Shown: one piece after another, positions 1 to 64,000 of the stretch | Numbering within the stretch: position 1 is the first letter of the stretch | How the letters are laid out: every line of letters begins with the position of its first letter | Assembly: GCA_965219085.1 (NCBI GenBank) | Contig: OZ244720.1 | Location: 2,784,001 to 2,848,000 of the forward strand | Length of the DNA stretch: 64,000 nucleotides | DNA from: Dehalococcoidia bacterium | GTDB taxonomy: Bacteria; Chloroflexota; Dehalococcoidia; UBA2979 | Reading direction: 5' to 3' | Made by a program: the position numbers and the translations under genes | The notes under the pieces: model-generated | The model's input: the letters and a program-made list of their open reading frames with translations, nothing else | The model's database searches: none | Told to the model about the DNA's origin: nothing

Positions 1-228
1 CTCGAGGACCACGGGGTCTACGTCCGCCGCATCAACCAGGCGTTCTTCGCCTTCTACGGCACGTACGCATCGCGACCCGACGCGATCCACCCGCTCGGCG
101 CCCAGCTGATCGAGATACGCGGTCGAGCGGGCTCGTTGGCGCGCTTCCTGGAGCTCGTGCGAGGGGTGAGCAGTGCCGTCGAGGTGGAGGAGCTGCTGGA
201 GCGACTGCGCGCGCCGGGCGGACGGTAG
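1..228 (+). CDS. 3' end of conserved hypothetical protein (partial, runs off window)
   Basis: Frame 1 open from position 1 to TAG 226-228: LEDHGVYVRRINQAFFAFYGTYASRPDAIHPLG...; GC3-rich codon usage; converges on the PBP stop. Confidence 0.7.
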   Translation, partial: LEDHGVYVRRINQAFFAFYGTYASRPDAIHPLGAQLIEIRGRAGSLARFLELVRGVSSAVEVEELLERLRAPGGR

Positions 229-230
229 CG

Positions 231-3200
231 CTACTCGCCGTTTCGGACGGTCACGGTGACGCGCGTCTCGGCGACGTTGTCGTCCTTGTCCCGCACGGCG
301 AGACGGATGGTGTAGACACCGTCGGCGACCGTGGTCGTATCCCAGGACCCGAGGGGCCCCGTGATGCTGATCCGGCTATCGCGACGGAGATTCGTCCACT
401 CGGCAGGTTGCCTGCCTTCGCCGACGTCGATGGTCACCTGGCGCAACTGGATGGCGAACGCGACGCCGCGCAGGGTGACCTGACCGGACAGCTCTGCATC
501 CGACTGTGGTTGCGCGATCTGTGCGATCGGCGCACGGTCGTACCCCGCCGCCTCGTCGCCGTTGCTGACCGAGACGGGCGCCGAGAACCACAGGCGCCCG
601 CGCTCGGCGTCCTCGAGGCGAATCCGCAGCGTGTACGCGCCATCCGTCAACGCTGTCGTATCCCACTCAGCAAGCACCCCGGCCGTCACGGGATCGCTGG
701 ACTCTTGCAAGAGCTGCCAGGAGGCCGGATTCGACCCGCGGCCCCATTCCACGGCGTAGGACACGAACTCGGGCGACGTCGCGCGCCCTCCGATCATGAC
801 CGAGCCCGAGACGTCCTCCGAGCCATCAGGCGAGGAGATGAACACGAACTCCCGCGCATCCGTGGTGATCTCGAGGGGCGCGAGCTGGTGCGTGATGTCC
901 ACTTCCGCCGCCCACTCATCGAGACCGTCCCACTCCTCGATCTCTTCGGGGGGCAGCACGAGTCGCACTTCGCGCGACACGAAGGTCGCCGGGGTGTCCG
1001 GGGCGGCCAGCAGCCCGGTGCGCGTGTCGATGTCAACCGGTTGCCACCACGTGTCCTCGAGGCGAGCGAGGTCGTCATCGTCGCCCTCCAACAGCTCCTC
1101 GGCGAACAGGCCGGTGTAGCGCGCGGCCGTAGGACAGTACTTCGTGGGGAGCATGCCGGACGGCCAGCAGAGCTCGCGCGATTCGATCCCGCCGGGGCTC
1201 TCGAACGTGCTCGGCGCAATCTGGAGATGGTCATGCGCGAAGGCCATGAAGTCCCGCCACGACCGCCACGAGATGCGCGTCGAGGTGATGTTGACCATCG
1301 GAGAGTTGTCGGCGTTGCCTGCCCACACCCCCGCCACCAGGTCGGGCGTGTAGCCGAACGCCCACGTATCGCCGATCTCGCGCGAGTCCTCGTACGGCTC
1401 GCTTGTGCCGGTCTTCTGCGCCGACGTCCGGCCCGGCAGGTTCAGGCCGCCGCATCCGAATGTGAGGCACTGCGTATCGGGGTCCGACAGGATCGCCGTG
1501 ATGAGGTACGCGAAGTTCGGCCCGACGACGCGCCGCTCGGTCGGCTCCTCGAACTGGTACAGCACCGTGCCGGCGTGGTCGCTCACGCGCAGCAGGGCCA
1601 CAGGGTCGATGGTGCGCTCACCCGGGTCGTAGCGCTCGAGGGCGTCCTGCCCGCGCATCACGCCGTTGTTCGCGAGCACGCTGAAGGCGAGGACCATGTC
1701 CTCGAGCTTCACGTCGACGCCACCGAGCGTGAGCGAGGGCCCGTAGCCGAGTGGGTTGTCGAGCGTCGTGATCCCCACCTGCTTGTAGACGGCCATCGTG
1801 TTCTCGACCCCGGCGAAGAGGATCGCCTTGAATGCCGGGATGTTGAGCGAGTTGCCCAGCGCGTCGCCGGCCGGGATGACGCCCTGGTAGGTCCCGCTCG
1901 GGTTGCGCGGCTGGAAGAAGTCGCCCGTTGCGGGGTCGATGACCTTCGTGGGCGTGTCGAGGATGCCGGCGCCGGTGCTCCAGCCCTGCATGAAGGCCGT
2001 CATGTAGGTGAACGGCTTGAGCGTCGAACCGGGCGAGTTCAACGAGATCGCGTTGTCGTTGCGGCCCTCGATGTCCTCGCGGAAGTAGTCGCGGCTGCCG
2101 ACGTAGACGAGGATCTGTCCGGTCTTCGGGTCCATCGCGTAGAACGCGCCGTTGTGGCCGTCGGAGCTCTCCTCGAACTCGGAGATCTTCTCCTCGAGGA
2201 TCCGTTCGGCCTCGCGCTGCAGTCCGAGGTCGAGGGTGGTGACGACCTCCAGCCCGTCCTCGTAGAGGGCGCGCTCACCGAAGCGTTGCGAGATCTCCTC
2301 GGCGATGCGCCCAAGGATGAAGTGCGGCGCCTCGATGTCGAAGCGGTTGGCCTTGAACTCCAGCTCCGTGCTGCGCGCGCGGGCCGCCTCGACCTCGCCG
2401 ATGATGCCGTGCCGCACCATGAGGCCGAGCACCTCGTGCTGGCGGGCAATCGCGATCGCCTCGTTCGTGAGCGGGTTGTAGCGCGCGGGCGAGGCGGGAA
2501 TGCCTGCCAGGAGCGCCGCTTCCGGGAGCGTCAGCTCGCTCGCCTGCTTGCCGAAGTAGCCCTCGGACGCCGCCTCGATGCCGACGTAGATGCCGCCGTA
2601 CGAGATCGAGTTGAGGTACCACTCGAGGATCTGATCCTTCGTGTAGCGCTCCGTCAGCTCCAGCGCGATCGCCGCCTCCTTGAGTTTGCGTTCGACGGTG
2701 CGCGCGGCGCGCTCTTCCTTCGGGATGTACACGTTCTTCGCGAGCTGCTGTGTGATCGAGGAGCCGCCGGTGCCTTCGAAGAAGTCCGAGCCACCGAACG
2801 GCGAGAGGTTCTCGACCCCGGCGCGCGCGAGCCCGCGCACGTTGAGCCCGTTGTTCTCGTAGAAGCTGGCATCCTCGGTGGCGATGGTCGCGAGCACGAC
2901 CCAGCGCGAGATGTCCTCGAGCGGGACGGGGCGGCGCAGACCGCCGAACTCGTCGATGAATTCGTAGAGCAGGACGCCGTTGCGGTCGTAGATGCGGGCC
3001 CCGCCGCGCGGGAGATCCGCCAGCAACTGCTCGGGCGGCACGACGTTGATGACGAACTCGTCGTACTTCTTCTTCCCGTAGAGCAATGAGCCGCCGGCCG
3101 TGGCGACGGCGCCGACGACGAACAGCGCGAGGAGCCCCGCCAGGATCCAGACCCAGCGTCCGAGGTGCAGCCCGCCGCCGTTGCCGTTCGAGCGGCGCCG

Positions 3201-3239
3201 GCGGGATCGCCGTCGCAGTACGCGTCGCGTCGGGGTCAT
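231..3239 (-). CDS. Class A penicillin-binding protein (PBP1A family) with two C-terminal Ig-like repeats
   Basis: N-terminal TM; transglycosylase motifs EDASFYEN, GGSSITQQLAKN, RKLKE; transpeptidase STLK, SLN, KTGT; two WDTT...DG.YT.R repeats. Start ATG 3239 overlaps the upstream TGA (ATGA). Confidence 0.93.
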   Translation of the reverse strand: MTPTRRVLRRRSRRRRSNGNGGGLHLGRWVWILAGLLALFVVGAVATAGGSLLYGKKKYDEFVINVVPPEQLLADLPRGGARIYDRNGVLLYEFIDEFGGLRRPVPLEDISRWVVLATIATEDASFYENNGLNVRGLARAGVENLSPFGGSDFFEGTGGSSITQQLAKNVYIPKEERAARTVERKLKEAAIALELTERYTKDQILEWYLNSISYGGIYVGIEAASEGYFGKQASELTLPEAALLAGIPASPARYNPLTNEAIAIARQHEVLGLMVRHGIIGEVEAARARSTELEFKANRFDIEAPHFILGRIAEEISQRFGERALYEDGLEVVTTLDLGLQREAERILEEKISEFEESSDGHNGAFYAMDPKTGQILVYVGSRDYFREDIEGRNDNAISLNSPGSTLKPFTYMTAFMQGWSTGAGILDTPTKVIDPATGDFFQPRNPSGTYQGVIPAGDALGNSLNIPAFKAILFAGVENTMAVYKQVGITTLDNPLGYGPSLTLGGVDVKLEDMVLAFSVLANNGVMRGQDALERYDPGERTIDPVALLRVSDHAGTVLYQFEEPTERRVVGPNFAYLITAILSDPDTQCLTFGCGGLNLPGRTSAQKTGTSEPYEDSREIGDTWAFGYTPDLVAGVWAGNADNSPMVNITSTRISWRSWRDFMAFAHDHLQIAPSTFESPGGIESRELCWPSGMLPTKYCPTAARYTGLFAEELLEGDDDDLARLEDTWWQPVDIDTRTGLLAAPDTPATFVSREVRLVLPPEEIEEWDGLDEWAAEVDITHQLAPLEITTDAREFVFISSPDGSEDVSGSVMIGGRATSPEFVSYAVEWGRGSNPASWQLLQESSDPVTAGVLAEWDTTALTDGAYTLRIRLEDAERGRLWFSAPVSVSNGDEAAGYDRAPIAQIAQPQSDAELSGQVTLRGVAFAIQLRQVTIDVGEGRQPAEWTNLRRDSRISITGPLGSWDTTTVADGVYTIRLAVRDKDDNVAETRVTVTVRNGE

Positions 3240-4033
3240 GCGGCGCCCCGCACGCGCAGCACCAGCAGGTGCGACAGCCCGAACCGGCGCCACCGCGTCT
3301 CCTCGGCGCGGTAGCAGACCGCGCGCACGACACGCGCGAGCCGCGGCCAGCGGGCGGCGATGTTGTCGAAGCCGGGATACACGTAGCCGTGCTCAAGGAC
3401 CTCGAGGCCGGAGGCGGCCAGCAGCGGCGCCCAGTCGCCTGCCTCGTAGACGCGGGCGTGCGGCACCAGCCGGTCACGCAGGCGTCGCGGCAGCCAGTTC
3501 ACGAGCGGGATGTTGCCGAACACGTACCGGCGGCGCAGGAAGATGCCGTGCGTCTCGAACGGGTAGAGCCGGTTCGGGGCGAAGATCACGGCGCGCCCGC
3601 CCGGGGCCAGCACGCGCGCCACCTCGCGCAGCGTCTCGACCTCGTCGGCGACATGCTCGATGACCTCGTTCAGCACCACGACGTCCAGTGAGCCGCTCGC
3701 GAACGGCAGCGTCTCGCCCGCGGCGGCGACGAGGCCGCGCGCGCCGCGCGCGCGTCCCTCGGCGAGGCGGGCGCGCTCGATGTCACAGCCGAGCGCCGAG
3801 GCGCCGGCCTGCCCGAACGCGCGCACGTACTCGCCGACCCCACAGCCGAGGTCCAGCACGCGCCGGCCGGCGAGCGGGACGTGGCGCTCGATGATCGCGA
3901 GGCGGCGCTGCTGGCCCGATCGCCAGACGAAGCTCGGGTTGCCCAGCCGCGCGGCGTCGGGCGCTTCGAGGTCCCTCGCCGGCCGCGCGGCCGGCGATTC
4001 GTGGGGTGTGACCGGTGGGGCCTGTTCAGCGAT
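3236..4033 (-). CDS. Class I SAM-dependent methyltransferase
   Basis: VLDLGCGVG motif I, LPFASGSLDVV, VIEHV, RVLAPGG. Start uncertain: ATG 4147 or ATC 4033 behind GGGAG. Confidence 0.85.
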   Translation of the reverse strand: MAEQAPPVTPHESPAARPARDLEAPDAARLGNPSFVWRSGQQRRLAIIERHVPLAGRRVLDLGCGVGEYVRAFGQAGASALGCDIERARLAEGRARGARGLVAAAGETLPFASGSLDVVVLNEVIEHVADEVETLREVARVLAPGGRAVIFAPNRLYPFETHGIFLRRRYVFGNIPLVNWLPRRLRDRLVPHARVYEAGDWAPLLAASGLEVLEHGYVYPGFDNIAARWPRLARVVRAVCYRAEETRWRRFGLSHLLVLRVRGAA

Positions 4034-4191
4034 CGCTTTGCTCCCGGCCGATGGTGGGGCAGTGGGGGAGTGGCTCCGATCGTATCCGCTGACCGGCGGC
4101 GACGCGAGCGCCAGCGTGGCTATGGTGCGACCCGTTATTTCGCACATATAGTGAGCGCACGGTTTCCGCTCCGATCGCCACGAGGTGCGCC

Positions 4192-4479
4192 CTGGAACTC
4201 ACCGCCGCCGACGTACGCCATATCGCGCAGCTTGCCCGCGTCGCGCTCAGCGACGACGAGGTCGAGCGCTTCCGCCCGGAACTGTCGAGCATCCTCGAAC
4301 ATTGCCAGGCCCTCAACGGCGTCGACACCGCCGACGTGCCGCCCACGGCCCAGTCGTTCAACCTCGTCAACGTCGAACGCGCCGACGAGCCGGCGTCCTC
4401 GGAGCCTACCGAGGATGTGCTGTCCAACGCTCCCCGCCGTGAGGCCGACTACTTCCGCGTGCGCGCGGTGCTCGACTAG
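4192..4479 (+). CDS. gatC: Asp/Glu-tRNA amidotransferase subunit C (missing from ORF track, CTG start)
   Basis: Translates (M)ELTAADVRHIAQLARVALSDDEVERFRPELSSILEH...VLSNAPRREADYFRVRAVLD*; GAGGT RBS upstream; immediately precedes gatA. Confidence 0.93.
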   Translation: MELTAADVRHIAQLARVALSDDEVERFRPELSSILEHCQALNGVDTADVPPTAQSFNLVNVERADEPASSEPTEDVLSNAPRREADYFRVRAVLD

Positions 4480-4486
4480 GCGCGCC

Positions 4487-6025
4487 GTGACGTCAGACGC
4501 CGCCGACCAGGCTCCCATCGACCTCGATCGAGCCGCGCACGAGCACGCCGCGGCGTTGCGCGCCGGCGCGTACACAGCGCGCGCCCTCGCCGAGGCCACG
4601 CTCGACCGCGTCGAGGCGCAGGAGCCGGCGCTCAACGCCTACGTCACGCTCACCCGCGAGGAGGCGCTCGCGCAGGCGGACGCCGCCGACGCGCGCATCC
4701 GCGCCGGCGATGCGGCCCCGCTGACCGGCGTCCCGATCGCGCTCAAGGACGTGCTCTCCACGCGCGGCGTCCAGACGACCGCCGGCTCGCGCATGCTCGA
4801 GGGCTTCGTGCCCGTCATCGACTGCACCGTGGTGGCGCGGCTGCGCGAGCAGGGCGCGGTCTTCGTCGGCAAGGCAAACATGGACGAGTTCGCGATGGGA
4901 TCGTCGACCGAGCACTCGGCGTACGGCGCGACGCGCAACCCGTGGGACCTCGAGCGTGTGCCGGGCGGCTCCTCGGGCGGGTCGGCGGCGACGGTCGCCG
5001 CCGGCGGCGTGCCGATCTCGCTCGGCACTGACACCGGCGGATCGATCCGCCAGCCCGCCGCGCTCACGGGCATCCTCGGTCTCAAGCCCACGTACGGCCG
5101 CGTCAGCCGCTACGGCGTTGTCGCCTTCGCGTCCTCGCTCGAGCAGGTCGGGCCCTTCGGCCGCGACGCGCGCGACGTGGCGACGCTGCTCCAGGCCATC
5201 GCCGGCCACGACCCCAACGACTCGACCACCGCGCTCGCGCCCGTGCCCGACTACCTCGACTCGCTCGGTCGCGGCCTCGACGGCCTGCGCGTCGGCGTCC
5301 CCGCCGAGGCGATGTCCGAGGGCCTCGAAGACGGCGTGCGCGAGGCGTTCGAGCAGGCCGTCGACGCGCTGGGGCGCGCGGGCGCGCACGTCGACCGCGA
5401 TGTCGCACTGCCATCGATCGACGTGGCGTTGTCGGCGTACTACATCATCGCGCCAGCCGAGGCCTCGGCGAACCTCGCGCGCTACGACGGGGTGAAGTAC
5501 GGCTACAGCGTCCTCGACGGCGACTCGATGTGGGAGGAGATGGAGCAGACGCGCGGACGCGGCTTCGGCGACGAGGTCAAGCGGCGCATCATGATCGGCA
5601 CCTACGCCCTCTCCGCCGGCTACTACGACGCCTACTACCTCCAGGCGCAGAAGGTGCGCACCGTCATCCGCCGGGAGTTCGACGCAGCCTTCGCCGACCA
5701 CCACCTGATCGTCACGCCCACCTCGCCGGGCGTGGCGTTCCCCCTCGGCGCGAAGCTCGACGATCCCCTCGCGATGTACCTCAACGACCTGTTCACGATC
5801 CCGGTGAACATCGCGGGCAACCCCGGGCTGAGCGTGCCGTGTGGCTTCTCCGAGGGCCTGCCCGTCGGACTACATCTCATCGGCGCGCCGTTCGCCGAGG
5901 CGACGCTGCTGCGCGCCGCGCACGCGTTCGCCGAGGTGACGGACTGGCACGCGCGCCGGCCGCCCGCTACGGCGATGTTGAGCGATACTGTGCCGAATGT
6001 GGTGGGTGATGGAGGCGTTTCGTGA
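4487..6025 (+). CDS. gatA: Asp/Glu-tRNA amidotransferase subunit A
   Basis: Amidase signature GGSSGGSAA, GTDTGGSIRQPA, EVKRRIMIGTYALSAGYYDAYY. Confidence 0.96.
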   Translation: MTSDAADQAPIDLDRAAHEHAAALRAGAYTARALAEATLDRVEAQEPALNAYVTLTREEALAQADAADARIRAGDAAPLTGVPIALKDVLSTRGVQTTAGSRMLEGFVPVIDCTVVARLREQGAVFVGKANMDEFAMGSSTEHSAYGATRNPWDLERVPGGSSGGSAATVAAGGVPISLGTDTGGSIRQPAALTGILGLKPTYGRVSRYGVVAFASSLEQVGPFGRDARDVATLLQAIAGHDPNDSTTALAPVPDYLDSLGRGLDGLRVGVPAEAMSEGLEDGVREAFEQAVDALGRAGAHVDRDVALPSIDVALSAYYIIAPAEASANLARYDGVKYGYSVLDGDSMWEEMEQTRGRGFGDEVKRRIMIGTYALSAGYYDAYYLQAQKVRTVIRREFDAAFADHHLIVTPTSPGVAFPLGAKLDDPLAMYLNDLFTIPVNIAGNPGLSVPCGFSEGLPVGLHLIGAPFAEATLLRAAHAFAEVTDWHARRPPATAMLSDTVPNVVGDGGVS

Positions 6026-7260
6026 CGAGCCCCGCCCGCACCCTGCAATCGGCCGACGTACCTGAGCCGGGACATCGTGCGCGCCGCGGACACAACTCGG
6101 CCACCGTCACCGCGCTCCCGGCTTCGGGGATCCGGCGCTTCTTCGAGCTGCTCGATGAGACGGCGGGCGTCATCTCGCTCGCCGTGGGGCAGCCCGACTT
6201 CCCCACGCCGGCGCAGATCACGAACGCCGCCTCCGACGCCATGCTCGCCGGTCACACCGGCTACACCAGCAACTACGGCCTGCCCGAACTGCGCGAACGG
6301 CTGAGCAACCACATCGAGCACCGCTACGGCGTGCGGTACAACCCGGCGCGCGAACTGATGATGACCACCGGCGTCTCCGAGGCGCTCGACCTCGCGATGC
6401 GGGCGCTCCTCGACCACGGCGACGAGGTGCTCGTGCCCGAGCCGGCGTACGTCGCCTACCAGCCCGTGGTGCTGCTCGCCGGCGGCCACTACGTGCCCGT
6501 GCCGACCGATCCCGAGTCCGACTTCGTGGTCACCGTCGAGGCGCTCGAGGAGCGCCTGACGCCCGCGACGAAGGCGATCCTGCTCGGCTATCCCTCGAAC
6601 CCCACGGGCGCGGTGCTGGAGCGCCCCACCATGGAGGCGATCGCCCGCTTCGCCGCGAAGCACGACCTGTTCGTCATCGCCGACGAGCTGTACGACCGCC
6701 TCGTCTACGGCATCGAGCACGTCTGCTTCGCCTCGCTCGACGGGATGTGGGAGCGCACGATCCTGCTCGGCGGCTTCTCGAAGGCCTACGCGATGACCGG
6801 CTGGCGGCTTGGCTACGCCGCCGCTCCCCCGGACATCCTCGAGGCGATGATGAAGGTCCACCAGTACGTCATGATGTCGGCCCCCACCGCCGCGCAGTAC
6901 GCCGCCGTCGAGGCGCTCGACAGCGGCGAGGAGGACGTGCGCGGCATGCTCGCCGAGTACGACCGCCGCCGCCGCATGGTCGTCGGGCGGCTCAACGCGA
7001 TGGGCCTCGACACCGTCGAACCGCGTGGCGCGTTCTACGCCTTCCCCGACATCCGCTCGACCGGCCTCGACGACTTCACGTTCGCCGAGACCCTGCTGGC
7101 CGAGGAGCGCGTGGCCGTGGTGCCCGGCTCGGCGTTCGGCGAGAGCGGCGCCGGGTTCGTGCGCATCTGCTATGCCGCCGACTACGACGACATCGCCGAG
7201 GCGATGGACCGCACCGAGCGCTTCGTCGCGCGCCGCCGGTCGATGGCCGGGGCGTCGTGA
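6022..7260 (+). CDS. PLP-dependent aminotransferase class I/II
   Basis: GQPDF, PSNPTG, DELY, SKAYAMTGWRLGY. Confidence 0.93.
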   Translation: MTSPARTLQSADVPEPGHRARRGHNSATVTALPASGIRRFFELLDETAGVISLAVGQPDFPTPAQITNAASDAMLAGHTGYTSNYGLPELRERLSNHIEHRYGVRYNPARELMMTTGVSEALDLAMRALLDHGDEVLVPEPAYVAYQPVVLLAGGHYVPVPTDPESDFVVTVEALEERLTPATKAILLGYPSNPTGAVLERPTMEAIARFAAKHDLFVIADELYDRLVYGIEHVCFASLDGMWERTILLGGFSKAYAMTGWRLGYAAAPPDILEAMMKVHQYVMMSAPTAAQYAAVEALDSGEEDVRGMLAEYDRRRRMVVGRLNAMGLDTVEPRGAFYAFPDIRSTGLDDFTFAETLLAEERVAVVPGSAFGESGAGFVRICYAADYDDIAEAMDRTERFVARRRSMAGAS

Positions 7261-7994
7261 CCTCGCTGCCGTCCGGCGGCCCGCCGGAACCACCGGGCGG
7301 TGACGACGACCTCGTCCTCTCGATCCAGAACGTCAACGCGCAGCCCGGCGAACACCCGGGCGAACTCACCCTCGAGATCGAGACGACACGCGGGCAGATC
7401 CGCGGCACGCTCCATCCCTGCGAAGGCAAGACCGGCTGCGCCATCTACGTGGGCGGCGCCGCTGAGGGTAACGCCGAGGGCCCCGCGGACTCCGTCTACC
7501 TGCGCCTCAGCCGTGAGCTCATCGCGCGCGGGGTGACCTCGCTGCGCATCCACTACCGCGAGCCGGGCGAGTTCACGGAGTGCGTGCTCGACACGCTCGC
7601 GGCCTGCTCGTTCCTGCGTGGCATCGGCGCGGAGCGCGCCGTGCTCGTGGGGCACTCGTTCGGCGGGGCGGTCGTGATCAAGGCGGGTGAGCTGGCGCCC
7701 CTCGCGAGCGCGGTAGCAGCGCTGTCGCCCCAGCGTCACGGCACGCAGGAGGTGGAGAAGCTCGGCAAGCCGCTGCTGCTCGTCCACGGCTCGGCGGACC
7801 GCGTGTTGCTGCCCGAGGCCTCCGAGGACATCTACAGCCGCGCCCAGGAGCCCAAGCGCCTCGAGATCCTCGAGGGCGGGAGCCACGCCCTCACCGAGGT
7901 CGCCGCCGACGTGCACTCGCTGCTCGGCGACTTCATCGCCACCGCCGTCGGCGATCCCGAGCCTCCGGCCGGGGAGCCCTCGAACGGCTCGTAG
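7257..7994 (+). CDS. Alpha/beta-fold hydrolase
   Basis: GHSFGG nucleophile elbow, LLVHGSADRVL, GGSH; GTG start overlaps upstream TGA. Confidence 0.88.
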   Translation: MTSLPSGGPPEPPGGDDDLVLSIQNVNAQPGEHPGELTLEIETTRGQIRGTLHPCEGKTGCAIYVGGAAEGNAEGPADSVYLRLSRELIARGVTSLRIHYREPGEFTECVLDTLAACSFLRGIGAERAVLVGHSFGGAVVIKAGELAPLASAVAALSPQRHGTQEVEKLGKPLLLVHGSADRVLLPEASEDIYSRAQEPKRLEILEGGSHALTEVAADVHSLLGDFIATAVGDPEPPAGEPSNGS

Positions 7995-8056
7995 TCCGCA
8001 TCCCGTCCCCTCAGCCTGCTAGACTCCGCGCTCGCGTACGTAATGAGCGAGGGGTT

Positions 8057-9016
8057 GTGATGGCGGATCTTGGCGTGTGGACGGTGGACGGTGGGGCGCC
8101 GCGGCGCGTGGGTCGCTCGGGCGTCGATCTGGAGCAGCATCTCGAAGACTGGATCGCGCGTGACGCGTCGCTGCTCGCGGATGGGCTCACGGTCGTCGGC
8201 CGCCAGGTACGGCTCGAAGGCGGCCCCCTCGACCTGCTTGCCATCGACTGGCAGGACCGGTGGGTGGTCATCGAGCTCAAGCGCGAGCGGCTCTACCGAG
8301 ACGCCCTGGCGCAGGCCCTTGACTACGCGTCCTCGATCGCCGCGATGGGCGGAGATGATCTCGCCGAGCTGCTCGGCCCGGGGCTTGCCAACCTCGGCGA
8401 TGCAGAGGAACTCTCCCGCACAGTTCGAGGTCAGTTGGACGGGGAGGAGGGTGGCCGCGAGGTAGCCGTGCTGCTCGCGGGCGTCGGTGTCGACGCCGGA
8501 CTGGAGCGCATTGTTGCGCACCTTGGCGGTTACGGAGTGCCGATCACGATCGTGAACTTCGATGTGTTTGAGCCCGAAGGCGGCCCGCGCTTGCTGCTCC
8601 GGGCGGTCACCGAGGAGCAAACCGAGCCGCGGGCCCCTCAACCACGGCGGACCGTCGAGCTGATTCGCGAGCGCGCCGCACAAGCCGGCGTGACGGCCGA
8701 GTTCGCGCGTTTTGTGGGGATGGCGGAGCAGGCGGGTCTTGCTGTGCAACCACAGAAGCACTCAGTGAGGATCGCGCCCCCGGCGAATCGCACCCGCTAC
8801 CTCATGTACGCGCGGCCCGAATCAGGGGGCATCGTGATCAGCGCGGGTGCTACGGATTTCGCCGAGTTCTTCCCTCACCTCACCGAGGAACGGGCGAAGG
8901 CGGGTCTCGGCGCCGAGCGCGAGGGCCGGCACCTATCGGGCGCAGAGCTGGATGCTCGGCTCAATCAGATCGAGGCGTTCCTGAAGACGCTGCCGAGCCC
9001 GGCCGACTCCGAGTAG
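8057..9016 (+). CDS. NucS/DUF91-like PD-(D/E)XK endonuclease domain protein (accessory)
   Basis: LEQHLEDWI...VVGRQV...LDLLAID...VVIELKR...QALDY. Confidence 0.8.
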   Translation: MMADLGVWTVDGGAPRRVGRSGVDLEQHLEDWIARDASLLADGLTVVGRQVRLEGGPLDLLAIDWQDRWVVIELKRERLYRDALAQALDYASSIAAMGGDDLAELLGPGLANLGDAEELSRTVRGQLDGEEGGREVAVLLAGVGVDAGLERIVAHLGGYGVPITIVNFDVFEPEGGPRLLLRAVTEEQTEPRAPQPRRTVELIRERAAQAGVTAEFARFVGMAEQAGLAVQPQKHSVRIAPPANRTRYLMYARPESGGIVISAGATDFAEFFPHLTEERAKAGLGAEREGRHLSGAELDARLNQIEAFLKTLPSPADSE

Positions 9017-9034
9017 CGCGCCGAGGGCGCACCC

Positions 9035-10108
9035 TCAGTCGTCGAGGTAGTTGAGGCCGAGGGCTGAGCGCACGTCGACCATCGTGTCCTGGGCCACCGT
9101 GCGGGCGTATTCGGTGCCGCGTGCCAGCGCGGCGCGCACCTCGCGCGGGTTCGCCTCGTAGTGCGCGCGGCGCTCGCGGATCGGGTCGAGGAAGGTGTTG
9201 AGCGCCGCTGCCAGCTTCCGCTTCACCTCGACGTCGCCGACGGTGCCCGCGCGGTAGCGCTCCTTGAGGTCATCGACCTCCGCGGTGTCGGGGTTGAAGG
9301 CGTCGTGGTACATGAACACCGGGTTGCCCTCGACGTGGCCGGGGTCGGTGGCGCGCAGCCGCGTCGGGTCCGTGTACATGCGCATCACCTTGCGCTCGAC
9401 CGTCTCGGCGTCGTCCTTGAGGTCGATGGTGTTACCGAGCGACTTGCTCATCTTCGCGCTGCCGTCGATGCCGACGAGGCGCGGCACGCGGCCGACGAGG
9501 CCGCGCGGCTCGGGGAACACCTCGCCGAAGCGGCGATTGAAGCGCCGCGCCGTCTCGCGCGTCATCTCGATGTGCGGCATCTGGTCCTCGCCGACGGGCA
9601 CGAGGTGCGCGCGCGGCATGAGGATGTTGGCGACCTGCATGATCGGGTAGGTGAAGAACGCCACCGGCACCGCGCCGCGCTCACGCACGACCTGCCGCTT
9701 GCCCGAGCGCTCGGCCTCCTCGAACGACATGCCGCGCTCCTCGAGCTCGTCCATCTCGGCCTTGAGCGTCGGGTTGCGTTCGAGCCGCCCGAGGCCGATG
9801 AACCAGCTGAGCAGCGTGGTGAGCTCGGCGTGCTCGGGCACGAGGCTCTCGATCACGAAGTGGGAGCGCGCGGGGTCGAGCCCGACGGCGAGCCAGTCGG
9901 TCGCGACCTCGATCACGGCCTCACGGACGCGGTCGATGTCGTCGGCGTGGTCCGAGACCTGGTAGTCGGCGATGAGGAAGAAGCACTCGTACTCGTCCTG
10001 GAGCCGCAGCCAGTTCTCGAGCGCGCCGGCGTAGTGGCCGAGGTGGAGTGCGCCCGTGGGCCGTACCCCGGTCAGGATCCGCTGTCGCTCCTCGCTAGCC
10101 TCGCTCAT
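9035..10108 (-). CDS. trpS: Tryptophan--tRNA ligase
   Basis: TGVRPTGALHLGH (HIGH), VPVGEDQ, KMSKS. Confidence 0.96.
   Translation of the reverse strand: MSEASEERQRILTGVRPTGALHLGHYAGALENWLRLQDEYECFFLIADYQVSDHADDIDRVREAVIEVATDWLAVGLDPARSHFVIESLVPEHAELTTLLSWFIGLGRLERNPTLKAEMDELEERGMSFEEAERSGKRQVVRERGAVPVAFFTYPIMQVANILMPRAHLVPVGEDQMPHIEMTRETARRFNRRFGEVFPEPRGLVGRVPRLVGIDGSAKMSKSLGNTIDLKDDAETVERKVMRMYTDPTRLRATDPGHVEGNPVFMYHDAFNPDTAEVDDLKERYRAGTVGDVEVKRKLAAALNTFLDPIRERRAHYEANPREVRAALARGTEYARTVAQDTMVDVRSALGLNYLDD
10022..10084 (-). repeat. trpS 5' coding segment, copy 1 of a 63-bp direct repeat (partner 11289-11351)
   Basis: 62/63 identical to 11289-11351 by manual alignment. Confidence 0.92.
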
Positions 10109-10130
10109 CGCGCATCCTCCTCGCGCGTCG

Positions 10131-10170
10131 AGGGTATCGCGAGTGGGGGAGGGCGGCGAGGGAGGGGGTG
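10131..10170 (-). promoter_or_regulatory. Putative trpS promoter, copy A (-10 TACCCT)
   Basis: Minus strand ...ccactcgcgaTACCCT upstream of the GAGGAGG RBS; repeated at 10921-10960 and 11410-11442. Confidence 0.6.
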
Positions 10171-10279
10171 CGTGGCGCCACGCTGCCGATCGCTGCCGGG
10201 CGCCGGTGAGCCGGTGAACGTCGATCCCGCTCGCGGGCGCCGGTGATCGCGAGGCGCGGCCCTAGCTGCCGGGATCGGG

Positions 10280-10897
10280 CTAGAACATGCGGCCGTCGTC
10301 GTCGACGAGGCCCCGCACTGCGGCATCCGCCGCAGCCAGATCGAACGCGTCCACGTCCAGCGGGAGGTCGATGAACTCTTCGGCCCACTCCCTCAGTTCC
10401 GCGTCCTGCTCCGAGGAAGCGTTGGTCAACGCCTCGCGCAACTCGTGGTAGCCGTAGACGCCTCCGCAATCTTCCGGCGGACATGCGCCGCGTCCGGCGA
10501 TGCAGGCAGGCGCGTCCGGTCTCGATTGCTCGCCGGTTCGGACCGCCATGAGCTCGATACGGTGTTCCCAGGAGTCACCGAAATCGTACTCGTAGCGGAG
10601 CGTGTCGCGGGGCGCGCGCAGGACGTCCGCCACGACCACATCGGACTCGTCGGCATAGCCAAGCTCATCGAGGCTGGAGTCACCGTACGTGACTCCATCG
10701 GGCGCGGTGAACGCATGCAGGTGCGAGTTGGTCCAGCCCATGGCGGCCTGGATGACCAGATGGAGGTCGGCGAGCGTCGTCCGGTCCGGGATCACCACGC
10801 GCCGTTCGATATCCGGGTCGGCATCGACAAGGGCGATCAATATCTCGTACTGCCGATGTGCGCCCGGCGCAGGCGCACCCGAGTTGTTCGTCGCCAT
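10280..10897 (-). CDS. Plasmid pRiA4b ORF-3 family protein
   Basis: LHLVIQAAMGWTNSHLHAF, YEYDFGDSWEH, ACPPEDCGG; GGGAGG RBS before ATG 10897. Confidence 0.9.
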   Translation of the reverse strand: MATNNSGAPAPGAHRQYEILIALVDADPDIERRVVIPDRTTLADLHLVIQAAMGWTNSHLHAFTAPDGVTYGDSSLDELGYADESDVVVADVLRAPRDTLRYEYDFGDSWEHRIELMAVRTGEQSRPDAPACIAGRGACPPEDCGGVYGYHELREALTNASSEQDAELREWAEEFIDLPLDVDAFDLAAADAAVRGLVDDDGRMF

Positions 10898-10920
10898 GAT
10901 GCCCCTCCCGCTCTCACGCA

Positions 10921-10960
10921 AAGGTATCGCGAGTGGGTCAGGCGGGCGAGGGAGGGGGCG
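10921..10960 (-). repeat. trpS promoter copy B, in front of the pRiA4b ORF-3 gene
   Basis: 34/40 identical, ungapped, to 10131-10170; -10 reads TACCTT. Confidence 0.8.
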
Positions 10961-10961
10961 C

Positions 10962-11141
10962 CATGCGGGTCACCGCGGGACCGAGACGGCGTTGATCAGC
11001 GGCGACGATCGACGGCTGCGCCAGGCTATCGAGAGCTCGGAAGCGACGGCCGAGGTCATGTCTTCCCACGCGATGATCGCGGCGCTCACGCGGCCCATCG
11101 ACGAGCGCGAGTACATGTCGCCCTCCGAGTTCACCGAGTGA
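10962..11141 (+). pseudogene. 5'-truncated gene remnant
   Basis: Protein-like frame ...TETALISGDDRRLRQAIESSEATAEVMSSHAMIAALTRPIDEREYMSPSEFTE* begins at the edge of repeat copy B with no credible start or RBS. Confidence 0.4.
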
Positions 11142-11289
11142 TGCGCCCGGGCCGGCTCCGCTGCCAATCCGGGTGCGGGCCGAGGTAGACGACTCGCACG
11201 ATCCGCTCGCCCCACGTTCGGAGTTCCGCCCGGTCGCGGCGGCGGAGCCGGACGGTGTAGGGCGGCGGCGTCGCTTCTTCCGCTGGCAC
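11131..11289 (-). pseudogene. Possible internally deleted RelE/ParE-like toxin remnant
   Basis: VPAEEATPPPYTVRLRRRDRAELRTWGERIVRVVYLGPHPDW; N- and C-terminal motifs resemble RelE-fold toxins, middle missing. Confidence 0.3.
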
Positions 11290-11375
11290 GCGCCGGCGTA
11301 GTGGCCGAGGTGGAGGGCGCCCGTGGGCCGTACCCCGGTCAGGATCCGCTGCCTGTCGTCGCCGTTGCTCGTCAT
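11289..11375 (-). pseudogene. trpS: Orphan 5' fragment of trpS (29 codons)
   Basis: MTSNGDDRQRILTGVRPTGALHLGHYAGA then unrelated sequence; own RBS and promoter copy C upstream. Confidence 0.9.
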
Positions 11376-11409
11376 GGCGTCGCCTCGCCCTCGCCTTCAC
11401 GTTGCAGGC

Positions 11410-11442
11410 CGAGGGTATCGCGGGTGGGGGGAGGGGGGCGAG
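11410..11442 (-). repeat. trpS promoter copy C
   Basis: cgagggtatcgcgggtggggggaggggggcgag vs copy A cgagggtatcgcgagtgggggagggcggcgag (2 mismatches, 1 indel). Confidence 0.8.
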
Positions 11443-11455
11443 AGTGGAGCGGATT

Positions 11456-11490
11456 GGGTGGCGGCGCACCATTCGGGTGCGCCGCCACCC
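11456..11490. terminator. 15-bp perfect GC-rich hairpin, probable terminator
   Basis: gggtggcggcgcacc-attcg-ggtgcgccgccaccc, 8 nt after the stop of 11499-11819. Confidence 0.65.
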
Positions 11491-11498
11491 GCGGCCCA

Positions 11499-11819
11499 CT
11501 ACTGCCGATTGCAGGGCGGGTCGTACATGTCCCGAATCGCCTTCTCCTCGGCGAGGCGAGCCGCGCGCCCGGAGTAATTGATTCGGGCTGTGATGTGCGT
11601 ACCGCGGTTCCTCGTCACGCAGGGGAACCGCTCGTGCCCGCTGTGCACGCGATTCGCCAGGCTGTCAGTCTCGCCAGCGTAGAGCGCATAAAGGAGCCCA
11701 GTGCGAGGGTCTTCGCGCGCCCACACGTAATTTCCAGGCTGATCGGCCAGCGGGGTATCGATCGGGTAGACGTTGTACGTATACCCGGCCCATCTGACCG
11801 TTTGCGTTTGGGTTGTCAA
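11499..11819 (-). CDS. Small GIY-YIG-like protein
   Basis: PGNYVW...LYAGETDSLANRV..HE...R..EEKAI..YDPPCN pattern of minimal GIY-YIG nucleases; TTG start at 11819. Confidence 0.6.
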   Translation of the reverse strand: MTTQTQTVRWAGYTYNVYPIDTPLADQPGNYVWAREDPRTGLLYALYAGETDSLANRVHSGHERFPCVTRNRGTHITARINYSGRAARLAEEKAIRDMYDPPCNRQ

Positions 11820-11836
11820 GACAACTTTCTTTCTGC

Positions 11837-11850
11837 CGAACCATCGTTCG
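11837..11850. promoter_or_regulatory. Putative LexA (SOS) box
   Basis: CGAAC-catc-GTTCG, perfect match to the Gram-positive/Chloroflexota consensus, 17 nt upstream of the GIY-YIG start. Confidence 0.55.
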
Positions 11851-11935
11851 GCGGGTTCTTGAGATGCTGGGTTGGGGTGGCCGCGGAGCGCGGCTGGTGT
11901 AGTATCTCGCTGGTCGGAGTTCCTTTCCGATCTTC

Positions 11936-11974
11936 GGCATCGGGGATTGTGCTGATGGGCGCTTCCCCGATGCC
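11936..11974. terminator. Hairpin downstream of 12021-12482
   Basis: ggcatcgggga ... tccccgatgcc, 11-bp inverted repeat. Confidence 0.45.
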
Positions 11975-12020
11975 CTTGCGTTTTCGACACTCGCAGTGGC
12001 CGTGGCCCCGCGTCGTGCGC

Positions 12021-12482
12021 TTACTGATCGGCCCCCGTGCGACTGGCCCTGCTCTTCGGCAACGGATTGTCGAGCGAGAGTGCAAACACACCGTCATCGG
12101 CATCCTCCAGCCGGAAGGTGTGGTTCTCCTCCGGCAGTAGGTCGTAGTAGAGCAGCACGCTACGTGCAGACATAGAACTGCTCCCCGTGTCAGTGCCGTC
12201 GACCGTCCGCGACGGCTTCAGCGGGATAGCACCAGCTGCATCCCTCAGCGCTCTGCGCAATCCAATCTGCCGATCCCGCTCATTATATCCGATTCTGACG
12301 GCCGGTGGGTTGCCCAACATCTGGACTGCCACGTCATTCAGCGTCATCGAGCCAGACTTGGTCAGGGAGCACGTCGGGAACGAACGCGCTCCCCGCCCGC
12401 TCCCCTCGAACCAGTCAAAGCCGCTGGACGAGGGGGATTCCCGGTTTGGCACGGGCGTCGGATCCGCTTCTGTCGGCACCAT
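12021..12482 (-). CDS. Hypothetical protein (153 aa)
   Basis: GGGAG-rich RBS; TTGACA-N16-CAAGAT promoter at 12501-12528; protein-like composition. Confidence 0.7.
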   Translation of the reverse strand: MVPTEADPTPVPNRESPSSSGFDWFEGSGRGARSFPTCSLTKSGSMTLNDVAVQMLGNPPAVRIGYNERDRQIGLRRALRDAAGAIPLKPSRTVDGTDTGSSSMSARSVLLYYDLLPEENHTFRLEDADDGVFALSLDNPLPKSRASRTGADQ

Positions 12483-12615
12483 ACTCTCTCCCTCCCCATC
12501 ATCTTGCGTGATCCACCAGCGTTGTCAAGACACAATCTGCGTTCACTCCGCCACGCACAGTGATGATCCGTGCGTGTCTGTGTCCTGGTGCGCCGATGAT
12601 CGAGTGCAGTGCGGA

Positions 12616-13509
12616 CTACCCGAGGAGCGACAGCGCGTCTTCGAGGTCGGCCGCCTGGATGTCGGCGAACAGGTCGACCAGCGGCTTGAGGTGCCCGTCG
12701 TCCGCGGCTTCGAGGGCGTCGAGGTACGGGTCGCGGTGCTCCTCGTCGCGGATCACGAGCACGAGGTACTCGCTCCTCAGGAATACGGCCGCCGTCAGCG
12801 CTCGCGCGACGCGGCCGTTGCCGTCCTCGAACGGGTGGATCTGCGCGAAGCGATGGTGCAGCCACGCCGCCTCGACTTCGGCACACACGCCCTGCGCATT
12901 GTGCTGCGCATGCCAGGCGAGCAGCCGGTCCATCTCGTCTTGTACAAACTCGGGCGGGCAGTACTCGTGGACGCGTCCGTCGGGGCGGATCGGGTTGTTC
13001 GGCAGCCGCTTCCACGCGCCCTTGAGCAGCGGTGCGGCGAAGCGACGCCCCTGCGCGTCGATCGCGTCTCGCGTGTCCTGGTGCTCGGTCAGGCCGCGGT
13101 GAAGCTCGCGGATGTAGGAGCTCGTCAACGCTCGCCTGCCGCCGACGAGGTCCATCACCATCTCCAGCGAGGCGCGCTGATCCTCGATCAGGAGCCGGGC
13201 CTCGGTCGTGAGACGACCGTCCGCGCGGAACTGCTCCATCGCGTCGAGGCCCACCTCTGCGAGCGCTATCGTGACGACTCGGTCGACGCTGTATAGCCGC
13301 TCGATGATGCCCGTCTCGATCGCCCACACCGTCATCAGGCGCTCCTGCACCTGTCGCACGCGGTCCGGGGCGGCCAGCCGCTCGCGGGCCGCCGTCCAGC
13401 GTCCGTGCACGTCGTGCAGGTCGGGGCGGCAGAGCGAGCGCCAGCCCGCCGGGAGATCGGCGATGGGCTGCCAGTGGTGGGCGATGAGCGAGCTGCCGCC
13501 AGGCGGCAT
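12616..13509 (-). CDS. Fic family protein
   Basis: HPFEDGNGRVAR catalytic motif; N-terminal TGIIER inhibitory-helix-like motif; starts 5 nt after the argS stop. Confidence 0.92.
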   Translation of the reverse strand: MPPGGSSLIAHHWQPIADLPAGWRSLCRPDLHDVHGRWTAARERLAAPDRVRQVQERLMTVWAIETGIIERLYSVDRVVTIALAEVGLDAMEQFRADGRLTTEARLLIEDQRASLEMVMDLVGGRRALTSSYIRELHRGLTEHQDTRDAIDAQGRRFAAPLLKGAWKRLPNNPIRPDGRVHEYCPPEFVQDEMDRLLAWHAQHNAQGVCAEVEAAWLHHRFAQIHPFEDGNGRVARALTAAVFLRSEYLVLVIRDEEHRDPYLDALEAADDGHLKPLVDLFADIQAADLEDALSLLG

Positions 13510-13514
13510 CGCCG

Positions 13515-15176
13515 TTACATTCGGTCCGGCGCCGAGATGCCCATCAGCCCCAGTGTGCGGGCGAGGGTGATGCGCGTGGCTTCGAGGAGGAGGAGGCGCG
13601 CGCGGCTCAGCGGTTCGTCGTCGGTGAGCACGCGGCACTGCGTGTAGAAGATGTGGAACGACTGCGCCAGCTCCTGCGCGTAGTGCGGCAGGCGGTGCGG
13701 CGCCAGCTCCTCAACGGCCTCCTCGAGCGTCTCCGGGAGCAGCAGCAGCTTGCGGATCAGCGCCTGCTCCGCCTCGTGCGTGAGCAGCGAGGGCTCCGCG
13801 CCCTCCGCCGACAGCCCCTGCTCGACGGCGTTGCGCAGCACGCCCGCGATGCGTGCGTGCGCGTACTGCACGTAGTAGACGGGGTTCTCGTCGGTCTCCC
13901 GCTTGGCCAGCTCGAGGTCGAAGTCCATCGTCGAGCCCGGGGAGGAGAGCAGGAAGAAGAAGCGCGCCGCGTCGCGGCCGACCTCGTCGACGACCTCGCG
14001 CAGCGTCACGAGCTCGCCCGCGCGCTTGGAGAGCGGCACCACGGCGCCTGCGCGCTTCAGCGTCACGAGCTGGTAGAGCAGCACGTCGAGCGCGTTGCCG
14101 TCGCCGCCGGTGGCGGTGATGCCGGCCTTCACGCGCGAGACGTGGCCCTGGTGGTCGGCGCCCCACACGTCGATGACGCGGTCGAAGCCGCGCAGCATGA
14201 ACTTGTCGTAGTGGTAGGCGATGTCCGTGGCGAAGTACGTCGGGACGCCGTCGGAGCGGATCAGCACGTTGTCCTTCGACTCGCCGAGCTGCGAGGAGGC
14301 GAACCACACGGCGCCCTCGCGCTCGACGATGTGGCCCTGCTCGCGCAGCAGCGCCAGCACGGTGCCGTAGGGGCCGCCCTCGCGCTGCAGCGAGCGCTCC
14401 TCGAACCAGCGGTCGTAGCGCACGCCCATCGCCTCGAGGTCCTCGCGGATCTGCTCGACCATGAGGCGGATGCCCTCGTCGCCGAGCTGCGGGTCGGGGG
14501 GCTCGCCCTCGGGGCGCAGGAGGGCGTCGCCGTGCTGCTCGCGGATGCGGGCGGCGATGTCGCGCATGTACTCGCCGGGGTAGCCGTTCTCGGGGATCTC
14601 GGCCTCGCGGCCGAAGAGCTGCTCGTAGCGCGCGTAGAGCGTGCGGGCGAAGACGCCGACCTGCGAGCCGGCGTCGTTGATGTAGTACTCCTCCTGCACC
14701 TCGTGGCCCGTTGCGCGCAGTACGTTGGCGAGGGTCGAGCCGATGGCCGCGCCGCGCCCGTTGCCGACGTGGACGGGGCCCGTGGGGTTGGCGGAGACGT
14801 ACTCGACCTGGGTCTTGCTGCCGCGGCCGATGTCGAGCGGCGGCCACGCCTCGCCGGTGTCGGCGATGACGCGCGCCTGCCCGGCGGCCCACGCGGGGTC
14901 GAGGTAGAGGTTGAGGAAGCCGGGCGGAGCGACGCGGACCTCGGAGACAGCGGGGTGCGCGGGCATGCGCGCGCGCAGCGCCTCGGCCACATCGAGCGCC
15001 TTCATGCGCGCGAGGCCCTGGATGCGGAGCGGCAGGTTGGCGGCGAAGTCGCCGTGTTCGGGGCGCTGCGGGTGCTCGAGGCTGACATCGGGCGCGGCGA
15101 ACGGGGGCAGGTCGCCGGCGTCTTGCGCGGCGGCGAGCGCCTGTTGGACGAGTTCGCGCAGTTCGTCTCGGATCAC
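13515..15176 (-). CDS. argS: Arginine--tRNA ligase
   Basis: EYVSANPTGPVHVGNGR, WGADHQGH, NPVYYVQYAHAR, GISAPDRM. Confidence 0.96.
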   Translation of the reverse strand: MIRDELRELVQQALAAAQDAGDLPPFAAPDVSLEHPQRPEHGDFAANLPLRIQGLARMKALDVAEALRARMPAHPAVSEVRVAPPGFLNLYLDPAWAAGQARVIADTGEAWPPLDIGRGSKTQVEYVSANPTGPVHVGNGRGAAIGSTLANVLRATGHEVQEEYYINDAGSQVGVFARTLYARYEQLFGREAEIPENGYPGEYMRDIAARIREQHGDALLRPEGEPPDPQLGDEGIRLMVEQIREDLEAMGVRYDRWFEERSLQREGGPYGTVLALLREQGHIVEREGAVWFASSQLGESKDNVLIRSDGVPTYFATDIAYHYDKFMLRGFDRVIDVWGADHQGHVSRVKAGITATGGDGNALDVLLYQLVTLKRAGAVVPLSKRAGELVTLREVVDEVGRDAARFFFLLSSPGSTMDFDLELAKRETDENPVYYVQYAHARIAGVLRNAVEQGLSAEGAEPSLLTHEAEQALIRKLLLLPETLEEAVEELAPHRLPHYAQELAQSFHIFYTQCRVLTDDEPLSRARLLLLEATRITLARTLGLMGISAPDRM

Positions 15177-15278
15177 AGTGGGGACAGTCTATCGCGAGGG
15201 GCGGTGGGGGTCAGGATCGAGCGCCGCCCGAGGGCCGCGAGCGCGGTGGTATGGCGCAGGTGCTGGTACACTTGGCAC

Positions 15279-15458
15279 ATGGACAGGAACGAACGCCCTC
15301 ACCCGTCCGGGCTGCTCGCGTGGTTCCCCGCCTTCGTGAAGCGCGCGCTGGGCCAGAAGTCCGAGCCGACCGTCGAGTCCGAGCACCCGCCGTTGCGCGA
15401 CAAGCCCGGCCCGTCCGGCCTGCCCCCCGCTCCGCCACGAGTCGTGAGGCGGGGTTAG
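15279..15458 (+). CDS. Small hypothetical protein (59 aa), probably leaderless
   Basis: MDRNERPHPSGLLAWFPAFVKRALG...; TACACT -10 element 6 nt before the ATG. Confidence 0.45.
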   Translation: MDRNERPHPSGLLAWFPAFVKRALGQKSEPTVESEHPPLRDKPGPSGLPPAPPRVVRRG

Positions 15459-15477
15459 AGGCCCGTTGGTCGCTGCC

Positions 15478-15990
15478 CTAGAGTGAGGCGACGACCACGA
15501 CGGTGACGCTCGCGGCGATGGCTTCCGCGATCACGGCAGCGGCGAGGCGCTTGTATCGCCTGTCCTTCGTCTCGATCCGTTCGGCGTTGGCCTCAACCGA
15601 CCAAAAGATGCTTTCGGCCATCCACTGCCTCGCCCGAAGCTCCGCGTTGTCCGCCGAAACCCTGAGCAAGCGTGCACCGTCGGGGCCAAGATACAGATTG
15701 GCGAACTCCTGGCACCGGAAGAAGAGCAGCACGGCGATGAGAAAGATACCGATCACCACGGCCGCCGCCGCGACGAGCCACCACTGATTACTCCCCCCGC
15801 TCAACTGAAACGTGCTGGCCCCCGAGAAGAGCGCGAGGACCGCAACGGCGAGCGTGAGCGCTCGCTCCGCCTTCGCATCGATGTTCTTGATCGTTTGAAG
15901 CTGCTCGTCGAGGCTCCACAGGGCGAACTCGAGGGCCGCACCAGCGCCTTCGTATTCTAAATGTTGTTCCGAATCATCAGTTGCCACCAA
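15478..15990 (-). CDS. Hypothetical 3-TM membrane protein
   Basis: Three hydrophobic segments; IDAKA and N...IETK..RYK motifs; TACAAT -10 just upstream; lower GC. Confidence 0.7.
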   Translation of the reverse strand: MVATDDSEQHLEYEGAGAALEFALWSLDEQLQTIKNIDAKAERALTLAVAVLALFSGASTFQLSGGSNQWWLVAAAAVVIGIFLIAVLLFFRCQEFANLYLGPDGARLLRVSADNAELRARQWMAESIFWSVEANAERIETKDRRYKRLAAAVIAEAIAASVTVVVVASL

Positions 15991-16017
15991 CCGATTGTAG
16001 CCGACATCGGTACTACC

Positions 16018-18276
16018 CTACCCGCACTTCGTGTACCCGCACGACCGGCACAGCAGGCACCGCTCCGCGTACCCCAGTTGCGCCCCGCAGTCCGGACACG
16101 TCAGCCCCGACGCGGTCACGACCGGCGCCCGCTGCAAGGCATCGGGATCGGCGCCTGTGTCCTCGCCGCCTTCAACGCCCGCAGATCCAAAGTGCAGCCG
16201 CAGCCAGCGGAAGATGTAGTCGAGGATGCTTGTGGCGAACGGGAGGTCCTCGTTCGCCGTCGGGCCCGCCGGCTCGAAGTGCGTGCGCTCCAGCTTCTCC
16301 GCCAGTTTGTCGAGCGGCACGCCGTACTGGAGGGCGATCGAGGTGAGGATGGCGATGGCGTCGGTCAGGCCGGAGACCGTTGAGCCTTCCTTCGAGATCT
16401 TCACGAACACCTCGCCGGGCGCTCCGTCGTCGTAGAGCCCGACGGTGATGTAGCCCTCCTGCTCGCCGACCCGGAACTTGTGGGTCACGGCCGGTCGCTC
16501 GTCAGGGAGGCGCCTGCGGCCGTCGGCTGCCCTCGCCGCCGAGGGGGCGCGCTCGCCGGTCGCGAGCACCTGCTGCGCGCGCGAGCCGTCGCGGTAGACC
16601 GTCACGCCCTTGCAGCCGATCTCGTGCGCGCGGAGGAACACCGCGCGCACGTCGTCGGGGGTGGCGGAGTGCGGGAGGTTCACGGTCTTCGAGACGGCGA
16701 GGTCGGTGTGGCGCTGGAACGCCGCCTGCATCGCGACGTGGCGCTCCCAGCCGATCTCGTGCGCGGTGGCGAAGAGCCGCCGCACGCGCTCGGGCACGGC
16801 CGCCTGCCCGGCCAGGCCCGCACCCGCCGCAAGCTCCCCGATCAGCTCGGGCGAGTGGAACCCGCCGGCGCGGGCCGCTCCGGCGAACGCCTCGGAGACC
16901 TCGTCGAGGAGCGTCCCGTCCTGCATGCGCCGCGTGTGGGCGAGCGAGTACAGCGGCTCGATGCCCGAGGAGGCGCCGGCGATGATCGCGATCGTCCCGG
17001 TCGGTGCGATGCAGGTGCGCGTCGCGTTGCGGTAGTGCGGGCCGTCGTCCGCGTAGATCGAGCGCTCCCAGTTCGGGAAGACGCCCTTTTCCGCGCCGAG
17101 CGCAGCCGAGGCTGTGTCGGCGGTGCGCGCGATGCGGCCCATGAGCTCCTCGGCGAAGTCGAGCGCTTCGTCGGAGTCGTAGGGGATGCCGGCGGCGATG
17201 AGGAGATCGTGGAACCCCATCACGCCGAGGCCGATCTTGCGGTTGCCGCGCACGGCCGCCGTGATCTCGGGCAGCGGGTACGAACCGGCGTCGATGACGT
17301 TGTCGAGGAAGCGCATGGCGAGCGTCACCGTCTCGTCGAGGGCGGCCCAGTCGACCGCGCCGGCGTCGGCGTCCCAGAAGCGCGCGACATGGATTGAGCC
17401 GAGCGTGCAGGCCTCCCACGGCAGCAGGGGCACCTCGCCGCACGGGTTCGTCGCCGCGATCGCGCCGAGCGCGGGCGTGGGGTTCGCGCGGTTCACGGTG
17501 TCGAGGAACACCATCCCGGGGTCGCCGGTCTGCCAGGCCGACCCGGCGATCTCGTCGAGCAGCGTGGCGGCGTCGGCGCTGCCGCGTGTCGCCGCGGCGT
17601 GCGGGTCGACGAGGTCGATCGAGCCGCCGCTCGCCGCGGCGTCGATGAAGGCGTCGGTGACGGCGAGCGAGAGGTTGAAGCGCTGCGCGCTGACGCCGTC
17701 GTCCTTGGCATGGACGAAGTGCCGGACGTCGGGGTGGTCGATGCGCAGGATGGCCATGTTGGCGCCGTCGCGCTTGCCACCCTGCGTGACGAGCCGCGAG
17801 ACGTCGTCGTAGTGGCGAAGCACCGAGACGGGGCCGCACGCGGCGCCGTGGGTGGTGGCGATCGGCTCGCCCTCGGCGCGCAGGATCGAGAAGTCGAAGC
17901 CCGTGCCGCCGCCCCACTTCTGGACCATCGCTGCCGCCTGCGCGGTCGACATAATCGAATCGAGTGAGTCCTCGATGGGCAGCACGAAGCAGGCGGCGAG
18001 CGTGCCGCGGTCCGTCCCGGCGTTCATCAGCGTGGGCGAGTTGGGCAGGAAGCGCAGCGCCGCCATCTCGTCGTAGAAGCGCTGCGCCCACTGCGCGCGC
18101 AGCTCCTGCGTCGCCTCGACCGAGGCGATCGACTCGGCGACGCGCGCGAGCATCTGCTCGGGCGTCTCGACGACCGCGCCGTCGTCGCCGCGCAGCAGGT
18201 AGCGGCGCTCGAGCACCGTGCGGGCGTTGTCGGTCAGGTCGATGGGGTGGGTGATGACGGGAGGGGTGGTGACCAT
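16018..18276 (-). CDS. nrdJ: Adenosylcobalamin-dependent (class II) ribonucleotide reductase with TSCPD and C-terminal Zn ribbon
   Basis: FLPNSPTLMNAG, ACFVL, TNPCGE, IAPTGT, SKTVN, KGVTVYRDGSR; CPDCG...CRSCG. Confidence 0.95.
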   Translation of the reverse strand: MVTTPPVITHPIDLTDNARTVLERRYLLRGDDGAVVETPEQMLARVAESIASVEATQELRAQWAQRFYDEMAALRFLPNSPTLMNAGTDRGTLAACFVLPIEDSLDSIMSTAQAAAMVQKWGGGTGFDFSILRAEGEPIATTHGAACGPVSVLRHYDDVSRLVTQGGKRDGANMAILRIDHPDVRHFVHAKDDGVSAQRFNLSLAVTDAFIDAAASGGSIDLVDPHAAATRGSADAATLLDEIAGSAWQTGDPGMVFLDTVNRANPTPALGAIAATNPCGEVPLLPWEACTLGSIHVARFWDADAGAVDWAALDETVTLAMRFLDNVIDAGSYPLPEITAAVRGNRKIGLGVMGFHDLLIAAGIPYDSDEALDFAEELMGRIARTADTASAALGAEKGVFPNWERSIYADDGPHYRNATRTCIAPTGTIAIIAGASSGIEPLYSLAHTRRMQDGTLLDEVSEAFAGAARAGGFHSPELIGELAAGAGLAGQAAVPERVRRLFATAHEIGWERHVAMQAAFQRHTDLAVSKTVNLPHSATPDDVRAVFLRAHEIGCKGVTVYRDGSRAQQVLATGERAPSAARAADGRRRLPDERPAVTHKFRVGEQEGYITVGLYDDGAPGEVFVKISKEGSTVSGLTDAIAILTSIALQYGVPLDKLAEKLERTHFEPAGPTANEDLPFATSILDYIFRWLRLHFGSAGVEGGEDTGADPDALQRAPVVTASGLTCPDCGAQLGYAERCLLCRSCGYTKCG

Positions 18277-18316
18277 CGCAGCGCCGTCCGTTCGAGCCGA
18301 GGGGAGCGCAGCTATC

Positions 18317-18330
18317 AGAACATGCGTACG
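18317..18330. promoter_or_regulatory. Putative LexA box upstream of nrdJ
   Basis: AGAAC-atgc-GTACG, 40 nt upstream of the nrdJ start. Confidence 0.45.
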
Positions 18331-18383
18331 ATAACCGCGCAAGCACCTCAGCGCCTGCATCGATCTTAGCGCGTCACGATACT

Positions 18384-18408
18384 CCCGTGCCGCCCCGGGC
18401 GGCACGGG
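18384..18408. terminator. Hairpin between nrdR and nrdJ
   Basis: cccgtgccgcc-ccg-ggcggcacggg. Confidence 0.45.
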
Positions 18409-18461
18409 GTGCCCGCCGGCCGCGAGCACGCGACGACGGCAGGCGGTTCGTCGGTGCGCGC

Positions 18462-18998
18462 TCAGCGGCTGGCGGCGGAGGGGGCGCTTTCAATCGGCGT
18501 CGGCGCGAACGGCAGCTCCTCGAACAGCGGGGGCTGCTCGACCGGCGGCATCGGGCTGTATTCGAGGCGTTCGAGCTCGTCGAGCATGTCGTCGATCGAG
18601 ACGAACTGGCGGTACGCGGACGCGAACCGGATGTAGGCGATGGGGTCGAGCACACGGAGGTGGCCGATCACGATCTCGCTGATCACGCGGCTCGATACCT
18701 CGTCGCGGCCGGACACTCCGATGCGGCGCTCGACGTCGTCGGCGACGGCCTCGATGGCGCCTGCGGCGAGGTCGCGCTTGCGGGCGGACACGCGGAGGCT
18801 TTCGAGCAGCTTCTCGCGGCGAAACTCCTCGCGGCGGCCGTCGCGCTTGCGGACCTGCACGCGGGAGGTTTCGGCCTGCTCGAAGGTCGTGAAGCGCAAG
18901 CCGCACTCAGGGCAGGCGCGGTTACGGCGCACTCCTCTCCCGTTGAGTTCGTGATCGACGACTGTCGTCGTGGCATGACCGCACGTGGGGCACTGCAT
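18462..18998 (-). CDS. nrdR: Transcriptional repressor NrdR
   Basis: MQCPTCGH...RRNRACPECGLRFTTFE, ATP cone VRKRDGRREEF, AYIRFASAY; adjacent to nrdJ. Confidence 0.92.
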   Translation of the reverse strand: MQCPTCGHATTTVVDHELNGRGVRRNRACPECGLRFTTFEQAETSRVQVRKRDGRREEFRREKLLESLRVSARKRDLAAGAIEAVADDVERRIGVSGRDEVSSRVISEIVIGHLRVLDPIAYIRFASAYRQFVSIDDMLDELERLEYSPMPPVEQPPLFEELPFAPTPIESAPSAASR

Positions 18999-19202
18999 CG
19001 CTGGCGCGTTTCCCTGGGGGAGGAAGTGGTCTGGGAGTGAGATGCAGTACACACCGCCACGCGGCGCGCGGCAACGGCTACCGTCCACAGTCTGTTGCGA
19101 ACCTGTCCAACACGCCGCCGCCGGGCGTTCGCAACTCCGCGTGCGCAACGAGAGGCGGCCTCAAGGCCGCCCCTCGCGTCTTCGCAGCGGGTGGCGAGGC
19201 TG

Positions 19203-21146
19203 CTACCGCATCGGGAACGTGCGACGCAGGAACGTCGGCAGGTCGGCCTCCGTGAGCGTGTCCGGCTCGCTCGCCGGCAGATCGGCGAGCCGGTGCGGAG
19301 GCTCCTCGACAGCGTCCATGAGCGAGCCGACCGACTGGCGCACCGCGCTGAAGCCAGTCGCGACGACGGTGATGCGCACCTCGTCGCCCATCTCCTCGTC
19401 GATGGCGGTACCGAAGATGATCTCCGCCTCGGGGTCCACGACCTCGGCGATCGTGCGGGCTGCGTTGTTCAGCTCCGACAGCCGCAGGTTGGACGGGCCC
19501 GTGACGTTGAAGAGCACGCCCGTGGCGCCGGTGATGTCGACCTCGAGCAGCGGGCTCGCGATCGCCTCGCGGGCCGCCTCGGCGGCGCGCTGTTCCCCGC
19601 GGCCGACGCCGATCGCCATCAGCGCCGGGCCGGCGTCCTCCATCACGCGGCGCACGTCCGCGAAGTCGAGGTTGACGACGCCCGGGACGGTGATCAGCTC
19701 GCTGATGCCCTGGATGCCCTGGCGGAGCACGTCATCGGCCATGTTGAACGCCTCGGTGAGCGACACGTCGTCGTTGCCGAGCTGCAGCAGGCGGTCGTTC
19801 GGGATCACAATCAGCGTGTCGACCTTGCCCTGGAGGTCGCGCGCGCCCTCCTCGGCCTGCTGCCGCCGCTTCGCGCCCTCGAAGGCGAACGGCTTGGTGA
19901 CCACGCCGATGGTGAGGGCGCCGAGCTCGCGCGCGGCCTCGGCGACGATCGGGGCCGCGCCCGTGCCGGTGCCGCCGCCGAGGCAGGCGGTCACGAACAC
20001 CATCTCCGCGCCCCGCAGCGCCTCCATGATCTCCTCGCGCGACTCCTCGGCCGCGCGCGAGCCGCGCAGCGGGTCGGAGCCGGCGCCGAGGCCCTTGGTG
20101 AGGCGGTCGCCGATGCGCACCTTGATCTCGGCGTCGCAGCCATCAAGGGCCTGCAGGTCGGTGTTCATCGCGACGTACTGCACGCCGGGCAGGCGCTGCG
20201 AGATCATGCGGTTCACGGCGTTCGACCCGCCGCCCCCCACGCCGACGACCTTGATCGGGGGCAGCGTGTCGTAGTTGTCGGTCATGTTGGGCGTTCCCTT
20301 CGGTGCTTCGGTGCGCCTGGGTGCTGCTTGTTCACGGCTTGTGGGTGCTGCTGCTTCGGGACTCGATGGCGCCTTGGGGGTGGGGAGCTCCGCCTGGCGA
20401 GCTCGCGGCGGCTCCGTCGCGGCGACGGGAGGCTCGATGACGGCGTCGGGCTCTGCCTCTTCGGCCACGGGGGGCTCGGCCGCAGGCGCCGGCTGCTCGT
20501 CAACGGCGGGCTCGGCCGCAGGCTCCTCGACTGGCTCCGGCTCCGCGTGCTCGCCAGGGGTCGGTTCTGTCTCTGGTTCTGCCTCTGCCGCAGCGGCTTC
20601 CGGCTCGGTGGCGTCCGCTGCCGCCGGCTCTACCGAGGCCTCGGGCTCGGGTCGCCCGGCGATCGCCGGTTCCGGCTCTTCGGTGACGGGCGGGGCCGCT
20701 TCAGCGACAGCCGGCTCGGGCGATGCCTCGGCCACGGCCGCTTCGGTGACCACCGGCTCGGGCGTGGGCTGCGGCTTCGCCGGCGAGGTGTCGCCCGGGC
20801 CGACCCGCGCGGCCCGCGCGGCCAGCGGGGTCGGCACAGCCTGCGTGGTGCGATCGAACTCCTCGTCGAACTCCGAGGCCGCTTCGGCCGGGATCGGCGT
20901 CACGTCGAGGTCCACTCGTGCGTCGGCGGCCGGCTGCTCCTGCGGCGGCTCCTCGACGGAGTCATCGGCAGGCTCGTTCCGCACCGCGAGCCGCATGGGC
21001 GGCCTCGGCGTGGCCGCCCTGGGGCGCTCGCTCTGCTTGCGTGCCTGCTCGAGGTAGTCGAAGAGCGTCGATGCGTCGATGGATGAGGCGGTCTCGTTGC
21101 GCTGTTCGGCGCGCGCCTCTGTTCGCTCGTCGGCGGCGTGCGTCAT
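19203..21146 (-). CDS. ftsZ: Cell division protein FtsZ with long acidic N-terminal extension (core starts at ATG 20285)
   Basis: [29 protein letters not shown]-terminal DLPTFLRR; frame open for 287 codons upstream to ATG 21146 with GGAAGGA RBS. Confidence 0.92.
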
Positions 21147-21259
21147 CGGTCAGTCCTTCCCTGCGTGTTGGGGAGTGGTCCGACGGCGACGCAGGGGCAG
21201 TCCCGCGCCGGGGGAGTTCCGTCCGGCTATCCGGTTGTTCGCGTGGTGTGGTGTGTGGT

Positions 21260-22504
21260 TCATTGCGGCAGCACCGCCCGCACGACCTGCGCGACCTTGC
21301 GCGCGAGTCCCCTGACGGCTCCGCCGCGGGGTCGCCTGGCGACGGGACGGAGCATGATTTCCTGCTCGCGCAGCGCCCACCGCAGCAGCCCCACCGGCGT
21401 CGAGTAGGCCGGTTCGTGGAGCACGTCCGACATCCCCGCCAGGTGCCGCGGTCGTCCGACGCGCGCCGGCAGTTGCAGCACCTCCTCGGCCAGCAGGTCG
21501 ATGCCAGGCAACGACGCGGCGCCTCCGGTGAGCACCACGCCGGCGGCCAGGAGTTCCTCGGGCGAGCCACGGCGGATCTCGGCCCGCACCATCTCCAGCA
21601 TCTCCTCCGTGCGCGCCTGCAATACCTCTGCGATGAGCCGCCGCGCCACCGCCTTGTGACCTTCGGAGCCAAACGCGTCGACCTCGACCGTCTCGTCCTC
21701 CTCAACCATCGAGGGGAGAGCGTGCCCGTACTCGCGCTTCGCCTGCTCGGCCGCGGGCTGCGGGATGCGCAGCGCCATCACGAGGTCGCCCGTCATCTGC
21801 GCGCCGCCGACGGGCAGCACGGCCGTGTGCGCCACCGCGCCGTGCACGTACACCGCGAGGTCGGTCGCGCCGCCACCGATGTCGACGACGGCGACGCCGT
21901 GCTCCAGCTCCTCGGGGTTGACCGCGGCCTGCGTCGAGGCCAGCGCATCGAGGATGAGCGAGTCGACGCGGACGCCGGCGCCTTCGACGCAGCGCAGCAG
22001 GTTGTGGATGGCGGAGCTGCCCGCCGTGACGATGTGCGTCTCGACGTCGAGCCGCGAGCCGAACATGCCGCGCGCGTCGACGACGTGGTCCTGACCGTCG
22101 ACGACGTAGTAGCGCGGGATGACGTGCAGCACCTCGCGGTTGTTCGGGATGTTCACGATGCGCGCGCTCTCCAGCGCGCGCCCGACATCGCCCGTCGTGA
22201 TCGCCTGGCGCGGGTCGGCGATGGCGACGATGCCGCGCGAGTTCATCGAGGAGACGTGCGGCCCCTTGATGCCGATGTGGGCGGAGAGGATGCGAGTCCC
22301 CGAGGCGCGCTCGGCGCGCTCGACGGATGAGGCGATGGCTTCCATGGCGGCGTGGATGTTGTCGACCATGCCGCGGTTGAGGCCCTGCGACGGCCCCACG
22401 CCGACGCCGAGGATGCGGATCTCGTGCGGGTTGGCGAGTTCGGCCACGACCGTGCAGATCTTGGTCGTGCCCACATCGATAGCCGCGAAGGTGGCGTTCG
22501 CCAT
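21260..22504 (-). CDS. ftsA: Cell division protein FtsA
   Basis: AIDVGTTKI, VDIGGGATD, VLTGGAA. Confidence 0.95.
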   Translation of the reverse strand: MANATFAAIDVGTTKICTVVAELANPHEIRILGVGVGPSQGLNRGMVDNIHAAMEAIASSVERAERASGTRILSAHIGIKGPHVSSMNSRGIVAIADPRQAITTGDVGRALESARIVNIPNNREVLHVIPRYYVVDGQDHVVDARGMFGSRLDVETHIVTAGSSAIHNLLRCVEGAGVRVDSLILDALASTQAAVNPEELEHGVAVVDIGGGATDLAVYVHGAVAHTAVLPVGGAQMTGDLVMALRIPQPAAEQAKREYGHALPSMVEEDETVEVDAFGSEGHKAVARRLIAEVLQARTEEMLEMVRAEIRRGSPEELLAAGVVLTGGAASLPGIDLLAEEVLQLPARVGRPRHLAGMSDVLHEPAYSTPVGLLRWALREQEIMLRPVARRPRGGAVRGLARKVAQVVRAVLPQ

Positions 22505-23406
22505 CAGTGCATTACCAGGTGGCGGCCGAACCGCAAGTCGATCTCCTGTACGTCTCGCTCCTCCTCGGCGAGTTGGTTGAGCAGCGCCCCCCAGGCCGCG
22601 ACTTTGAAGTCGTAGTTGTGCGAGTCGCCGAAGACGGCGTCGGGGCCGCCGGCCACGCGCACCACCAGCCCGCGGTCGGCGTGGAACTCGAAGCGCTCGA
22701 CGTGCACCCCGAGCCGCTGCGAGCGGGCGTCGGCGACGAGACGGGTCACGGTCTGCACGGTGTCGGGGTCCATCGAATCGCCCGCCTGCGGCGGCAAGGT
22801 GCCGGTCACGTCGATGATGGTGACTGCGTCCTCGCTCGGCGGTCGTCCGCGCTCGATCACGAGCCCGCCGGCATCGATCACCGCGCGCTGGCCGGCGCTC
22901 TCCCAGTAGCCCCAGCCCTGGTGCTCGGTCACCCCGATGCGCACGCCCCGCGGCCAGTCGCGCTCCACGGTGGCCGCCTTCACCTCCGGTAGCGTGGCGA
23001 CGATCCGCTGGGCCGCGGCCTGGGTGTCGACCACGAGCAGCGAGCGCCCGCCGAGGTCCGCGGCCTCCACGACCGCATGCGGGTCGGCGATGCCGACGCC
23101 GCTCACGTCGACTTGCCGCACACGTAGCGAGTCGCCGGAGACGAGCACGTACCCACCGAACGTTGCACCCGCCGAGACTGCGATCACGGCCACCACGGCG
23201 GCGATCCGCAACCACGGCAGCGTTCGCAGCCGCGCGCGCACACCAACGCGCGGCAGGCGACGCGGCCTGCGGCCGAGGTGGTAGCGCCGCTCGCCCTGCG
23301 CGGCCTGTTGCAGCGCCGGATGCTTGCGCTCGCGGCGGCCCACCCACAGTTGCGGCATGCGCTTGCGGCGGCCCTGCCGGTCGGGCGACCCGTGTCCCCT
23401 AGGCAT
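22504..23406 (-). CDS. ftsQ: Cell division protein FtsQ/DivIB
   Basis: Basic N-terminus, single TM, POTRA (ATVERDWP), C-terminal IDLRF; position between ddl and ftsA. Confidence 0.85.
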   Translation of the reverse strand: MPRGHGSPDRQGRRKRMPQLWVGRRERKHPALQQAAQGERRYHLGRRPRRLPRVGVRARLRTLPWLRIAAVVAVIAVSAGATFGGYVLVSGDSLRVRQVDVSGVGIADPHAVVEAADLGGRSLLVVDTQAAAQRIVATLPEVKAATVERDWPRGVRIGVTEHQGWGYWESAGQRAVIDAGGLVIERGRPPSEDAVTIIDVTGTLPPQAGDSMDPDTVQTVTRLVADARSQRLGVHVERFEFHADRGLVVRVAGGPDAVFGDSHNYDFKVAAWGALLNQLAEEERDVQEIDLRFGRHLVMH

Positions 23407-24484
23407 ACGACCGGGCCTCCTCGTGGCGTTCGAGGCCAAGGTCGACGAGCCGCGTGATGAGCGAGGCGTAGTCGACGCCGGCCTCGCCCCAGAGCCGCGG
23501 GTACATCGAGATCGGCGTGAAGCCGGGCAGCGAGTTGACCTCGATCAAGCGCACCGTGTCGGGCTCGCGGACGATGAAGTCGACGCGGGCGAGACCCGCG
23601 CAGCCGATCGCGCGGAACGCCTGCACGGCGGTGTCCTGCACGCGCGTGGCGAGGCCGTCGCTCAGGGGGGCGGGGACGAGCAGGTCCGTGCTGTCGTCCT
23701 CGTACTTGGCTTCGTAGGTGTAGAACTCCGCGTGCGGGCGGATCTCGCCGAGCGGGGAGGGCTGCGGGTCGGTGTTGCCGAGCATGGCGCACTCGACCTC
23801 GCTGCCGTCGATCGCCTCCTCGAGCAGCACCTTGCCGTCATAACGTGCCGCGAGTTCGAGGGCAGGCCCCAGGTCCTCGCGCGAGACGACTTTACTGACG
23901 CCGATCGATGAGCCGCCGTTCGCGGGCTTCGCGAACGAGGGGTAGCCGATGGCGCGCTCGATGTCGGCGAGCGACTCGCGGCACGGGGCGTCGCCGGCGA
24001 GGTCACCGAGCTCGTTGCCTTCGAGCACCACGTAGATCGGCTGGGGGATGGCGTGCGCGGCGAAGACGGCGCGCATGTGCGCCTTGTCCATGCCGATCGC
24101 ACTCGCGGCGACGCCGGAGCCGACGTACGGGATGCCCATCACCTCGAGCATCCCCTGCAGCGAGCCGTCCTCGCCGGAGCGGCCGTGCACGATGGGGAAC
24201 ACCACGTCGATCGCCGCGAGTGAGGCGGTGACGCCCGCAGAGACGGCCAGGCCAGATCCCTCTTCCATACCGAGGTCGCGCGTCTGGCCCGCCTCGACGC
24301 GTTCGAGGCGGCGACGTGTCTCGTCGGGGGTAAGCCAGGCGCCGTCGCGCGTGATGCCGAACGGCACGACTTCGAAGCGCTCGGCGTCCGCCTCGCGCAT
24401 GATCGAGCGCGCCGAGACGACCGAGATCTCGTGCTCCGGGCTACGCCCGCCGAAGATCACGCCGAGTCGCACGCGCTCGCTCAC
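23399..24484 (-). CDS. ddl: D-alanine--D-alanine ligase
   Basis: FGGRSPEHEIS, HGRSGEDG, GSSIGV, EVNSLPGFT. Confidence 0.95.
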   Translation of the reverse strand: MSERVRLGVIFGGRSPEHEISVVSARSIMREADAERFEVVPFGITRDGAWLTPDETRRRLERVEAGQTRDLGMEEGSGLAVSAGVTASLAAIDVVFPIVHGRSGEDGSLQGMLEVMGIPYVGSGVAASAIGMDKAHMRAVFAAHAIPQPIYVVLEGNELGDLAGDAPCRESLADIERAIGYPSFAKPANGGSSIGVSKVVSREDLGPALELAARYDGKVLLEEAIDGSEVECAMLGNTDPQPSPLGEIRPHAEFYTYEAKYEDDSTDLLVPAPLSDGLATRVQDTAVQAFRAIGCAGLARVDFIVREPDTVRLIEVNSLPGFTPISMYPRLWGEAGVDYASLITRLVDLGLERHEEARSYA

Positions 24485-25920
24485 GGCGTGCTCCCCTCGG
24501 CCGGCGCGACGCCGAGCAGGCGGTCGCGCACGAGCGGCAGCAAGGCGTCGATAGGGCCTGCGCCGATGGTGAGGAACACGTCGCCGGGCCCCAGCTCGCG
24601 GACGGCGGCGTCTGCCGCCTCCTCGAACGAGGCGACGTAACGCGCGGGCGGCTCCGCGATCTCGGCGGCCAGCGCCGCGCCGTCGATGCCCTGGTCCGGG
24701 GTCTCGCGCGCCGGGTAGGTCGGCGCGACGATCAGCGCGTCGAGGCCCTCGAAGCAGGTGCGGAAGCCATCGAGCAGGTACTGCGAGCGCGAGTAGGTGT
24801 GCGGCTGGAAGCAGCCGACGACGCGCCGGCCGGGGTAGCGCTGCCGCGCCGCGCTGAGCGTCGCGCGCACCTCGGTGGGGTGGTGCGCGTAGTCGTCGAC
24901 GAGCGTGACACCCGCGGCCTCGCCGAACACCTCGAAGCGCCGCCGCGTGCCGGTGAACTCGGCGATCGCCTGTGCCGCGCGGTGGAAGTCCACGCCAGCC
25001 CGCATCGCCACCGCGAGCGCGCCCAGGGCGTTCGTGACGTTGTGCCTCCCCGGGACGCGCAGCTCGATCTGCCCGAGCTCGGCGCCATCGAGGAGCACCG
25101 TCGCGGCGAGGCCACCGAGCGCCCCCGGCCGCACGTGCGTCGCGCGCCACTCGGTGTCCGTCGCGAGGCCGTACAGCTCGACGCGCGCACCGGCAGCGCG
25201 CTGCTGCGCGCCCAGCTCGGCCGCCCACGGCGAGTCCGCGCACACGAAGAGCGTGCCGTCCTCGCGGACGCGCGCGGCGAAGGCCGCGAACGCCTCGCGC
25301 AGCCGCTCCGGCGTGCCGTAGTAGTCGAGGTGATCGGGCTCGATGTTCGTGATCAGCGCGAACTGCGGCTCGTACTCCAGGAACGCCTCGGCGTACTCGT
25401 CGGCCTCGACGACCGCGAGGTCGCCCGCGCCGTCGCGCGCGTTCCCGCCCAGGTCGGGCGAGTCGCCGCCGAGCAGCACGAGCGGGTCGAGGCCGCCGCG
25501 TTCGGCCAGCAGCGCGGCCAGCGCCGTCGTGGTGGTCTTGCCGTGGCTGCCGGCGATGGCAAGCACGCGCCGGTCCTGCAGCAGCCGCTGCACCATCTCC
25601 GCGCGCACGACCACCTCGATGCCGCGCTCGCGCGCCGCGGTCAGCTCGGGATTGTCGGCGGGCGCCGCCACGGTGGCGACGACGAGCTCCGCGCGCCCGA
25701 CGTTGGACGCGGCGTGCCCCTCGTAGACCGTCGCGCCCTGTTCCTGGAGGCGGCGCGTGTAGTCGGACGTGGCGAGGTCGGAGCCGGTCACGACGTGCCC
25801 GCGGGCGAGCAGGATCTGGCCGATCGCCGAGAGGTGGACGCCGCCCGCGCCCACGAGGTGCACCCGCCTCGGGATCGCCGCGCCGTCCGCGCGCCCTCGC
25901 GACCTGCTGAGCGTCATCAT
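24481..25920 (-). CDS. murC: UDP-N-acetylmuramate--L-alanine ligase
   Basis: GSHGKTTT, EADE, DHLDYY, DDYAHHPTE, FQPHTYSR. Confidence 0.95.
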   Translation of the reverse strand: MMTLSRSRGRADGAAIPRRVHLVGAGGVHLSAIGQILLARGHVVTGSDLATSDYTRRLQEQGATVYEGHAASNVGRAELVVATVAAPADNPELTAARERGIEVVVRAEMVQRLLQDRRVLAIAGSHGKTTTTALAALLAERGGLDPLVLLGGDSPDLGGNARDGAGDLAVVEADEYAEAFLEYEPQFALITNIEPDHLDYYGTPERLREAFAAFAARVREDGTLFVCADSPWAAELGAQQRAAGARVELYGLATDTEWRATHVRPGALGGLAATVLLDGAELGQIELRVPGRHNVTNALGALAVAMRAGVDFHRAAQAIAEFTGTRRRFEVFGEAAGVTLVDDYAHHPTEVRATLSAARQRYPGRRVVGCFQPHTYSRSQYLLDGFRTCFEGLDALIVAPTYPARETPDQGIDGAALAAEIAEPPARYVASFEEAADAAVRELGPGDVFLTIGAGPIDALLPLVRDRLLGVAPAEGSTP

Positions 25921-26993
25921 GCCGCCAGCTCCAGCAGCGTGTCGGCGAGCTCCTGGGCCGCGTGGGGGCGGGCGAGGCTCGACATCGCCGCGGCCATCGC
26001 GGCGCGTTGCGCGCCGTCCTCGAGCAGCCTCGCCACCTCGTCACCGAGGCGTTCGAGCTCGTCGCCGCCGAGCACGACGGCTGCGCCTTGTGATGCGAGG
26101 AAAGTCGCGTTCGCGCGCTGGTCGGAGAAGCCGCCCGGGACCACGATCGCCGGGAGCCCGGCGGCCGGCAGCTCGCCCAGCACGGAGGCGCCGGCGCGCG
26201 TGACGGCGAGGTCGGAGGCGGCCATCGCCCACGCCATCTCCTCGGTGTACGCGCGCAGCTGGTAGCGCTGCTGGCGCCAGGACGAGAGCTGCTCGCGCTC
26301 GTGGGCGAGCCACGCCTCCTCGTCGCGACCGGCGATGTGGATGATCTGCGCCTGGTCGAGCAGCGGTTGCAGCGCGTTCGCGATCGCGAGGTTGATCGTG
26401 TGCGCGCCCTGCGACCCGCCGGTCACGAGCAGCGTCGTCACCGTCGGGTCGAGGTTGAAGCGGCGCGCGCCCTCTTCGCGCTCGGCTTCGGCGAACTGGC
26501 GGCGCACGGGGTAGCCGGTCACGGTCGCCTTGTCCGGGGGCAGGTACTCCAGTGAGCCGTGGACGGAGCACGCGACCCTCGTCGCCTGGCGCTGGAGCGC
26601 CCGCACGGCCCAGCCGGGTCGGACGTCGGGGAGGAACAGCAGGAGCGGGATGCCGCGCCGCCTTGCCGCGCGCCCGACGGGTGCGGCCGCGTAGCCGCCC
26701 GTGGCGAAGACTGCGTGCGGGGCGTCGCGATCGAGCCAGCGCAGCGACTCGCGGTAGCCGAGTGCGAGCTGGATCGCGCCCCGCGCCATGCGCCACGGCG
26801 AGCGTGACCGCACCGGCGCGGCGCGCACCGCGCGGTACTCGAAGCCCTCGGCCTCGGCGACCGCGCGCTCGGGGCCGTGGGGGGTGCCGTAGTAGAACAG
26901 CTCGACGTCGGCGCGTTCGCGCAGACGCTCGGCCACCGCCACCGATGGGTAGGCGTGGCCGCCGGTGCCGCCGCCGGTGAGCACGAACTTCAT
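25917..26993 (-). CDS. murG: Lipid II GlcNAc transferase
   Basis: GGGTGGHAYP, TGGSQGA, RAGAS, DQRANA. Confidence 0.95.
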   Translation of the reverse strand: MKFVLTGGGTGGHAYPSVAVAERLRERADVELFYYGTPHGPERAVAEAEGFEYRAVRAAPVRSRSPWRMARGAIQLALGYRESLRWLDRDAPHAVFATGGYAAAPVGRAARRRGIPLLLFLPDVRPGWAVRALQRQATRVACSVHGSLEYLPPDKATVTGYPVRRQFAEAEREEGARRFNLDPTVTTLLVTGGSQGAHTINLAIANALQPLLDQAQIIHIAGRDEEAWLAHEREQLSSWRQQRYQLRAYTEEMAWAMAASDLAVTRAGASVLGELPAAGLPAIVVPGGFSDQRANATFLASQGAAVVLGGDELERLGDEVARLLEDGAQRAAMAAAMSSLARPHAAQELADTLLELAA

Positions 26994-28198
26994 CGTGATG
27001 CCGCCGCGGCGCGGCGGCGTCCCTTCCGCGCCTCGCGCACCACGCCGCGCGAGGGCGGCTCGTTGGCCGGGTCGTCCAGCGCTGCGTAGCGGGACACGGA
27101 GAGCAGCACGCCGATCGCGGTGAGCGTGACCGCCAGCGACGAGCCGCCGTAGGACAGGAAGGGGAGCGTGATGCCGGTGAGCGGGATCGAGCGCGTCACG
27201 CCGCCGACGTTGATCAGCACCTGCAGCGCGATCCACATCAGGATCCCCGCCACGAGCAGCGACCCGAACGGGTCGGCCGCGCGCTGCATGATCCGTAGCC
27301 CGCGCCACAACAGCAGCGCGAACAGCAGCAGCACGACCGTCACGCCGATGTACCCGAGCTCCTCGCCGATGATCGAGAGGATGCCGTCGGTGTGCGCTGC
27401 GGGTACGAAGAAGAACTTCTGCCTCGACACGCCGAGGCCGAGACCGGTCCAGCCGCCCGAGCCGAACGCAATGAGCATCTGCAGCGTCTGGAAGCCGTAG
27501 CCCGCGGGGTCCGCCTCGGCGGAAGTGAACGAGAGGATACGCGTCATCCCGTAGCCGCCGACGACCACGAACGCGGCAGTGAAGCCGACGGCCGTGACCA
27601 CGAGGGCCAGCAGGTGCGTGAGCCTGGCGCCCGAGACGAAGAAGAGCGTGCCCGTGATCGCCGCGATGAGCAGCGCCGTCCCCAGGTCCGGCTCGAGCAG
27701 CACGAGCGCCGTCACCAGCCCGACCATGGCGACGAACGGCACGACGCCGAGCGCGAAGTTGCGCACGGTCGGCCCCTTCGCAGCGAGCCAGGCGGCGAGG
27801 TAGACGATGACCGCCAGCTTGGCGAGCTCGCTCGGCTGGCCCGAGAGCGGCCCGATCTCGATCCAGCGCGTTGGTCCGCCCTCGACGGCGCTGACGCCGA
27901 TGCCCGGCACGAGTGCGGCGCCGAGGCCGGCCAGCGCGAGGAGCATGAGCAGCGGGCTCACCCGCCGCAGCCAGCGGTAGTCGATGAAGCTCGCGGCGAA
28001 CATGCCGGCGCAGCCGACCGCCGCCCACAGCACTTGCCGCTTGATGTAGAAGTCCGAGTCCCCGTGCGCTACGTACCCCAGCGCGTACGACGCCGAGTAG
28101 ACCGCGATGAGTCCGATCACGAGCAGCATGATCACGATCGTCACCAGCACCCAGTCCGGGCCGTGACGCTTCGGCGCGGCGAGCTGCTTGAGCGTCAC
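26990..28198 (-). CDS. ftsW: SEDS family peptidoglycan polymerase FtsW
   Basis: QPSELAK, EPDLGT, HTDGI, LPFLSYGGSS. Confidence 0.94.
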   Translation of the reverse strand: MTLKQLAAPKRHGPDWVLVTIVIMLLVIGLIAVYSASYALGYVAHGDSDFYIKRQVLWAAVGCAGMFAASFIDYRWLRRVSPLLMLLALAGLGAALVPGIGVSAVEGGPTRWIEIGPLSGQPSELAKLAVIVYLAAWLAAKGPTVRNFALGVVPFVAMVGLVTALVLLEPDLGTALLIAAITGTLFFVSGARLTHLLALVVTAVGFTAAFVVVGGYGMTRILSFTSAEADPAGYGFQTLQMLIAFGSGGWTGLGLGVSRQKFFFVPAAHTDGILSIIGEELGYIGVTVVLLLFALLLWRGLRIMQRAADPFGSLLVAGILMWIALQVLINVGGVTRSIPLTGITLPFLSYGGSSLAVTLTAIGVLLSVSRYAALDDPANEPPSRGVVREARKGRRRAAAASR

Positions 28199-29604
28199 GA
28201 CGCGCCTCCCGTGATCGCCTCGACCGCCGCGCGGAACGCGGCGCCGCGCTGTTCGAAGTTGCGGTACGCGTCGAACGACGTGCCGGCCGGCGAGCACAGC
28301 ACCACGTCGCCCTCGCGCGCGAGCTCGGCCGCCGCTGCGACGGCGGCCTCGACGTCATCGACCTCGCGCAACTCGGGACGATCGCCGTCGCGCGCGGCGC
28401 GCACGGCATCGAGGAACACGGGGCCCGCCTCGCCGAAACCGACCACCGCGCGGCAGCGCTGTACCGCCTCGCGCGCGAGCTCGCCGAGCGGGAGGTGCTT
28501 GTCGCGCCCGCCGAGCAGGAGCACCGCCCGCTCGTCGAAGGCGCGCAGCCCGGCGAGGGTGCGTTCCGGCGTCGTGGCAATCGAGTCGTTGACCCACGTC
28601 ACCCCGCGCGCCCGGGCCACCACCTCGAGGCGGTGGGGGACGCCGCGGAACGTGCGGATCGCTTGCGCGGCCGCGTCGTCCTCGACACCGAGTTGGGCGG
28701 CCAGGCCCACGGCGGTGACGACGTTGGCGACGTTATGGTCGCCGCGCAGGGGAATGTCCCCGCGCCCAATCACGGGGTGCTCGCGCCCGTCCTCGACGCG
28801 CACGACCACGCCGCGGGAGACGGTCGCGCCGTCGCCGGGGAGCGCCCGCTCGACGGAGGTGTAGCGCACGAGGCCCGGCGCCTCCTCGGCGAAGCCCGCG
28901 GCGACCTCGTCGTCGATGTGGAAGACCGCGACGTCGTCGGGCTGCTGGAACTCGAAGATGCGCCGCTTGAGGCCGACGTACGACGACCACGAGTAGGCGT
29001 CGAGGTGGTTGGGGGTGACGTTCGTCACGCACGCGATGTGGGGGCTCTGCTCGACCGACTCGAGTTGCGTGTGCGACAGCTCGAGCACGACGTTCGTCGT
29101 CGGCTCGATGCGGTCGAGCAGGCCCAGCAGGCCGACGCCGATGTTGCCACCGACGACATAATCAGCACCCGATGCTTCGAGCATCGCGCCGACGAGGGCC
29201 GTGGTGGTGGTCTTACCGGACGAGCCGGTGATGCCGGCGACGGGCGCGGGACACGTCTCCAGGAACAGCCGCGTCATCGACGAGATCGGTACGTCGGCGC
29301 GGCGCGCGGCGCGCAGCGCCGGTAGATCCTGCGGGACGCCCTGCGAGGCGAAGACGGTGTCCGCGCCGACCATGTCCTCCTCGCGATTCGCGCCCAGCGA
29401 CAGCGTCACGTCGAGGTCGGAGATGGCGTCGAGGGCATCGCGGAGCTGCTCGGCGGGGCGCGCGTCGGAGACGGTGACGCGGGCTGCGCGCGGCGCGAGG
29501 AATCGAACGAGATCGATGCCCTCAATGCCGAGGCCGACGACGGTCACGCGGGTACCCTCGTAGTTATGATCAGGCGCCAACGCACGTTTATGGTTTCCGT
29601 ACAC
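28195..29604 (-). CDS. murD: UDP-MurNAc-L-Ala--D-Glu ligase
   Basis: ITGSSGKTTT, GGNIG, HRLE, NDSIAT, FEQRG; exact start uncertain. Confidence 0.93.
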   Translation of the reverse strand: MYGNHKRALAPDHNYEGTRVTVVGLGIEGIDLVRFLAPRAARVTVSDARPAEQLRDALDAISDLDVTLSLGANREEDMVGADTVFASQGVPQDLPALRAARRADVPISSMTRLFLETCPAPVAGITGSSGKTTTTALVGAMLEASGADYVVGGNIGVGLLGLLDRIEPTTNVVLELSHTQLESVEQSPHIACVTNVTPNHLDAYSWSSYVGLKRRIFEFQQPDDVAVFHIDDEVAAGFAEEAPGLVRYTSVERALPGDGATVSRGVVVRVEDGREHPVIGRGDIPLRGDHNVANVVTAVGLAAQLGVEDDAAAQAIRTFRGVPHRLEVVARARGVTWVNDSIATTPERTLAGLRAFDERAVLLLGGRDKHLPLGELAREAVQRCRAVVGFGEAGPVFLDAVRAARDGDRPELREVDDVEAAVAAAAELAREGDVVLCSPAGTSFDAYRNFEQRGAAFRAAVEAITGGAS

Positions 29605-29611
29605 GCTTATA

Positions 29612-30577
29612 TCACACCGCCAGAGCCAATGCGATGCCGACCATCGCGCCGGCGAAGGCAAATAGCCATAACCGCAGCACCACCTGCGGCTCGCTCCACC
29701 CGATGAGCTCCATGTGGTGATGCAGCGGTGTCATACGGAAGAAGCGCCGCCCACCTGTCGTCTGGAAGTACGCGATCTGGATGAGCGTCGAGCCTGCCTC
29801 GACGACAAACACGATCCCGATGATCGGGAGCAGCAGCCAGTGCCCGGTCATGAGGGCCACGGTCGCCAGCGACGCGCCGAGCGGCAGTGCGCCTGTGTCG
29901 CCCATGAACAGCGAGGCGGGGTGGACGTTGTACCAGAGGAACCCCAGCAGCGCCCCCGTCACCGTGAATGAGAACGTCGCGAGGAACGCCTGCTCCTGCA
30001 TGAACGCGATCACCCCGTACGCCGCGAAGGCGACCGCGGCGGTGCCGCCGAGGAGCCCGTCGAGCCCGTCGGTGATCGAGACGGCGCTCGTGGTCGCGAT
30101 GATCGTGACCACGGCGATTGGGATGTAGAACAGCCTGAGCTCGTACCCGCCGAGCCACGGGACGTTCACGCTCCGCGCGTCGAGGAGGAAGTAGAGGATC
30201 AACGACACGGCCAGCGCGAGACCGACCATGTAGACGAACTTGAGGCGCCAGGTCAGCGCCCGTCGTCCCGGGAAGCGGTCGACGAGCGTCCCCATGTCGT
30301 CGAGCGCGCCGACGATGAGGCCGGAGATCACGACGCCGAGCGGCAGCAGGATGCTGAGCCGGTCGAAGAGGTTGGTGGGGATCGTCACGATCGCCACCGC
30401 GCCGAAGATGAGCAGCCCGCCCATGGTGGGCGTGCCGGCCTTCACGTCGTGCGACGAGGGGCCATCCTCGGAGATGGCCTTGCCGATCCGCTGGCCGACG
30501 AGCCAGCGCACTACCCAGCTGCCGCCGAGCAGGGCGACCACGAACGCGGCGCTCCCGGTGAGCAACGCATCCGTCAT
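29612..30577 (-). CDS. mraY: Phospho-MurNAc-pentapeptide transferase
   Basis: KAGTPTMGG, TDGLDGL, FMGDTG, PLHHH. Confidence 0.95.
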   Translation of the reverse strand: MTDALLTGSAAFVVALLGGSWVVRWLVGQRIGKAISEDGPSSHDVKAGTPTMGGLLIFGAVAIVTIPTNLFDRLSILLPLGVVISGLIVGALDDMGTLVDRFPGRRALTWRLKFVYMVGLALAVSLILYFLLDARSVNVPWLGGYELRLFYIPIAVVTIIATTSAVSITDGLDGLLGGTAAVAFAAYGVIAFMQEQAFLATFSFTVTGALLGFLWYNVHPASLFMGDTGALPLGASLATVALMTGHWLLLPIIGIVFVVEAGSTLIQIAYFQTTGGRRFFRMTPLHHHMELIGWSEPQVVLRLWLFAFAGAMVGIALALAV

Positions 30578-32004
30578 GGCACGGGCTCCCCGGGTGCATC
30601 GGCGTCCCGCGCACGCGAGGCGAGTCGCGACTCCACTGCCGCCACCACCGTTTCCAGCGCGAGTGCGCGCGACCCCTTCACGAGCAGCGCATCGCCCGGC
30701 CGCAGCGTCGCGATCAGCGCCCGCGCCGCCGCCTCCTTCGAGTCGGCGTGCTCGGCGGCTTGCAGCCCGCAACCCTGCGCGGCCTGTGCGATGCGCGAAG
30801 CGAGGTCGCCGACCGTGAACAGCACGTCGGCGACACCCGCGGCGCGACGGCCCACCACGTCGTGCGAGGACTCGGCGAGGTCGCCGAGTTCGAGCATGTC
30901 GCCGAGCAGCGCGAGCTTGCGCCCCGGCATCTCGGCCAGCAGGTCGAGCGCGGCGAGGGTCGCCGCCGGGCTCGCGTTGTAGGTGTCGTCGAGCAGCGTG
31001 ACGCCGCCCGGCAACTCGCGGACCGTGAGCCGTAGCGGCACGTCGAGCGCCTCGAGGGTGGAGCAGACCCCGTCGAGCGGTATGTCCTCGGTGAGCCCGG
31101 CCGCGGCGGCGGCGAGCACGTTCGGCAACAGGTGCGCGCCGGGCAACGGCACGCGCACGCGCCGTTGCTCGCCCCGAGCGTGCAGGGTGAAGGCGAAGCC
31201 GGCAGCGCCCAGCGGTTCGAGGTCCGTGCCGCGCACGTCGGCGTCCCCGACGGTGCCGAAGCGCGTCACCGGCGCGGCGGTGTGTGCGGCCATCGCCGCT
31301 ACCACGGGGTCGTCGATGTTCAGCAGCGCGTGGCCGTCGGGCGGCAGCGCCTCGACGAGCTCGCGCTTCGCGCGAGCGATGGCGTCGAGCGAGCCGGCGC
31401 GTTCGAGGTGCACCGGCCCCACGTTGAGCACGATGCCGGTGCGCGGGCGCGTCCACGTGCAGAGCAGCGCGATCTCGCCGGTGGTGTACATGCCGTGCTC
31501 GATCACCGCGCGCCCGGTCTCCGGCCGCAGTTCGAGCAGGCAGAGCGGCACGCCGATCTCGTTGTTGTAGTTGAGCTCGCTGGCCTGCACGCGGAATCGC
31601 CGGGCCAGCACGGAGGCGGCCATCAGCTTCGTCGTCGTCTTGCCGACGTTGCCCGTGACGCCGACGACCTCGGTCGCCGGCAGGGCGGCGCGCCACGCGG
31701 CCCCCAGCTCCTGCAGCGCGGCGAGCGGCTCGTCGACGACGAACAGCGTGGCGCCTTCGATGGCCGCGGGTTCGGCGGGCGGTGCGCTCACGAGCACGCC
31801 CGACGCGCCACGCCGGACGGCGTCGGCGGCGAACCCGGCGCCGTCGGCATGCTCGCCGGGCAGCCCGACGAACAGGTCGCCGGGGCCGGCCCGTCGCGAG
31901 TCGATGACGGCGCGCGTGAAGCGCGCGCCGGGGCCGCGGCGCTCCCGCAGCCGGCCGGCCAGCACGCGGCCGACGAATGCGGCGTCGAGCTGCGGGGCAC
32001 TCAT
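30574..32004 (-). CDS. murF: UDP-MurNAc-tripeptide--D-Ala-D-Ala ligase
   Basis: GKTTTK, NNEIGVP, DDTYNASP, LGDMLELG, KGSR. Confidence 0.95.
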   Translation of the reverse strand: MSAPQLDAAFVGRVLAGRLRERRGPGARFTRAVIDSRRAGPGDLFVGLPGEHADGAGFAADAVRRGASGVLVSAPPAEPAAIEGATLFVVDEPLAALQELGAAWRAALPATEVVGVTGNVGKTTTKLMAASVLARRFRVQASELNYNNEIGVPLCLLELRPETGRAVIEHGMYTTGEIALLCTWTRPRTGIVLNVGPVHLERAGSLDAIARAKRELVEALPPDGHALLNIDDPVVAAMAAHTAAPVTRFGTVGDADVRGTDLEPLGAAGFAFTLHARGEQRRVRVPLPGAHLLPNVLAAAAAGLTEDIPLDGVCSTLEALDVPLRLTVRELPGGVTLLDDTYNASPAATLAALDLLAEMPGRKLALLGDMLELGDLAESSHDVVGRRAAGVADVLFTVGDLASRIAQAAQGCGLQAAEHADSKEAAARALIATLRPGDALLVKGSRALALETVVAAVESRLASRARDADAPGEPVP

Positions 32005-33749
32005 GGCGCCGCCACCTGCGGCTGCGTGATGGGCACGTTCAGGTACTCCATGATGTCGCCCGCGATGCGTGCGAAGACGGGCGCCGCCACCACACCGCCG
32101 AGGTGTGAGTCTGCGCTGGGCCGGTCGATCTTCACCAGGATGGTGACACGCGGGTCTTCGTACGGCAGGAATCCCGCGAACGACGCGATCGTGGTCTCGA
32201 AGTCGTACCCCTCGGCGGTCGAGAGCAGGGTCGTGCCGGTCTTGCCGGCGACGCGGTAGCCGTCGACGCGGGCGAGGTGGTAGGGCACGTTCTCGACGAC
32301 GTCGTGCATCATCTGGGCGAGCGTCTGCGCGGTCTGCGCCGTCACCACCTGCCGGACCGCGACCGGCTCGAGCCGGCGGACGCCCTCGCGCGTGGCGACC
32401 TGGGCGACGATCTGCGGCTGGATCAGCGCGCCGTCGTTGGCGAACACGTTGACCGCGGCGATCGTCTGCAGCGGGGTGACCGCGAGCCCCTGGCCGTACG
32501 AGTTCGTCGCCAGGTCCACCGGGTACCAGTCGTCGTCGCCCGGATGCCGCATCAACCCGGCCGCCTCGCCCGAGAGCCCGATGTGCGTCCGCTCCCCGAT
32601 GCCGAAACGCGCGAGGTAGTCGTAGAAGTGGCGCGCGCCGATCTGCTCGGAGAGCCAGGCCGAGCCGGTGTTGAGCGAGTGCTGGAGGTACTCGGTCATC
32701 GTCACCTCACCGTAGGCGACGAAGTTCCAGTTGCGGATCGTGCCGCCCGTGACGTGCACGACGCCCTCGTCGACGTACGTCGAGTCGGGGGTGACGAGCC
32801 CGAGGTCGATCGCCATGGCCGTGGTCAGCGTCTTGAACACCGAGCCCGGCTCGTAGAGGTCGGTGATGGGGCGGTTTCGGACGAGATCGCCGAGGTCTTC
32901 CGCCTCGAGATCGAGGGTCGAGAGCCGCACGGTTGGCAGTGAGGCCATCGCCAGGATCGCGCCCGTGCGGGACTCCATAACGATGATGGCGCCACCGGTC
33001 GCGTCGTTCTCCTCGACGGCCCGGGCGAGCTCGCGCTCGGCGATGGCCTGGATGAAGCGATCGATGGTGAGCTGCACGTCGCCACCGGCGAGCGGGGTGC
33101 GGGTGGTGGGCTGCACGAACGAGATGGGGCGCCCGAGCGGGTCCTCCTCGCCGATGACGAGGCCCGGCCGGCCGCGCAGGACGTGGTCGAAGTCTGACTC
33201 CACCCCCCACAGGCCGTTGCCATCGAGGCCGACGTAGCCGATGAGCGGACCAGCGAGCTCCCGCTCGGCGTAGACGCGGCGCGAGCTGGGCAGCAGGCGC
33301 ACGCCCCACAGCCCGGCCTCGCGCAGCTCGCGCCCGCGCTCGTACTCCAGCAGGCGCAGCACCGGCACGTCGCCGATGGACCGCGACGTGCCGAGTGCGA
33401 ACAGTTCGCCGGGGTCGCGGTTCAGCGCGGCGCCGAGCTGCGCCGCGGCAACCGCGGCGCGATCGCGGTCGCGCCACAGGAACGTGTCGATGTAGACGTC
33501 CCACGTGTCGATCGAGGTGGCGAGCGGGTAGCCGGTGGCGTCGAGGATGGCGCCGCGGCTCGCCGGTACCTCGGCGGCGCCGATGTGCGCTGCTGCCGCC
33601 TCCTCGACGTACTGCCCGTGTCCGCCGATCTGGATCACGGCGAGCCGGGCGAGGAGCGCTGCGAAGCCCGCGACGACCATCGTCGCGAGCAGCCAGTGCC
33701 GCCACGTCAGGTGATTCGGTCGCACCGCGTCGCGCTGCTCTGCAGGCAC
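32001..33749 (-). CDS. ftsI: Class B PBP (FtsI/PBP3)
   Basis: RGAILD, YEPGSVFK, SLN, KTGT; GGAGGA RBS. Confidence 0.92.
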   Translation of the reverse strand: MPAEQRDAVRPNHLTWRHWLLATMVVAGFAALLARLAVIQIGGHGQYVEEAAAAHIGAAEVPASRGAILDATGYPLATSIDTWDVYIDTFLWRDRDRAAVAAAQLGAALNRDPGELFALGTSRSIGDVPVLRLLEYERGRELREAGLWGVRLLPSSRRVYAERELAGPLIGYVGLDGNGLWGVESDFDHVLRGRPGLVIGEEDPLGRPISFVQPTTRTPLAGGDVQLTIDRFIQAIAERELARAVEENDATGGAIIVMESRTGAILAMASLPTVRLSTLDLEAEDLGDLVRNRPITDLYEPGSVFKTLTTAMAIDLGLVTPDSTYVDEGVVHVTGGTIRNWNFVAYGEVTMTEYLQHSLNTGSAWLSEQIGARHFYDYLARFGIGERTHIGLSGEAAGLMRHPGDDDWYPVDLATNSYGQGLAVTPLQTIAAVNVFANDGALIQPQIVAQVATREGVRRLEPVAVRQVVTAQTAQTLAQMMHDVVENVPYHLARVDGYRVAGKTGTTLLSTAEGYDFETTIASFAGFLPYEDPRVTILVKIDRPSADSHLGGVVAAPVFARIAGDIMEYLNVPITQPQVAAP

Positions 33750-33818
33750 GAGCGTCCTCCCCGCCGCGCCTCCCGCTTCATGGACCGGGCGGCGCGGTGC
33801 AGCCCGTTCGCGCCGGGA

Positions 33819-34346
33819 CTACTCGATCCCGGATACGCCCCACAGCATCCCGGACCACCACGGTTCGAGTGGCGCCGGCGGCTCCGGCGCCGGTCGCACA
33901 TAGCGCTCCGGCATCGGCGCGACATCGGGTGCGGGCACGCCGACGGAGATCCGCACGGTGTCGTCGGGCCGCACCATGCCGAGCCTGCCGGTGGCCGCGG
34001 CGTGCACGGTCTCCAGATTGGTCATCTGCGCAATCTCGGCTTCGCGCAGGCGCACCTCGACGGCCAGTTCGGTGCGCTGCTGCTGGAGCTGACGCAGCTC
34101 GTACCCCGACGCGGCCATGCGGCTGCTCTGCAGCACCTGCAGGGAGCCGATGGCCGCGAGGCTCACGAGCGCGATCAGTGCGAGGAGGAGGGAGACGCCG
34201 CGCAGCAGACGTCCTGCGACGCTGCTGCGCGGCCTGGGGAGCGATGCGGCTTTCCGGCGGATGCGCGCGGTGTATGTCGGGGTTGTGGCCGGCGCAGCCG
34301 GACGCCCGTACCCCGCGCCGAGTTGTGGTGCTCCGAGCGCGGTCAT
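33819..34346 (-). CDS. ftsL: FtsL-like cell division protein
   Basis: Single TM followed by coiled coil, ...RLGMVRP; position between rsmH and ftsI. Confidence 0.7.
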   Translation of the reverse strand: MTALGAPQLGAGYGRPAAPATTPTYTARIRRKAASLPRPRSSVAGRLLRGVSLLLALIALVSLAAIGSLQVLQSSRMAASGYELRQLQQQRTELAVEVRLREAEIAQMTNLETVHAAATGRLGMVRPDDTVRISVGVPAPDVAPMPERYVRPAPEPPAPLEPWWSGMLWGVSGIE

Positions 34347-35305
34347 CAGGCCGCCGCCCGTCCGAGCGCCTCCGCGACACGGAGGCGCGCCGATCGCGCG
34401 CGCGGGTTGCGGGCGACCTCGTCGGCGCCGGGCTTGCGCACGCGCCTCGTCACCCGCCGCAGCGTGGCGACGTGTCCGCAGATGCAGATGGGGGTACGAG
34501 GCGGGCAGACGCACTCGGTCGACTCGCGCCGGAAGTGCTCCTTCACGACGCGATCCTCGAGCGAGTGGAAGGCGAGCACGGCGATGCGCGCGCCCGCGCC
34601 GCCGAGCAGGCTGCAGGCAGCGGAGAGGGTGTCGGCCAGGAAGTCCATTTCCTGGTTCACCGCAATCCGCAGGGCCTGGAACGTCAGAGTGGCGGGGTGA
34701 TGATGACGTTCCCGACCCCTGCCTACAGCCTGCTCGACGGCGCGGACCAAATCGCCCGTCGTATGCAAGGGCCGCCGGGCCACGATCGCTCGTGCAATCG
34801 CGCGCGCCCGGCGCTCCTCGCCGTAGCGGCGGATGATGTCCGCCAGCTCGGCTTCCTCGTACTCGTTGACGATGATCGCCGCGGTCAGTTCCGCGTCTGG
34901 ATCCATGCGCATGTTCAGCGGCTCGTCGCGCTGGAACGAGAAGCCCCGCCCCGGGGCATCGAGTTGCAGCGACGAGACGCCGAGGTCGAAGAGCACGCCA
35001 CTGACTTGCTCGAACCCCTGCTCGTGCGCGATTTCAGCGATCTCGCTGTGGTGGCCGTGCACCAGCACCGCGGCGTCGCCAAACTCGGCGAGCCGCTCGC
35101 CCGCAATCGCCAGTGCGTTCGGGTCGAGGTCGATGCCGAGCAGCGCGCCGTCGGGCTGCGCCGCGTCCAGGATCGCCTTGGCGTGCCCGCCCAGGCCGAC
35201 CGTCGCGTCGATGTAGCGACCGCCCGGACGGATGTCGAGGCCGTCGAGCACCTCGGTGACCATCACCGGCTCGTGGCGGGGCGCAGTTGTGGCGCCGGCG
35301 GTCAT
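34346..35305 (-). CDS. rsmH: 16S rRNA m4C1402 methyltransferase
   Basis: HEPVM, DATVGLGGH, DLGVSS.QLD, FHSLEDR, NPRARSARLR. Confidence 0.96.
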   Translation of the reverse strand: MTAGATTAPRHEPVMVTEVLDGLDIRPGGRYIDATVGLGGHAKAILDAAQPDGALLGIDLDPNALAIAGERLAEFGDAAVLVHGHHSEIAEIAHEQGFEQVSGVLFDLGVSSLQLDAPGRGFSFQRDEPLNMRMDPDAELTAAIIVNEYEEAELADIIRRYGEERRARAIARAIVARRPLHTTGDLVRAVEQAVGRGRERHHHPATLTFQALRIAVNQEMDFLADTLSAACSLLGGAGARIAVLAFHSLEDRVVKEHFRRESTECVCPPRTPICICGHVATLRRVTRRVRKPGADEVARNPRARSARLRVAEALGRAAA

Positions 35306-35721
35306 GCGTCGTCCTCCGCGACTGCTGCCAGCGCAGCCTCGTCAGCGCTCTCCCACCGGGCGAGATCCCAGACCTCGACGTAGTCGCCGAGGCCGACGAG
35401 GACGACGCGGTCCTCCAGGCTGGCGTGATCCCGCATTTCCTGCGGGATCACGATCCGCCCCTGCTGGTCGAGTTGGTGAAATCCGAAGGCACGGGACAGG
35501 AAGGCCCGACGCCGCTGGCGACCGATGCGCGTACGCGTGTCCGAGTCGCCGAGCACCTCGTCGGTCTTCGCCGTGAAGCTCTCATGCGTGTAGAGCTCGA
35601 GGCAGCCGTCGTCGGCGGGGCGGAGTACGCCACCGTCCTGGAGTTCGCGGCGATAGACGGCCGGAATCGCGACCCGGCCACGGCCATCCAGCGAGTGCTC
35701 GTGAGCGCCAAAGAAATGCAC
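35302..35721 (-). CDS. mraZ: Transcriptional regulator MraZ
   Basis: Two D..GR..IP motifs (LDGRGRVAIP, LDQQGRIVIP). Confidence 0.93.
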   Translation of the reverse strand: MHFFGAHEHSLDGRGRVAIPAVYRRELQDGGVLRPADDGCLELYTHESFTAKTDEVLGDSDTRTRIGRQRRRAFLSRAFGFHQLDQQGRIVIPQEMRDHASLEDRVVLVGLGDYVEVWDLARWESADEAALAAVAEDDA

Positions 35722-35749
35722 GGCGGTCTCCAGGCCAAGCGGCCTTCCT

Positions 35750-35790
35750 TGTGTGAAGTGTTGGGAATCTCGCCCATTTCACCCCATCGA
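35750..35790 (-). promoter_or_regulatory. Putative MraZ operator repeats
   Basis: Minus strand gATGGGgtgaaATGGGcgag: TGGG boxes 10 nt apart upstream of mraZ. Confidence 0.45.
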
Positions 35791-35883
35791 GCCCCCGGAT
35801 ACTACCAGACGCGCCACCGCCCGAACAACCGGCCCTGCCGCCCCCACGCGAGCCTTTGCTACGATCGGCGTCAGGAGACCACG

Positions 35884-36411
35884 ATGACCGAACGACCCGC
35901 CCTCGGACGCGCAGCCGTCCTCACCGTTAGCGACCGCGCCGCGGCCGGGGCGTTCGTCGACACCGCCGGGCCCGCCGTGGCCGCGATGCTGCGCGAGGCG
36001 GGCTTCGACGCGGCCGACCCTGACGTGCTGCCCGACGACCCCGACGCCATCGCCGCGTGGCTGCGGCGCCAGGCCGACGACGAGCACGTCGCCCTCGCCA
36101 TCACGGCCGGCGGTACCGGCCTCGGGCCGCGCGACCGCACGCCGCAGGCGACGGAGGGCGTGCTCGACTACCGCGTCGACGGCATCGCCGAGGCGATGCG
36201 CGCCGCCTCGATCGCGATCGTGCCGACGGCGATGCTCTCGCGCGCCGTGGCCGGGGTGCGAGGTCGCACGCTCATCGTCAACCTGCCCGGCAGCGAGCGC
36301 GGCGCACGCGAGAACCTCGAGGTGGTGTTGCCGGTCCTTGCACACGCGGTCACACAGCTGACCGGCGACGCCGAGCCCTCGCCGCCGACCGGCACCCACG
36401 GCCGCGGCTAG
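35884..36411 (+). CDS. MogA/MoaB molybdenum cofactor biosynthesis protein
   Basis: LTVSDR, GGTGLGPRDRTP, LSR, NLPGS. Confidence 0.92.
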   Translation: MTERPALGRAAVLTVSDRAAAGAFVDTAGPAVAAMLREAGFDAADPDVLPDDPDAIAAWLRRQADDEHVALAITAGGTGLGPRDRTPQATEGVLDYRVDGIAEAMRAASIAIVPTAMLSRAVAGVRGRTLIVNLPGSERGARENLEVVLPVLAHAVTQLTGDAEPSPPTGTHGRG

Positions 36412-36426
36412 CCGCGGCGCGGCCCC

Positions 36427-37167
36427 ATGCGGCTCGACATCCTCACGCTCTTCCCGGGCATCTTCCGCGGCCCGCTCGACGAGACGATCCTGCGCCGCGC
36501 CATGGACGCCGGCCTCGTCGAGGTGGAACTGCATGACCTGCGCGAGTGGGCTACGGACCGCCACCGCACCGTCGACGACTACCCGTTCGGCGGCGGCCCC
36601 GGCATGGTGATGAAGCCCGAGCCGATCTTCGCCGCCGTCGAGGCGATCCAGCCGCTCGCGGAGCCCGAGGCGCCCGTCGTGCTGATGACCCCGCAGGGCC
36701 GGCGCCTCGACCACGCGCTCGCCGTCGAGCTTGCCGCGCAGCCGCGCCTGCTCATCGTGTGCGGGCGCTACGAGGGCGTCGACGAGCGTGTGCGCGAGCA
36801 CCTCGTCGACGTCGAAGTCTCTGTTGCCGATGTAGTGGTGTCGGGCGGTGAGTTGCCGGCGCTCCTGCTCCTCGACGCGCTCGTGCGTCGCGTACCGGGT
36901 GTGCTCGGCGGCGAGGGCTCGCTCGCCGAGGAGTCGTTCGAGGGCGGGCTGCTCGAGTATCCGCAGTACACGCGCCCGGCGGAGTTCCGGGGGTGGACGC
37001 CCCCCGACGTGCTGCTGTCCGGCCACCACGGCGAGATCGCGAAGTGGCGCCGTCGCCAGCGCCTCGCGCGCACGCGCGCACGCCGCCCGGACCTGCTCGA
37101 CGCCGCCGAGCTCAGCGACGAGGATCGCGCGTGGCTCGACGCCAACCCGGAGCCGCCCCTAGACTGA
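36427..37167 (+). CDS. trmD: tRNA (guanine-N1)-methyltransferase
   Basis: DDYPFGGGPGMVM, CGRYEGVDER, SGGELPA, LEYPQYTRP. Confidence 0.96.
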   Translation: MRLDILTLFPGIFRGPLDETILRRAMDAGLVEVELHDLREWATDRHRTVDDYPFGGGPGMVMKPEPIFAAVEAIQPLAEPEAPVVLMTPQGRRLDHALAVELAAQPRLLIVCGRYEGVDERVREHLVDVEVSVADVVVSGGELPALLLLDALVRRVPGVLGGEGSLAEESFEGGLLEYPQYTRPAEFRGWTPPDVLLSGHHGEIAKWRRRQRLARTRARRPDLLDAAELSDEDRAWLDANPEPPLD

Positions 37168-37203
37168 GGAGCCGACCCGGACACCGCAGCACGCGAGCAC
37201 ACG

Positions 37204-37551
37204 ATGGCCATCGACCTGCGCGACATTGCGCCCCCCCGCAACGACACGATCCCCGAGTTCCGAGCGGGTGACAACGTCGCCGTCCACGTGCGCGTGGTGG
37301 AGGGGGACCGTGAACGCATCCAGTTGTTCGAGGGCACCGTGCTACGCGTCCGCAAGGGCTACAACGGCAGCTTCACCGTCCGCCGCATCTCCTCGGGCGT
37401 GGGCGTCGAGCGCACCTTCCCGCTCAACGGCAAGCGCATCGACAGGGTCGAGGTGACGCGCCGGGGCCGCGTCCGCCGCTCGCGGCTGTACTACCTGCGC
37501 GGCCGCACCGGCCGCGCCGCGCGCGTGCGTGAGGCCCGCCGCCGCTCGTAA
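37204..37551 (+). CDS. rplS: 50S ribosomal protein L19
   Basis: [31 protein letters not shown]. Confidence 0.96.
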
Positions 37552-37562
37552 CTGCGAGGCAG

Positions 37563-37805
37563 TTACGAGGACACAGCAGCGGCGATCGTTGCAGCCGCGA
37601 CCATGCCGGCGAGCATTGTCCCCACCATCCATCTGGTCAGGCGGCTCTCCAGTTGGTGCATTTCGGAGCGTAGCTCGGCACGGAATACATCGAGCTTCGA
37701 GTCCAGTTGCGTCCGGGTTACTTCTAGCTCCGACCGGATCACATCAAGCTCGGATCGGAGCACCTCTCGTGTAACGAACTCGCTTGATGGGGCCTCGGTT
37801 GTCAT
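37563..37805 (-). CDS. DUF1640/CCDC90-like coiled-coil protein with C-terminal TM
   Basis: FVTREVLRSEL heptads ... LESRLTRWMVGTMLAG; GGAG RBS. Confidence 0.7.
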   Translation of the reverse strand: MTTEAPSSEFVTREVLRSELDVIRSELEVTRTQLDSKLDVFRAELRSEMHQLESRLTRWMVGTMLAGMVAAATIAAAVSS

Positions 37806-37922
37806 GGCTGTATGTTCTTCTCCATCCGCGGGAGCGGAACGATACTTTAGCATAAAATAACTGTTGAGTTACGCATCCGTATTGTTGTGAGCCCCTACCG
37901 GATCGCTCCGTATCATCGCAGT

Positions 37923-40622
37923 ATGACCACCGAACCGTCCGGCGAGGCTCGCGCGCGCTTTGTGCAGGTGGCCGTCAACTCCGGGCGGCCCACGTTCATG
38001 ACCTTCTCCTACCGCGTCCCGCGCGGTCGCGAGGTCGAGCCGGGCGAGGTCGTGCATGTCCCCTTCGGGCGGCGCGAGCTACAGGGCGTGGTCGTCGAGG
38101 ATCCGACGGACCTGCCGGGCTACTCCGGCGACATTCGCGAACTGCTCCCGCGCGTCGAGGGCGCACCGCGCCTCGACGGGACGCAGCTGCAACTCGCGTC
38201 GTGGATCGCCGAGTACTACCTCGCCCCGCCGTGGGAGGCCCACGCGCTGATGCTGCCGCCCGGCGCAGGCGAGCGCCCGCGCACGCTCGTCGTGCGCGGC
38301 GAGGGTGCGCGACCCGCGACGCTCTCCGAGCGCCAGGAGCGGCTCTACGAACTACTCGACGAGACGCCGCGCGAGGTCGGCGAGCTGCGGTCCGCCGTCG
38401 GCGCGCGCGGCTTTGACGCGACGTTCGGCTCGCTCGTCCGGCGCGGCCTGGCCGAACGCCGCTACGAGCTTGCCCGGCCGCGCGGTCGGCCGCGCATCGT
38501 CGAGGTCGTGCGACTCGCGGTCGACGCCGAGCGAGCGCGCGCGTTCGCCGCGAACATCGAGGGCCGGCGGGCCTCACGGCGGGCGCGGGCGTTGCGCGCG
38601 CTCCTCGACGCCGGCGGAGAGCCGATCCCGTTCGACGAGCTCGGACGGATCGCGCGCGGTGCGCCGGCGGTGGAGACGCTCATCTCCGACGGCCTGCTGG
38701 AGGTCGACGGGCAGCGCAACGTCCGGCTCGCCCTCGATCCTGCTGCCGCCGAAGGGCGCATCCGCGAGCTGACGCGCACGCGCGCGCAGGCCGCGGGCGC
38801 GGCGCTGCTCGAACGGCTCGCTGGTGAGCCGGCGATCGAGCTGCGCGTGAGCGAGCTCGCGCGCGAGTTCGGCGCCGGCGCGGGCGAGGCGGTCGAGCAC
38901 CTGCGCGACGCGGGGCTCATCGAGGTTGCCGAGGTGCTCGACGAGCGCGACCCGCTGCGCGACCTCGACGTGGCCGTGCGCCCGCCGGTCGAGTTGCTGC
39001 ACGAGCAGCGCGCGGCGGGGGCAGCGATCCGCGCCGCGATCGACCGCGGCGACGGCAGCACGCTGCTGCTGAACGGCGTCACGGGCAGCGGCAAGACCGA
39101 GGTCTACCTCGATGCGCTCGCGCACGCGGTGAGCCTCGGACGGCGCGGGATCGTGCTCGTGCCGGAGATTGCGCTCACGCCACAGACCGTGCGGCGCTTC
39201 GCCGAGCGCTTCCCCGGCGGCGTTGGCGTCCTGCACTCCGGCCTCTCGCTCGGCGAGGCGTACGACCAGTGGACGCAGATCGCCGCGGGCAAGTTCGACG
39301 TCGTGATCGGCTCTCGCTCTGCGATCTTCGCGCCGCAGCCGGACCTCGGGCTGATCGTCGTCGACGAGGCGCACGAGTGGACCTACAAGCAGCACGACCC
39401 CGCGCCCCGCTACGACGCCCGTACCGTCGCCGAGTACCTCGGAGCAGTGACCGGCGCGGCCGTGGTATTCGGCACCGCCACCCCGGACGCCGAGCGCTGG
39501 TACTCCGCCGCCGAGGGGCACATCGAGCGGCTCGACTTGCCGCGCCGGTTGCGCGCCGTGCGGCAGCCCGGCGGCGAGACGCAGCTCTGGCCCGCCGGGG
39601 AGCTGCCGGAGATCGAGATCGTCGACGTGCGCGGTGCGCGGGAGCTGTTGTCGGGCACGCTCGCCGCGGCGATTGGGCACGCCCTCGACCGCGACGAGCA
39701 GGCGCTGCTGTTCCTCAACCGCCGCGGGCTGGCCGGCTTCCTGCTCTGCGCGCGGGGGCACTCCCCCGCCTGCCCGAGCTGCGACGTGTCGCTCTCGCTG
39801 CACCATCCCCGTGATGCCGAACCGGGCGCCGTGGGGCGCCTGATCTGCCACCAGTGCAGCCGCTCGCGACCGGCGTCACCCCGGTGTGAGGAGTGCGGCG
39901 GTGCGCTCCGCCCGGCGCAGGCCGGCACACAGGCGGTCGAGCGCGAGGTGCGTCGGCTGTTCCCAACGGCACGGATCGTGCGCTGGGACCGCGACACCGC
40001 GCGCCGCCAGTCCGACCACGACGCCATCCTCGGCCAGTTGCAGCGGCACGAGGTGGACGTGCTGGTCGGCACGCAGATGATCGCGAAGGGCCTCGACCTG
40101 CCGCTTGTCACGCTCGTCGGCGTCGTGCTCGCCGACTACGGGCTACGGTCCGGCGACTTCCGCGCGCGCGAGCGCACGTTCCAGCTGCTGACGCAGGTCG
40201 CGGGCCGCGCGGGCCGCGCCGACCTGCACGGGCGCGTCATCGTCCAGACGCTGGCGCCCGACGACCGCGTCATCGAGGCCGTCGCGGCCTACGACGCCGA
40301 CGGGTTCTTCGAGGAGGAGCTGCGCTGGCGCGCCGAGTTCCGCTACCCGCCGTTCATCCGCCTCGCACGCCTGGTCTTCGGCCACACCAACGCCACGTTC
40401 GCGGTCGAGGAGGCGCACCGCATGCGCGACGAGTTGCGCCGTGTCGCCGCCGGGCTGCCGGGCGCCGACGTGCTGGGGCCCGCGCCCCCGCAGATCGCGC
40501 GCCGCCGGGGGCGTCACCGCTGGGCGCTGCTCGTGCGCGCGCCCGACCCCGGCGAGGTGCTGCGCGAGGTCGAGCTGCCACTCGGCTGGACGGTCGACGT
40601 CGACCCGGTGCTGCTCGACTGA
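37923..40622 (+). CDS. priA: Primosomal protein N'
   Basis: GVTGSGKTEVY, LVPEIALTPQ, DEAH, Zn-finger cysteines, GTQMIAKGLD, QVAGRAGR. Confidence 0.95.
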   Translation: MTTEPSGEARARFVQVAVNSGRPTFMTFSYRVPRGREVEPGEVVHVPFGRRELQGVVVEDPTDLPGYSGDIRELLPRVEGAPRLDGTQLQLASWIAEYYLAPPWEAHALMLPPGAGERPRTLVVRGEGARPATLSERQERLYELLDETPREVGELRSAVGARGFDATFGSLVRRGLAERRYELARPRGRPRIVEVVRLAVDAERARAFAANIEGRRASRRARALRALLDAGGEPIPFDELGRIARGAPAVETLISDGLLEVDGQRNVRLALDPAAAEGRIRELTRTRAQAAGAALLERLAGEPAIELRVSELAREFGAGAGEAVEHLRDAGLIEVAEVLDERDPLRDLDVAVRPPVELLHEQRAAGAAIRAAIDRGDGSTLLLNGVTGSGKTEVYLDALAHAVSLGRRGIVLVPEIALTPQTVRRFAERFPGGVGVLHSGLSLGEAYDQWTQIAAGKFDVVIGSRSAIFAPQPDLGLIVVDEAHEWTYKQHDPAPRYDARTVAEYLGAVTGAAVVFGTATPDAERWYSAAEGHIERLDLPRRLRAVRQPGGETQLWPAGELPEIEIVDVRGARELLSGTLAAAIGHALDRDEQALLFLNRRGLAGFLLCARGHSPACPSCDVSLSLHHPRDAEPGAVGRLICHQCSRSRPASPRCEECGGALRPAQAGTQAVEREVRRLFPTARIVRWDRDTARRQSDHDAILGQLQRHEVDVLVGTQMIAKGLDLPLVTLVGVVLADYGLRSGDFRARERTFQLLTQVAGRAGRADLHGRVIVQTLAPDDRVIEAVAAYDADGFFEEELRWRAEFRYPPFIRLARLVFGHTNATFAVEEAHRMRDELRRVAAGLPGADVLGPAPPQIARRRGRHRWALLVRAPDPGEVLREVELPLGWTVDVDPVLLD

Positions 40623-40718
40623 GCACGAGCGAAGGCGGCGCGGACGCTTGCGGGGATGTCGTCTAGAATCGAGCCTCCGCGAGCACGCCGTTTGCGCCGA
40701 CCACAGCAGGAGCCAGCG

Positions 40719-41249
40719 CTGACCGTCCGACCCATCCGTTACCTCGGGGACCCGGTGCTGCGCCGACGCGCAAGCGCGGTGCCGCACGTCGACGACTCGA
40801 TCCGCGGTCTCGTCGACGACCTGATCGAGTCGATGTACGCCGCGGACGGCGTGGGCCTCGCCGCCCCGCAGATCGGCGTGGGGCTGCGTATCGTGGTACT
40901 GGGCATGCCCGACGAGGATCCCGTGCCGATCATCAACCCGGTCATCGTCGAGCGATCCGGCGAACGCACGCTTGAGGGTGAAGGGTGCCTCTCGGTTCCC
41001 GGCTACCGTGGCAGCGTCACACGCTCGCAGGAGGTGACGGTCGAGGGGCTGGACGCCGAGGGCCGCGAGTTGCGGATCACCGCCTGCGACAACCTGCTCG
41101 CCCAGGCTATCGAGCACGAGGTCGACCACGTCAACGGCATGCTGTACGTGGATCGTCTGACCAGCATCGATACGCTGGTGAAGCTCGAGAGCGGCGACTG
41201 GGGCCCCGATGCGGGCGACGCAGAACCGGACGGGAACGGAGGCGACTGA
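40719..41249 (+). CDS. def: Peptide deformylase (probable CTG start)
   Basis: GVGLAAPQIG, EGCLS, HEVDH; AGGAG RBS before CTG 40719. Confidence 0.93.
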   Translation: MTVRPIRYLGDPVLRRRASAVPHVDDSIRGLVDDLIESMYAADGVGLAAPQIGVGLRIVVLGMPDEDPVPIINPVIVERSGERTLEGEGCLSVPGYRGSVTRSQEVTVEGLDAEGRELRITACDNLLAQAIEHEVDHVNGMLYVDRLTSIDTLVKLESGDWGPDAGDAEPDGNGGD

Positions 41250-41557
41250 TGGAGTTCTTCGTCGCGCTGCTGTTCGTCGTCGCGGCCTTCTATTTCATCC
41301 TGCTGCGGCCCGTGATGCGTCAGCAGCGCCGCCGCCGCAGCGACCTCGCCGCGCTCGACGTGGGCGACGAGGTGCTGACGAGCGGGGGGTTCTACGCGAC
41401 CGTGCGGGCGATCCACACGATGGAAGAGGGCCCGCAGGAGATCATGCTCGAGGTCGCCCCCGGCGTGGAGCTGCGGGCGACTCCGGACGCCATCCAGAAC
41501 GTGACCCCCCGCACCCCCGAGGGCGCCGGGTCCCCCGATGAGACGGATTCCGCGTAG
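41249..41557 (+). CDS. yajC: Preprotein translocase subunit YajC
   Basis: FYFILLRP, GDEVLTSGGFY; upstream of secD. Confidence 0.9.
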   Translation: MEFFVALLFVVAAFYFILLRPVMRQQRRRRSDLAALDVGDEVLTSGGFYATVRAIHTMEEGPQEIMLEVAPGVELRATPDAIQNVTPRTPEGAGSPDETDSA

Positions 41558-41577
41558 GTGCGAACCGGGCCGACATC

Positions 41578-43014
41578 GTGATCAGACGCATCCTCCCGCT
41601 GTTCGGCCTCTTCGTGCTTGCCGCGACCTCGCTGTACGTCGTCTGGCCCTCGGAGCCCGACAAGTGGCTCCCGTCCGTTGTCCCGTGGCCCGAGGGTCAA
41701 GGCGTCACCATCGGCAACTTCGAGCGCGAGACGATCCGCCTCGGCCTCGACCTGCAGGGCGGCTCGCGGCTGCTCCTCCAGGCGTCGCTCCCCGAGGGCG
41801 CCGAGGGTGACATCGACGACGGCATCGAGGGTGCGCTGCGCGTGTTGCGCCGCCGCGTCGACGCCTCCGGCGTCGCCGAAGCCGAGGTGACGCGCCAGGG
41901 CGAGAGCAACATCTCGATCCAGCTGCCCGGGCTCGAACCCGAGGAGGCGCGCGCGCTGCTCGGCCGCACCGCGCTGCTCCGGTTCTGCCAGGCCGCCGGC
42001 GACCTCGGCGCCGGCACGCCGTGCGACGAGTCGGGCCAGTGGGTGCAGGCGCAGGGCATCCTCGACGGGCAGGCCACCGCCCTGACCGGGCGCTTCCTGC
42101 GCCCCAACTCGTTCGTCGGCGCCGACCCGCTCGGCAACCCCGTGGTCCAGTTCGAGTGGACCGGCGAGGGCGCGGTCCTGTCCGAGCAGGTCACCGGGCG
42201 GCTGGTTGGCCAGCAACTCGCGATCTTCCTCGACAACGAGTTGCTATCGGCGCCCGTGGTGCGGGCCGTGATCACGGACCGGGGCATTATCGACGGCATG
42301 CCGCTGACCTCGATCGAGGGCCGCACCGGCGCGCGCGAGCTCGTCGTGCAACTCAACTCCGGTGCGCTGCCCGTCCAGCTCACCGTGCTCCAGGAGCAGG
42401 AGGTCGACGCGACGCTCGGCGAGGACTCGGTGCAGCGTTCGGTGCTGGCGGGCGAGATCGGCCTGCTGCTCGTGGCGCTGTTCATGATCCTCTACTACCG
42501 CGTGCCGGGATTCCTCGCGGCCGTCGCGCTGCTCATCTACACGCTCCTCACGATGGCGGTGTTCAAGCTGATCCCGGTCACGCTCAACCTCGCGGGGATC
42601 GCGGCGTTCGTGCTCTCGGTCGGTATGGCCGTCGACGCGAACATCCTGATCTTCGAGCGCATGAAGGAGGAGCTGCGCGGCGGCCGTGCGTACCGCACGG
42701 CGCTCGACGCCGGCTTCGCCCGGGCGTGGTCCTCGATCCGCGACTCGAACGTGAGCACGCTCATCACCTGCTTCATCCTCTTCATCCTCGGCGGTGGCCT
42801 CGAGGTGCCCGGCCTCGGCGCGTTCGAGGCGCCGCTGGTGCAGGGCTTCGCCGTGACGCTGGCCGTCGGCGTGCTGCTCTCGATGTTCTCGGCGATCACC
42901 GTCACCCGCACGCTCATGAAGGCGCTCGCGGGCACGCGCTTTGCGCGCCAGCCGGACCTGCTCGGCACCGGCGTGCGCTCCTACCGGGGCGCGCGCGAGG
43001 CGACCGAGGGATAG
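41578..43014 (+). CDS. secD: Protein translocase subunit SecD
   Basis: LGLDLQGG, LNSGALPV, GMAVDANILIFER, DSNVST. Confidence 0.95.
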   Translation: MIRRILPLFGLFVLAATSLYVVWPSEPDKWLPSVVPWPEGQGVTIGNFERETIRLGLDLQGGSRLLLQASLPEGAEGDIDDGIEGALRVLRRRVDASGVAEAEVTRQGESNISIQLPGLEPEEARALLGRTALLRFCQAAGDLGAGTPCDESGQWVQAQGILDGQATALTGRFLRPNSFVGADPLGNPVVQFEWTGEGAVLSEQVTGRLVGQQLAIFLDNELLSAPVVRAVITDRGIIDGMPLTSIEGRTGARELVVQLNSGALPVQLTVLQEQEVDATLGEDSVQRSVLAGEIGLLLVALFMILYYRVPGFLAAVALLIYTLLTMAVFKLIPVTLNLAGIAAFVLSVGMAVDANILIFERMKEELRGGRAYRTALDAGFARAWSSIRDSNVSTLITCFILFILGGGLEVPGLGAFEAPLVQGFAVTLAVGVLLSMFSAITVTRTLMKALAGTRFARQPDLLGTGVRSYRGAREATEG

Positions 43015-43023
43015 GCGGCGCCG

Positions 43024-44499
43024 ATGCGATCACTCGACCTCGTCGGCACCCGCAAGTGGTTCTTCGTGTTGAGCGGGACGATCGTCGTCGTCTCGCTCGT
43101 GCTGCTCGCGATCCCGCCCACACTGCGCCCGGGCATCGAGTTCACCGCCGGAACCACTACGCTCGTGCGCTTCAACCGCAACGTCGACCAGGCGGACCTG
43201 CGCGCGGCCTACGCCGAACTCGGTCACCCCGAGGCGCGCATCCAGTCGACCGGCGATCGCGAGTACCTGATCCGCACCAGCGAGCTGCGCGTCCCCGACA
43301 GCGCGCTGATCGAGGTCAACCCGACGGCTACGCCGGACGACGCGCCGACATCGGAGCTCGGCACGGTGCTGCTCGGCGCGGAGGGCGCCGAGGGCGAGAT
43401 CGCGCTGCGCGTGTTCAACTTCGCGGTCTGCGACTTCGGCGGCGAGATCGAGCCTCCCTTCCCCGCCGGCAGAGACGCCGTCGTGTTCGAGGAGGTCCGG
43501 GAATCAGACTGCGAGACGGCCATCGAGGACGCGACCGGCGACTCCGGGGACGCCGACGCCACGGATACGCCCGACGACGCGGTCGAGGAAGAACCTGAGA
43601 CGACGGCCACGCCGGACGACGCCGCCGAGGAGCCCGACGCCACTGAGACGCCGGACGCCACGACCGAGGAGGAACCCACCGAGGACGAGGGCGAACTCCT
43701 CGCCTACCGCGTCCAGGTCGGCGGGGCAGACGGGACGACAGGCTTCGTCGCGCCGGCCGACACGCACGGATTCCTCGCGCCCGGCGAGGGGCGGGCGGAG
43801 CCCGAGACGCCCGCCAAAGACCTCGGCGAACGCGGCGAGATCGAGTCCGCGCTGGCGAAGCAGTTCGGGCGCTTCGAGGTGCTGGAGTTCGCCGCGGTCT
43901 CCGCGGTCGTGTCCACGCAGGCGGTACGCAACGCGACCATCGCCGTGGGGGTCGCGGCGGTGTTCATCATGGCCTACATCGTCTTCGCGTTCTCGAGCGT
44001 GCCGAGGCCGATGCGCTACGCCTCGGCCGCCATCGTCGCGCTGGCGCACGACACCATCATCGTGCTCGGCGCGTTCTCGCTCTTCGGGAAGGTGTTCGAG
44101 ATGGAGATCAACCTGATGTTCGTGACCGGCGTGCTCACCGTCATCGGTTTCTCCGTGCATGACACCATCGTGATCTTCGACCGTGTGCGCGAGAACGTGC
44201 GCATCGCGCCGCAGGCGCGGTTCTCCGACAGCGTGAACGCCGCGCTTGTGCAGACGCTCGGACGCTCGCTGAACACGTCGATCACGCTGGTGCTCACGAT
44301 CCTCGCGCTGCTGTGGCTGGGCGGATCGACGATCCAGCCGTTCCTCATCGTGCTGCTGGTGGGCGTGATCGCGGGGGCCTACTCGAGCATCGCGATCGCG
44401 GCGCAGGTGCTCGTGGCGTGGGACGAGGGCGACTTCTCGAGGCTGCTCGGCCGCTTCCGTCGTGGCGGCGAGTCCGAGGAGGAAGCGGCGGCGACGTAG
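43024..44499 (+). CDS. secF: Protein translocase subunit SecF with large extracytoplasmic insertion
   Basis: GIEFTAG, HD, GFSVHDTIVIFDRVREN, RSLNTS, GAYSSI. Confidence 0.93.
   Translation: MRSLDLVGTRKWFFVLSGTIVVVSLVLLAIPPTLRPGIEFTAGTTTLVRFNRNVDQADLRAAYAELGHPEARIQSTGDREYLIRTSELRVPDSALIEVNPTATPDDAPTSELGTVLLGAEGAEGEIALRVFNFAVCDFGGEIEPPFPAGRDAVVFEEVRESDCETAIEDATGDSGDADATDTPDDAVEEEPETTATPDDAAEEPDATETPDATTEEEPTEDEGELLAYRVQVGGADGTTGFVAPADTHGFLAPGEGRAEPETPAKDLGERGEIESALAKQFGRFEVLEFAAVSAVVSTQAVRNATIAVGVAAVFIMAYIVFAFSSVPRPMRYASAAIVALAHDTIIVLGAFSLFGKVFEMEINLMFVTGVLTVIGFSVHDTIVIFDRVRENVRIAPQARFSDSVNAALVQTLGRSLNTSITLVLTILALLWLGGSTIQPFLIVLLVGVIAGAYSSIAIAAQVLVAWDEGDFSRLLGRFRRGGESEEEAAAT
43555..43690 (+). 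repeat. Degenerate acidic repeats inside the secF insertion
   Basis: DATDTPDDAVEEEP / ETTATPDDAAEEP / DATETPDATTEEEP. Confidence 0.7.
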
Positions 44500-44528
44500 G
44501 CGCGGCTAGACGGGGTGCGCCGCTATCC

Positions 44529-44732
44529 TCAGAGGTTCAGCGCCGCCAGGATGATAGTCAGGACCGTGACATTGGCGCCTACGATCAGGCCGCCGAGGTG
44601 GAGCCGCAGCCGCGCCAGTTCGTAGCGCAGCTCATCCCTTGAGACCGAGCGTGCCTCGATCGCGTCGGCCAGGGCTCGCGCCTGGTCTGACGTAAAGCCG
44701 GCGGATTCGAGGTTATGCACGGTCTCCAGCAT
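44529..44732 (-). CDS. DUF1640-like small protein
   Basis: MLETVHNLESAGFTSDQARALADAI..., C-terminal TM; TACAAT -10 and GGGAAGG RBS. Confidence 0.7.
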   Translation of the reverse strand: MLETVHNLESAGFTSDQARALADAIEARSVSRDELRYELARLRLHLGGLIVGANVTVLTIILAALNL

Positions 44733-44882
44733 GTGGCCGCCCTTCCCGGCTCCCATTGTACGCATCAGCACAAGTTTTCGTATGTGGTGCATAAAGGGGC
44801 CTGGTGCCGGTCAGCGCCAGCGCCTTGCGCGGCGCACTAAGACGGGGATGGTAGTATCGACAGCCAGAAGAGTGAAGGGTTC

Positions 44883-45452
44883 ATGGCGTACCTTCGCCTA
44901 CTCGCGGCGGCAGCAGTGCTAGCGCTGGTGATCGCCGCGCTGGCCGTCATCTTCGCCACGCCGGACGGTCCCGTATCCGAAGAAGCTGTGACTGAGGGCA
45001 ATGGCCCCGACAGCGGCCCCAAGGTGAAACCCACGGTCACGGTCACGCACGCAGCAACGCCTACGCCGACTAGGCGCACATGGCCATCACCTCCCGAGCC
45101 GCTGGGGTTCACCGTCGAAGGCACCGGCCCCGCCGACGTGTTCTACCACGTCAAGGCTGCCGGACTGCTCCTCTGCCGTGCCTCGGTGGCGGGGAACGTC
45201 AGGCCCGACGGCACCGCTGGCTACTTCAGGGTCAAGATCAAGGGCGCAGACCCCCTCTACGACCTCTTTTCCAGCGAGATCGCCGGAGAAGTCGAAGATA
45301 CAGGCTACGTTACGTTCGCTGCGGGCGACCGCGACACATGGCCTCCCGATGCGCTGTGGCCCCGCGACGAAGACGGTAACCAGCACTTCTCCATCGATGT
45401 CCTCGCGGAGCGGGGTGCCCGCTGGATCGTGTCGTGTGCCGAGGAGGACTAG
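44883..45452 (+). CDS. Hypothetical exported protein
   Basis: N-terminal hydrophobic segment, Pro/Thr linker, beta-rich C-terminal domain with two Cys. Confidence 0.7.
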   Translation: MAYLRLLAAAAVLALVIAALAVIFATPDGPVSEEAVTEGNGPDSGPKVKPTVTVTHAATPTPTRRTWPSPPEPLGFTVEGTGPADVFYHVKAAGLLLCRASVAGNVRPDGTAGYFRVKIKGADPLYDLFSSEIAGEVEDTGYVTFAAGDRDTWPPDALWPRDEDGNQHFSIDVLAERGARWIVSCAEED

Positions 45453-45455
45453 GGC

Positions 45456-45806
45456 ATGCGCTACGTGACCTTCCTGGTGGGTGGGATCCTGCTCGGCGTC
45501 GTCGTGTTCGGCGTCGCCTCGTCCGAGTCGTGGCCGGAAACTCAGTCCCCTGAGCACATGCACGTCTGCACAGGCCTCGAGGTCCTCTGGCCCGGCGACT
45601 GGGCCGGCACGGTCCGGGTGATTCACACCCACGGAAACGGGCACCACCCCTCCCACCTGGCTATGGGGAACCCCGAGACCGATCGAGACCCCCGTACCCT
45701 GCACCGCCGCGTTCGATGCCTCGAACACGCGTGGCCAGGATGGGAGCACAGCATCTACGAACCGCACCCCTACCACCCGGACTTCCAGCCCAGCGACGTG
45801 TGGTAG
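45456..45806 (+). CDS. Hypothetical His/Pro/Trp-rich exported protein
   Basis: Signal-like N-terminus; many His; GAGGA RBS. Confidence 0.6.
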   Translation: MRYVTFLVGGILLGVVVFGVASSESWPETQSPEHMHVCTGLEVLWPGDWAGTVRVIHTHGNGHHPSHLAMGNPETDRDPRTLHRRVRCLEHAWPGWEHSIYEPHPYHPDFQPSDVW

Positions 45807-45818
45807 GGAGGCACTGAT

Positions 45819-46343
45819 ATGCATGGAGTCATCGCCGCCGCCGCGGCGCTCATCGCGCTGCTGCTCGGATCCAGCTCCGCGCAGGCGCAGCCGGCGCCGG
45901 ACCCGGCCACCTACTCTGGCTACGGCCTGATCCCAGGCGATGTCGTCACCGCGATCTACTACGACGAAGATTGTGAAACTGCAATCGTCGACGAGACTGG
46001 CAGCTGGTACCTCGAGGTCACCGACGACAGCCCGTGCCGCCCGAGCCCCGGCGCCGCAGCGCGGATCGACTTTCTGGTCAACTTGGACCACGCCAATGAG
46101 TCCTTCGTATACGCCTACGGCCACCGCGTGGATGGCATCGTGTTCTCCGGCCTTCGCCTTCGACCTAGGATCGAGGGGCGGGGGGCCGACGGGGTCGTGA
46201 CGCCGGCCGACAAGAGCGATGCGAGCATGGCCGACGACCTGCTCGAGCAGTGGCCCCTGATTATGCTGACCCTCGCGGCGCTCGCGCTCATCGTTATTGC
46301 AGCGGCTGAGATCACTATGGTGCTGCGGGCTAGACGCGACTAA
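45819..46343 (+). CDS. Hypothetical protein, signal peptide plus C-terminal TM anchor
   Basis: AQA cleavage-like site; C-terminal hydrophobic helix and RARRD tail; GGGAGG RBS. Confidence 0.7.
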   Translation: MHGVIAAAAALIALLLGSSSAQAQPAPDPATYSGYGLIPGDVVTAIYYDEDCETAIVDETGSWYLEVTDDSPCRPSPGAAARIDFLVNLDHANESFVYAYGHRVDGIVFSGLRLRPRIEGRGADGVVTPADKSDASMADDLLEQWPLIMLTLAALALIVIAAAEITMVLRARRD

Positions 46344-46418
46344 CGTCGGTTCGCTCTCAGGCACGCCGCCCCGACCACGGTGTGGTACTCGCGAAAGCGA
46401 TCGTCATCTTGACGCGCC

Positions 46419-46571
46419 TCAGCAGCTCGGCGCATTGTTACAGCGGCTCACTGAGCGATTCGACGCTGCGCTCGACCGCCTCGAACCGGCGTCGACAGCG
46501 ATGATGATATAGGCCGCGACCTCGATGGCCAGTTCGTGCAGCGCGTGGCGGACTTCCCTCTTGAACCTCAC
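46419..46571 (-). CDS. Possible small ORF (50 aa)
   Basis: GTG start, MRFKREVRHALHELAIEVAAYIIIAVD...; below ORF-track cutoff. Confidence 0.25.
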   Translation of the reverse strand: MRFKREVRHALHELAIEVAAYIIIAVDAGSRRSSAASNRSVSRCNNAPSC

Positions 46572-46604
46572 CGGGTCGTCGACGCCCGGGGGCGGCCTGC
46601 ACGC

Positions 46605-46705
46605 TCATGGCGCCACCGCGGCGGTCGCCAGGGCGGCGTCCTGAGCGCGCTCGATCTCGGCGCGCAGCTCGTCCATCGTCGGGACGCCCATCCGCCAGAA
46701 CTGCC
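46605..46705 (-). pseudogene. 5'-truncated gene remnant at islet junction
   Basis: ...QFWRMGVPTMDELRAEIERAQDAALATAAVAP*; frame runs directly into the secF duplicate. Confidence 0.4.
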
Positions 46706-46785
46706 GGGACGAGGGCGACTTCGGGCGGCTGCTCAGGCGCTTCCGGCGTGGGGGTGAGTCGGGCGAGCAGCCTGCGGCGACGTAG
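46706..46785 (+). pseudogene. secF: Orphan duplicate of the last 80 bp of secF
   Basis: 65/80 identical, ungapped, to 44420-44499; DEGDFGRLLRRFRRGGESGEQPAAT* vs DEGDFSRLLGRFRRGGESEEEAAAT*. Confidence 0.92.
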
Positions 46786-46797
46786 CCGCGGGCGCGG

Positions 46798-47313
46798 TTA
46801 ACGCCAGCGCACGAGCAGCACACCGCCGAGCACCACCAACACGCCCGCGATGCGCAGCAGCGTGACGCGCTGCGCCTCGTTCCCGAACGCGCCGATGTGG
46901 TCCATGACGAGCGCGCCGCCGAGGGTCCCGGCCGTCACCGCGCTGAACAGCAGCGCCACCCCCAGCCTCGGCGCGAGCGCCGACCCGCCGATGATGAACG
47001 CCGCGCCGAACAGCCCAACGCCGGCCATGTACGCGCTCGGTCCGTGGAACCCGAGCACGAGCACGCCGACCGACAGCAGGCCGATCACGGCGAACACCCA
47101 CCAGCGATCGAACGGGACGGGCAGGTCGACCGCGTCGTCGCGCGCGGTGCGAATGGCGAGCACCAGGGCGATGCCCGCCACCGTGCCGAAGATCGAGAGC
47201 CAGCCCGCCTCGACGGGTCCGCGGTCGCGCCCGATCGCGCCGAGCATCGAGACCTGCACCGAGGCGCCGACCCCGAGGGAGAGCGCGACGGCGAGTTGGA
47301 GCAGTTGGGTCAC
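46798..47313 (-). CDS. DMT family (YdcZ/DUF606-like) membrane protein
   Basis: Five TM; PRLGVA, MDHIGAFG, RIAGV; overlaps the selB stop. Confidence 0.85.
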   Translation of the reverse strand: MTQLLQLAVALSLGVGASVQVSMLGAIGRDRGPVEAGWLSIFGTVAGIALVLAIRTARDDAVDLPVPFDRWWVFAVIGLLSVGVLVLGFHGPSAYMAGVGLFGAAFIIGGSALAPRLGVALLFSAVTAGTLGGALVMDHIGAFGNEAQRVTLLRIAGVLVVLGGVLLVRWR

Positions 47314-49160
47314 GCGCGAGTCCTCGCCAGCACGCGCTCGTCGCCGCGACGCCGGGTGACGCCGTCGCGGTCGAGGCGTTCGAGCATCGCCTGCGTGGCG
47401 CGGCGGTTGGTGCCGATGGCGTCGCGCAGTTGCGCCAGCGTGGCCGAGCCCTCCGCCTCGATCAAGGCGACGACGGTCCTCGACACCTCGGCGAACGCGC
47501 CGGCGGCCAGCATCACGCCGTCTCCGCAGTCGACGATCTCGCCGCAGTCCTCGAGGAACGCCGCCAGCTCCGGCTCGAGGTCGATGCGCGGCGGGCTGAC
47601 GCCCCCGGCGGCGAGGGCCGCGACCGCCTCCTCGGCGGCCCGCCGCTGCGCAGCGGTCGGCTGAGGCGACCAGTCCGCGCGGCGCACCCCGCCGGACTCG
47701 GCCACGACCTCCGGGGCGAGCGCGGGGAGCACCGCCTCGAAGGCGCGCGCGTCGAGGCCGAGCCGCGCGCGCAGCTCCTCGCCCGTCATCACCCGGCGCA
47801 GGGGATGCTCGCGTTCGTAGGCCTCCAGGGCGCGCGTGGCGCGCGTGCGTAGCCGCGCCGCGCCGGCCGCGCTCACGTAGCGCGCCTCGTCGCCCGCCAG
47901 CGCAATCACGTCGCCCCGCTCCATGAGCACCTCGATGGACCCGGCGAGCGCGTCGGCTTCGAGGTCGGCGTGGCGGGCGAGTTCGGCGACGGTCGCGGGT
48001 TCGATGCGTTCGAGGGCGGCGAGTGCCGCTTCGTCGGGGCTGCCCTCGGCGAGCGCGAGCATGCGTTCGATCGCGGCGGGGTCGGTGCGGCGGTGGCGCG
48101 CGGTGTTGACGGCGAGCACGCGTCCGCCGGCGAGCGTGCGGTCCGAGACGCGCACGACGAAGAGATCGCCCGGCGCGGCGGCGATCGGCGGGGCAAGCTG
48201 GATCTGGCACCAGCCCTCGCCGCCCGCGGCCACCTCGTCCGCGCCGAGGAGGCGCAGGCGCCCCTGCGTCTCGGCCGCGCCGAGGTGCACGGTCACGCGC
48301 AGGTTGTGGCGCAACGCGCGGCCCGGCAGCACGCGCAGCACGGCGTCTACTGTGCGCGCGACGCCCACTTGTCCGGGTGGTGCGAGCACCTGCCCGCGGC
48401 GCAGCTCGTCGGTGCCGACGCCGGCGAGGTTGATCGCCACGCGCGTGCCCGGCTGCGCCTCTTCGACCTGCTGTTGATGGGTCTGGAGCCCGCGGATGCG
48501 CGCCGAGGGGCCACCCGGCACGGCCTCGAGCGTCTCGCCCGCGCGCAGCGTCCCGTTGAGCAGCGTGCCGGTCACCACGGTCCCGAAGCCCTGCATCGTG
48601 AACACGCGGTCGATGCCGAAGCGCGGGCGGCCGACGTCGCGCGGCTCGGGAACCCCCTCGAGCGCCGCGTCGAGCGCCGCCCGCAGCGCGTCGATGCCTT
48701 CGCCGGTGGCGGCCGAGGTGCGCACGATGGGCGCGCCGCCGAGCGTCGTCGGCGCGAGCTCCTCGCGCAGCTCCTCCTCGACGAGTTCGAGCCACTCCTC
48801 GTCGGGTGCGAGGTCCACCTTGGTGAGGGTGACGATGGCGTGGCGGACGTCGAGCAGGTCGAGGATCTCAAGGTGTTCGCGCGTCTGCGGCATCACGCCC
48901 TCGTCGGCCGCGACGACGAACAGCGCGAGGTCTATGGCGCCGACCCCGGCGAGCATGTGCCGCACGAAGCGCACGTGTCCCGGCACGTCGACGATGGAGA
49001 CCTCGCGGCCGGAGGGCAGGGTCATCCAGGCGAAGCCGAGCTCGATCGTGAGGCCGCGCTCGCGCTCCTCCTGCAGGCGGTCGGGGTGGATGCCGGTCAG
49101 CGCCTCGATGAGCGCGGACTTGCCGTGGTCGACGTGTCCCGCGGTGCCGATGACGTACAT
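47310..49160 (-). CDS. selB: Selenocysteine-specific elongation factor
   Basis: GTAGHVDHGKS, RGLTIELGF, DVPGH, PQTREH, C-terminal winged helices. Confidence 0.95.
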   Translation of the reverse strand: MYVIGTAGHVDHGKSALIEALTGIHPDRLQEERERGLTIELGFAWMTLPSGREVSIVDVPGHVRFVRHMLAGVGAIDLALFVVAADEGVMPQTREHLEILDLLDVRHAIVTLTKVDLAPDEEWLELVEEELREELAPTTLGGAPIVRTSAATGEGIDALRAALDAALEGVPEPRDVGRPRFGIDRVFTMQGFGTVVTGTLLNGTLRAGETLEAVPGGPSARIRGLQTHQQQVEEAQPGTRVAINLAGVGTDELRRGQVLAPPGQVGVARTVDAVLRVLPGRALRHNLRVTVHLGAAETQGRLRLLGADEVAAGGEGWCQIQLAPPIAAAPGDLFVVRVSDRTLAGGRVLAVNTARHRRTDPAAIERMLALAEGSPDEAALAALERIEPATVAELARHADLEADALAGSIEVLMERGDVIALAGDEARYVSAAGAARLRTRATRALEAYEREHPLRRVMTGEELRARLGLDARAFEAVLPALAPEVVAESGGVRRADWSPQPTAAQRRAAEEAVAALAAGGVSPPRIDLEPELAAFLEDCGEIVDCGDGVMLAAGAFAEVSRTVVALIEAEGSATLAQLRDAIGTNRRATQAMLERLDRDGVTRRRGDERVLARTRA

Positions 49161-49298
49161 GCCGCGAGTCTAGCGGCGATGCCGCCGAGGGGCAGTTGCC
49201 GCCCGCGGGACAGTGCGCGAGGCTGCGCGAGGACGCCGGGTACAGCACCGGGGGCGAAGGGAGCACACGATGCGCATCGCAGACGCCGGGGCAGTATC

Positions 49299-50345
49299 GT
49301 GACCGTCGCGTTCAGCACCGATCAGATCTACTTCTCGCACCAGCCGCCGGGCGGCACGCCGCATCCCGAGCGCTCGGACCGCCTCGCCGCGATCCTGCAG
49401 CAGCTCGATACCACGGGCCTGCTCGACCGCATGGAGCACCTGCCCGAGCGCGACGCGACCGACGAGGAGCTGCTCGCCGTGCACACGCGCGACCTGCTCG
49501 TGACCGTCGACGCGCATGCCGCCGCCGGCGGCGGGTGGGCCGATGCCGACACGTTCATCGGGCCGTCGTCACCGGCAGCGGCGCGCCGCGTGGCAGGCGC
49601 GGCGCTTGCGGCGACCGACGCCGTCCTCGGCGGCGCGGCGACGAGCGCGTTCGTCGCGGCGCGTCCGCCCGGTCACCACGCGACGCGCGACCGCGCGATG
49701 GGGTTCTGCCTCTTCAACCAGGTCGCGGTCGCCGTGCAGGCAGCCCTCGACCGCAGCGTGGAGCGCGTAGCCGTCGTCGACTGGGACCTGCACCACGGCA
49801 ACGGCACGCAGGCGATCTTCGACGACGAGCCGCGCGTGCTCTACGTCAGCACGCACGCCTACCCCTTCTACCCCGGCACCGGCGCAGTCGAGGACCGCGG
49901 AGTCGGCGCGGCGGCGGGGACGATGGTCAACATTCCGCTCCCGGGCGGGGCCGGGGACGCCGCGTTCCGAGCCGCCTACGGGCAGGTCGCCGTGCCGGCG
50001 CTCGAGGCGTTCAGGCCGGAGCTCGTGTTCGTGTCGTGCGGGTGGGACTCGCACGCGCGTGACCAGCTCGGCCCGCTCGCCGTCTCGACGGCGGGCTACA
50101 CCGCCGTCGCGAGGATGATCGTCGACGCCGCGAACCGGCTCTGCGACGGGCGTCTCGTCGCCGTCCTCGAGGGCGGCTACGACGAGCACGCGCTGGCGCA
50201 CTGCTCGCAGGCGCTATGCGAGCTGCTGCTCGGTGACGAGCCGTCGCCCGACCCGCTACAGGGCACCGGGAAGCCGGAGCTCGTCGGCAACATCGACATG
50301 GTGATCGCCGCGACCCGCGCGGCTGCTGGCCTCGACGCATCGTGA
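49299..50345 (+). CDS. Histone deacetylase family (Zn-dependent) protein
   Basis: HPE, RPPGHHA, GFC, DWDLHHGNGT, LEGGY. Confidence 0.93.
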   Translation: MTVAFSTDQIYFSHQPPGGTPHPERSDRLAAILQQLDTTGLLDRMEHLPERDATDEELLAVHTRDLLVTVDAHAAAGGGWADADTFIGPSSPAAARRVAGAALAATDAVLGGAATSAFVAARPPGHHATRDRAMGFCLFNQVAVAVQAALDRSVERVAVVDWDLHHGNGTQAIFDDEPRVLYVSTHAYPFYPGTGAVEDRGVGAAAGTMVNIPLPGGAGDAAFRAAYGQVAVPALEAFRPELVFVSCGWDSHARDQLGPLAVSTAGYTAVARMIVDAANRLCDGRLVAVLEGGYDEHALAHCSQALCELLLGDEPSPDPLQGTGKPELVGNIDMVIAATRAAAGLDAS

Positions 50346-50824
50346 GGCGCGCGCTGCTCGTGCTGGTGCTCGGCCTCGTCGCGGTGCTCGCCGCCTGCGG
50401 CGGCGAAGGCTCAGGCGAACACGATGGCGACTCGGGGGAGCACGGCCGCTCGGAGGAGGGCGGCTCCGACGAGGGCGAGGAGTCGGGCGTCCAGTACACC
50501 CGGACCGAGGTCTACGACAGCGTGCGGGCGGGCGCGCGGCTGATCATCTCCTACGACGCACCCTCCAACACGTTCATCGGCACGGTCGAGAACGTGACGT
50601 CGGAGACGCTGGCCCGCGTCCGCGTGGAAGTGCACCTCTCCAACGGCGTCGAGCTCGGCCCGACGACCCCCACCGACCTCGCCCGGGGCGGGGTGCTCGA
50701 GGTGACCCTGGAGGCCACCACGCAGCCGTTCGAGACGTGGAGCGCGCACCCCGAAGTCGGCAGCGAGGAGGCGGAGCACGGCGACGAGGAGCACGAGGGC
50801 GGCTCTGAGGAATCGGGCGACTGA
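50342..50824 (+). CDS. Lipoprotein with His/Glu/Gly-rich tails
   Basis: Lipobox LAAC; GTVEN...VRVEVHL beta domain (FxLYD-like); EHDGDSGEH and EHGDEEHE tails. Confidence 0.75.
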   Translation: MRRALLVLVLGLVAVLAACGGEGSGEHDGDSGEHGRSEEGGSDEGEESGVQYTRTEVYDSVRAGARLIISYDAPSNTFIGTVENVTSETLARVRVEVHLSNGVELGPTTPTDLARGGVLEVTLEATTQPFETWSAHPEVGSEEAEHGDEEHEGGSEESGD

Positions 50825-50856
50825 CCGGCTGAGGCCCGCCGCTGCCCGGGCGGGCG

Positions 50857-51141
50857 CTACTCGATGGTCCGCGACTCCGTGAGCGTGCCCTGGCGGCCGC
50901 AGGCCGGGCAGTCCTCGGGCAGCTCGGGTCGGGGGACGTCGCCGCCACGGAGCTGCGACAGGCCGAGCCAGATGTCGTCGCGGAGCTGGAACGACGAGGC
51001 GATGCGGCCGCGGGGGCCGCGCGTGGCCGCGCGCAACTCCTCCTCGACGCGCCGTTGCGCCTCGGCGGCGCTCATCGGCCTGCTCGAACGCACGAGGACC
51101 TCGCGGCGGCAGCTTGAGCAGCGGTAGACATCGATCGGCAC
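50857..51141 (-). CDS. Small zinc-ribbon protein
   Basis: YRCSSC ... CPACG; follows hemW. Confidence 0.7.
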   Translation of the reverse strand: MPIDVYRCSSCRREVLVRSSRPMSAAEAQRRVEEELRAATRGPRGRIASSFQLRDDIWLGLSQLRGGDVPRPELPEDCPACGRQGTLTESRTIE

Positions 51142-51169
51142 GGACAGCCTCGGGAGCGCGGCGCCGGCG

Positions 51170-52378
51170 TCAGGGCGCGGCGGCCGGTTGCGCGTCCGGC
51201 AGCGGGTCGGGCAGCAGGTCCACGAACACCTCGTTGGCGAGCAGCAGGCCGCGCGTCGTGAGCCGCAGCCGCCCGTCGCGGTCCTCGAGCAGGCCCGTGC
51301 GGAAGTGGCGCTCGATCGCGCCGCCGAACGCCGCCTCCGGCGGCTCGCCGAAGCGCGCCGCGTAGTCGAGGCGAGAGACGCCTTCGAGGAGCCGCAGCCC
51401 GAGGATCAGCGCGTCGGCGCGCAGGGTCGCCTCGTTGGGCGTCTCGCCGCCGGCGATCTGCTGGAGCGTGCCGCCGCCGGTGGCCGTGCGCTCGGCGTGG
51501 GAGGCGTTGACCAACTCGACGTAGCGCTGGGGCGAGTCGACATTCGCGAGGCGCTGCCCGGCGAAGAACGAGTGCGCGCCCGCGCCGACGCCGATGTACG
51601 GCTCGGCGCGCCAGTAGACGAGGTTGTGGCGGCAGGGGTGGCCGGGCCGCGCCCAGTTCGAGATCTCGTACTGCTCGTACCCGGCGAGGGCGAGGCGGTC
51701 GCGGGTCCACTCGTACTGGTCGGCAACGACGTCGGGGTCCGGCTCGGGGAGCGTCCCCTTCTGGACCTGGTAGTAGAGCAGCGTGCCGGGTTCGACGGTG
51801 AGCGCGTAGCAGGACAGGTGCTCCGGCGCCAGCTCGATCGCGCGCTCCAGCGTGTGCTGCCAGCACTCAAGGGGCTGGTCGATGAGCCCGAAGATGAGGT
51901 CCATGTTCACGTTGTCGAAGCCCGCCGCGCGGGCCGATTGCACACCCTCGACGGCGCGGTCGGCACTGTGCTGACGGTCGAGGAGCTCCAGTTCGTCGTC
52001 GTTGAGCGACTGCACGCCGATCGAGAGTCGGTTGATGCCGAGCGCGCGCAAGCCTTCGAGGTGCTCGCGCGTGAGCTCGGTCGGGTTCGCCTCGATGGTC
52101 CACTCGGCGTCGGGCGCGACGTCGTACTGCGCGCGCACGGCGCGCACGATCGTCTCCATGTCGTCGAGCGAAGTGAGGCTCGGGGTGCCGCCGCCGAGGA
52201 ACACCGTCTCGACGCGGTGGGTGCGCGCGGCGGGCGCCCACAGCTCGAGCTCGCGCACGAGCGCGGGCGTGTACTCGGGCACGAGGTGGTCGAGGCCCTC
52301 GTAAGAGTTGAAGTCGCAGTAGCCGCACTTGGCGGTGCAGAACGGGATGTGCAGGTAGAGCGAAAGCGCCTGCGTCAC
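51170..52378 (-). CDS. hemW: Radical SAM heme chaperone HemW
   Basis: YLHIPFCTAKCGYCDFNS, GGGTPS, YEISN, HNLVYW. Confidence 0.93.
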   Translation of the reverse strand: MTQALSLYLHIPFCTAKCGYCDFNSYEGLDHLVPEYTPALVRELELWAPAARTHRVETVFLGGGTPSLTSLDDMETIVRAVRAQYDVAPDAEWTIEANPTELTREHLEGLRALGINRLSIGVQSLNDDELELLDRQHSADRAVEGVQSARAAGFDNVNMDLIFGLIDQPLECWQHTLERAIELAPEHLSCYALTVEPGTLLYYQVQKGTLPEPDPDVVADQYEWTRDRLALAGYEQYEISNWARPGHPCRHNLVYWRAEPYIGVGAGAHSFFAGQRLANVDSPQRYVELVNASHAERTATGGGTLQQIAGGETPNEATLRADALILGLRLLEGVSRLDYAARFGEPPEAAFGGAIERHFRTGLLEDRDGRLRLTTRGLLLANEVFVDLLPDPLPDAQPAAAP

Positions 52379-52421
52379 AACGGACCTCGATGCTCGTGCC
52401 GTGCTCGTGGCGGCGCGGCCA

Positions 52422-52452
52422 GCGTACAGGCGTGGCGGGGTGTGGGGAACGC
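52422..52452. repeat. 31-bp perfect direct repeat, copy 1 (putative hemW promoter)
   Basis: gcgtacaggcgtggcggggtgtggggaacgc, identical at 52881-52911. Confidence 0.93.
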
Positions 52453-52473
52453 ACGGGAGGCGTCGCGCCGCGT

Positions 52474-52857
52474 CTAGTTGTGCGCCAGTTCGTCTTGGTC
52501 GGGCAGTCTGCGAGGCTCGGATGCGGTGCCGGGGTCGTATCCCTTGTGGATGTACGTGGCGAGCCGGTGATAACCGTCGTCCGGTGCATCGTCGACGGGA
52601 ACAGCTGCGATGATCTCCTCCGCGGTGTTGACCGGGAGGTCGGCGAGGTGCGCCATGAGCTTGCTCACGATGTCCTGACGCTTGCCGCGCGCGCTGACCT
52701 CGACGCCCACGTCTCTCGCGAATTGGCTGAGGTTGCTCGTAGTAGGCAGGATTTCGCTCTTGCGGAGCCGGGATTCGAAACCCGAGAGCAACTCATACAG
52801 CGAGGGCTCAGTCTCCTTCAGACGGTCACAGGCACTGGGCGTCCGCTCCCACTCCCG
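52474..52857 (-). pseudogene. Probably 5'-truncated hypothetical gene between the repeats
   Basis: Frame open from TAG at 52858-52860: ...DRLKETEPSLYELLSGFESRLRKSEILPT...; only a TTG at 52791 as start; lower GC. Confidence 0.55.
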
Positions 52858-52880
52858 CTAACTATGCTACTACGTCGATT

Positions 52881-52911
52881 GCGTACAGGCGTGGCGGGGT
52901 GTGGGGAACGC
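52881..52911. repeat. 31-bp perfect direct repeat, copy 2
   Basis: Identical to 52422-52452. Confidence 0.93.
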
Positions 52912-52959
52912 GGCGGGCACCCCTACCCCGCCCTCGCGCCCCGTGCGAGACTCGATCGC

Positions 52960-54786
52960 ATGTTGCGAACCCACGCTGCGGGGACACTCCGCCTCGACCA
53001 CGCCGGCGACCGAGTGACGCTCGCCGGGTGGGTGCACCGCCGCCGTGACCACGGTGGGCTGATCTTCGTCGACCTGCGCGACGCCGCGGGCCTCGTGCAG
53101 GTGGTCTTCCACCCCGAGGACGCACCCGCCGCGTTCGCGATCGCCTCGGATCTCCGCAGCGAGTTCGTGCTGCACGTCGAAGGCGAGGTGGTGGCGCGCC
53201 GGCCGGGGACGGAGAACCCGGACCTCGACACCGGCGCCGTCGAGGTCGCCGTCCGCAGCGCGGCGATCCTCAACGCCTCGCGCACGCCGCCGTTCCCGAT
53301 CAACCAGGAGACGAACGTCGACGAGGCGACGCGGCTGCGTTACCGCTACCTCGACCTGCGCCGCGAGCGCATGGCCGCGAACCTCGTGCTGCGCCACCGC
53401 GTCGTCGCGTTCATGCGGCGCTTCCTGAGCGACAAGGGCTTCCTGGAGGTCGAGACGCCCGTGCTGGGCCTCGCCACGCCCGAGGGCGCGCGCGACTACC
53501 TGGTGCCGAGCCGGGTGCACCCCGGCGACTTCTACGCGTTGCCGCAGTCGCCGCAGCAGTGGAAGCAGTTGCTGATGGTCGCCGGCGTCGAGCGCTACTT
53601 CCAGATCGCGCGCTGCTACCGCGACGAGGACCTGCGCGCGGACCGCCAACCCGAGTTCACGCAGCTCGACCTCGAGATGTCGTTCGTCGACGAAGACGAC
53701 ATCCTCGGCCTGACCGAGGAGCTCTACAGCGGCCTCGCCGCCGAAGTCGCACCCCAGCTCGAGACGCCGAGCCCGTTTGTGCGCATGACCTACGCGGAGT
53801 CGATGGAGCGCTACGGCTCGGACAAGCCCGACCTGCGCTTCGGCATCGAGATCAGCGACCTCACGGACATCGTGCGCGACAGCGAGTTCCAGGTGTTCCG
53901 TCGCGCCATCGAGGCGGGCGGCCGCGTGCGCGGCTTCGCCGTGCCCGGCGGCGCGGACACCCCGCGCCGCGGCGCCGACGCCCTCGAGGCGCTGGCGAAG
54001 GAGAGCGGCGCGGGTGGCCTCGTCTGGATCGTCTACGAGGAGGACGGGTCGGTGCGCTCGCCTGTCGCGCGCTTCTTCGACGAGGCGGCGCTCGCCGCGC
54101 TGGCCGCGGCCTGCGGCGCGTCGGCCGGCGACATGCTGCTGATCGTGGCTGACCAGGACGCCGTGAGCTCGCGCGTGCTCGACGTGCTCATGCGGCGCGT
54201 CGCCGAGGACCGCGACCTCGCCGACACGAACGTGCTCGCGTTCGCGTTCATCACCGAGTTCCCGATGTTCGAGTGGGACGCGCCGGGGCAGCGCTGGAGC
54301 GCGATGCACCACCTGTTCACCGCGCCGTTCGACGAGGACGTGGACCTGATCGACAGCGATCCGGGCGCGGCGCGTTCACGAGCGTATGACCTCGTCTGCA
54401 ACGGCCAGGAGATCGGGTCCGGGTCGATCCGTATTCACCGCCGCGAGCTGCTGTCGCGCGTACTGCAGCGCCTCAACCTCGACGAGGCGGAGGCTGAGGA
54501 GCGCTTCGGGCACATGCTGGAGGCATTCACGTACGGCGCGCCGCCGCACGGCGGCATCGCGCCCGGCCTCGACCGTACCGTGGCGCTGTTCGCCGGCGAG
54601 CGCGACATCCGCGAGGTGATCGCGTTCCCCAAGACGAAGTCGGCCACGGACCCGCTGACGGGCGCGCCCGCCGGCGTGCACCGCGAGCAGTTGGCCGAGG
54701 TGCACATCGCGCTCACGCCCGAGGCCCAGGCGGCGCAGGCGGAGCGCGATGGGAGCGTGCGGGAAGAGATCACAAATGACGTATGA
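52960..54786 (+). CDS. aspS: Aspartate--tRNA ligase (likely non-discriminating)
   Basis: RRRDHGG (His typical of ND-AspRS), PEGARDYLVPSR, GAPPHGG. Confidence 0.95.
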   Translation: MLRTHAAGTLRLDHAGDRVTLAGWVHRRRDHGGLIFVDLRDAAGLVQVVFHPEDAPAAFAIASDLRSEFVLHVEGEVVARRPGTENPDLDTGAVEVAVRSAAILNASRTPPFPINQETNVDEATRLRYRYLDLRRERMAANLVLRHRVVAFMRRFLSDKGFLEVETPVLGLATPEGARDYLVPSRVHPGDFYALPQSPQQWKQLLMVAGVERYFQIARCYRDEDLRADRQPEFTQLDLEMSFVDEDDILGLTEELYSGLAAEVAPQLETPSPFVRMTYAESMERYGSDKPDLRFGIEISDLTDIVRDSEFQVFRRAIEAGGRVRGFAVPGGADTPRRGADALEALAKESGAGGLVWIVYEEDGSVRSPVARFFDEAALAALAAACGASAGDMLLIVADQDAVSSRVLDVLMRRVAEDRDLADTNVLAFAFITEFPMFEWDAPGQRWSAMHHLFTAPFDEDVDLIDSDPGAARSRAYDLVCNGQEIGSGSIRIHRRELLSRVLQRLNLDEAEAEERFGHMLEAFTYGAPPHGGIAPGLDRTVALFAGERDIREVIAFPKTKSATDPLTGAPAGVHREQLAEVHIALTPEAQAAQAERDGSVREEITNDV

Positions 54787-54877
54787 TCGTTTCGTGCGGC
54801 TCACTCCCCCAACCGCTGGAATCCCATCCGGTGACGATATGCGTATCTTCTAACGACGCATCGAGCGGAGGCGTTCT

Positions 54878-56593
54878 GTGAGTGGACAGAACCGGGTCAT
54901 TGTCCTGATGCTCGGGGTCCTCGCGGCCCTGGTGATCGTGGTCGGTGGACTCTCCGCCGTACTGCTGCTCAGCGGTGGTGAGGACGGCGTCACGACGTCG
55001 ACGCCCAGCGAGGGCGGCGGCATCACCAGGACCACGGGTGACGGCGGTGGCGATAGCGGCGACAGCGGAGGCGACGACGGCTCGTCCGCCGACGCCGCCG
55101 CGAGCGGCCGGCTGCGCCTGGCCGGCAACGACCCGGTCACGATGGACCCGCATCTCGCCGGCGACTCCGGCTCCGCCGAGTTCATCGTCGAGATCTTCAG
55201 CGGCCTGCTCACCATCTCGCCCGAGCTCAACATCGAACTCGACCTCGCCGAGTCGTTCGAGGTCTCAGACGACGGCCTGGTCTACACGTTCACGCTGCGC
55301 GACGACATCAACTTCCACCAGGGCCGCAGGGTGACCGCCGAGGACGTGCGCTGGTCGCTGGAACGGGCCGCCTCACGCGAGTTGGCCTCGCCGACCGCCC
55401 TCGCCTACCTCGGCGACATCATCGGCGTGCGCGAGCGCTTCTACGAGGGCGCCGAGACCATCACCGGCATCGAGGTCATCGACGACCGCACGATCCAGTT
55501 CACGATCGACGAGCCCAAGCCGTACTTCATCGCCAAGCTCACCTACCCCACGGCGTTCATCGTGGACCGCCAGCAGATCGAGGCGAACCCGCGCGGCTGG
55601 ACGCGCCGGCCCAACGGCACCGGCCCGTACCGCCTCCAGGAGTGGCGGCTGGGGCAGCGCATCGTGCTGCAGGCCAACGCGCGCTACCACCTCGGCGCAC
55701 CGTTGCTCGAGGAGGTGCTCTACGAGCTCTCGGGTGGCTCGACCCTCACGCGATTCGAGAACGGCGAGCTGGACGTCTCGTCTATCGGTGTCAACGACAT
55801 CGACCGCGCGCGCGACCCGGAGAGCGACCTCGGGCCGCTGTACCAGGTCTTCCCGCAGTTCACGATCTCGTACCTGGCGTTGAACACGAACGTGCCGCCG
55901 TTCGACGACGTGAACGTGCGTCGCGCGCTCGGGTTCTCGATCAACCGCACGCTCATCGCTGAGGTGACGTTCAACAACATGCTGGCCCCGGCGACGGGCA
56001 TCCTCATGCCGCAGCTGCCGGGCTACACGCCGGGCGATAAGACCTTCTCGTTCGACCCGGACGAGGCGCGGCGGCTGCTGGCGGCCTCGAAATACGGTTC
56101 GGCGGAGAACCTGCCGGAGATCGTCCTCACCGAGGTCGGCGGCGGCGCCGAGGGGCGCATCGACACGCAGGCATTCATCCAGCAGTGGCGGGAGGAACTC
56201 GGCATCGACGTCCGCATCGAACAGACCGACTTCGCGACGATCCTCGCCCGGCAGGACGAGGGGAGCCTGCAGATGTTCAACGCCGGGTGGATCATGGACT
56301 ACCCGGACCCGGAGGACATCCTGGACCTCAAGTTCCACTCCGGGTCCGCGCTCAACGACGTCAACTACGGCAACGCGGATGTCGACGCCATCCTCGAAGA
56401 GGCGCGCGTCGAGCAGGACCCCGGGCGCCGCCTGGAGCTGTACCAGCAGGCGGAACTCCTGATTATCGAGGATGCGGCGTGGCTGCCGCTCTACTTCTCG
56501 CAGTCCCACGTGGTGATCAACGAGGATGTGGAGGGCTGGTTCGAGCCGCCCATGGTGATTCCGCGGCTGCGTTTCGTGAGCGTCAACCGCTAG
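54878..56593 (+). CDS. Peptide/nickel ABC transporter substrate-binding protein (family 5)
   Basis: N-terminal TM anchor, YTFTLR, NGTGPY, GWIMDYPDP. Confidence 0.92.
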   Translation: MSGQNRVIVLMLGVLAALVIVVGGLSAVLLLSGGEDGVTTSTPSEGGGITRTTGDGGGDSGDSGGDDGSSADAAASGRLRLAGNDPVTMDPHLAGDSGSAEFIVEIFSGLLTISPELNIELDLAESFEVSDDGLVYTFTLRDDINFHQGRRVTAEDVRWSLERAASRELASPTALAYLGDIIGVRERFYEGAETITGIEVIDDRTIQFTIDEPKPYFIAKLTYPTAFIVDRQQIEANPRGWTRRPNGTGPYRLQEWRLGQRIVLQANARYHLGAPLLEEVLYELSGGSTLTRFENGELDVSSIGVNDIDRARDPESDLGPLYQVFPQFTISYLALNTNVPPFDDVNVRRALGFSINRTLIAEVTFNNMLAPATGILMPQLPGYTPGDKTFSFDPDEARRLLAASKYGSAENLPEIVLTEVGGGAEGRIDTQAFIQQWREELGIDVRIEQTDFATILARQDEGSLQMFNAGWIMDYPDPEDILDLKFHSGSALNDVNYGNADVDAILEEARVEQDPGRRLELYQQAELLIIEDAAWLPLYFSQSHVVINEDVEGWFEPPMVIPRLRFVSVNR

Positions 56594-56602
56594 GGACCGA
56601 TC

Positions 56603-57640
56603 GTGGCGGGCTACATCTTCCGCCGTCTGCTATGGCTGCCAGTCATCCTGGCGATCGTGTCGTTCTCGACGTTCTCGATTGCGCGTTTTGGCCCCGGCGA
56701 CCCGGTCAGCATCGCCGCGGGCCAGATCCGCGACCCCGAGGTGCTCGAGCGCGTGCGCGCCGAACGCGGCCTCGATGGCTCGGTGTTCGAGCAGTACACG
56801 CGCTGGCTGATTGGTGATCTCTATCCGGGGGGCTCGGGGGGCGGAGCGCTGCGAGGGGACCTCGGCGAGTCCTTCATCCAGCAGGGCTTCTCCGTGAACG
56901 AGTTGATCAGCAGCAAGATGGCGATCTCGGCGCAGCTTGGCTTCCTGACGCTGATCACCGTCTTCTCGGTCGGCATCCCGCTCGGGCTGTTTGCGGCGAG
57001 GTTCAACGGTACCTGGCTCGACCCATTCGTCATCTCCTCGCTGCTGTTCCTCACGTCCGTGCCCGTGCTCGTCATCATCCCGCCCGCGCTGTGGCTCCTG
57101 GCGTCGCCGAGCCAGCTTGATCTGCTCCCGGTCGGCGGGTGGGGCGGCGAAGGCCTGGACGGCATTTTCGACATCTGGTGGATCGGCGGCGTGATCGCGG
57201 TGCCGATCCCCGATCCGCACCTCTACCTGCCGGTCTTCGTGCTCTCCATCGGGGGGTTCGCCGGCATCGCGCGGCTCGTGCGCATCACCTCGCTCGAGGT
57301 GCTGAGCGAGGACTACGTCCGGACGGCGCGCGCGAAGGGGCTCACGGAGGCGACCGTCGCGATGAGGCACGTGCTGCCGAACGCGTTGCTGCCCGTGATC
57401 ACGGTCATCGGCTTCGCACTCGTCGGCATCCTCGAGGGGGCGTTCTTCACCGAGACGCTGCTCGGCATTCCCGGCATCGGACGCTTCGCGTTCGAGGCGG
57501 TGCAGAGCCGCGACTACGACGTGATCCTCGCGATCACCGTGATCCTGTCGGCGGCCTTCGTGCTCGCCAACCTCGTCGTCGAGATCGCCTACACGTGGAT
57601 CGATCCGCGCGTGCGGCTGGGTGAGGCGATCAACGGGTGA
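56603..57640 (+). CDS. ABC transporter permease (OppB/DppB-like)
   Basis: PGDP, GDLGES, DYVRTARAKGL, IDPR. Confidence 0.93.
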   Translation: MAGYIFRRLLWLPVILAIVSFSTFSIARFGPGDPVSIAAGQIRDPEVLERVRAERGLDGSVFEQYTRWLIGDLYPGGSGGGALRGDLGESFIQQGFSVNELISSKMAISAQLGFLTLITVFSVGIPLGLFAARFNGTWLDPFVISSLLFLTSVPVLVIIPPALWLLASPSQLDLLPVGGWGGEGLDGIFDIWWIGGVIAVPIPDPHLYLPVFVLSIGGFAGIARLVRITSLEVLSEDYVRTARAKGLTEATVAMRHVLPNALLPVITVIGFALVGILEGAFFTETLLGIPGIGRFAFEAVQSRDYDVILAITVILSAAFVLANLVVEIAYTWIDPRVRLGEAING

Positions 57641-58599
57641 CCACGAGCCGCGTGGAGATCGACTACGACGAACCTACCGGCACACCGGCGGGCGCGTGGG
57701 GGCAGCTGTGGCAGCGGCTGCGCCGCAAGAAGCTGGCGATGTTCGGGCTGACGGTGATCATCATCATCTACACGCTCGGCATCGGCGCGAACTGGCTCGC
57801 GCCGTACAGCTTCACCGACCAGGACCTGATCCGCGGCCTCGAGGGGCCGACGTCCGACCACTGGCTTGGCACAGACCGCCTGGGGCGCGACATGCTGAGC
57901 CGCGCGATCTACTCGGCGCGCACGACGGTGATCATTACCGCGCTCGTGGTCGTCACCGGCGGGCTCATCATCGGGCCCACGCTCGGTCTGCTCTCCGGCT
58001 ACCGGGGCGGGCGCACCGACGGCGTGATCGGGCGGGTGGGCGACGTCTTCATCTCGCTCCCCGGCCTGCCGATGCTGATCCTCGTCAACGCCTCGCTGTC
58101 CCCGCGCGTCGTCAGCTTCACGAACTGGCTCGAGGACCAGACCTTCCTGAGCGGGTTGGTGGAGACCGGGGTGCCCTCGTACTTCACGGTCTTCGGGGCG
58201 CTGTCGCTGTTCTTCTGGGTGGGCAGCATGCGCATCATCCGCGCGCAGGTGCTGCAGCTGCGCGAACGCGACTTCGTCGTTGCATCGCTGGCGATGGGGG
58301 CCGACACAAAGCACGTGATCGTCCGCCACCTGCTGCCGAACGTGTCGTTCCTGCTCATCCTGGGCGTGTCGACGGCGCTCGGCGCGGTCGCCGGGTCGGA
58401 GCTGTTGCTGACGTGGTTCGGGGTGGGCGTGCAGCCGCCGGTGCCGTCGTTCGGGGTCATGATCTTCGAGGCGGGGAGCATCCGTACCTTCTCGGAGCAC
58501 CCGCACCTGCTGATCGTGCCGTCGGGCTTCGTCGTGGCGCTGCTCTTCGCGTTCGCGCTCTTCGGCGACGCGCTCAACGACGCCGTGCGAGGCAGGTAG
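57637..58599 (+). CDS. ABC transporter permease (OppC/DppC-like)
   Basis: HWLGTDRLGRD, RHLLPN, GDALND. Confidence 0.93.
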   Translation: MTTSRVEIDYDEPTGTPAGAWGQLWQRLRRKKLAMFGLTVIIIIYTLGIGANWLAPYSFTDQDLIRGLEGPTSDHWLGTDRLGRDMLSRAIYSARTTVIITALVVVTGGLIIGPTLGLLSGYRGGRTDGVIGRVGDVFISLPGLPMLILVNASLSPRVVSFTNWLEDQTFLSGLVETGVPSYFTVFGALSLFFWVGSMRIIRAQVLQLRERDFVVASLAMGADTKHVIVRHLLPNVSFLLILGVSTALGAVAGSELLLTWFGVGVQPPVPSFGVMIFEAGSIRTFSEHPHLLIVPSGFVVALLFAFALFGDALNDAVRGR

Positions 58600-58743
58600 G
58601 TGCGGCTGCGGCTCGCCACGCGCCGGGGCCCGCCGGGCGCGCTGGCGCACACGGCTGGCCCACCCATAATCTGACTAGCGGGACTCCGCCTTCGGGCTGG
58701 GGCCCTCGGGAACCGACCCAGAGCACTGCGAGACGAGGTGCAC

Positions 58744-60360
58744 GTGCCAGTCACCGCCGAACGGCTTCCGCGCTCCCTCGTGTCGATGGAGATCGAGGTC
58801 GAGCAAGAGCGCCTGGAGGGCGCGCTGGAGAAGGCCGTACAAAAGGTCTCGCAGCAAGTGCGGATCCCCGGGTTCCGCCCCGGCAAGGCCCCGCGCCACA
58901 TCGTGGAGAGCATGGTCGGCCGCCCCGCGCTGCTGCAGGAGGCAATCGAGGACCTGCTCCCCGGCCTCTACAGCGAGGCGCTCGAGGAGCAGGAGATCGA
59001 CGCCATCGGCGACCCGGAGATCGACCTCAAGTCGACCGAACCCCTCATCGTCACCGCGATGGTGCCCGTCCGTCCGACCATCGACATCAGCGACTACCGC
59101 TCGCTGCGGGCGCCGCGCGACGAGGCCATCGCCACCCCCGAGCAGATCGAGCAGTCAATGGTCGAAGTGCGGCGTCGCTACGCGACGCTCGAGCCCGTCG
59201 ACCGGGCGGTCGAGTGGGAAGACACCGTGCGCGTCGATGTCTCCGTGAGTGTCGAGGGGCAGGGCGAGCCGCACGTCGAGGAAGGCGCGGAGTTCCGCGT
59301 CTCACAGGACGGCGTCGTCTCTCTGCCCGGCTTCCTCGACCACCTGATCGGCCTGGAGCGCGGCGGACCGCACGAGTTCGAGTTCGCGCTCCCGGACGAC
59401 TACGACGCAGAGGAGCTGGCGGGTAAGACCGCGAGCTACATCGTCACCGTCCAGGAGGTGAAGCAGGAGGTCCTCCCCGACCTCGACGACGACTTCGCCC
59501 GCTCCCTCGACGAGGAGGACATCGAGACCCTCGAACAGCTACAGGAGCGCGTCGCGGAGAACGTCCGCATACGCGTCGAGGCCGAGGGAGAGGCCGCCTA
59601 CCGCGACGAGGTCCTGGACCTGCTGCTGGCGACCTCCGATCTCGACTACCCCGAGGTGCTCGTCGAGCGTGAGCTCGACCGCCTTGTCGACGAGCAGTCC
59701 AACCACGCGTTCCACGAGCGCGAGACCTTCGACCAGTGGCTCGACGCAATCGGCAGCACCGAGGATGAGGTGCGCGATGCCCTGCGCGAGCAGGCCGACC
59801 TGATCCTGCGCCGCGGCCTCGTCATGGCGGAGCTGGCCGAGCAGGAGAGCATCGAGCCGTCCGACCAGGACATCCAGAGCGAGGTCGACACCCTGGTCGA
59901 GGAGATGAGCGGCGGCACCACGGACCTCGAGGAGCGTGCGGAGCTGCGCGGGCTCCTCGACACCGAAGAGACGCGCGGCCAGATCTCGAGCCGGCTGCTC
60001 ATGACGCAGACGCTGGAGCGGCTCGTCGAGATCGCTTCGCAGCCCGACGAGATCGAGCCGCGTCCGGCGCGGCGTCGCAGCCGCCGCCGCCGCGGGGCGC
60101 GCAGCGGCGACGAGGACGAGACGACCGCCGAGGCTGACGGCGAGGATGTCGAGGACGCTGACGACGCTGCCGAGGCCGACGGTGAGGACGTCGAGGACGA
60201 GACGACCGCCGAGGCTGACGGCGAGGACCTCGAGGACGCAGACGACGACGCAGCCGACGCAGCCGACGCTGCCGAGGACGCCGAGGATGCGTCCAGCGAC
60301 GATGCAGCCGATAGTGGATCCAGTACCGATGACGCCGATCGGGACGGCGACGAGGGTTAG
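58744..60360 (+). CDS. tig: Trigger factor with acidic repetitive C-tail
   Basis: IPGFRPGKAP; upstream of clpPX; GAGGTG RBS before GTG 58744. Confidence 0.94.
   Translation: MPVTAERLPRSLVSMEIEVEQERLEGALEKAVQKVSQQVRIPGFRPGKAPRHIVESMVGRPALLQEAIEDLLPGLYSEALEEQEIDAIGDPEIDLKSTEPLIVTAMVPVRPTIDISDYRSLRAPRDEAIATPEQIEQSMVEVRRRYATLEPVDRAVEWEDTVRVDVSVSVEGQGEPHVEEGAEFRVSQDGVVSLPGFLDHLIGLERGGPHEFEFALPDDYDAEELAGKTASYIVTVQEVKQEVLPDLDDDFARSLDEEDIETLEQLQERVAENVRIRVEAEGEAAYRDEVLDLLLATSDLDYPEVLVERELDRLVDEQSNHAFHERETFDQWLDAIGSTEDEVRDALREQADLILRRGLVMAELAEQESIEPSDQDIQSEVDTLVEEMSGGTTDLEERAELRGLLDTEETRGQISSRLLMTQTLERLVEIASQPDEIEPRPARRRSRRRRGARSGDEDETTAEADGEDVEDADDAAEADGEDVEDETTAEADGEDLEDADDDAADAADAAEDAEDASSDDAADSGSSTDDADRDGDEG
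60111..60227 (+). repeat. 36-bp direct repeat (81-nt period) in the tig tail
   Basis: cgaggacgagacgaccgccgaggctgacggcgagga at 60111-60146 and 60192-60227. Confidence 0.85.
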
Positions 60361-60414
60361 CCGGCCCGGAGGGAACGCTCGACAGGCACTGCCTGCCCAC
60401 GGAAGGACACCGCC

Positions 60415-61056
60415 TTGACGGTCTCGCCCATGAACGTCGTGCCGATGGTCGTGGAGACCACCGCGCGCGGCGAGCGCGCATACGACATCTACTCGCTGCT
60501 CCTCAAGGAGCGCATCATCTTCCTTGGGACGCCGATCGACGATCACATCGCGAACGTGATCGTCGCGCAGCTCCTGTACCTGGAGCGCGAGGATCCCGAA
60601 CGCGACATCAACATGTACATCCACTCGCCGGGCGGTGTGATCACCGCCGGCCTCGCGATCTACGACACGATGAACCTGATCCGCTCCGACGTGTCGACGA
60701 TCGCCGTGGGCGCGACCGCCTCAATGGCCACGGTGCTGCTCTCGGCCGGCGAGAAGGGCAAGCGCTACGCGCTGCCGAACGCGACGGTGCACATGCACCA
60801 GGCGATGGGCGGGGCGCGCGGTCAGGCCTCCGACATCGAGATCGCGGCGCGGGAGATTCTCCGCAACAACGAGATCATCCGTAATATCCTGGCCAAGGGG
60901 ACCGGGCAGGAGATCGAGCGGATCCGCCTCGACACGGATCGCGACTTCTACCTCAACGCCGAGCAGGCGTTGGAGTACGGGATGATCGACGAGATCCTGC
61001 AGAAGCCCGACGCCGGCGGCTCCGGCGCGAGCACCAACGGGAGCGGGATCGGCTAG
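60415..61056 (+). CDS. clpP: ATP-dependent Clp protease proteolytic subunit
   Basis: YIHSPGG, ASMA, MHQ, DRD. Confidence 0.96.
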
Positions 61057-61088
61057 CACCCGAACCCGGCGGGGGCGCTGGGGGAAGC

Positions 61089-62372
<1,284 letters not shown>

Positions 62373-62394
62373 CCCGCCACTCCCCGCAGGGCTG

Positions 62395-63337
62395 CTACTC
62401 GGTGGTCAGCGTCTCGCGGTACGCCTCGAACTGCTCGTAGAACTTCTCGATGGTGAGGCCGAAGGCCTGCTCGAACGCCTCGTAGAAGGTCTGCGCTGAT
62501 GGCAGCAGGCGGAAGTACTCGAGGAGCGCCTTCTCGCCGGCGAAGTCGGCGAGCCAATGCGCGGCGACGGAGGAGAGCGCGGCCTCACTCACCTGATTCC
62601 TGAAGGGGTCGTCTCGATCGCTATAGCGCTTCTCGAAGCTGCTCAGTGGCTTGGGCGTATTCAATGCGAGACGTATCTGTCCGAGGAGAATGGCATCGAG
62701 ATCAGCGGCCCCAATGTGAGCATCGTATCTGGCGGCGGCGTACTCGGGGACGCCTTCGCAGAGCCAGAATATGCCCCAAAGGCACTGCGCATTTGCTCCC
62801 GGGGTTCGTAGAGGTATCGTGGATGATGGCGGAGCTAAGTCGAAGAGAATGCTTCTGAAATGGTTACTAGCCAAACGGCTCTTCTGAACCGATCCATGAG
62901 GAACATAGAAGGTATGGTGTACGGGTTCGCAGCCGAGTACAATCGTTAGGCTATGTGTGAGTACCATTGGAATGAAACATCCACTCCCTACTTTGAGCAC
63001 ACTCACGAACGTCGATGGAAATGACTCGGCATCAACGACGTAGACTGTGTATTCTGCAGCGGGTCCGCCAAAGCGCCGTTCATAGAATTCGGTAATTTCC
63101 GAGACTTCGGCTCGTATCTCAATCGCAGCGAGAGACGCTGCGTCGCTCAGTGAAACGACGACGGGCTCGATGCGGTCATCCGTGAGGTGTGGGTAGATCG
63201 GTGCCCTCTCGTGTCGGTAGAGTTCGACTGCCTCGTAGTAGTCATCGACCTCGATCCCAAAAGCCAGTCGGAAGGCGTGCTCCCAGCGATCGTGGATCCT
63301 CCCGAGCCGGTAGAAGTCAGCGAGGGATTCCTCCCCC
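62395..63337 (-). pseudogene. 3' part of a repeat-module protein (peptidase MA-like fold), interrupted by IS3
   Basis: Two homologous module ends (WEHAFRLAFGIEVDDYY / [17 protein letters not shown]), WLCEGVPEY; frame runs into the IS end. Confidence 0.7.
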
Positions 63338-63415
63338 TGACCTGACCCCTTGAAACGGGACCACCGTTGATGAGAGTCCTTTGGCCCATGAAAGTGGGCA
63401 GAGGAGGACATCACG

Positions 63416-63694
63416 GTGAAACGACGCAGGCACACGCCCGAGCAGATCGTGCGCAAGCTGCGCGAGGTGGAGCGGCTGCTCGGCGAAGGGCAGACGATCG
63501 CCGAGGCGGCGAAGCAGGTCGAGATCTCGGAGCAGACCTACCACCGCTGGCGCAACCAGTACGGCGGGATGAAGGCCGACGACGCCAAACGGCTGCGCGA
63601 GCTGGAGCGCGAGAACGTCCGGCTGAAGCGGATCGTCGCCGACAAGGAACTCGAGATCGACGCGCTCAAGGAGATAGCGAAGGGAAACTGGTAA
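63416..63694 (+). CDS. IS3 transposase OrfA
   Basis: HTPEQIVRKLRE, TYHRWRNQYGGM, LERENVRLK; ends in GGGAAAC -1 frameshift motif. Confidence 0.92.
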   Translation: MKRRRHTPEQIVRKLREVERLLGEGQTIAEAAKQVEISEQTYHRWRNQYGGMKADDAKRLRELERENVRLKRIVADKELEIDALKEIAKGNW

Positions 63695-64000
63695 GCCCGT
63701 CGCGCCGGCGCGAGGCGGTCTGCATGTTGCAGGACCGTCTCGGGTTGTCGGAACGGCGGGCATGCCGGGTCACCGGCCAGCACCGCTCCACGCAGCGCCG
63801 CCTCCCGGCGCGCGGCCGCGGCGACGAGGCGCTCAGGACGGAGTTACACGCCTTCTCGCGTGGCCACCCCCGCTGGGGGTACCGCCGGGCCTAGGCGACC
63901 TTGCGCGAGGAGGGCTGGGGCGTGAATCGCAAGCGGGTGCAACGGCTCTGGCGTGAGGAGGGGCTGCGCGTCCCGCTGAAGCGGCGCAAGCGTCAGCGCC
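63691..64000 (+). pseudogene. IS3 transposase OrfB with internal stop
   Basis: SERRACR...HPRWGYRRA*ATLREEGWGVNRKRVQRLWREEGL; TAG at 63892-63894. Confidence 0.85.

Follow-up and report, generated by a model that had tools for sequence, protein, structure and literature searches.

Accessory islets beside housekeeping genes of a Dehalococcoidia genus are flanked by stranded gene ends that often differ like orthologous alleles

In this study, we observed small accessory islets in the genome of a Dehalococcoidia bacterium that lie between an intact housekeeping gene and a second, stranded copy of the end of that gene or of the adjacent intergenic region. Judged from codon and base comparisons, the two copies (arms) differ as orthologous alleles and not as decayed duplicates. 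The comparisons point to chromosomes of related species as donors rather than to copying of the target.

The analysed stretch (the window) comprises 64,000 nt of contig OZ244720.1 (GCA_965219085.1), positions 2,784,001-2,848,000. Its genome, G000, was compared with 18 relatives, and the resulting 19 genomes of the genus are split into clade A, which includes G000, and clade B. The original prediction of duplicate pairs at trpS, secF and hemW-aspS and of a further trpS promoter copy was confirmed, with coordinates right within a few bases (Table 1), and the gene names stand in Pfam and NCBIfam profile searches. These repeats are the four best local repeats of the window, bar one, a low-complexity tandem repeat inside a coding region. 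The trpS pair spans 177 alignment columns (78% identity, E 2e-28) with one mismatch in the inner 62 bp, the promoter copy matches 10133-10171 at 87% identity, the secF pair is 86 bp long (81%, E 2e-16) and the hemW-aspS pair 31 bp (100%, E 2e-8). Direct-repeat lengths are 31 bp (hemW-aspS), 86 bp (secF) and ~155-175 bp (trpS), and insert sizes are 0.43 kb (hemW-aspS), 1.1 kb (trpS) and 2.2 kb (secF).

Table 1. Features of the three islets and their flanks (positions within the window).
Feature	Positions	Strand	Basis
trpS, intact; clade-B-type N-terminus despite clade-A host	9035..10108	-	profiles; allele type and clades
Resident trpS promoter and first ~29 codons	10022..10177	-	local repeat, allele comparison
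pRiA4b ORF3-like cargo gene; same site in 7 clade-B genomes	10280..10897	-	profile, comparison
trpS promoter relic before pRiA4b gene	10923..10961	-	local repeat
49-codon remnant of ~100-aa small gene	10992..11141	+	no family at cut-off
RelE/ParE-like gene remnant, 52/107 codons, starts at junction	11131..11289	-	intact homologue in G014
Stranded trpS promoter and 5' end, ATG at 11375, clade-A-type N-terminus, cargo-fused	11289..11463	-	local repeat, alleles
Further accessory genes of argS-trpS hotspot: two unknown ORFs and Fic gene; outside duplicate pair	11499..13509	-	
argS, other flanking core gene	13515..15176	-	profile
secF, intact	43024..44499	+	Pfam, NCBIfam
secF 3' end, resident copy	44420..44505	+	local repeat
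secF islet cargo region	44506..46705	.	
secF cargo ORF, common to 4/18 relatives	44529..44756	-	
Three small secF cargo ORFs, without Pfam family	44883..45452, 45456..45806, 45819..46343	+	
Possible gene remnant in secF islet	46605..46705	-	
Stranded secF 3' end; stop and frame intact, 5 synonymous and 5 non-synonymous codon changes	46706..46791	+	
YdcZ-family gene, convergent flank; 3' end stranded in G014	46798..47313	-	profile
hemW, intact	51170..52378	-	Pfam, NCBIfam
31-bp intergenic copy, hemW side	52422..52452	+	local repeat
Cut cargo gene, C-terminal 123/187 residues	52474..52845	-	whole homologue in G018
31-bp intergenic copy, aspS side	52881..52911	+	local repeat
aspS, intact	52960..54786	+	profile

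The distal cargo had been described as cut or fused, and this is correct at hemW-aspS and trpS. The hemW cargo retains residues 65-187 of a 187-aa protein (55% identity to the G018 version), the full form of which is the partner of a ParA-like ATPase; both are whole in G018. Roughly 35 bp of unrelated, AT-rich DNA mark the hemW junction. At trpS, the toxin-like junction gene is shorter by ~165 bp than its intact G014 counterpart, which matches ParE_toxin below the cut-off (E 0.0026), and the small-gene remnant beside it is presumably antitoxin-like. At secF the distal 33 codons look like a gene remnant, for which a homologue search gave no match; the three small ORFs of this islet probably encode secreted or membrane-anchored products. 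Freedom from integrases and transposases, claimed for every islet, applies to the ORFs of the window islets (Pfam/NCBIfam) and fails genome-wide, where an IS5-type gene was found in 1 of 25 islets. As was to be checked, relatives carry empty or differently filled alleles at the window loci: the secF islet is missing from G018, G015, G012, G004, G005 and G013, with relatives holding at most its first ORF, and the 31-bp hemW-aspS sequence is single-copy in 11 of 17 relatives examined. Outside the window, an empty allele was found for four more G000 pairs.

That the copies are alleles of different lineages is borne out by their codon spectrum and by bases found in other genomes. Among 44 pairs, some of which reflect shared events or are probably fragments of paralogues, mismatches at codon positions 1/2/3 number 91/60/162 (52% at the third), and 135 synonymous changes stand against 130 non-synonymous ones and no stops. 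AT drift is absent (107 vs 101; GC3 93% vs 91%). Coding bases present only in the stranded copy occur in another genome's gene in 53 of 85 cases, compared with a null of 16.6 ± 3.6.

It had also been proposed that the old end of the core gene is the stranded one. At trpS this is so, because the resident 5' end is of the foreign clade-B type and the stranded end of G000's own clade-A type (polarity votes 18 vs 0); by allele type, trpS has undergone cross-clade exchange. The rule is not general. Clade-mates are split at secF (46 vs 41, no clear side) and match the resident copy at most other loci, and some of the stranded pieces come from the donor, as ends of the second flanking gene, or are decayed copies of greater age.

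Duplicates vary in length and breakpoint, as anticipated, and this is most evident around argS-trpS, where 12 of the 19 genomes carry stranded ends without a common breakpoint motif. Across genomes, trpS 5' copies terminate at +22, +57/59, +86 and +101-106, trpS 3' copies begin at +983, +1031, +1038 and +1070, and argS copies at -38 and -60; the last 13-20 argS codons are stranded in G004, G007, G012, G013 and G015. Compared with its longer forms in G012 and G004 (to +57/+59), the promoter relic of the window is what is left of an earlier stranded trpS 5' end. Several junctions can be read in relatives. In four clade-B genomes trpS codon ~37 is joined to the last 13 argS codons at a GC-rich 8/9-bp match, in G009 trpS codon 7 is in frame with the pRiA4b gene at a 7-bp match, and a third relative junction has 2-5 bp of microhomology. 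These microhomologies are from junctions of relatives only, an exact donor for any window islet not having been found. The end of a downstream hydrolase gene is fused to the trpS end in G014. Since the termini of two distinct core genes meet in some junctions, the donors were chromosomal fragments.

Taken together, the islets probably, in our cautious estimate, arose by anchored homologous recombination with a non-deleting illegitimate join and later spread by ordinary recombination, the inferred mechanism being homology-facilitated illegitimate recombination (HFIR). A linear chromosomal fragment of a relative, carrying the core gene with different accessory neighbours, would enter the cell, probably by natural transformation. 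One fragment end would recombine homologously within the core gene, and the distal end, frequently lying midway through a cargo gene or within the terminal part of the core gene on the opposite flank, would be joined at a short microhomology, potentially by RecA-associated annealing or Ku-dependent end joining. On the recipient side, the join would lie within a stretch for which the donor brought its own version. As nothing is deleted, 30-240 bp would remain in two allelic copies flanking the cargo. The finished junction could then spread across species by ordinary double crossover and be stacked into arrays. Experimental HFIR usually removes recipient DNA, whereas at these islets it is duplicated and not lost. 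Competence genes were found as expected (comEC in 19/19 genomes, dprA in G000), which amounts to predicted competence only.

Truncated cargo, two-sided junctions and the rest of the architecture would equally result if an arm-plus-cargo circle, formed by illegitimate recombination or popped out of an existing islet, integrated by a single RecA crossover in the arm. An identical trpS|argS junction with different arm alleles in four species and the 20 or more perfect bp in 29 of 44 pairs are in line with such circles. Against them, long perfect tracts within arms are not in excess (ratio 1.07 vs 1.08 for ortholog termini, p 0.54) and 15 of 44 pairs lack 20 perfect bp, which together suit crossing-over beyond the arm. 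RecA acts poorly on arms as short as 27-60 bp, and the inner stranded trpS arm is of G000 type rather than clade-B type. No circle joint was present among the 15 of 134 contig joints listed, although contigs cannot reveal rare circles. We regard circles as unlikely.

We hold a similarly low opinion of true target duplication, by break repair, template switching or unequal interchromatid integration, with later replacement of the resident end. It draws on the fact that both trpS copies (including the inner 62 bp) and both 31-bp hemW-aspS copies hold G000 bases that no other sampled genome has, so that a same-species donor, gene conversion or true target copying is needed there. Several pairs are 96-100% identical, two-sided junctions resemble tandem-duplication joints, G004 has one cargo in two copies (82% identical), and Ku is encoded in all 19 genomes. 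However, median arm identity is ~90%, near the interspecies range of 86-88%, the mutational spectrum is ortholog-like, no identity gradient exists overall from inner to outer arm parts (236/2008 vs 238/2037), and a second event would be required at most loci.

A recombinase acting in trans on relaxed sites (XerC/D-like or serine integrase), or elements that lost their integrase, are very improbable. G000 encodes 8 resolvase-family and 2 tyrosine recombinases, and 3 of 31 islets have one of these no more than 6 kb away. Nevertheless, the window islets are 150-200 kb away from the nearest recombinase found, no att-type motif was detected at 23 G000 junctions (information content within the null), arms reach 240 bp, junctions include the terminus of the opposite core gene, and the variation of breakpoints within one gene largely refutes a trans-acting enzyme. 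In integrase-driven islands the split target gene is restored and stays intact while the target end is duplicated. Unlike these, the islets described here have no integrase (three window islets), fixed crossover or conserved att core.

Short-read contigs from run X3, which may be the source sample, and from X1, another study, were used to check the assembly at secF and hemW-aspS. One X3 contig spans 43000-48225 with both secF copies and 0 differences, X3 contigs end exactly at the 31-bp repeat (depths 8.8, 7.5 and 8.3), and an X1 contig bridges the distal secF junction (46665-46932, 13 differences). Strain-chimeric joins are thereby ruled out at these two loci; at trpS an artefact is ruled out by the same architecture in relatives, not by reads. 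Chimeric assembly, or ancestral duplication in all relatives followed by decay, can hardly be upheld: the stranded argS copy of G007 and secF copy of G016 look decayed and 2 of 14 informative G000 pairs are common to a relative, but the secF and hemW structures recur in short-read contigs, with one junction bridged by those of another study, empty alleles are common and an overall decay signature is absent.

The suggestion of a genome-wide route is justified as to recurrence across genome and genus, but not as to share. Self-comparison of G000 gave 23 coding-end duplicate pairs. Sparse repeat pairs are direct in 88 cases and inverted in 21, and 39 of the 88 direct pairs are located 30 bp or less from a gene terminus (23.0 ± 3.8 in 200 random placements). 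In comparisons among three clade-A genomes, duplicates accompany only 7 of 105 clean indels (3/24, 0/7, 1/22, 1/11, 1/21, 1/20; not independent), and 110 differences are replacements. In other species, 10-18% of variable segments are flanked by repeats, mostly <30 bp (Touzain 2010). Given these figures, the rate observed here may not be exceptional.

Toxin-antitoxin and defence cargo is present, as claimed. Toxin-antitoxin pairs occur in 8 of 25 duplicate-flanked islets and in 0 of 20 unflanked indels (Fisher p 0.006, or p 0.03 with a solitary HTH gene included), while for defence genes in the broad sense the excess falls short of significance (12/25 vs 5/20, p 0.14). The excess of toxin-antitoxin cargo may stem from the penalty that it imposes on loss by arm-to-arm recombination, and addiction would then stabilise the islets. 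Among the ORFs scanned in the window islets and in 25 others, no restriction-modification (R-M) gene was found.

The pattern itself is not new. "Insertion with long target duplication" (ILTD) of R-M genes was reportedly described by Nobusato et al. in 2000. In Furuta 2010 (PMC2853133), ILTD comprises inserts <20 kb between variable-length direct repeats >30 bp that are single in the empty-site genome, without a mobility gene, often across a start or stop codon, with gene fusions and mostly in naturally competent species; restriction-induced breaks are the suggested cause. All these likenesses notwithstanding, our cargo consists of toxin-antitoxin, Fic, NYN and unknown genes instead of R-M pairs, which were the scope of that study. 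Tens of loci occur in one genome, and in some junctions a terminus of the second flanking core gene is present. In ILTD both repeats copy the target, which fits the 31-bp pair, whereas the trpS and secF arms are two alleles.

An HFIR mechanism was proposed for Vibrio T6SS effector-immunity arrays (Kirchberger 2017, PMC5361080), and Rhs C-terminal displacement is a related case (Jackson 2009, as cited in PMC5361080). In that paper, a homologous anchor and an illegitimate join add a module and push the old end downstream, later movement is by homologous recombination, and addition is rarer than replacement. That system concerns toxin loci, usually with removal of the old effector; here 5' and 3' ends of housekeeping genes (trpS, argS, secF, pheS, glnA, ispF, ribD, pepP) are involved without loss. 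Transformation merodiploids formed by interchromatid integration (Johnston 2013, PMC3784515) likewise are tandem duplications from two-place donor pairing without a transposase, but they require pre-existing repeats and extend over 100-900 kb, in contrast to arms of 27-240 bp with 0.4-2.5 kb between them. Hotspots of double homologous recombination free of mobile genetic elements (MGE) share alternative cargo between the same core genes, a link to transformability and flanking genes homogenised across lineages (between clades, trpS is 90% and argS 88% identical vs 78% for aspS). The MGE-free model replaces cargo and leaves no duplicate, and the main text of the paper describing it does not contain the word "illegitimate"; our islets are an additive minority, replacement being the majority elsewhere. 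New in this study are the two-allele evidence, the two-sided junctions and the toxin-antitoxin enrichment.

The islets bear on how accessory and defence genes enter sites free of mobile elements, and on the mechanism of ILTD. In this genus, tens of dated cases are available for which both arms, and the parents of several junctions, are readable. It is tempting to speculate, albeit as a rather doubtful generalisation, that ILTD is a general enzyme-free mode of additive gain, with a transforming fragment of another species, a RecA anchor in a housekeeping gene, host end joining (Ku), a chimeric junction reusable as an adaptor for gaining cargo across species through ordinary recombination, and a core-gene promoter or start codon given to the cargo (pRiA4b gene), kept mainly with addiction modules; this would explain the mobile-element-free spread of chromosomal toxin-antitoxin pairs. 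Even with a modest share of ~1 in 15 clean indels, stranded gene ends would, if the preferred reading of anchored recombination with a non-deleting join is true, be a searchable mark of additive transfer and a record of acquisition order at each site, and would reveal a route for toxin-antitoxin spread and promoter capture.

In this study, self-alignment recovered every duplicate pair of the original prediction (see table), and these are the top local repeats of the window apart from one tandem repeat. The core-gene identities were upheld, and family scans of the ORFs detected no recombinase family in the three islets, which had been described as integrase-free. PADLOC gave 0 matches for ORFs within these islets. 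The source genome, G000, is a single contig of 3.31 Mb with 69.8% GC, and an Atlas match set is mostly from Chloroflexota.

Duplicate pairs of the window, and features observed beside them (window coordinates unless a locus is named)
Feature	Coordinates	Identity	Source or remark
trpS pair	10022-10177 / 11289-11463	78%	self-alignment
trpS promoter pair	10133-10171 / 10923-10961	87%	self-alignment
secF pair	44420-44505 / 46706-46791	81%	self-alignment
hemW-aspS pair	52422-52452 / 52881-52911	100%	self-alignment
NucS-like / PDC-S11 gene	8060-9016		downstream of trpS
Last 84 bp of trpS	9035-9118	95% (G018); 77-90% (all other genomes)	
ParE/RelE-like gene and neighbour	10992-11289; L042 7267-7885		convergent, ends overlapping
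Acidic low-complexity repeat	43536-43676		insertion inside secF, bringing it to 491 aa
0.5-kb gene	50336-50856		no flanking duplicate
Acidic low-complexity coding repeat	60108-60305		acidic C-terminal tail ~60100-60360
Low-GC region (0.58)	62395-64000		HTH_Tnp_1 transposase ORF 63416-63694
ParA-like ATPase and partner	L178 448-1838 (G018)		between hemW and aspS
PDC-M11A/B pair	L194 1107-3043 (G000 2096947-2099042)		between exact 28-bp repeats
IS21-like ORFs	L045 3094-5444 (G015)		within argS-trpS hotspot
Dispersed ~100-bp repeats	L050 2344-3024, 4870-5115, 6205-6595 (G019)		intergenic

The islets are very unlikely to be strain-chimeric joins at secF and hemW-aspS, where the structures recur in short-read contigs. 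Contigs of run X3, possibly the source sample, have 0 differences from the secF islet over 43000-48225, and at hemW-aspS their ends coincide exactly with the 31-bp repeat and their depth is even. The distal secF junction is spanned by a contig from a second study, and a third study contains a cargo piece that is 99% identical (3 differences in 373 bp), most core pieces there differing by 3-6%. Empty alleles, whose existence had been anticipated, were found at both loci. The secF islet is missing from G018, G015, G012, G004, G005 and G013, and the site holds other cargo with its own stranded end in G016 (secF, 102 bp) and G014 (YdcZ gene, 114 bp). At hemW-aspS, 11 of 17 relatives have a single 31-mer and no cargo, five carry a different gene, and G018 contains a complete module of a ParA-like ATPase and a 187-aa partner without family, of which G000 retains partner residues 65-187 only. 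Possibly, this module is a so far undescribed defence or addiction pair. No family was matched by the secF cargo, and a donor search across the genus with the secF and hemW cargo returned just the first secF ORF (in 4 of 18 relatives) and one 70% homologue (in G018). Atlas searches with two cargo proteins yielded hypothetical clusters only.

Further cases occur genome-wide. Local self-alignment of G000 at up to 15 kb gave 1715 direct and 121 inverted matches, most of them produced by paralogues and by giant genes rich in repeats. Filtering reduced these to 88 direct and 21 inverted pairs, and 39 of the former touch a gene terminus (23.0 +- 3.8 expected). Stricter rules retained 23 coding-end pairs of 39-240 bp and 77-99% identity, with genes called by our own codon model rather than curated annotation; anchors include pheS, glnA, ispF, ribD, pepP, prpD and a type I restriction subunit. 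A first automatic empty-site test, covering G000 beyond its first 1.2 Mb, detected empties for 11 of 63 testable direct and 2 of 17 inverted pairs, and 36 direct pairs were shared, mostly paralogue or internal repeats. Since empties were few, the unfiltered repeat list overstates the duplicate-flanked class. When 37 hand-picked pairs were compared with 2.0 Mb of G014 and G018, 14 were informative (six empty alleles, six with different content, two with the same islet), 18 lacked an orthologous flank in the compared DNA and five were ambiguous. A flanking duplicate accompanies 7 of 105 clean indels (0.25-8 kb; inverted control 0) among G000, G014 and G018, counted pairwise and not independent, and 110 more differences are of the replacement type. 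Thus, of the proposed genome-wide loading route the recurrence stands, while its share is small. The part of Touzain 2010 used here gives 10-18% of variable segments as repeat-flanked in three other species, mostly by less than 30 bp. The 0.5-kb gene at 50336-50856, present in several clade-B genomes and not in clade-A relatives, looks like a replacement-type transfer or loss. At the end of the window an IS-containing region begins after a core operon, and the family-level relative G019 has many dispersed REP- or MITE-like repeats.

Stranded and resident copies were compared in 44 coding-end pairs (23 from G000, 21 from relatives), some of which share one event and a few of which may be paralogue pieces. 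Mismatches number 91, 60 and 162 at codon positions 1, 2 and 3, with 135 synonymous and 130 non-synonymous codons and 0 stops. The third-position share of 52% exceeds both 33% (p 2e-11) and the rough 44% expected from duplication and decay of one copy (p 0.006); in ortholog termini it is 59%. AT drift is absent (107 vs 101) and GC3 is retained (93% vs 91%). Of 85 coding bases seen only in the stranded copy, at loci with at least five orthologues, 53 recur in the gene of another genome; random mutation would give 16.6 +- 3.6. Judged by these substitution patterns, the arms appear to be two alleles, not decayed duplicates. An inner-identical, outer-diverged gradient, prompted by the three window loci, was not general over the arms tested, and perfect tracts marking a crossover inside an arm were not in excess, their length not exceeding that seen in ortholog termini.

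Throughout the genus, the argS-trpS region is a hotspot: 12 of 19 genomes have a stranded end there, which belongs to trpS, to argS or to the hydrolase gene downstream, and the breakpoints fall at many positions. Trees of argS and aspS for 18 of the 19 genomes (G006 omitted) support two clades well, clade A (G000, G003, G007, G008, G014, G016 and G018, 86-87% identical in aligned stretches) and clade B (11 genomes); identity between them is 90% in trpS, 88% in argS and 78% in aspS. The resident trpS N-terminus of G000 is of clade-B type and continuous with a clade-B promoter and a pRiA4b gene, whereas the stranded one is of clade-A type; in G005 the exchange went in the opposite direction. The view that the old end is the stranded one therefore holds at trpS, where clade-mates agree with the stranded copy (18 vs 0); secF gives no clear answer (46 vs 41), and for the majority of the remaining loci it is the resident copy that agrees with clade-mates. 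The promoter at 10923-10961 is what remains of an earlier stranded copy of the trpS start, of which G012 and G004 have a longer version. Junction microhomology was looked for, and short matches were seen in relatives: G009 has an in-frame fusion of the first trpS codons with the pRiA4b gene at a 7-bp match, and an 8-of-9-bp GC-rich match marks the joint of trpS codon ~37 with the last 13 argS codons in four genomes of clade B, so that two versions of the intergenic region stand in tandem. A comparable joint lies downstream of trpS in G014. A donor that carries the terminus of the second flanking core gene would be a chromosomal fragment, not an att-site element. Donor-tract painting along trpS was uninformative because the gene is 85-97% identical over both clades. 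The trpS cargo comprises the pRiA4b ORF3 gene and what is left of two damaged genes, one ParE/RelE-like (weak match) and the other its small antitoxin-like neighbour; neither of these two reaches the family cut-off, and their convergent overlap is unusual for a toxin-antitoxin pair. The last 84 bp of trpS suggest a separate 3' allele exchange. The NucS-like / PDC-S11 gene, found in many relatives, is flanked by stranded trpS 3' ends in G014, G016, G017 and G018 and is therefore probably another islet cargo. The hotspot of G015 contains two ORFs which, by the look of the sequence, resemble an IS21-family transposase and its helper ATPase.

The best fit, which we hold to be probably correct, is that a linear chromosomal donor would be anchored by homologous recombination, its far end closed through a non-deleting illegitimate join, and the junctions later spread by ordinary recombination. 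Both comEC and Ku are present in 19 of 19 genomes, and G000 has dprA and two MutS-family genes, so the competence genes looked for are there. At trpS (inner 62 bp) and at hemW, bases specific to G000 occur in both arms; a donor of the same species, conversion or copying of the target could each be the cause. Target copying with later replacement of the allele could account for these bases, and we regard it as unlikely overall. Circular intermediates are similarly improbable. No circle or empty-allele joints were found among 15 of 134 joints in read contigs, which drop rare variants and cannot show rare circles. A recombinase acting in trans is very unlikely: 23 junctions have no shared motif, and of the two tyrosine and eight resolvase-family recombinases of G000 the nearest is 150-200 kb away from the islets of the window. 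Among 31 islets, 3 do have such a gene within 6 kb.

Toxin-antitoxin pairs or toxins are carried by 8 of 25 duplicate-flanked islets outside the window (PIN in four; DUF433/DUF5615, HicAB, Gp49-HTH and MNT-HEPN), Fic, NYN or PDC-M11 genes by four more, and an IS5-type transposase by one; the islets were hand-picked before their cargo was known, and a chosen subset of their ORFs was scanned. Unflanked G000 indels, drawn from different genome parts, have toxin-antitoxin cargo in 0 of 20 (p 0.006); for broad defence cargo the counts are 12/25 and 5/20 (p 0.14). The candidate defence pair PDC-M11A/B (GNAT and ASCH) occupies a site that is empty in G014 and G018.

A literature search, mainly outside subscription papers, found nothing on arrays that are anchored in housekeeping genes, rich in toxin-antitoxin pairs and flanked by two-allele arms, although the supplements of Furuta 2010 may include diverged arms. 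It also returned no paper on additive integration by transformation without deletion, on toxin-antitoxin genes, target duplication, transformation and housekeeping genes together, or on comEC in sponge-associated Dehalococcoidia. The islets are a variant of an already described pattern. As far as the portion of Furuta 2010 (PMC2853133) drawn on here goes, insertion with long target duplication (ILTD) has the same architecture, and fused genes, competent hosts and repeats that run across a start or stop codon were already noted for it; the islets differ from restriction-modification ILTD by their cargo. In the part of Kirchberger 2017 (PMC5361080) used, the model of displacement in T6SS arrays of Vibrio matches the proposed mechanism, and the hotspots of Oliveira 2017 match the surroundings. 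By analogy, the islets would work like these three systems, and homology-facilitated illegitimate recombination is, by likeness only, a candidate mechanism. In summary, it is well supported that the islets represent additive capture from related chromosomes, a real, recurrent, minority route.
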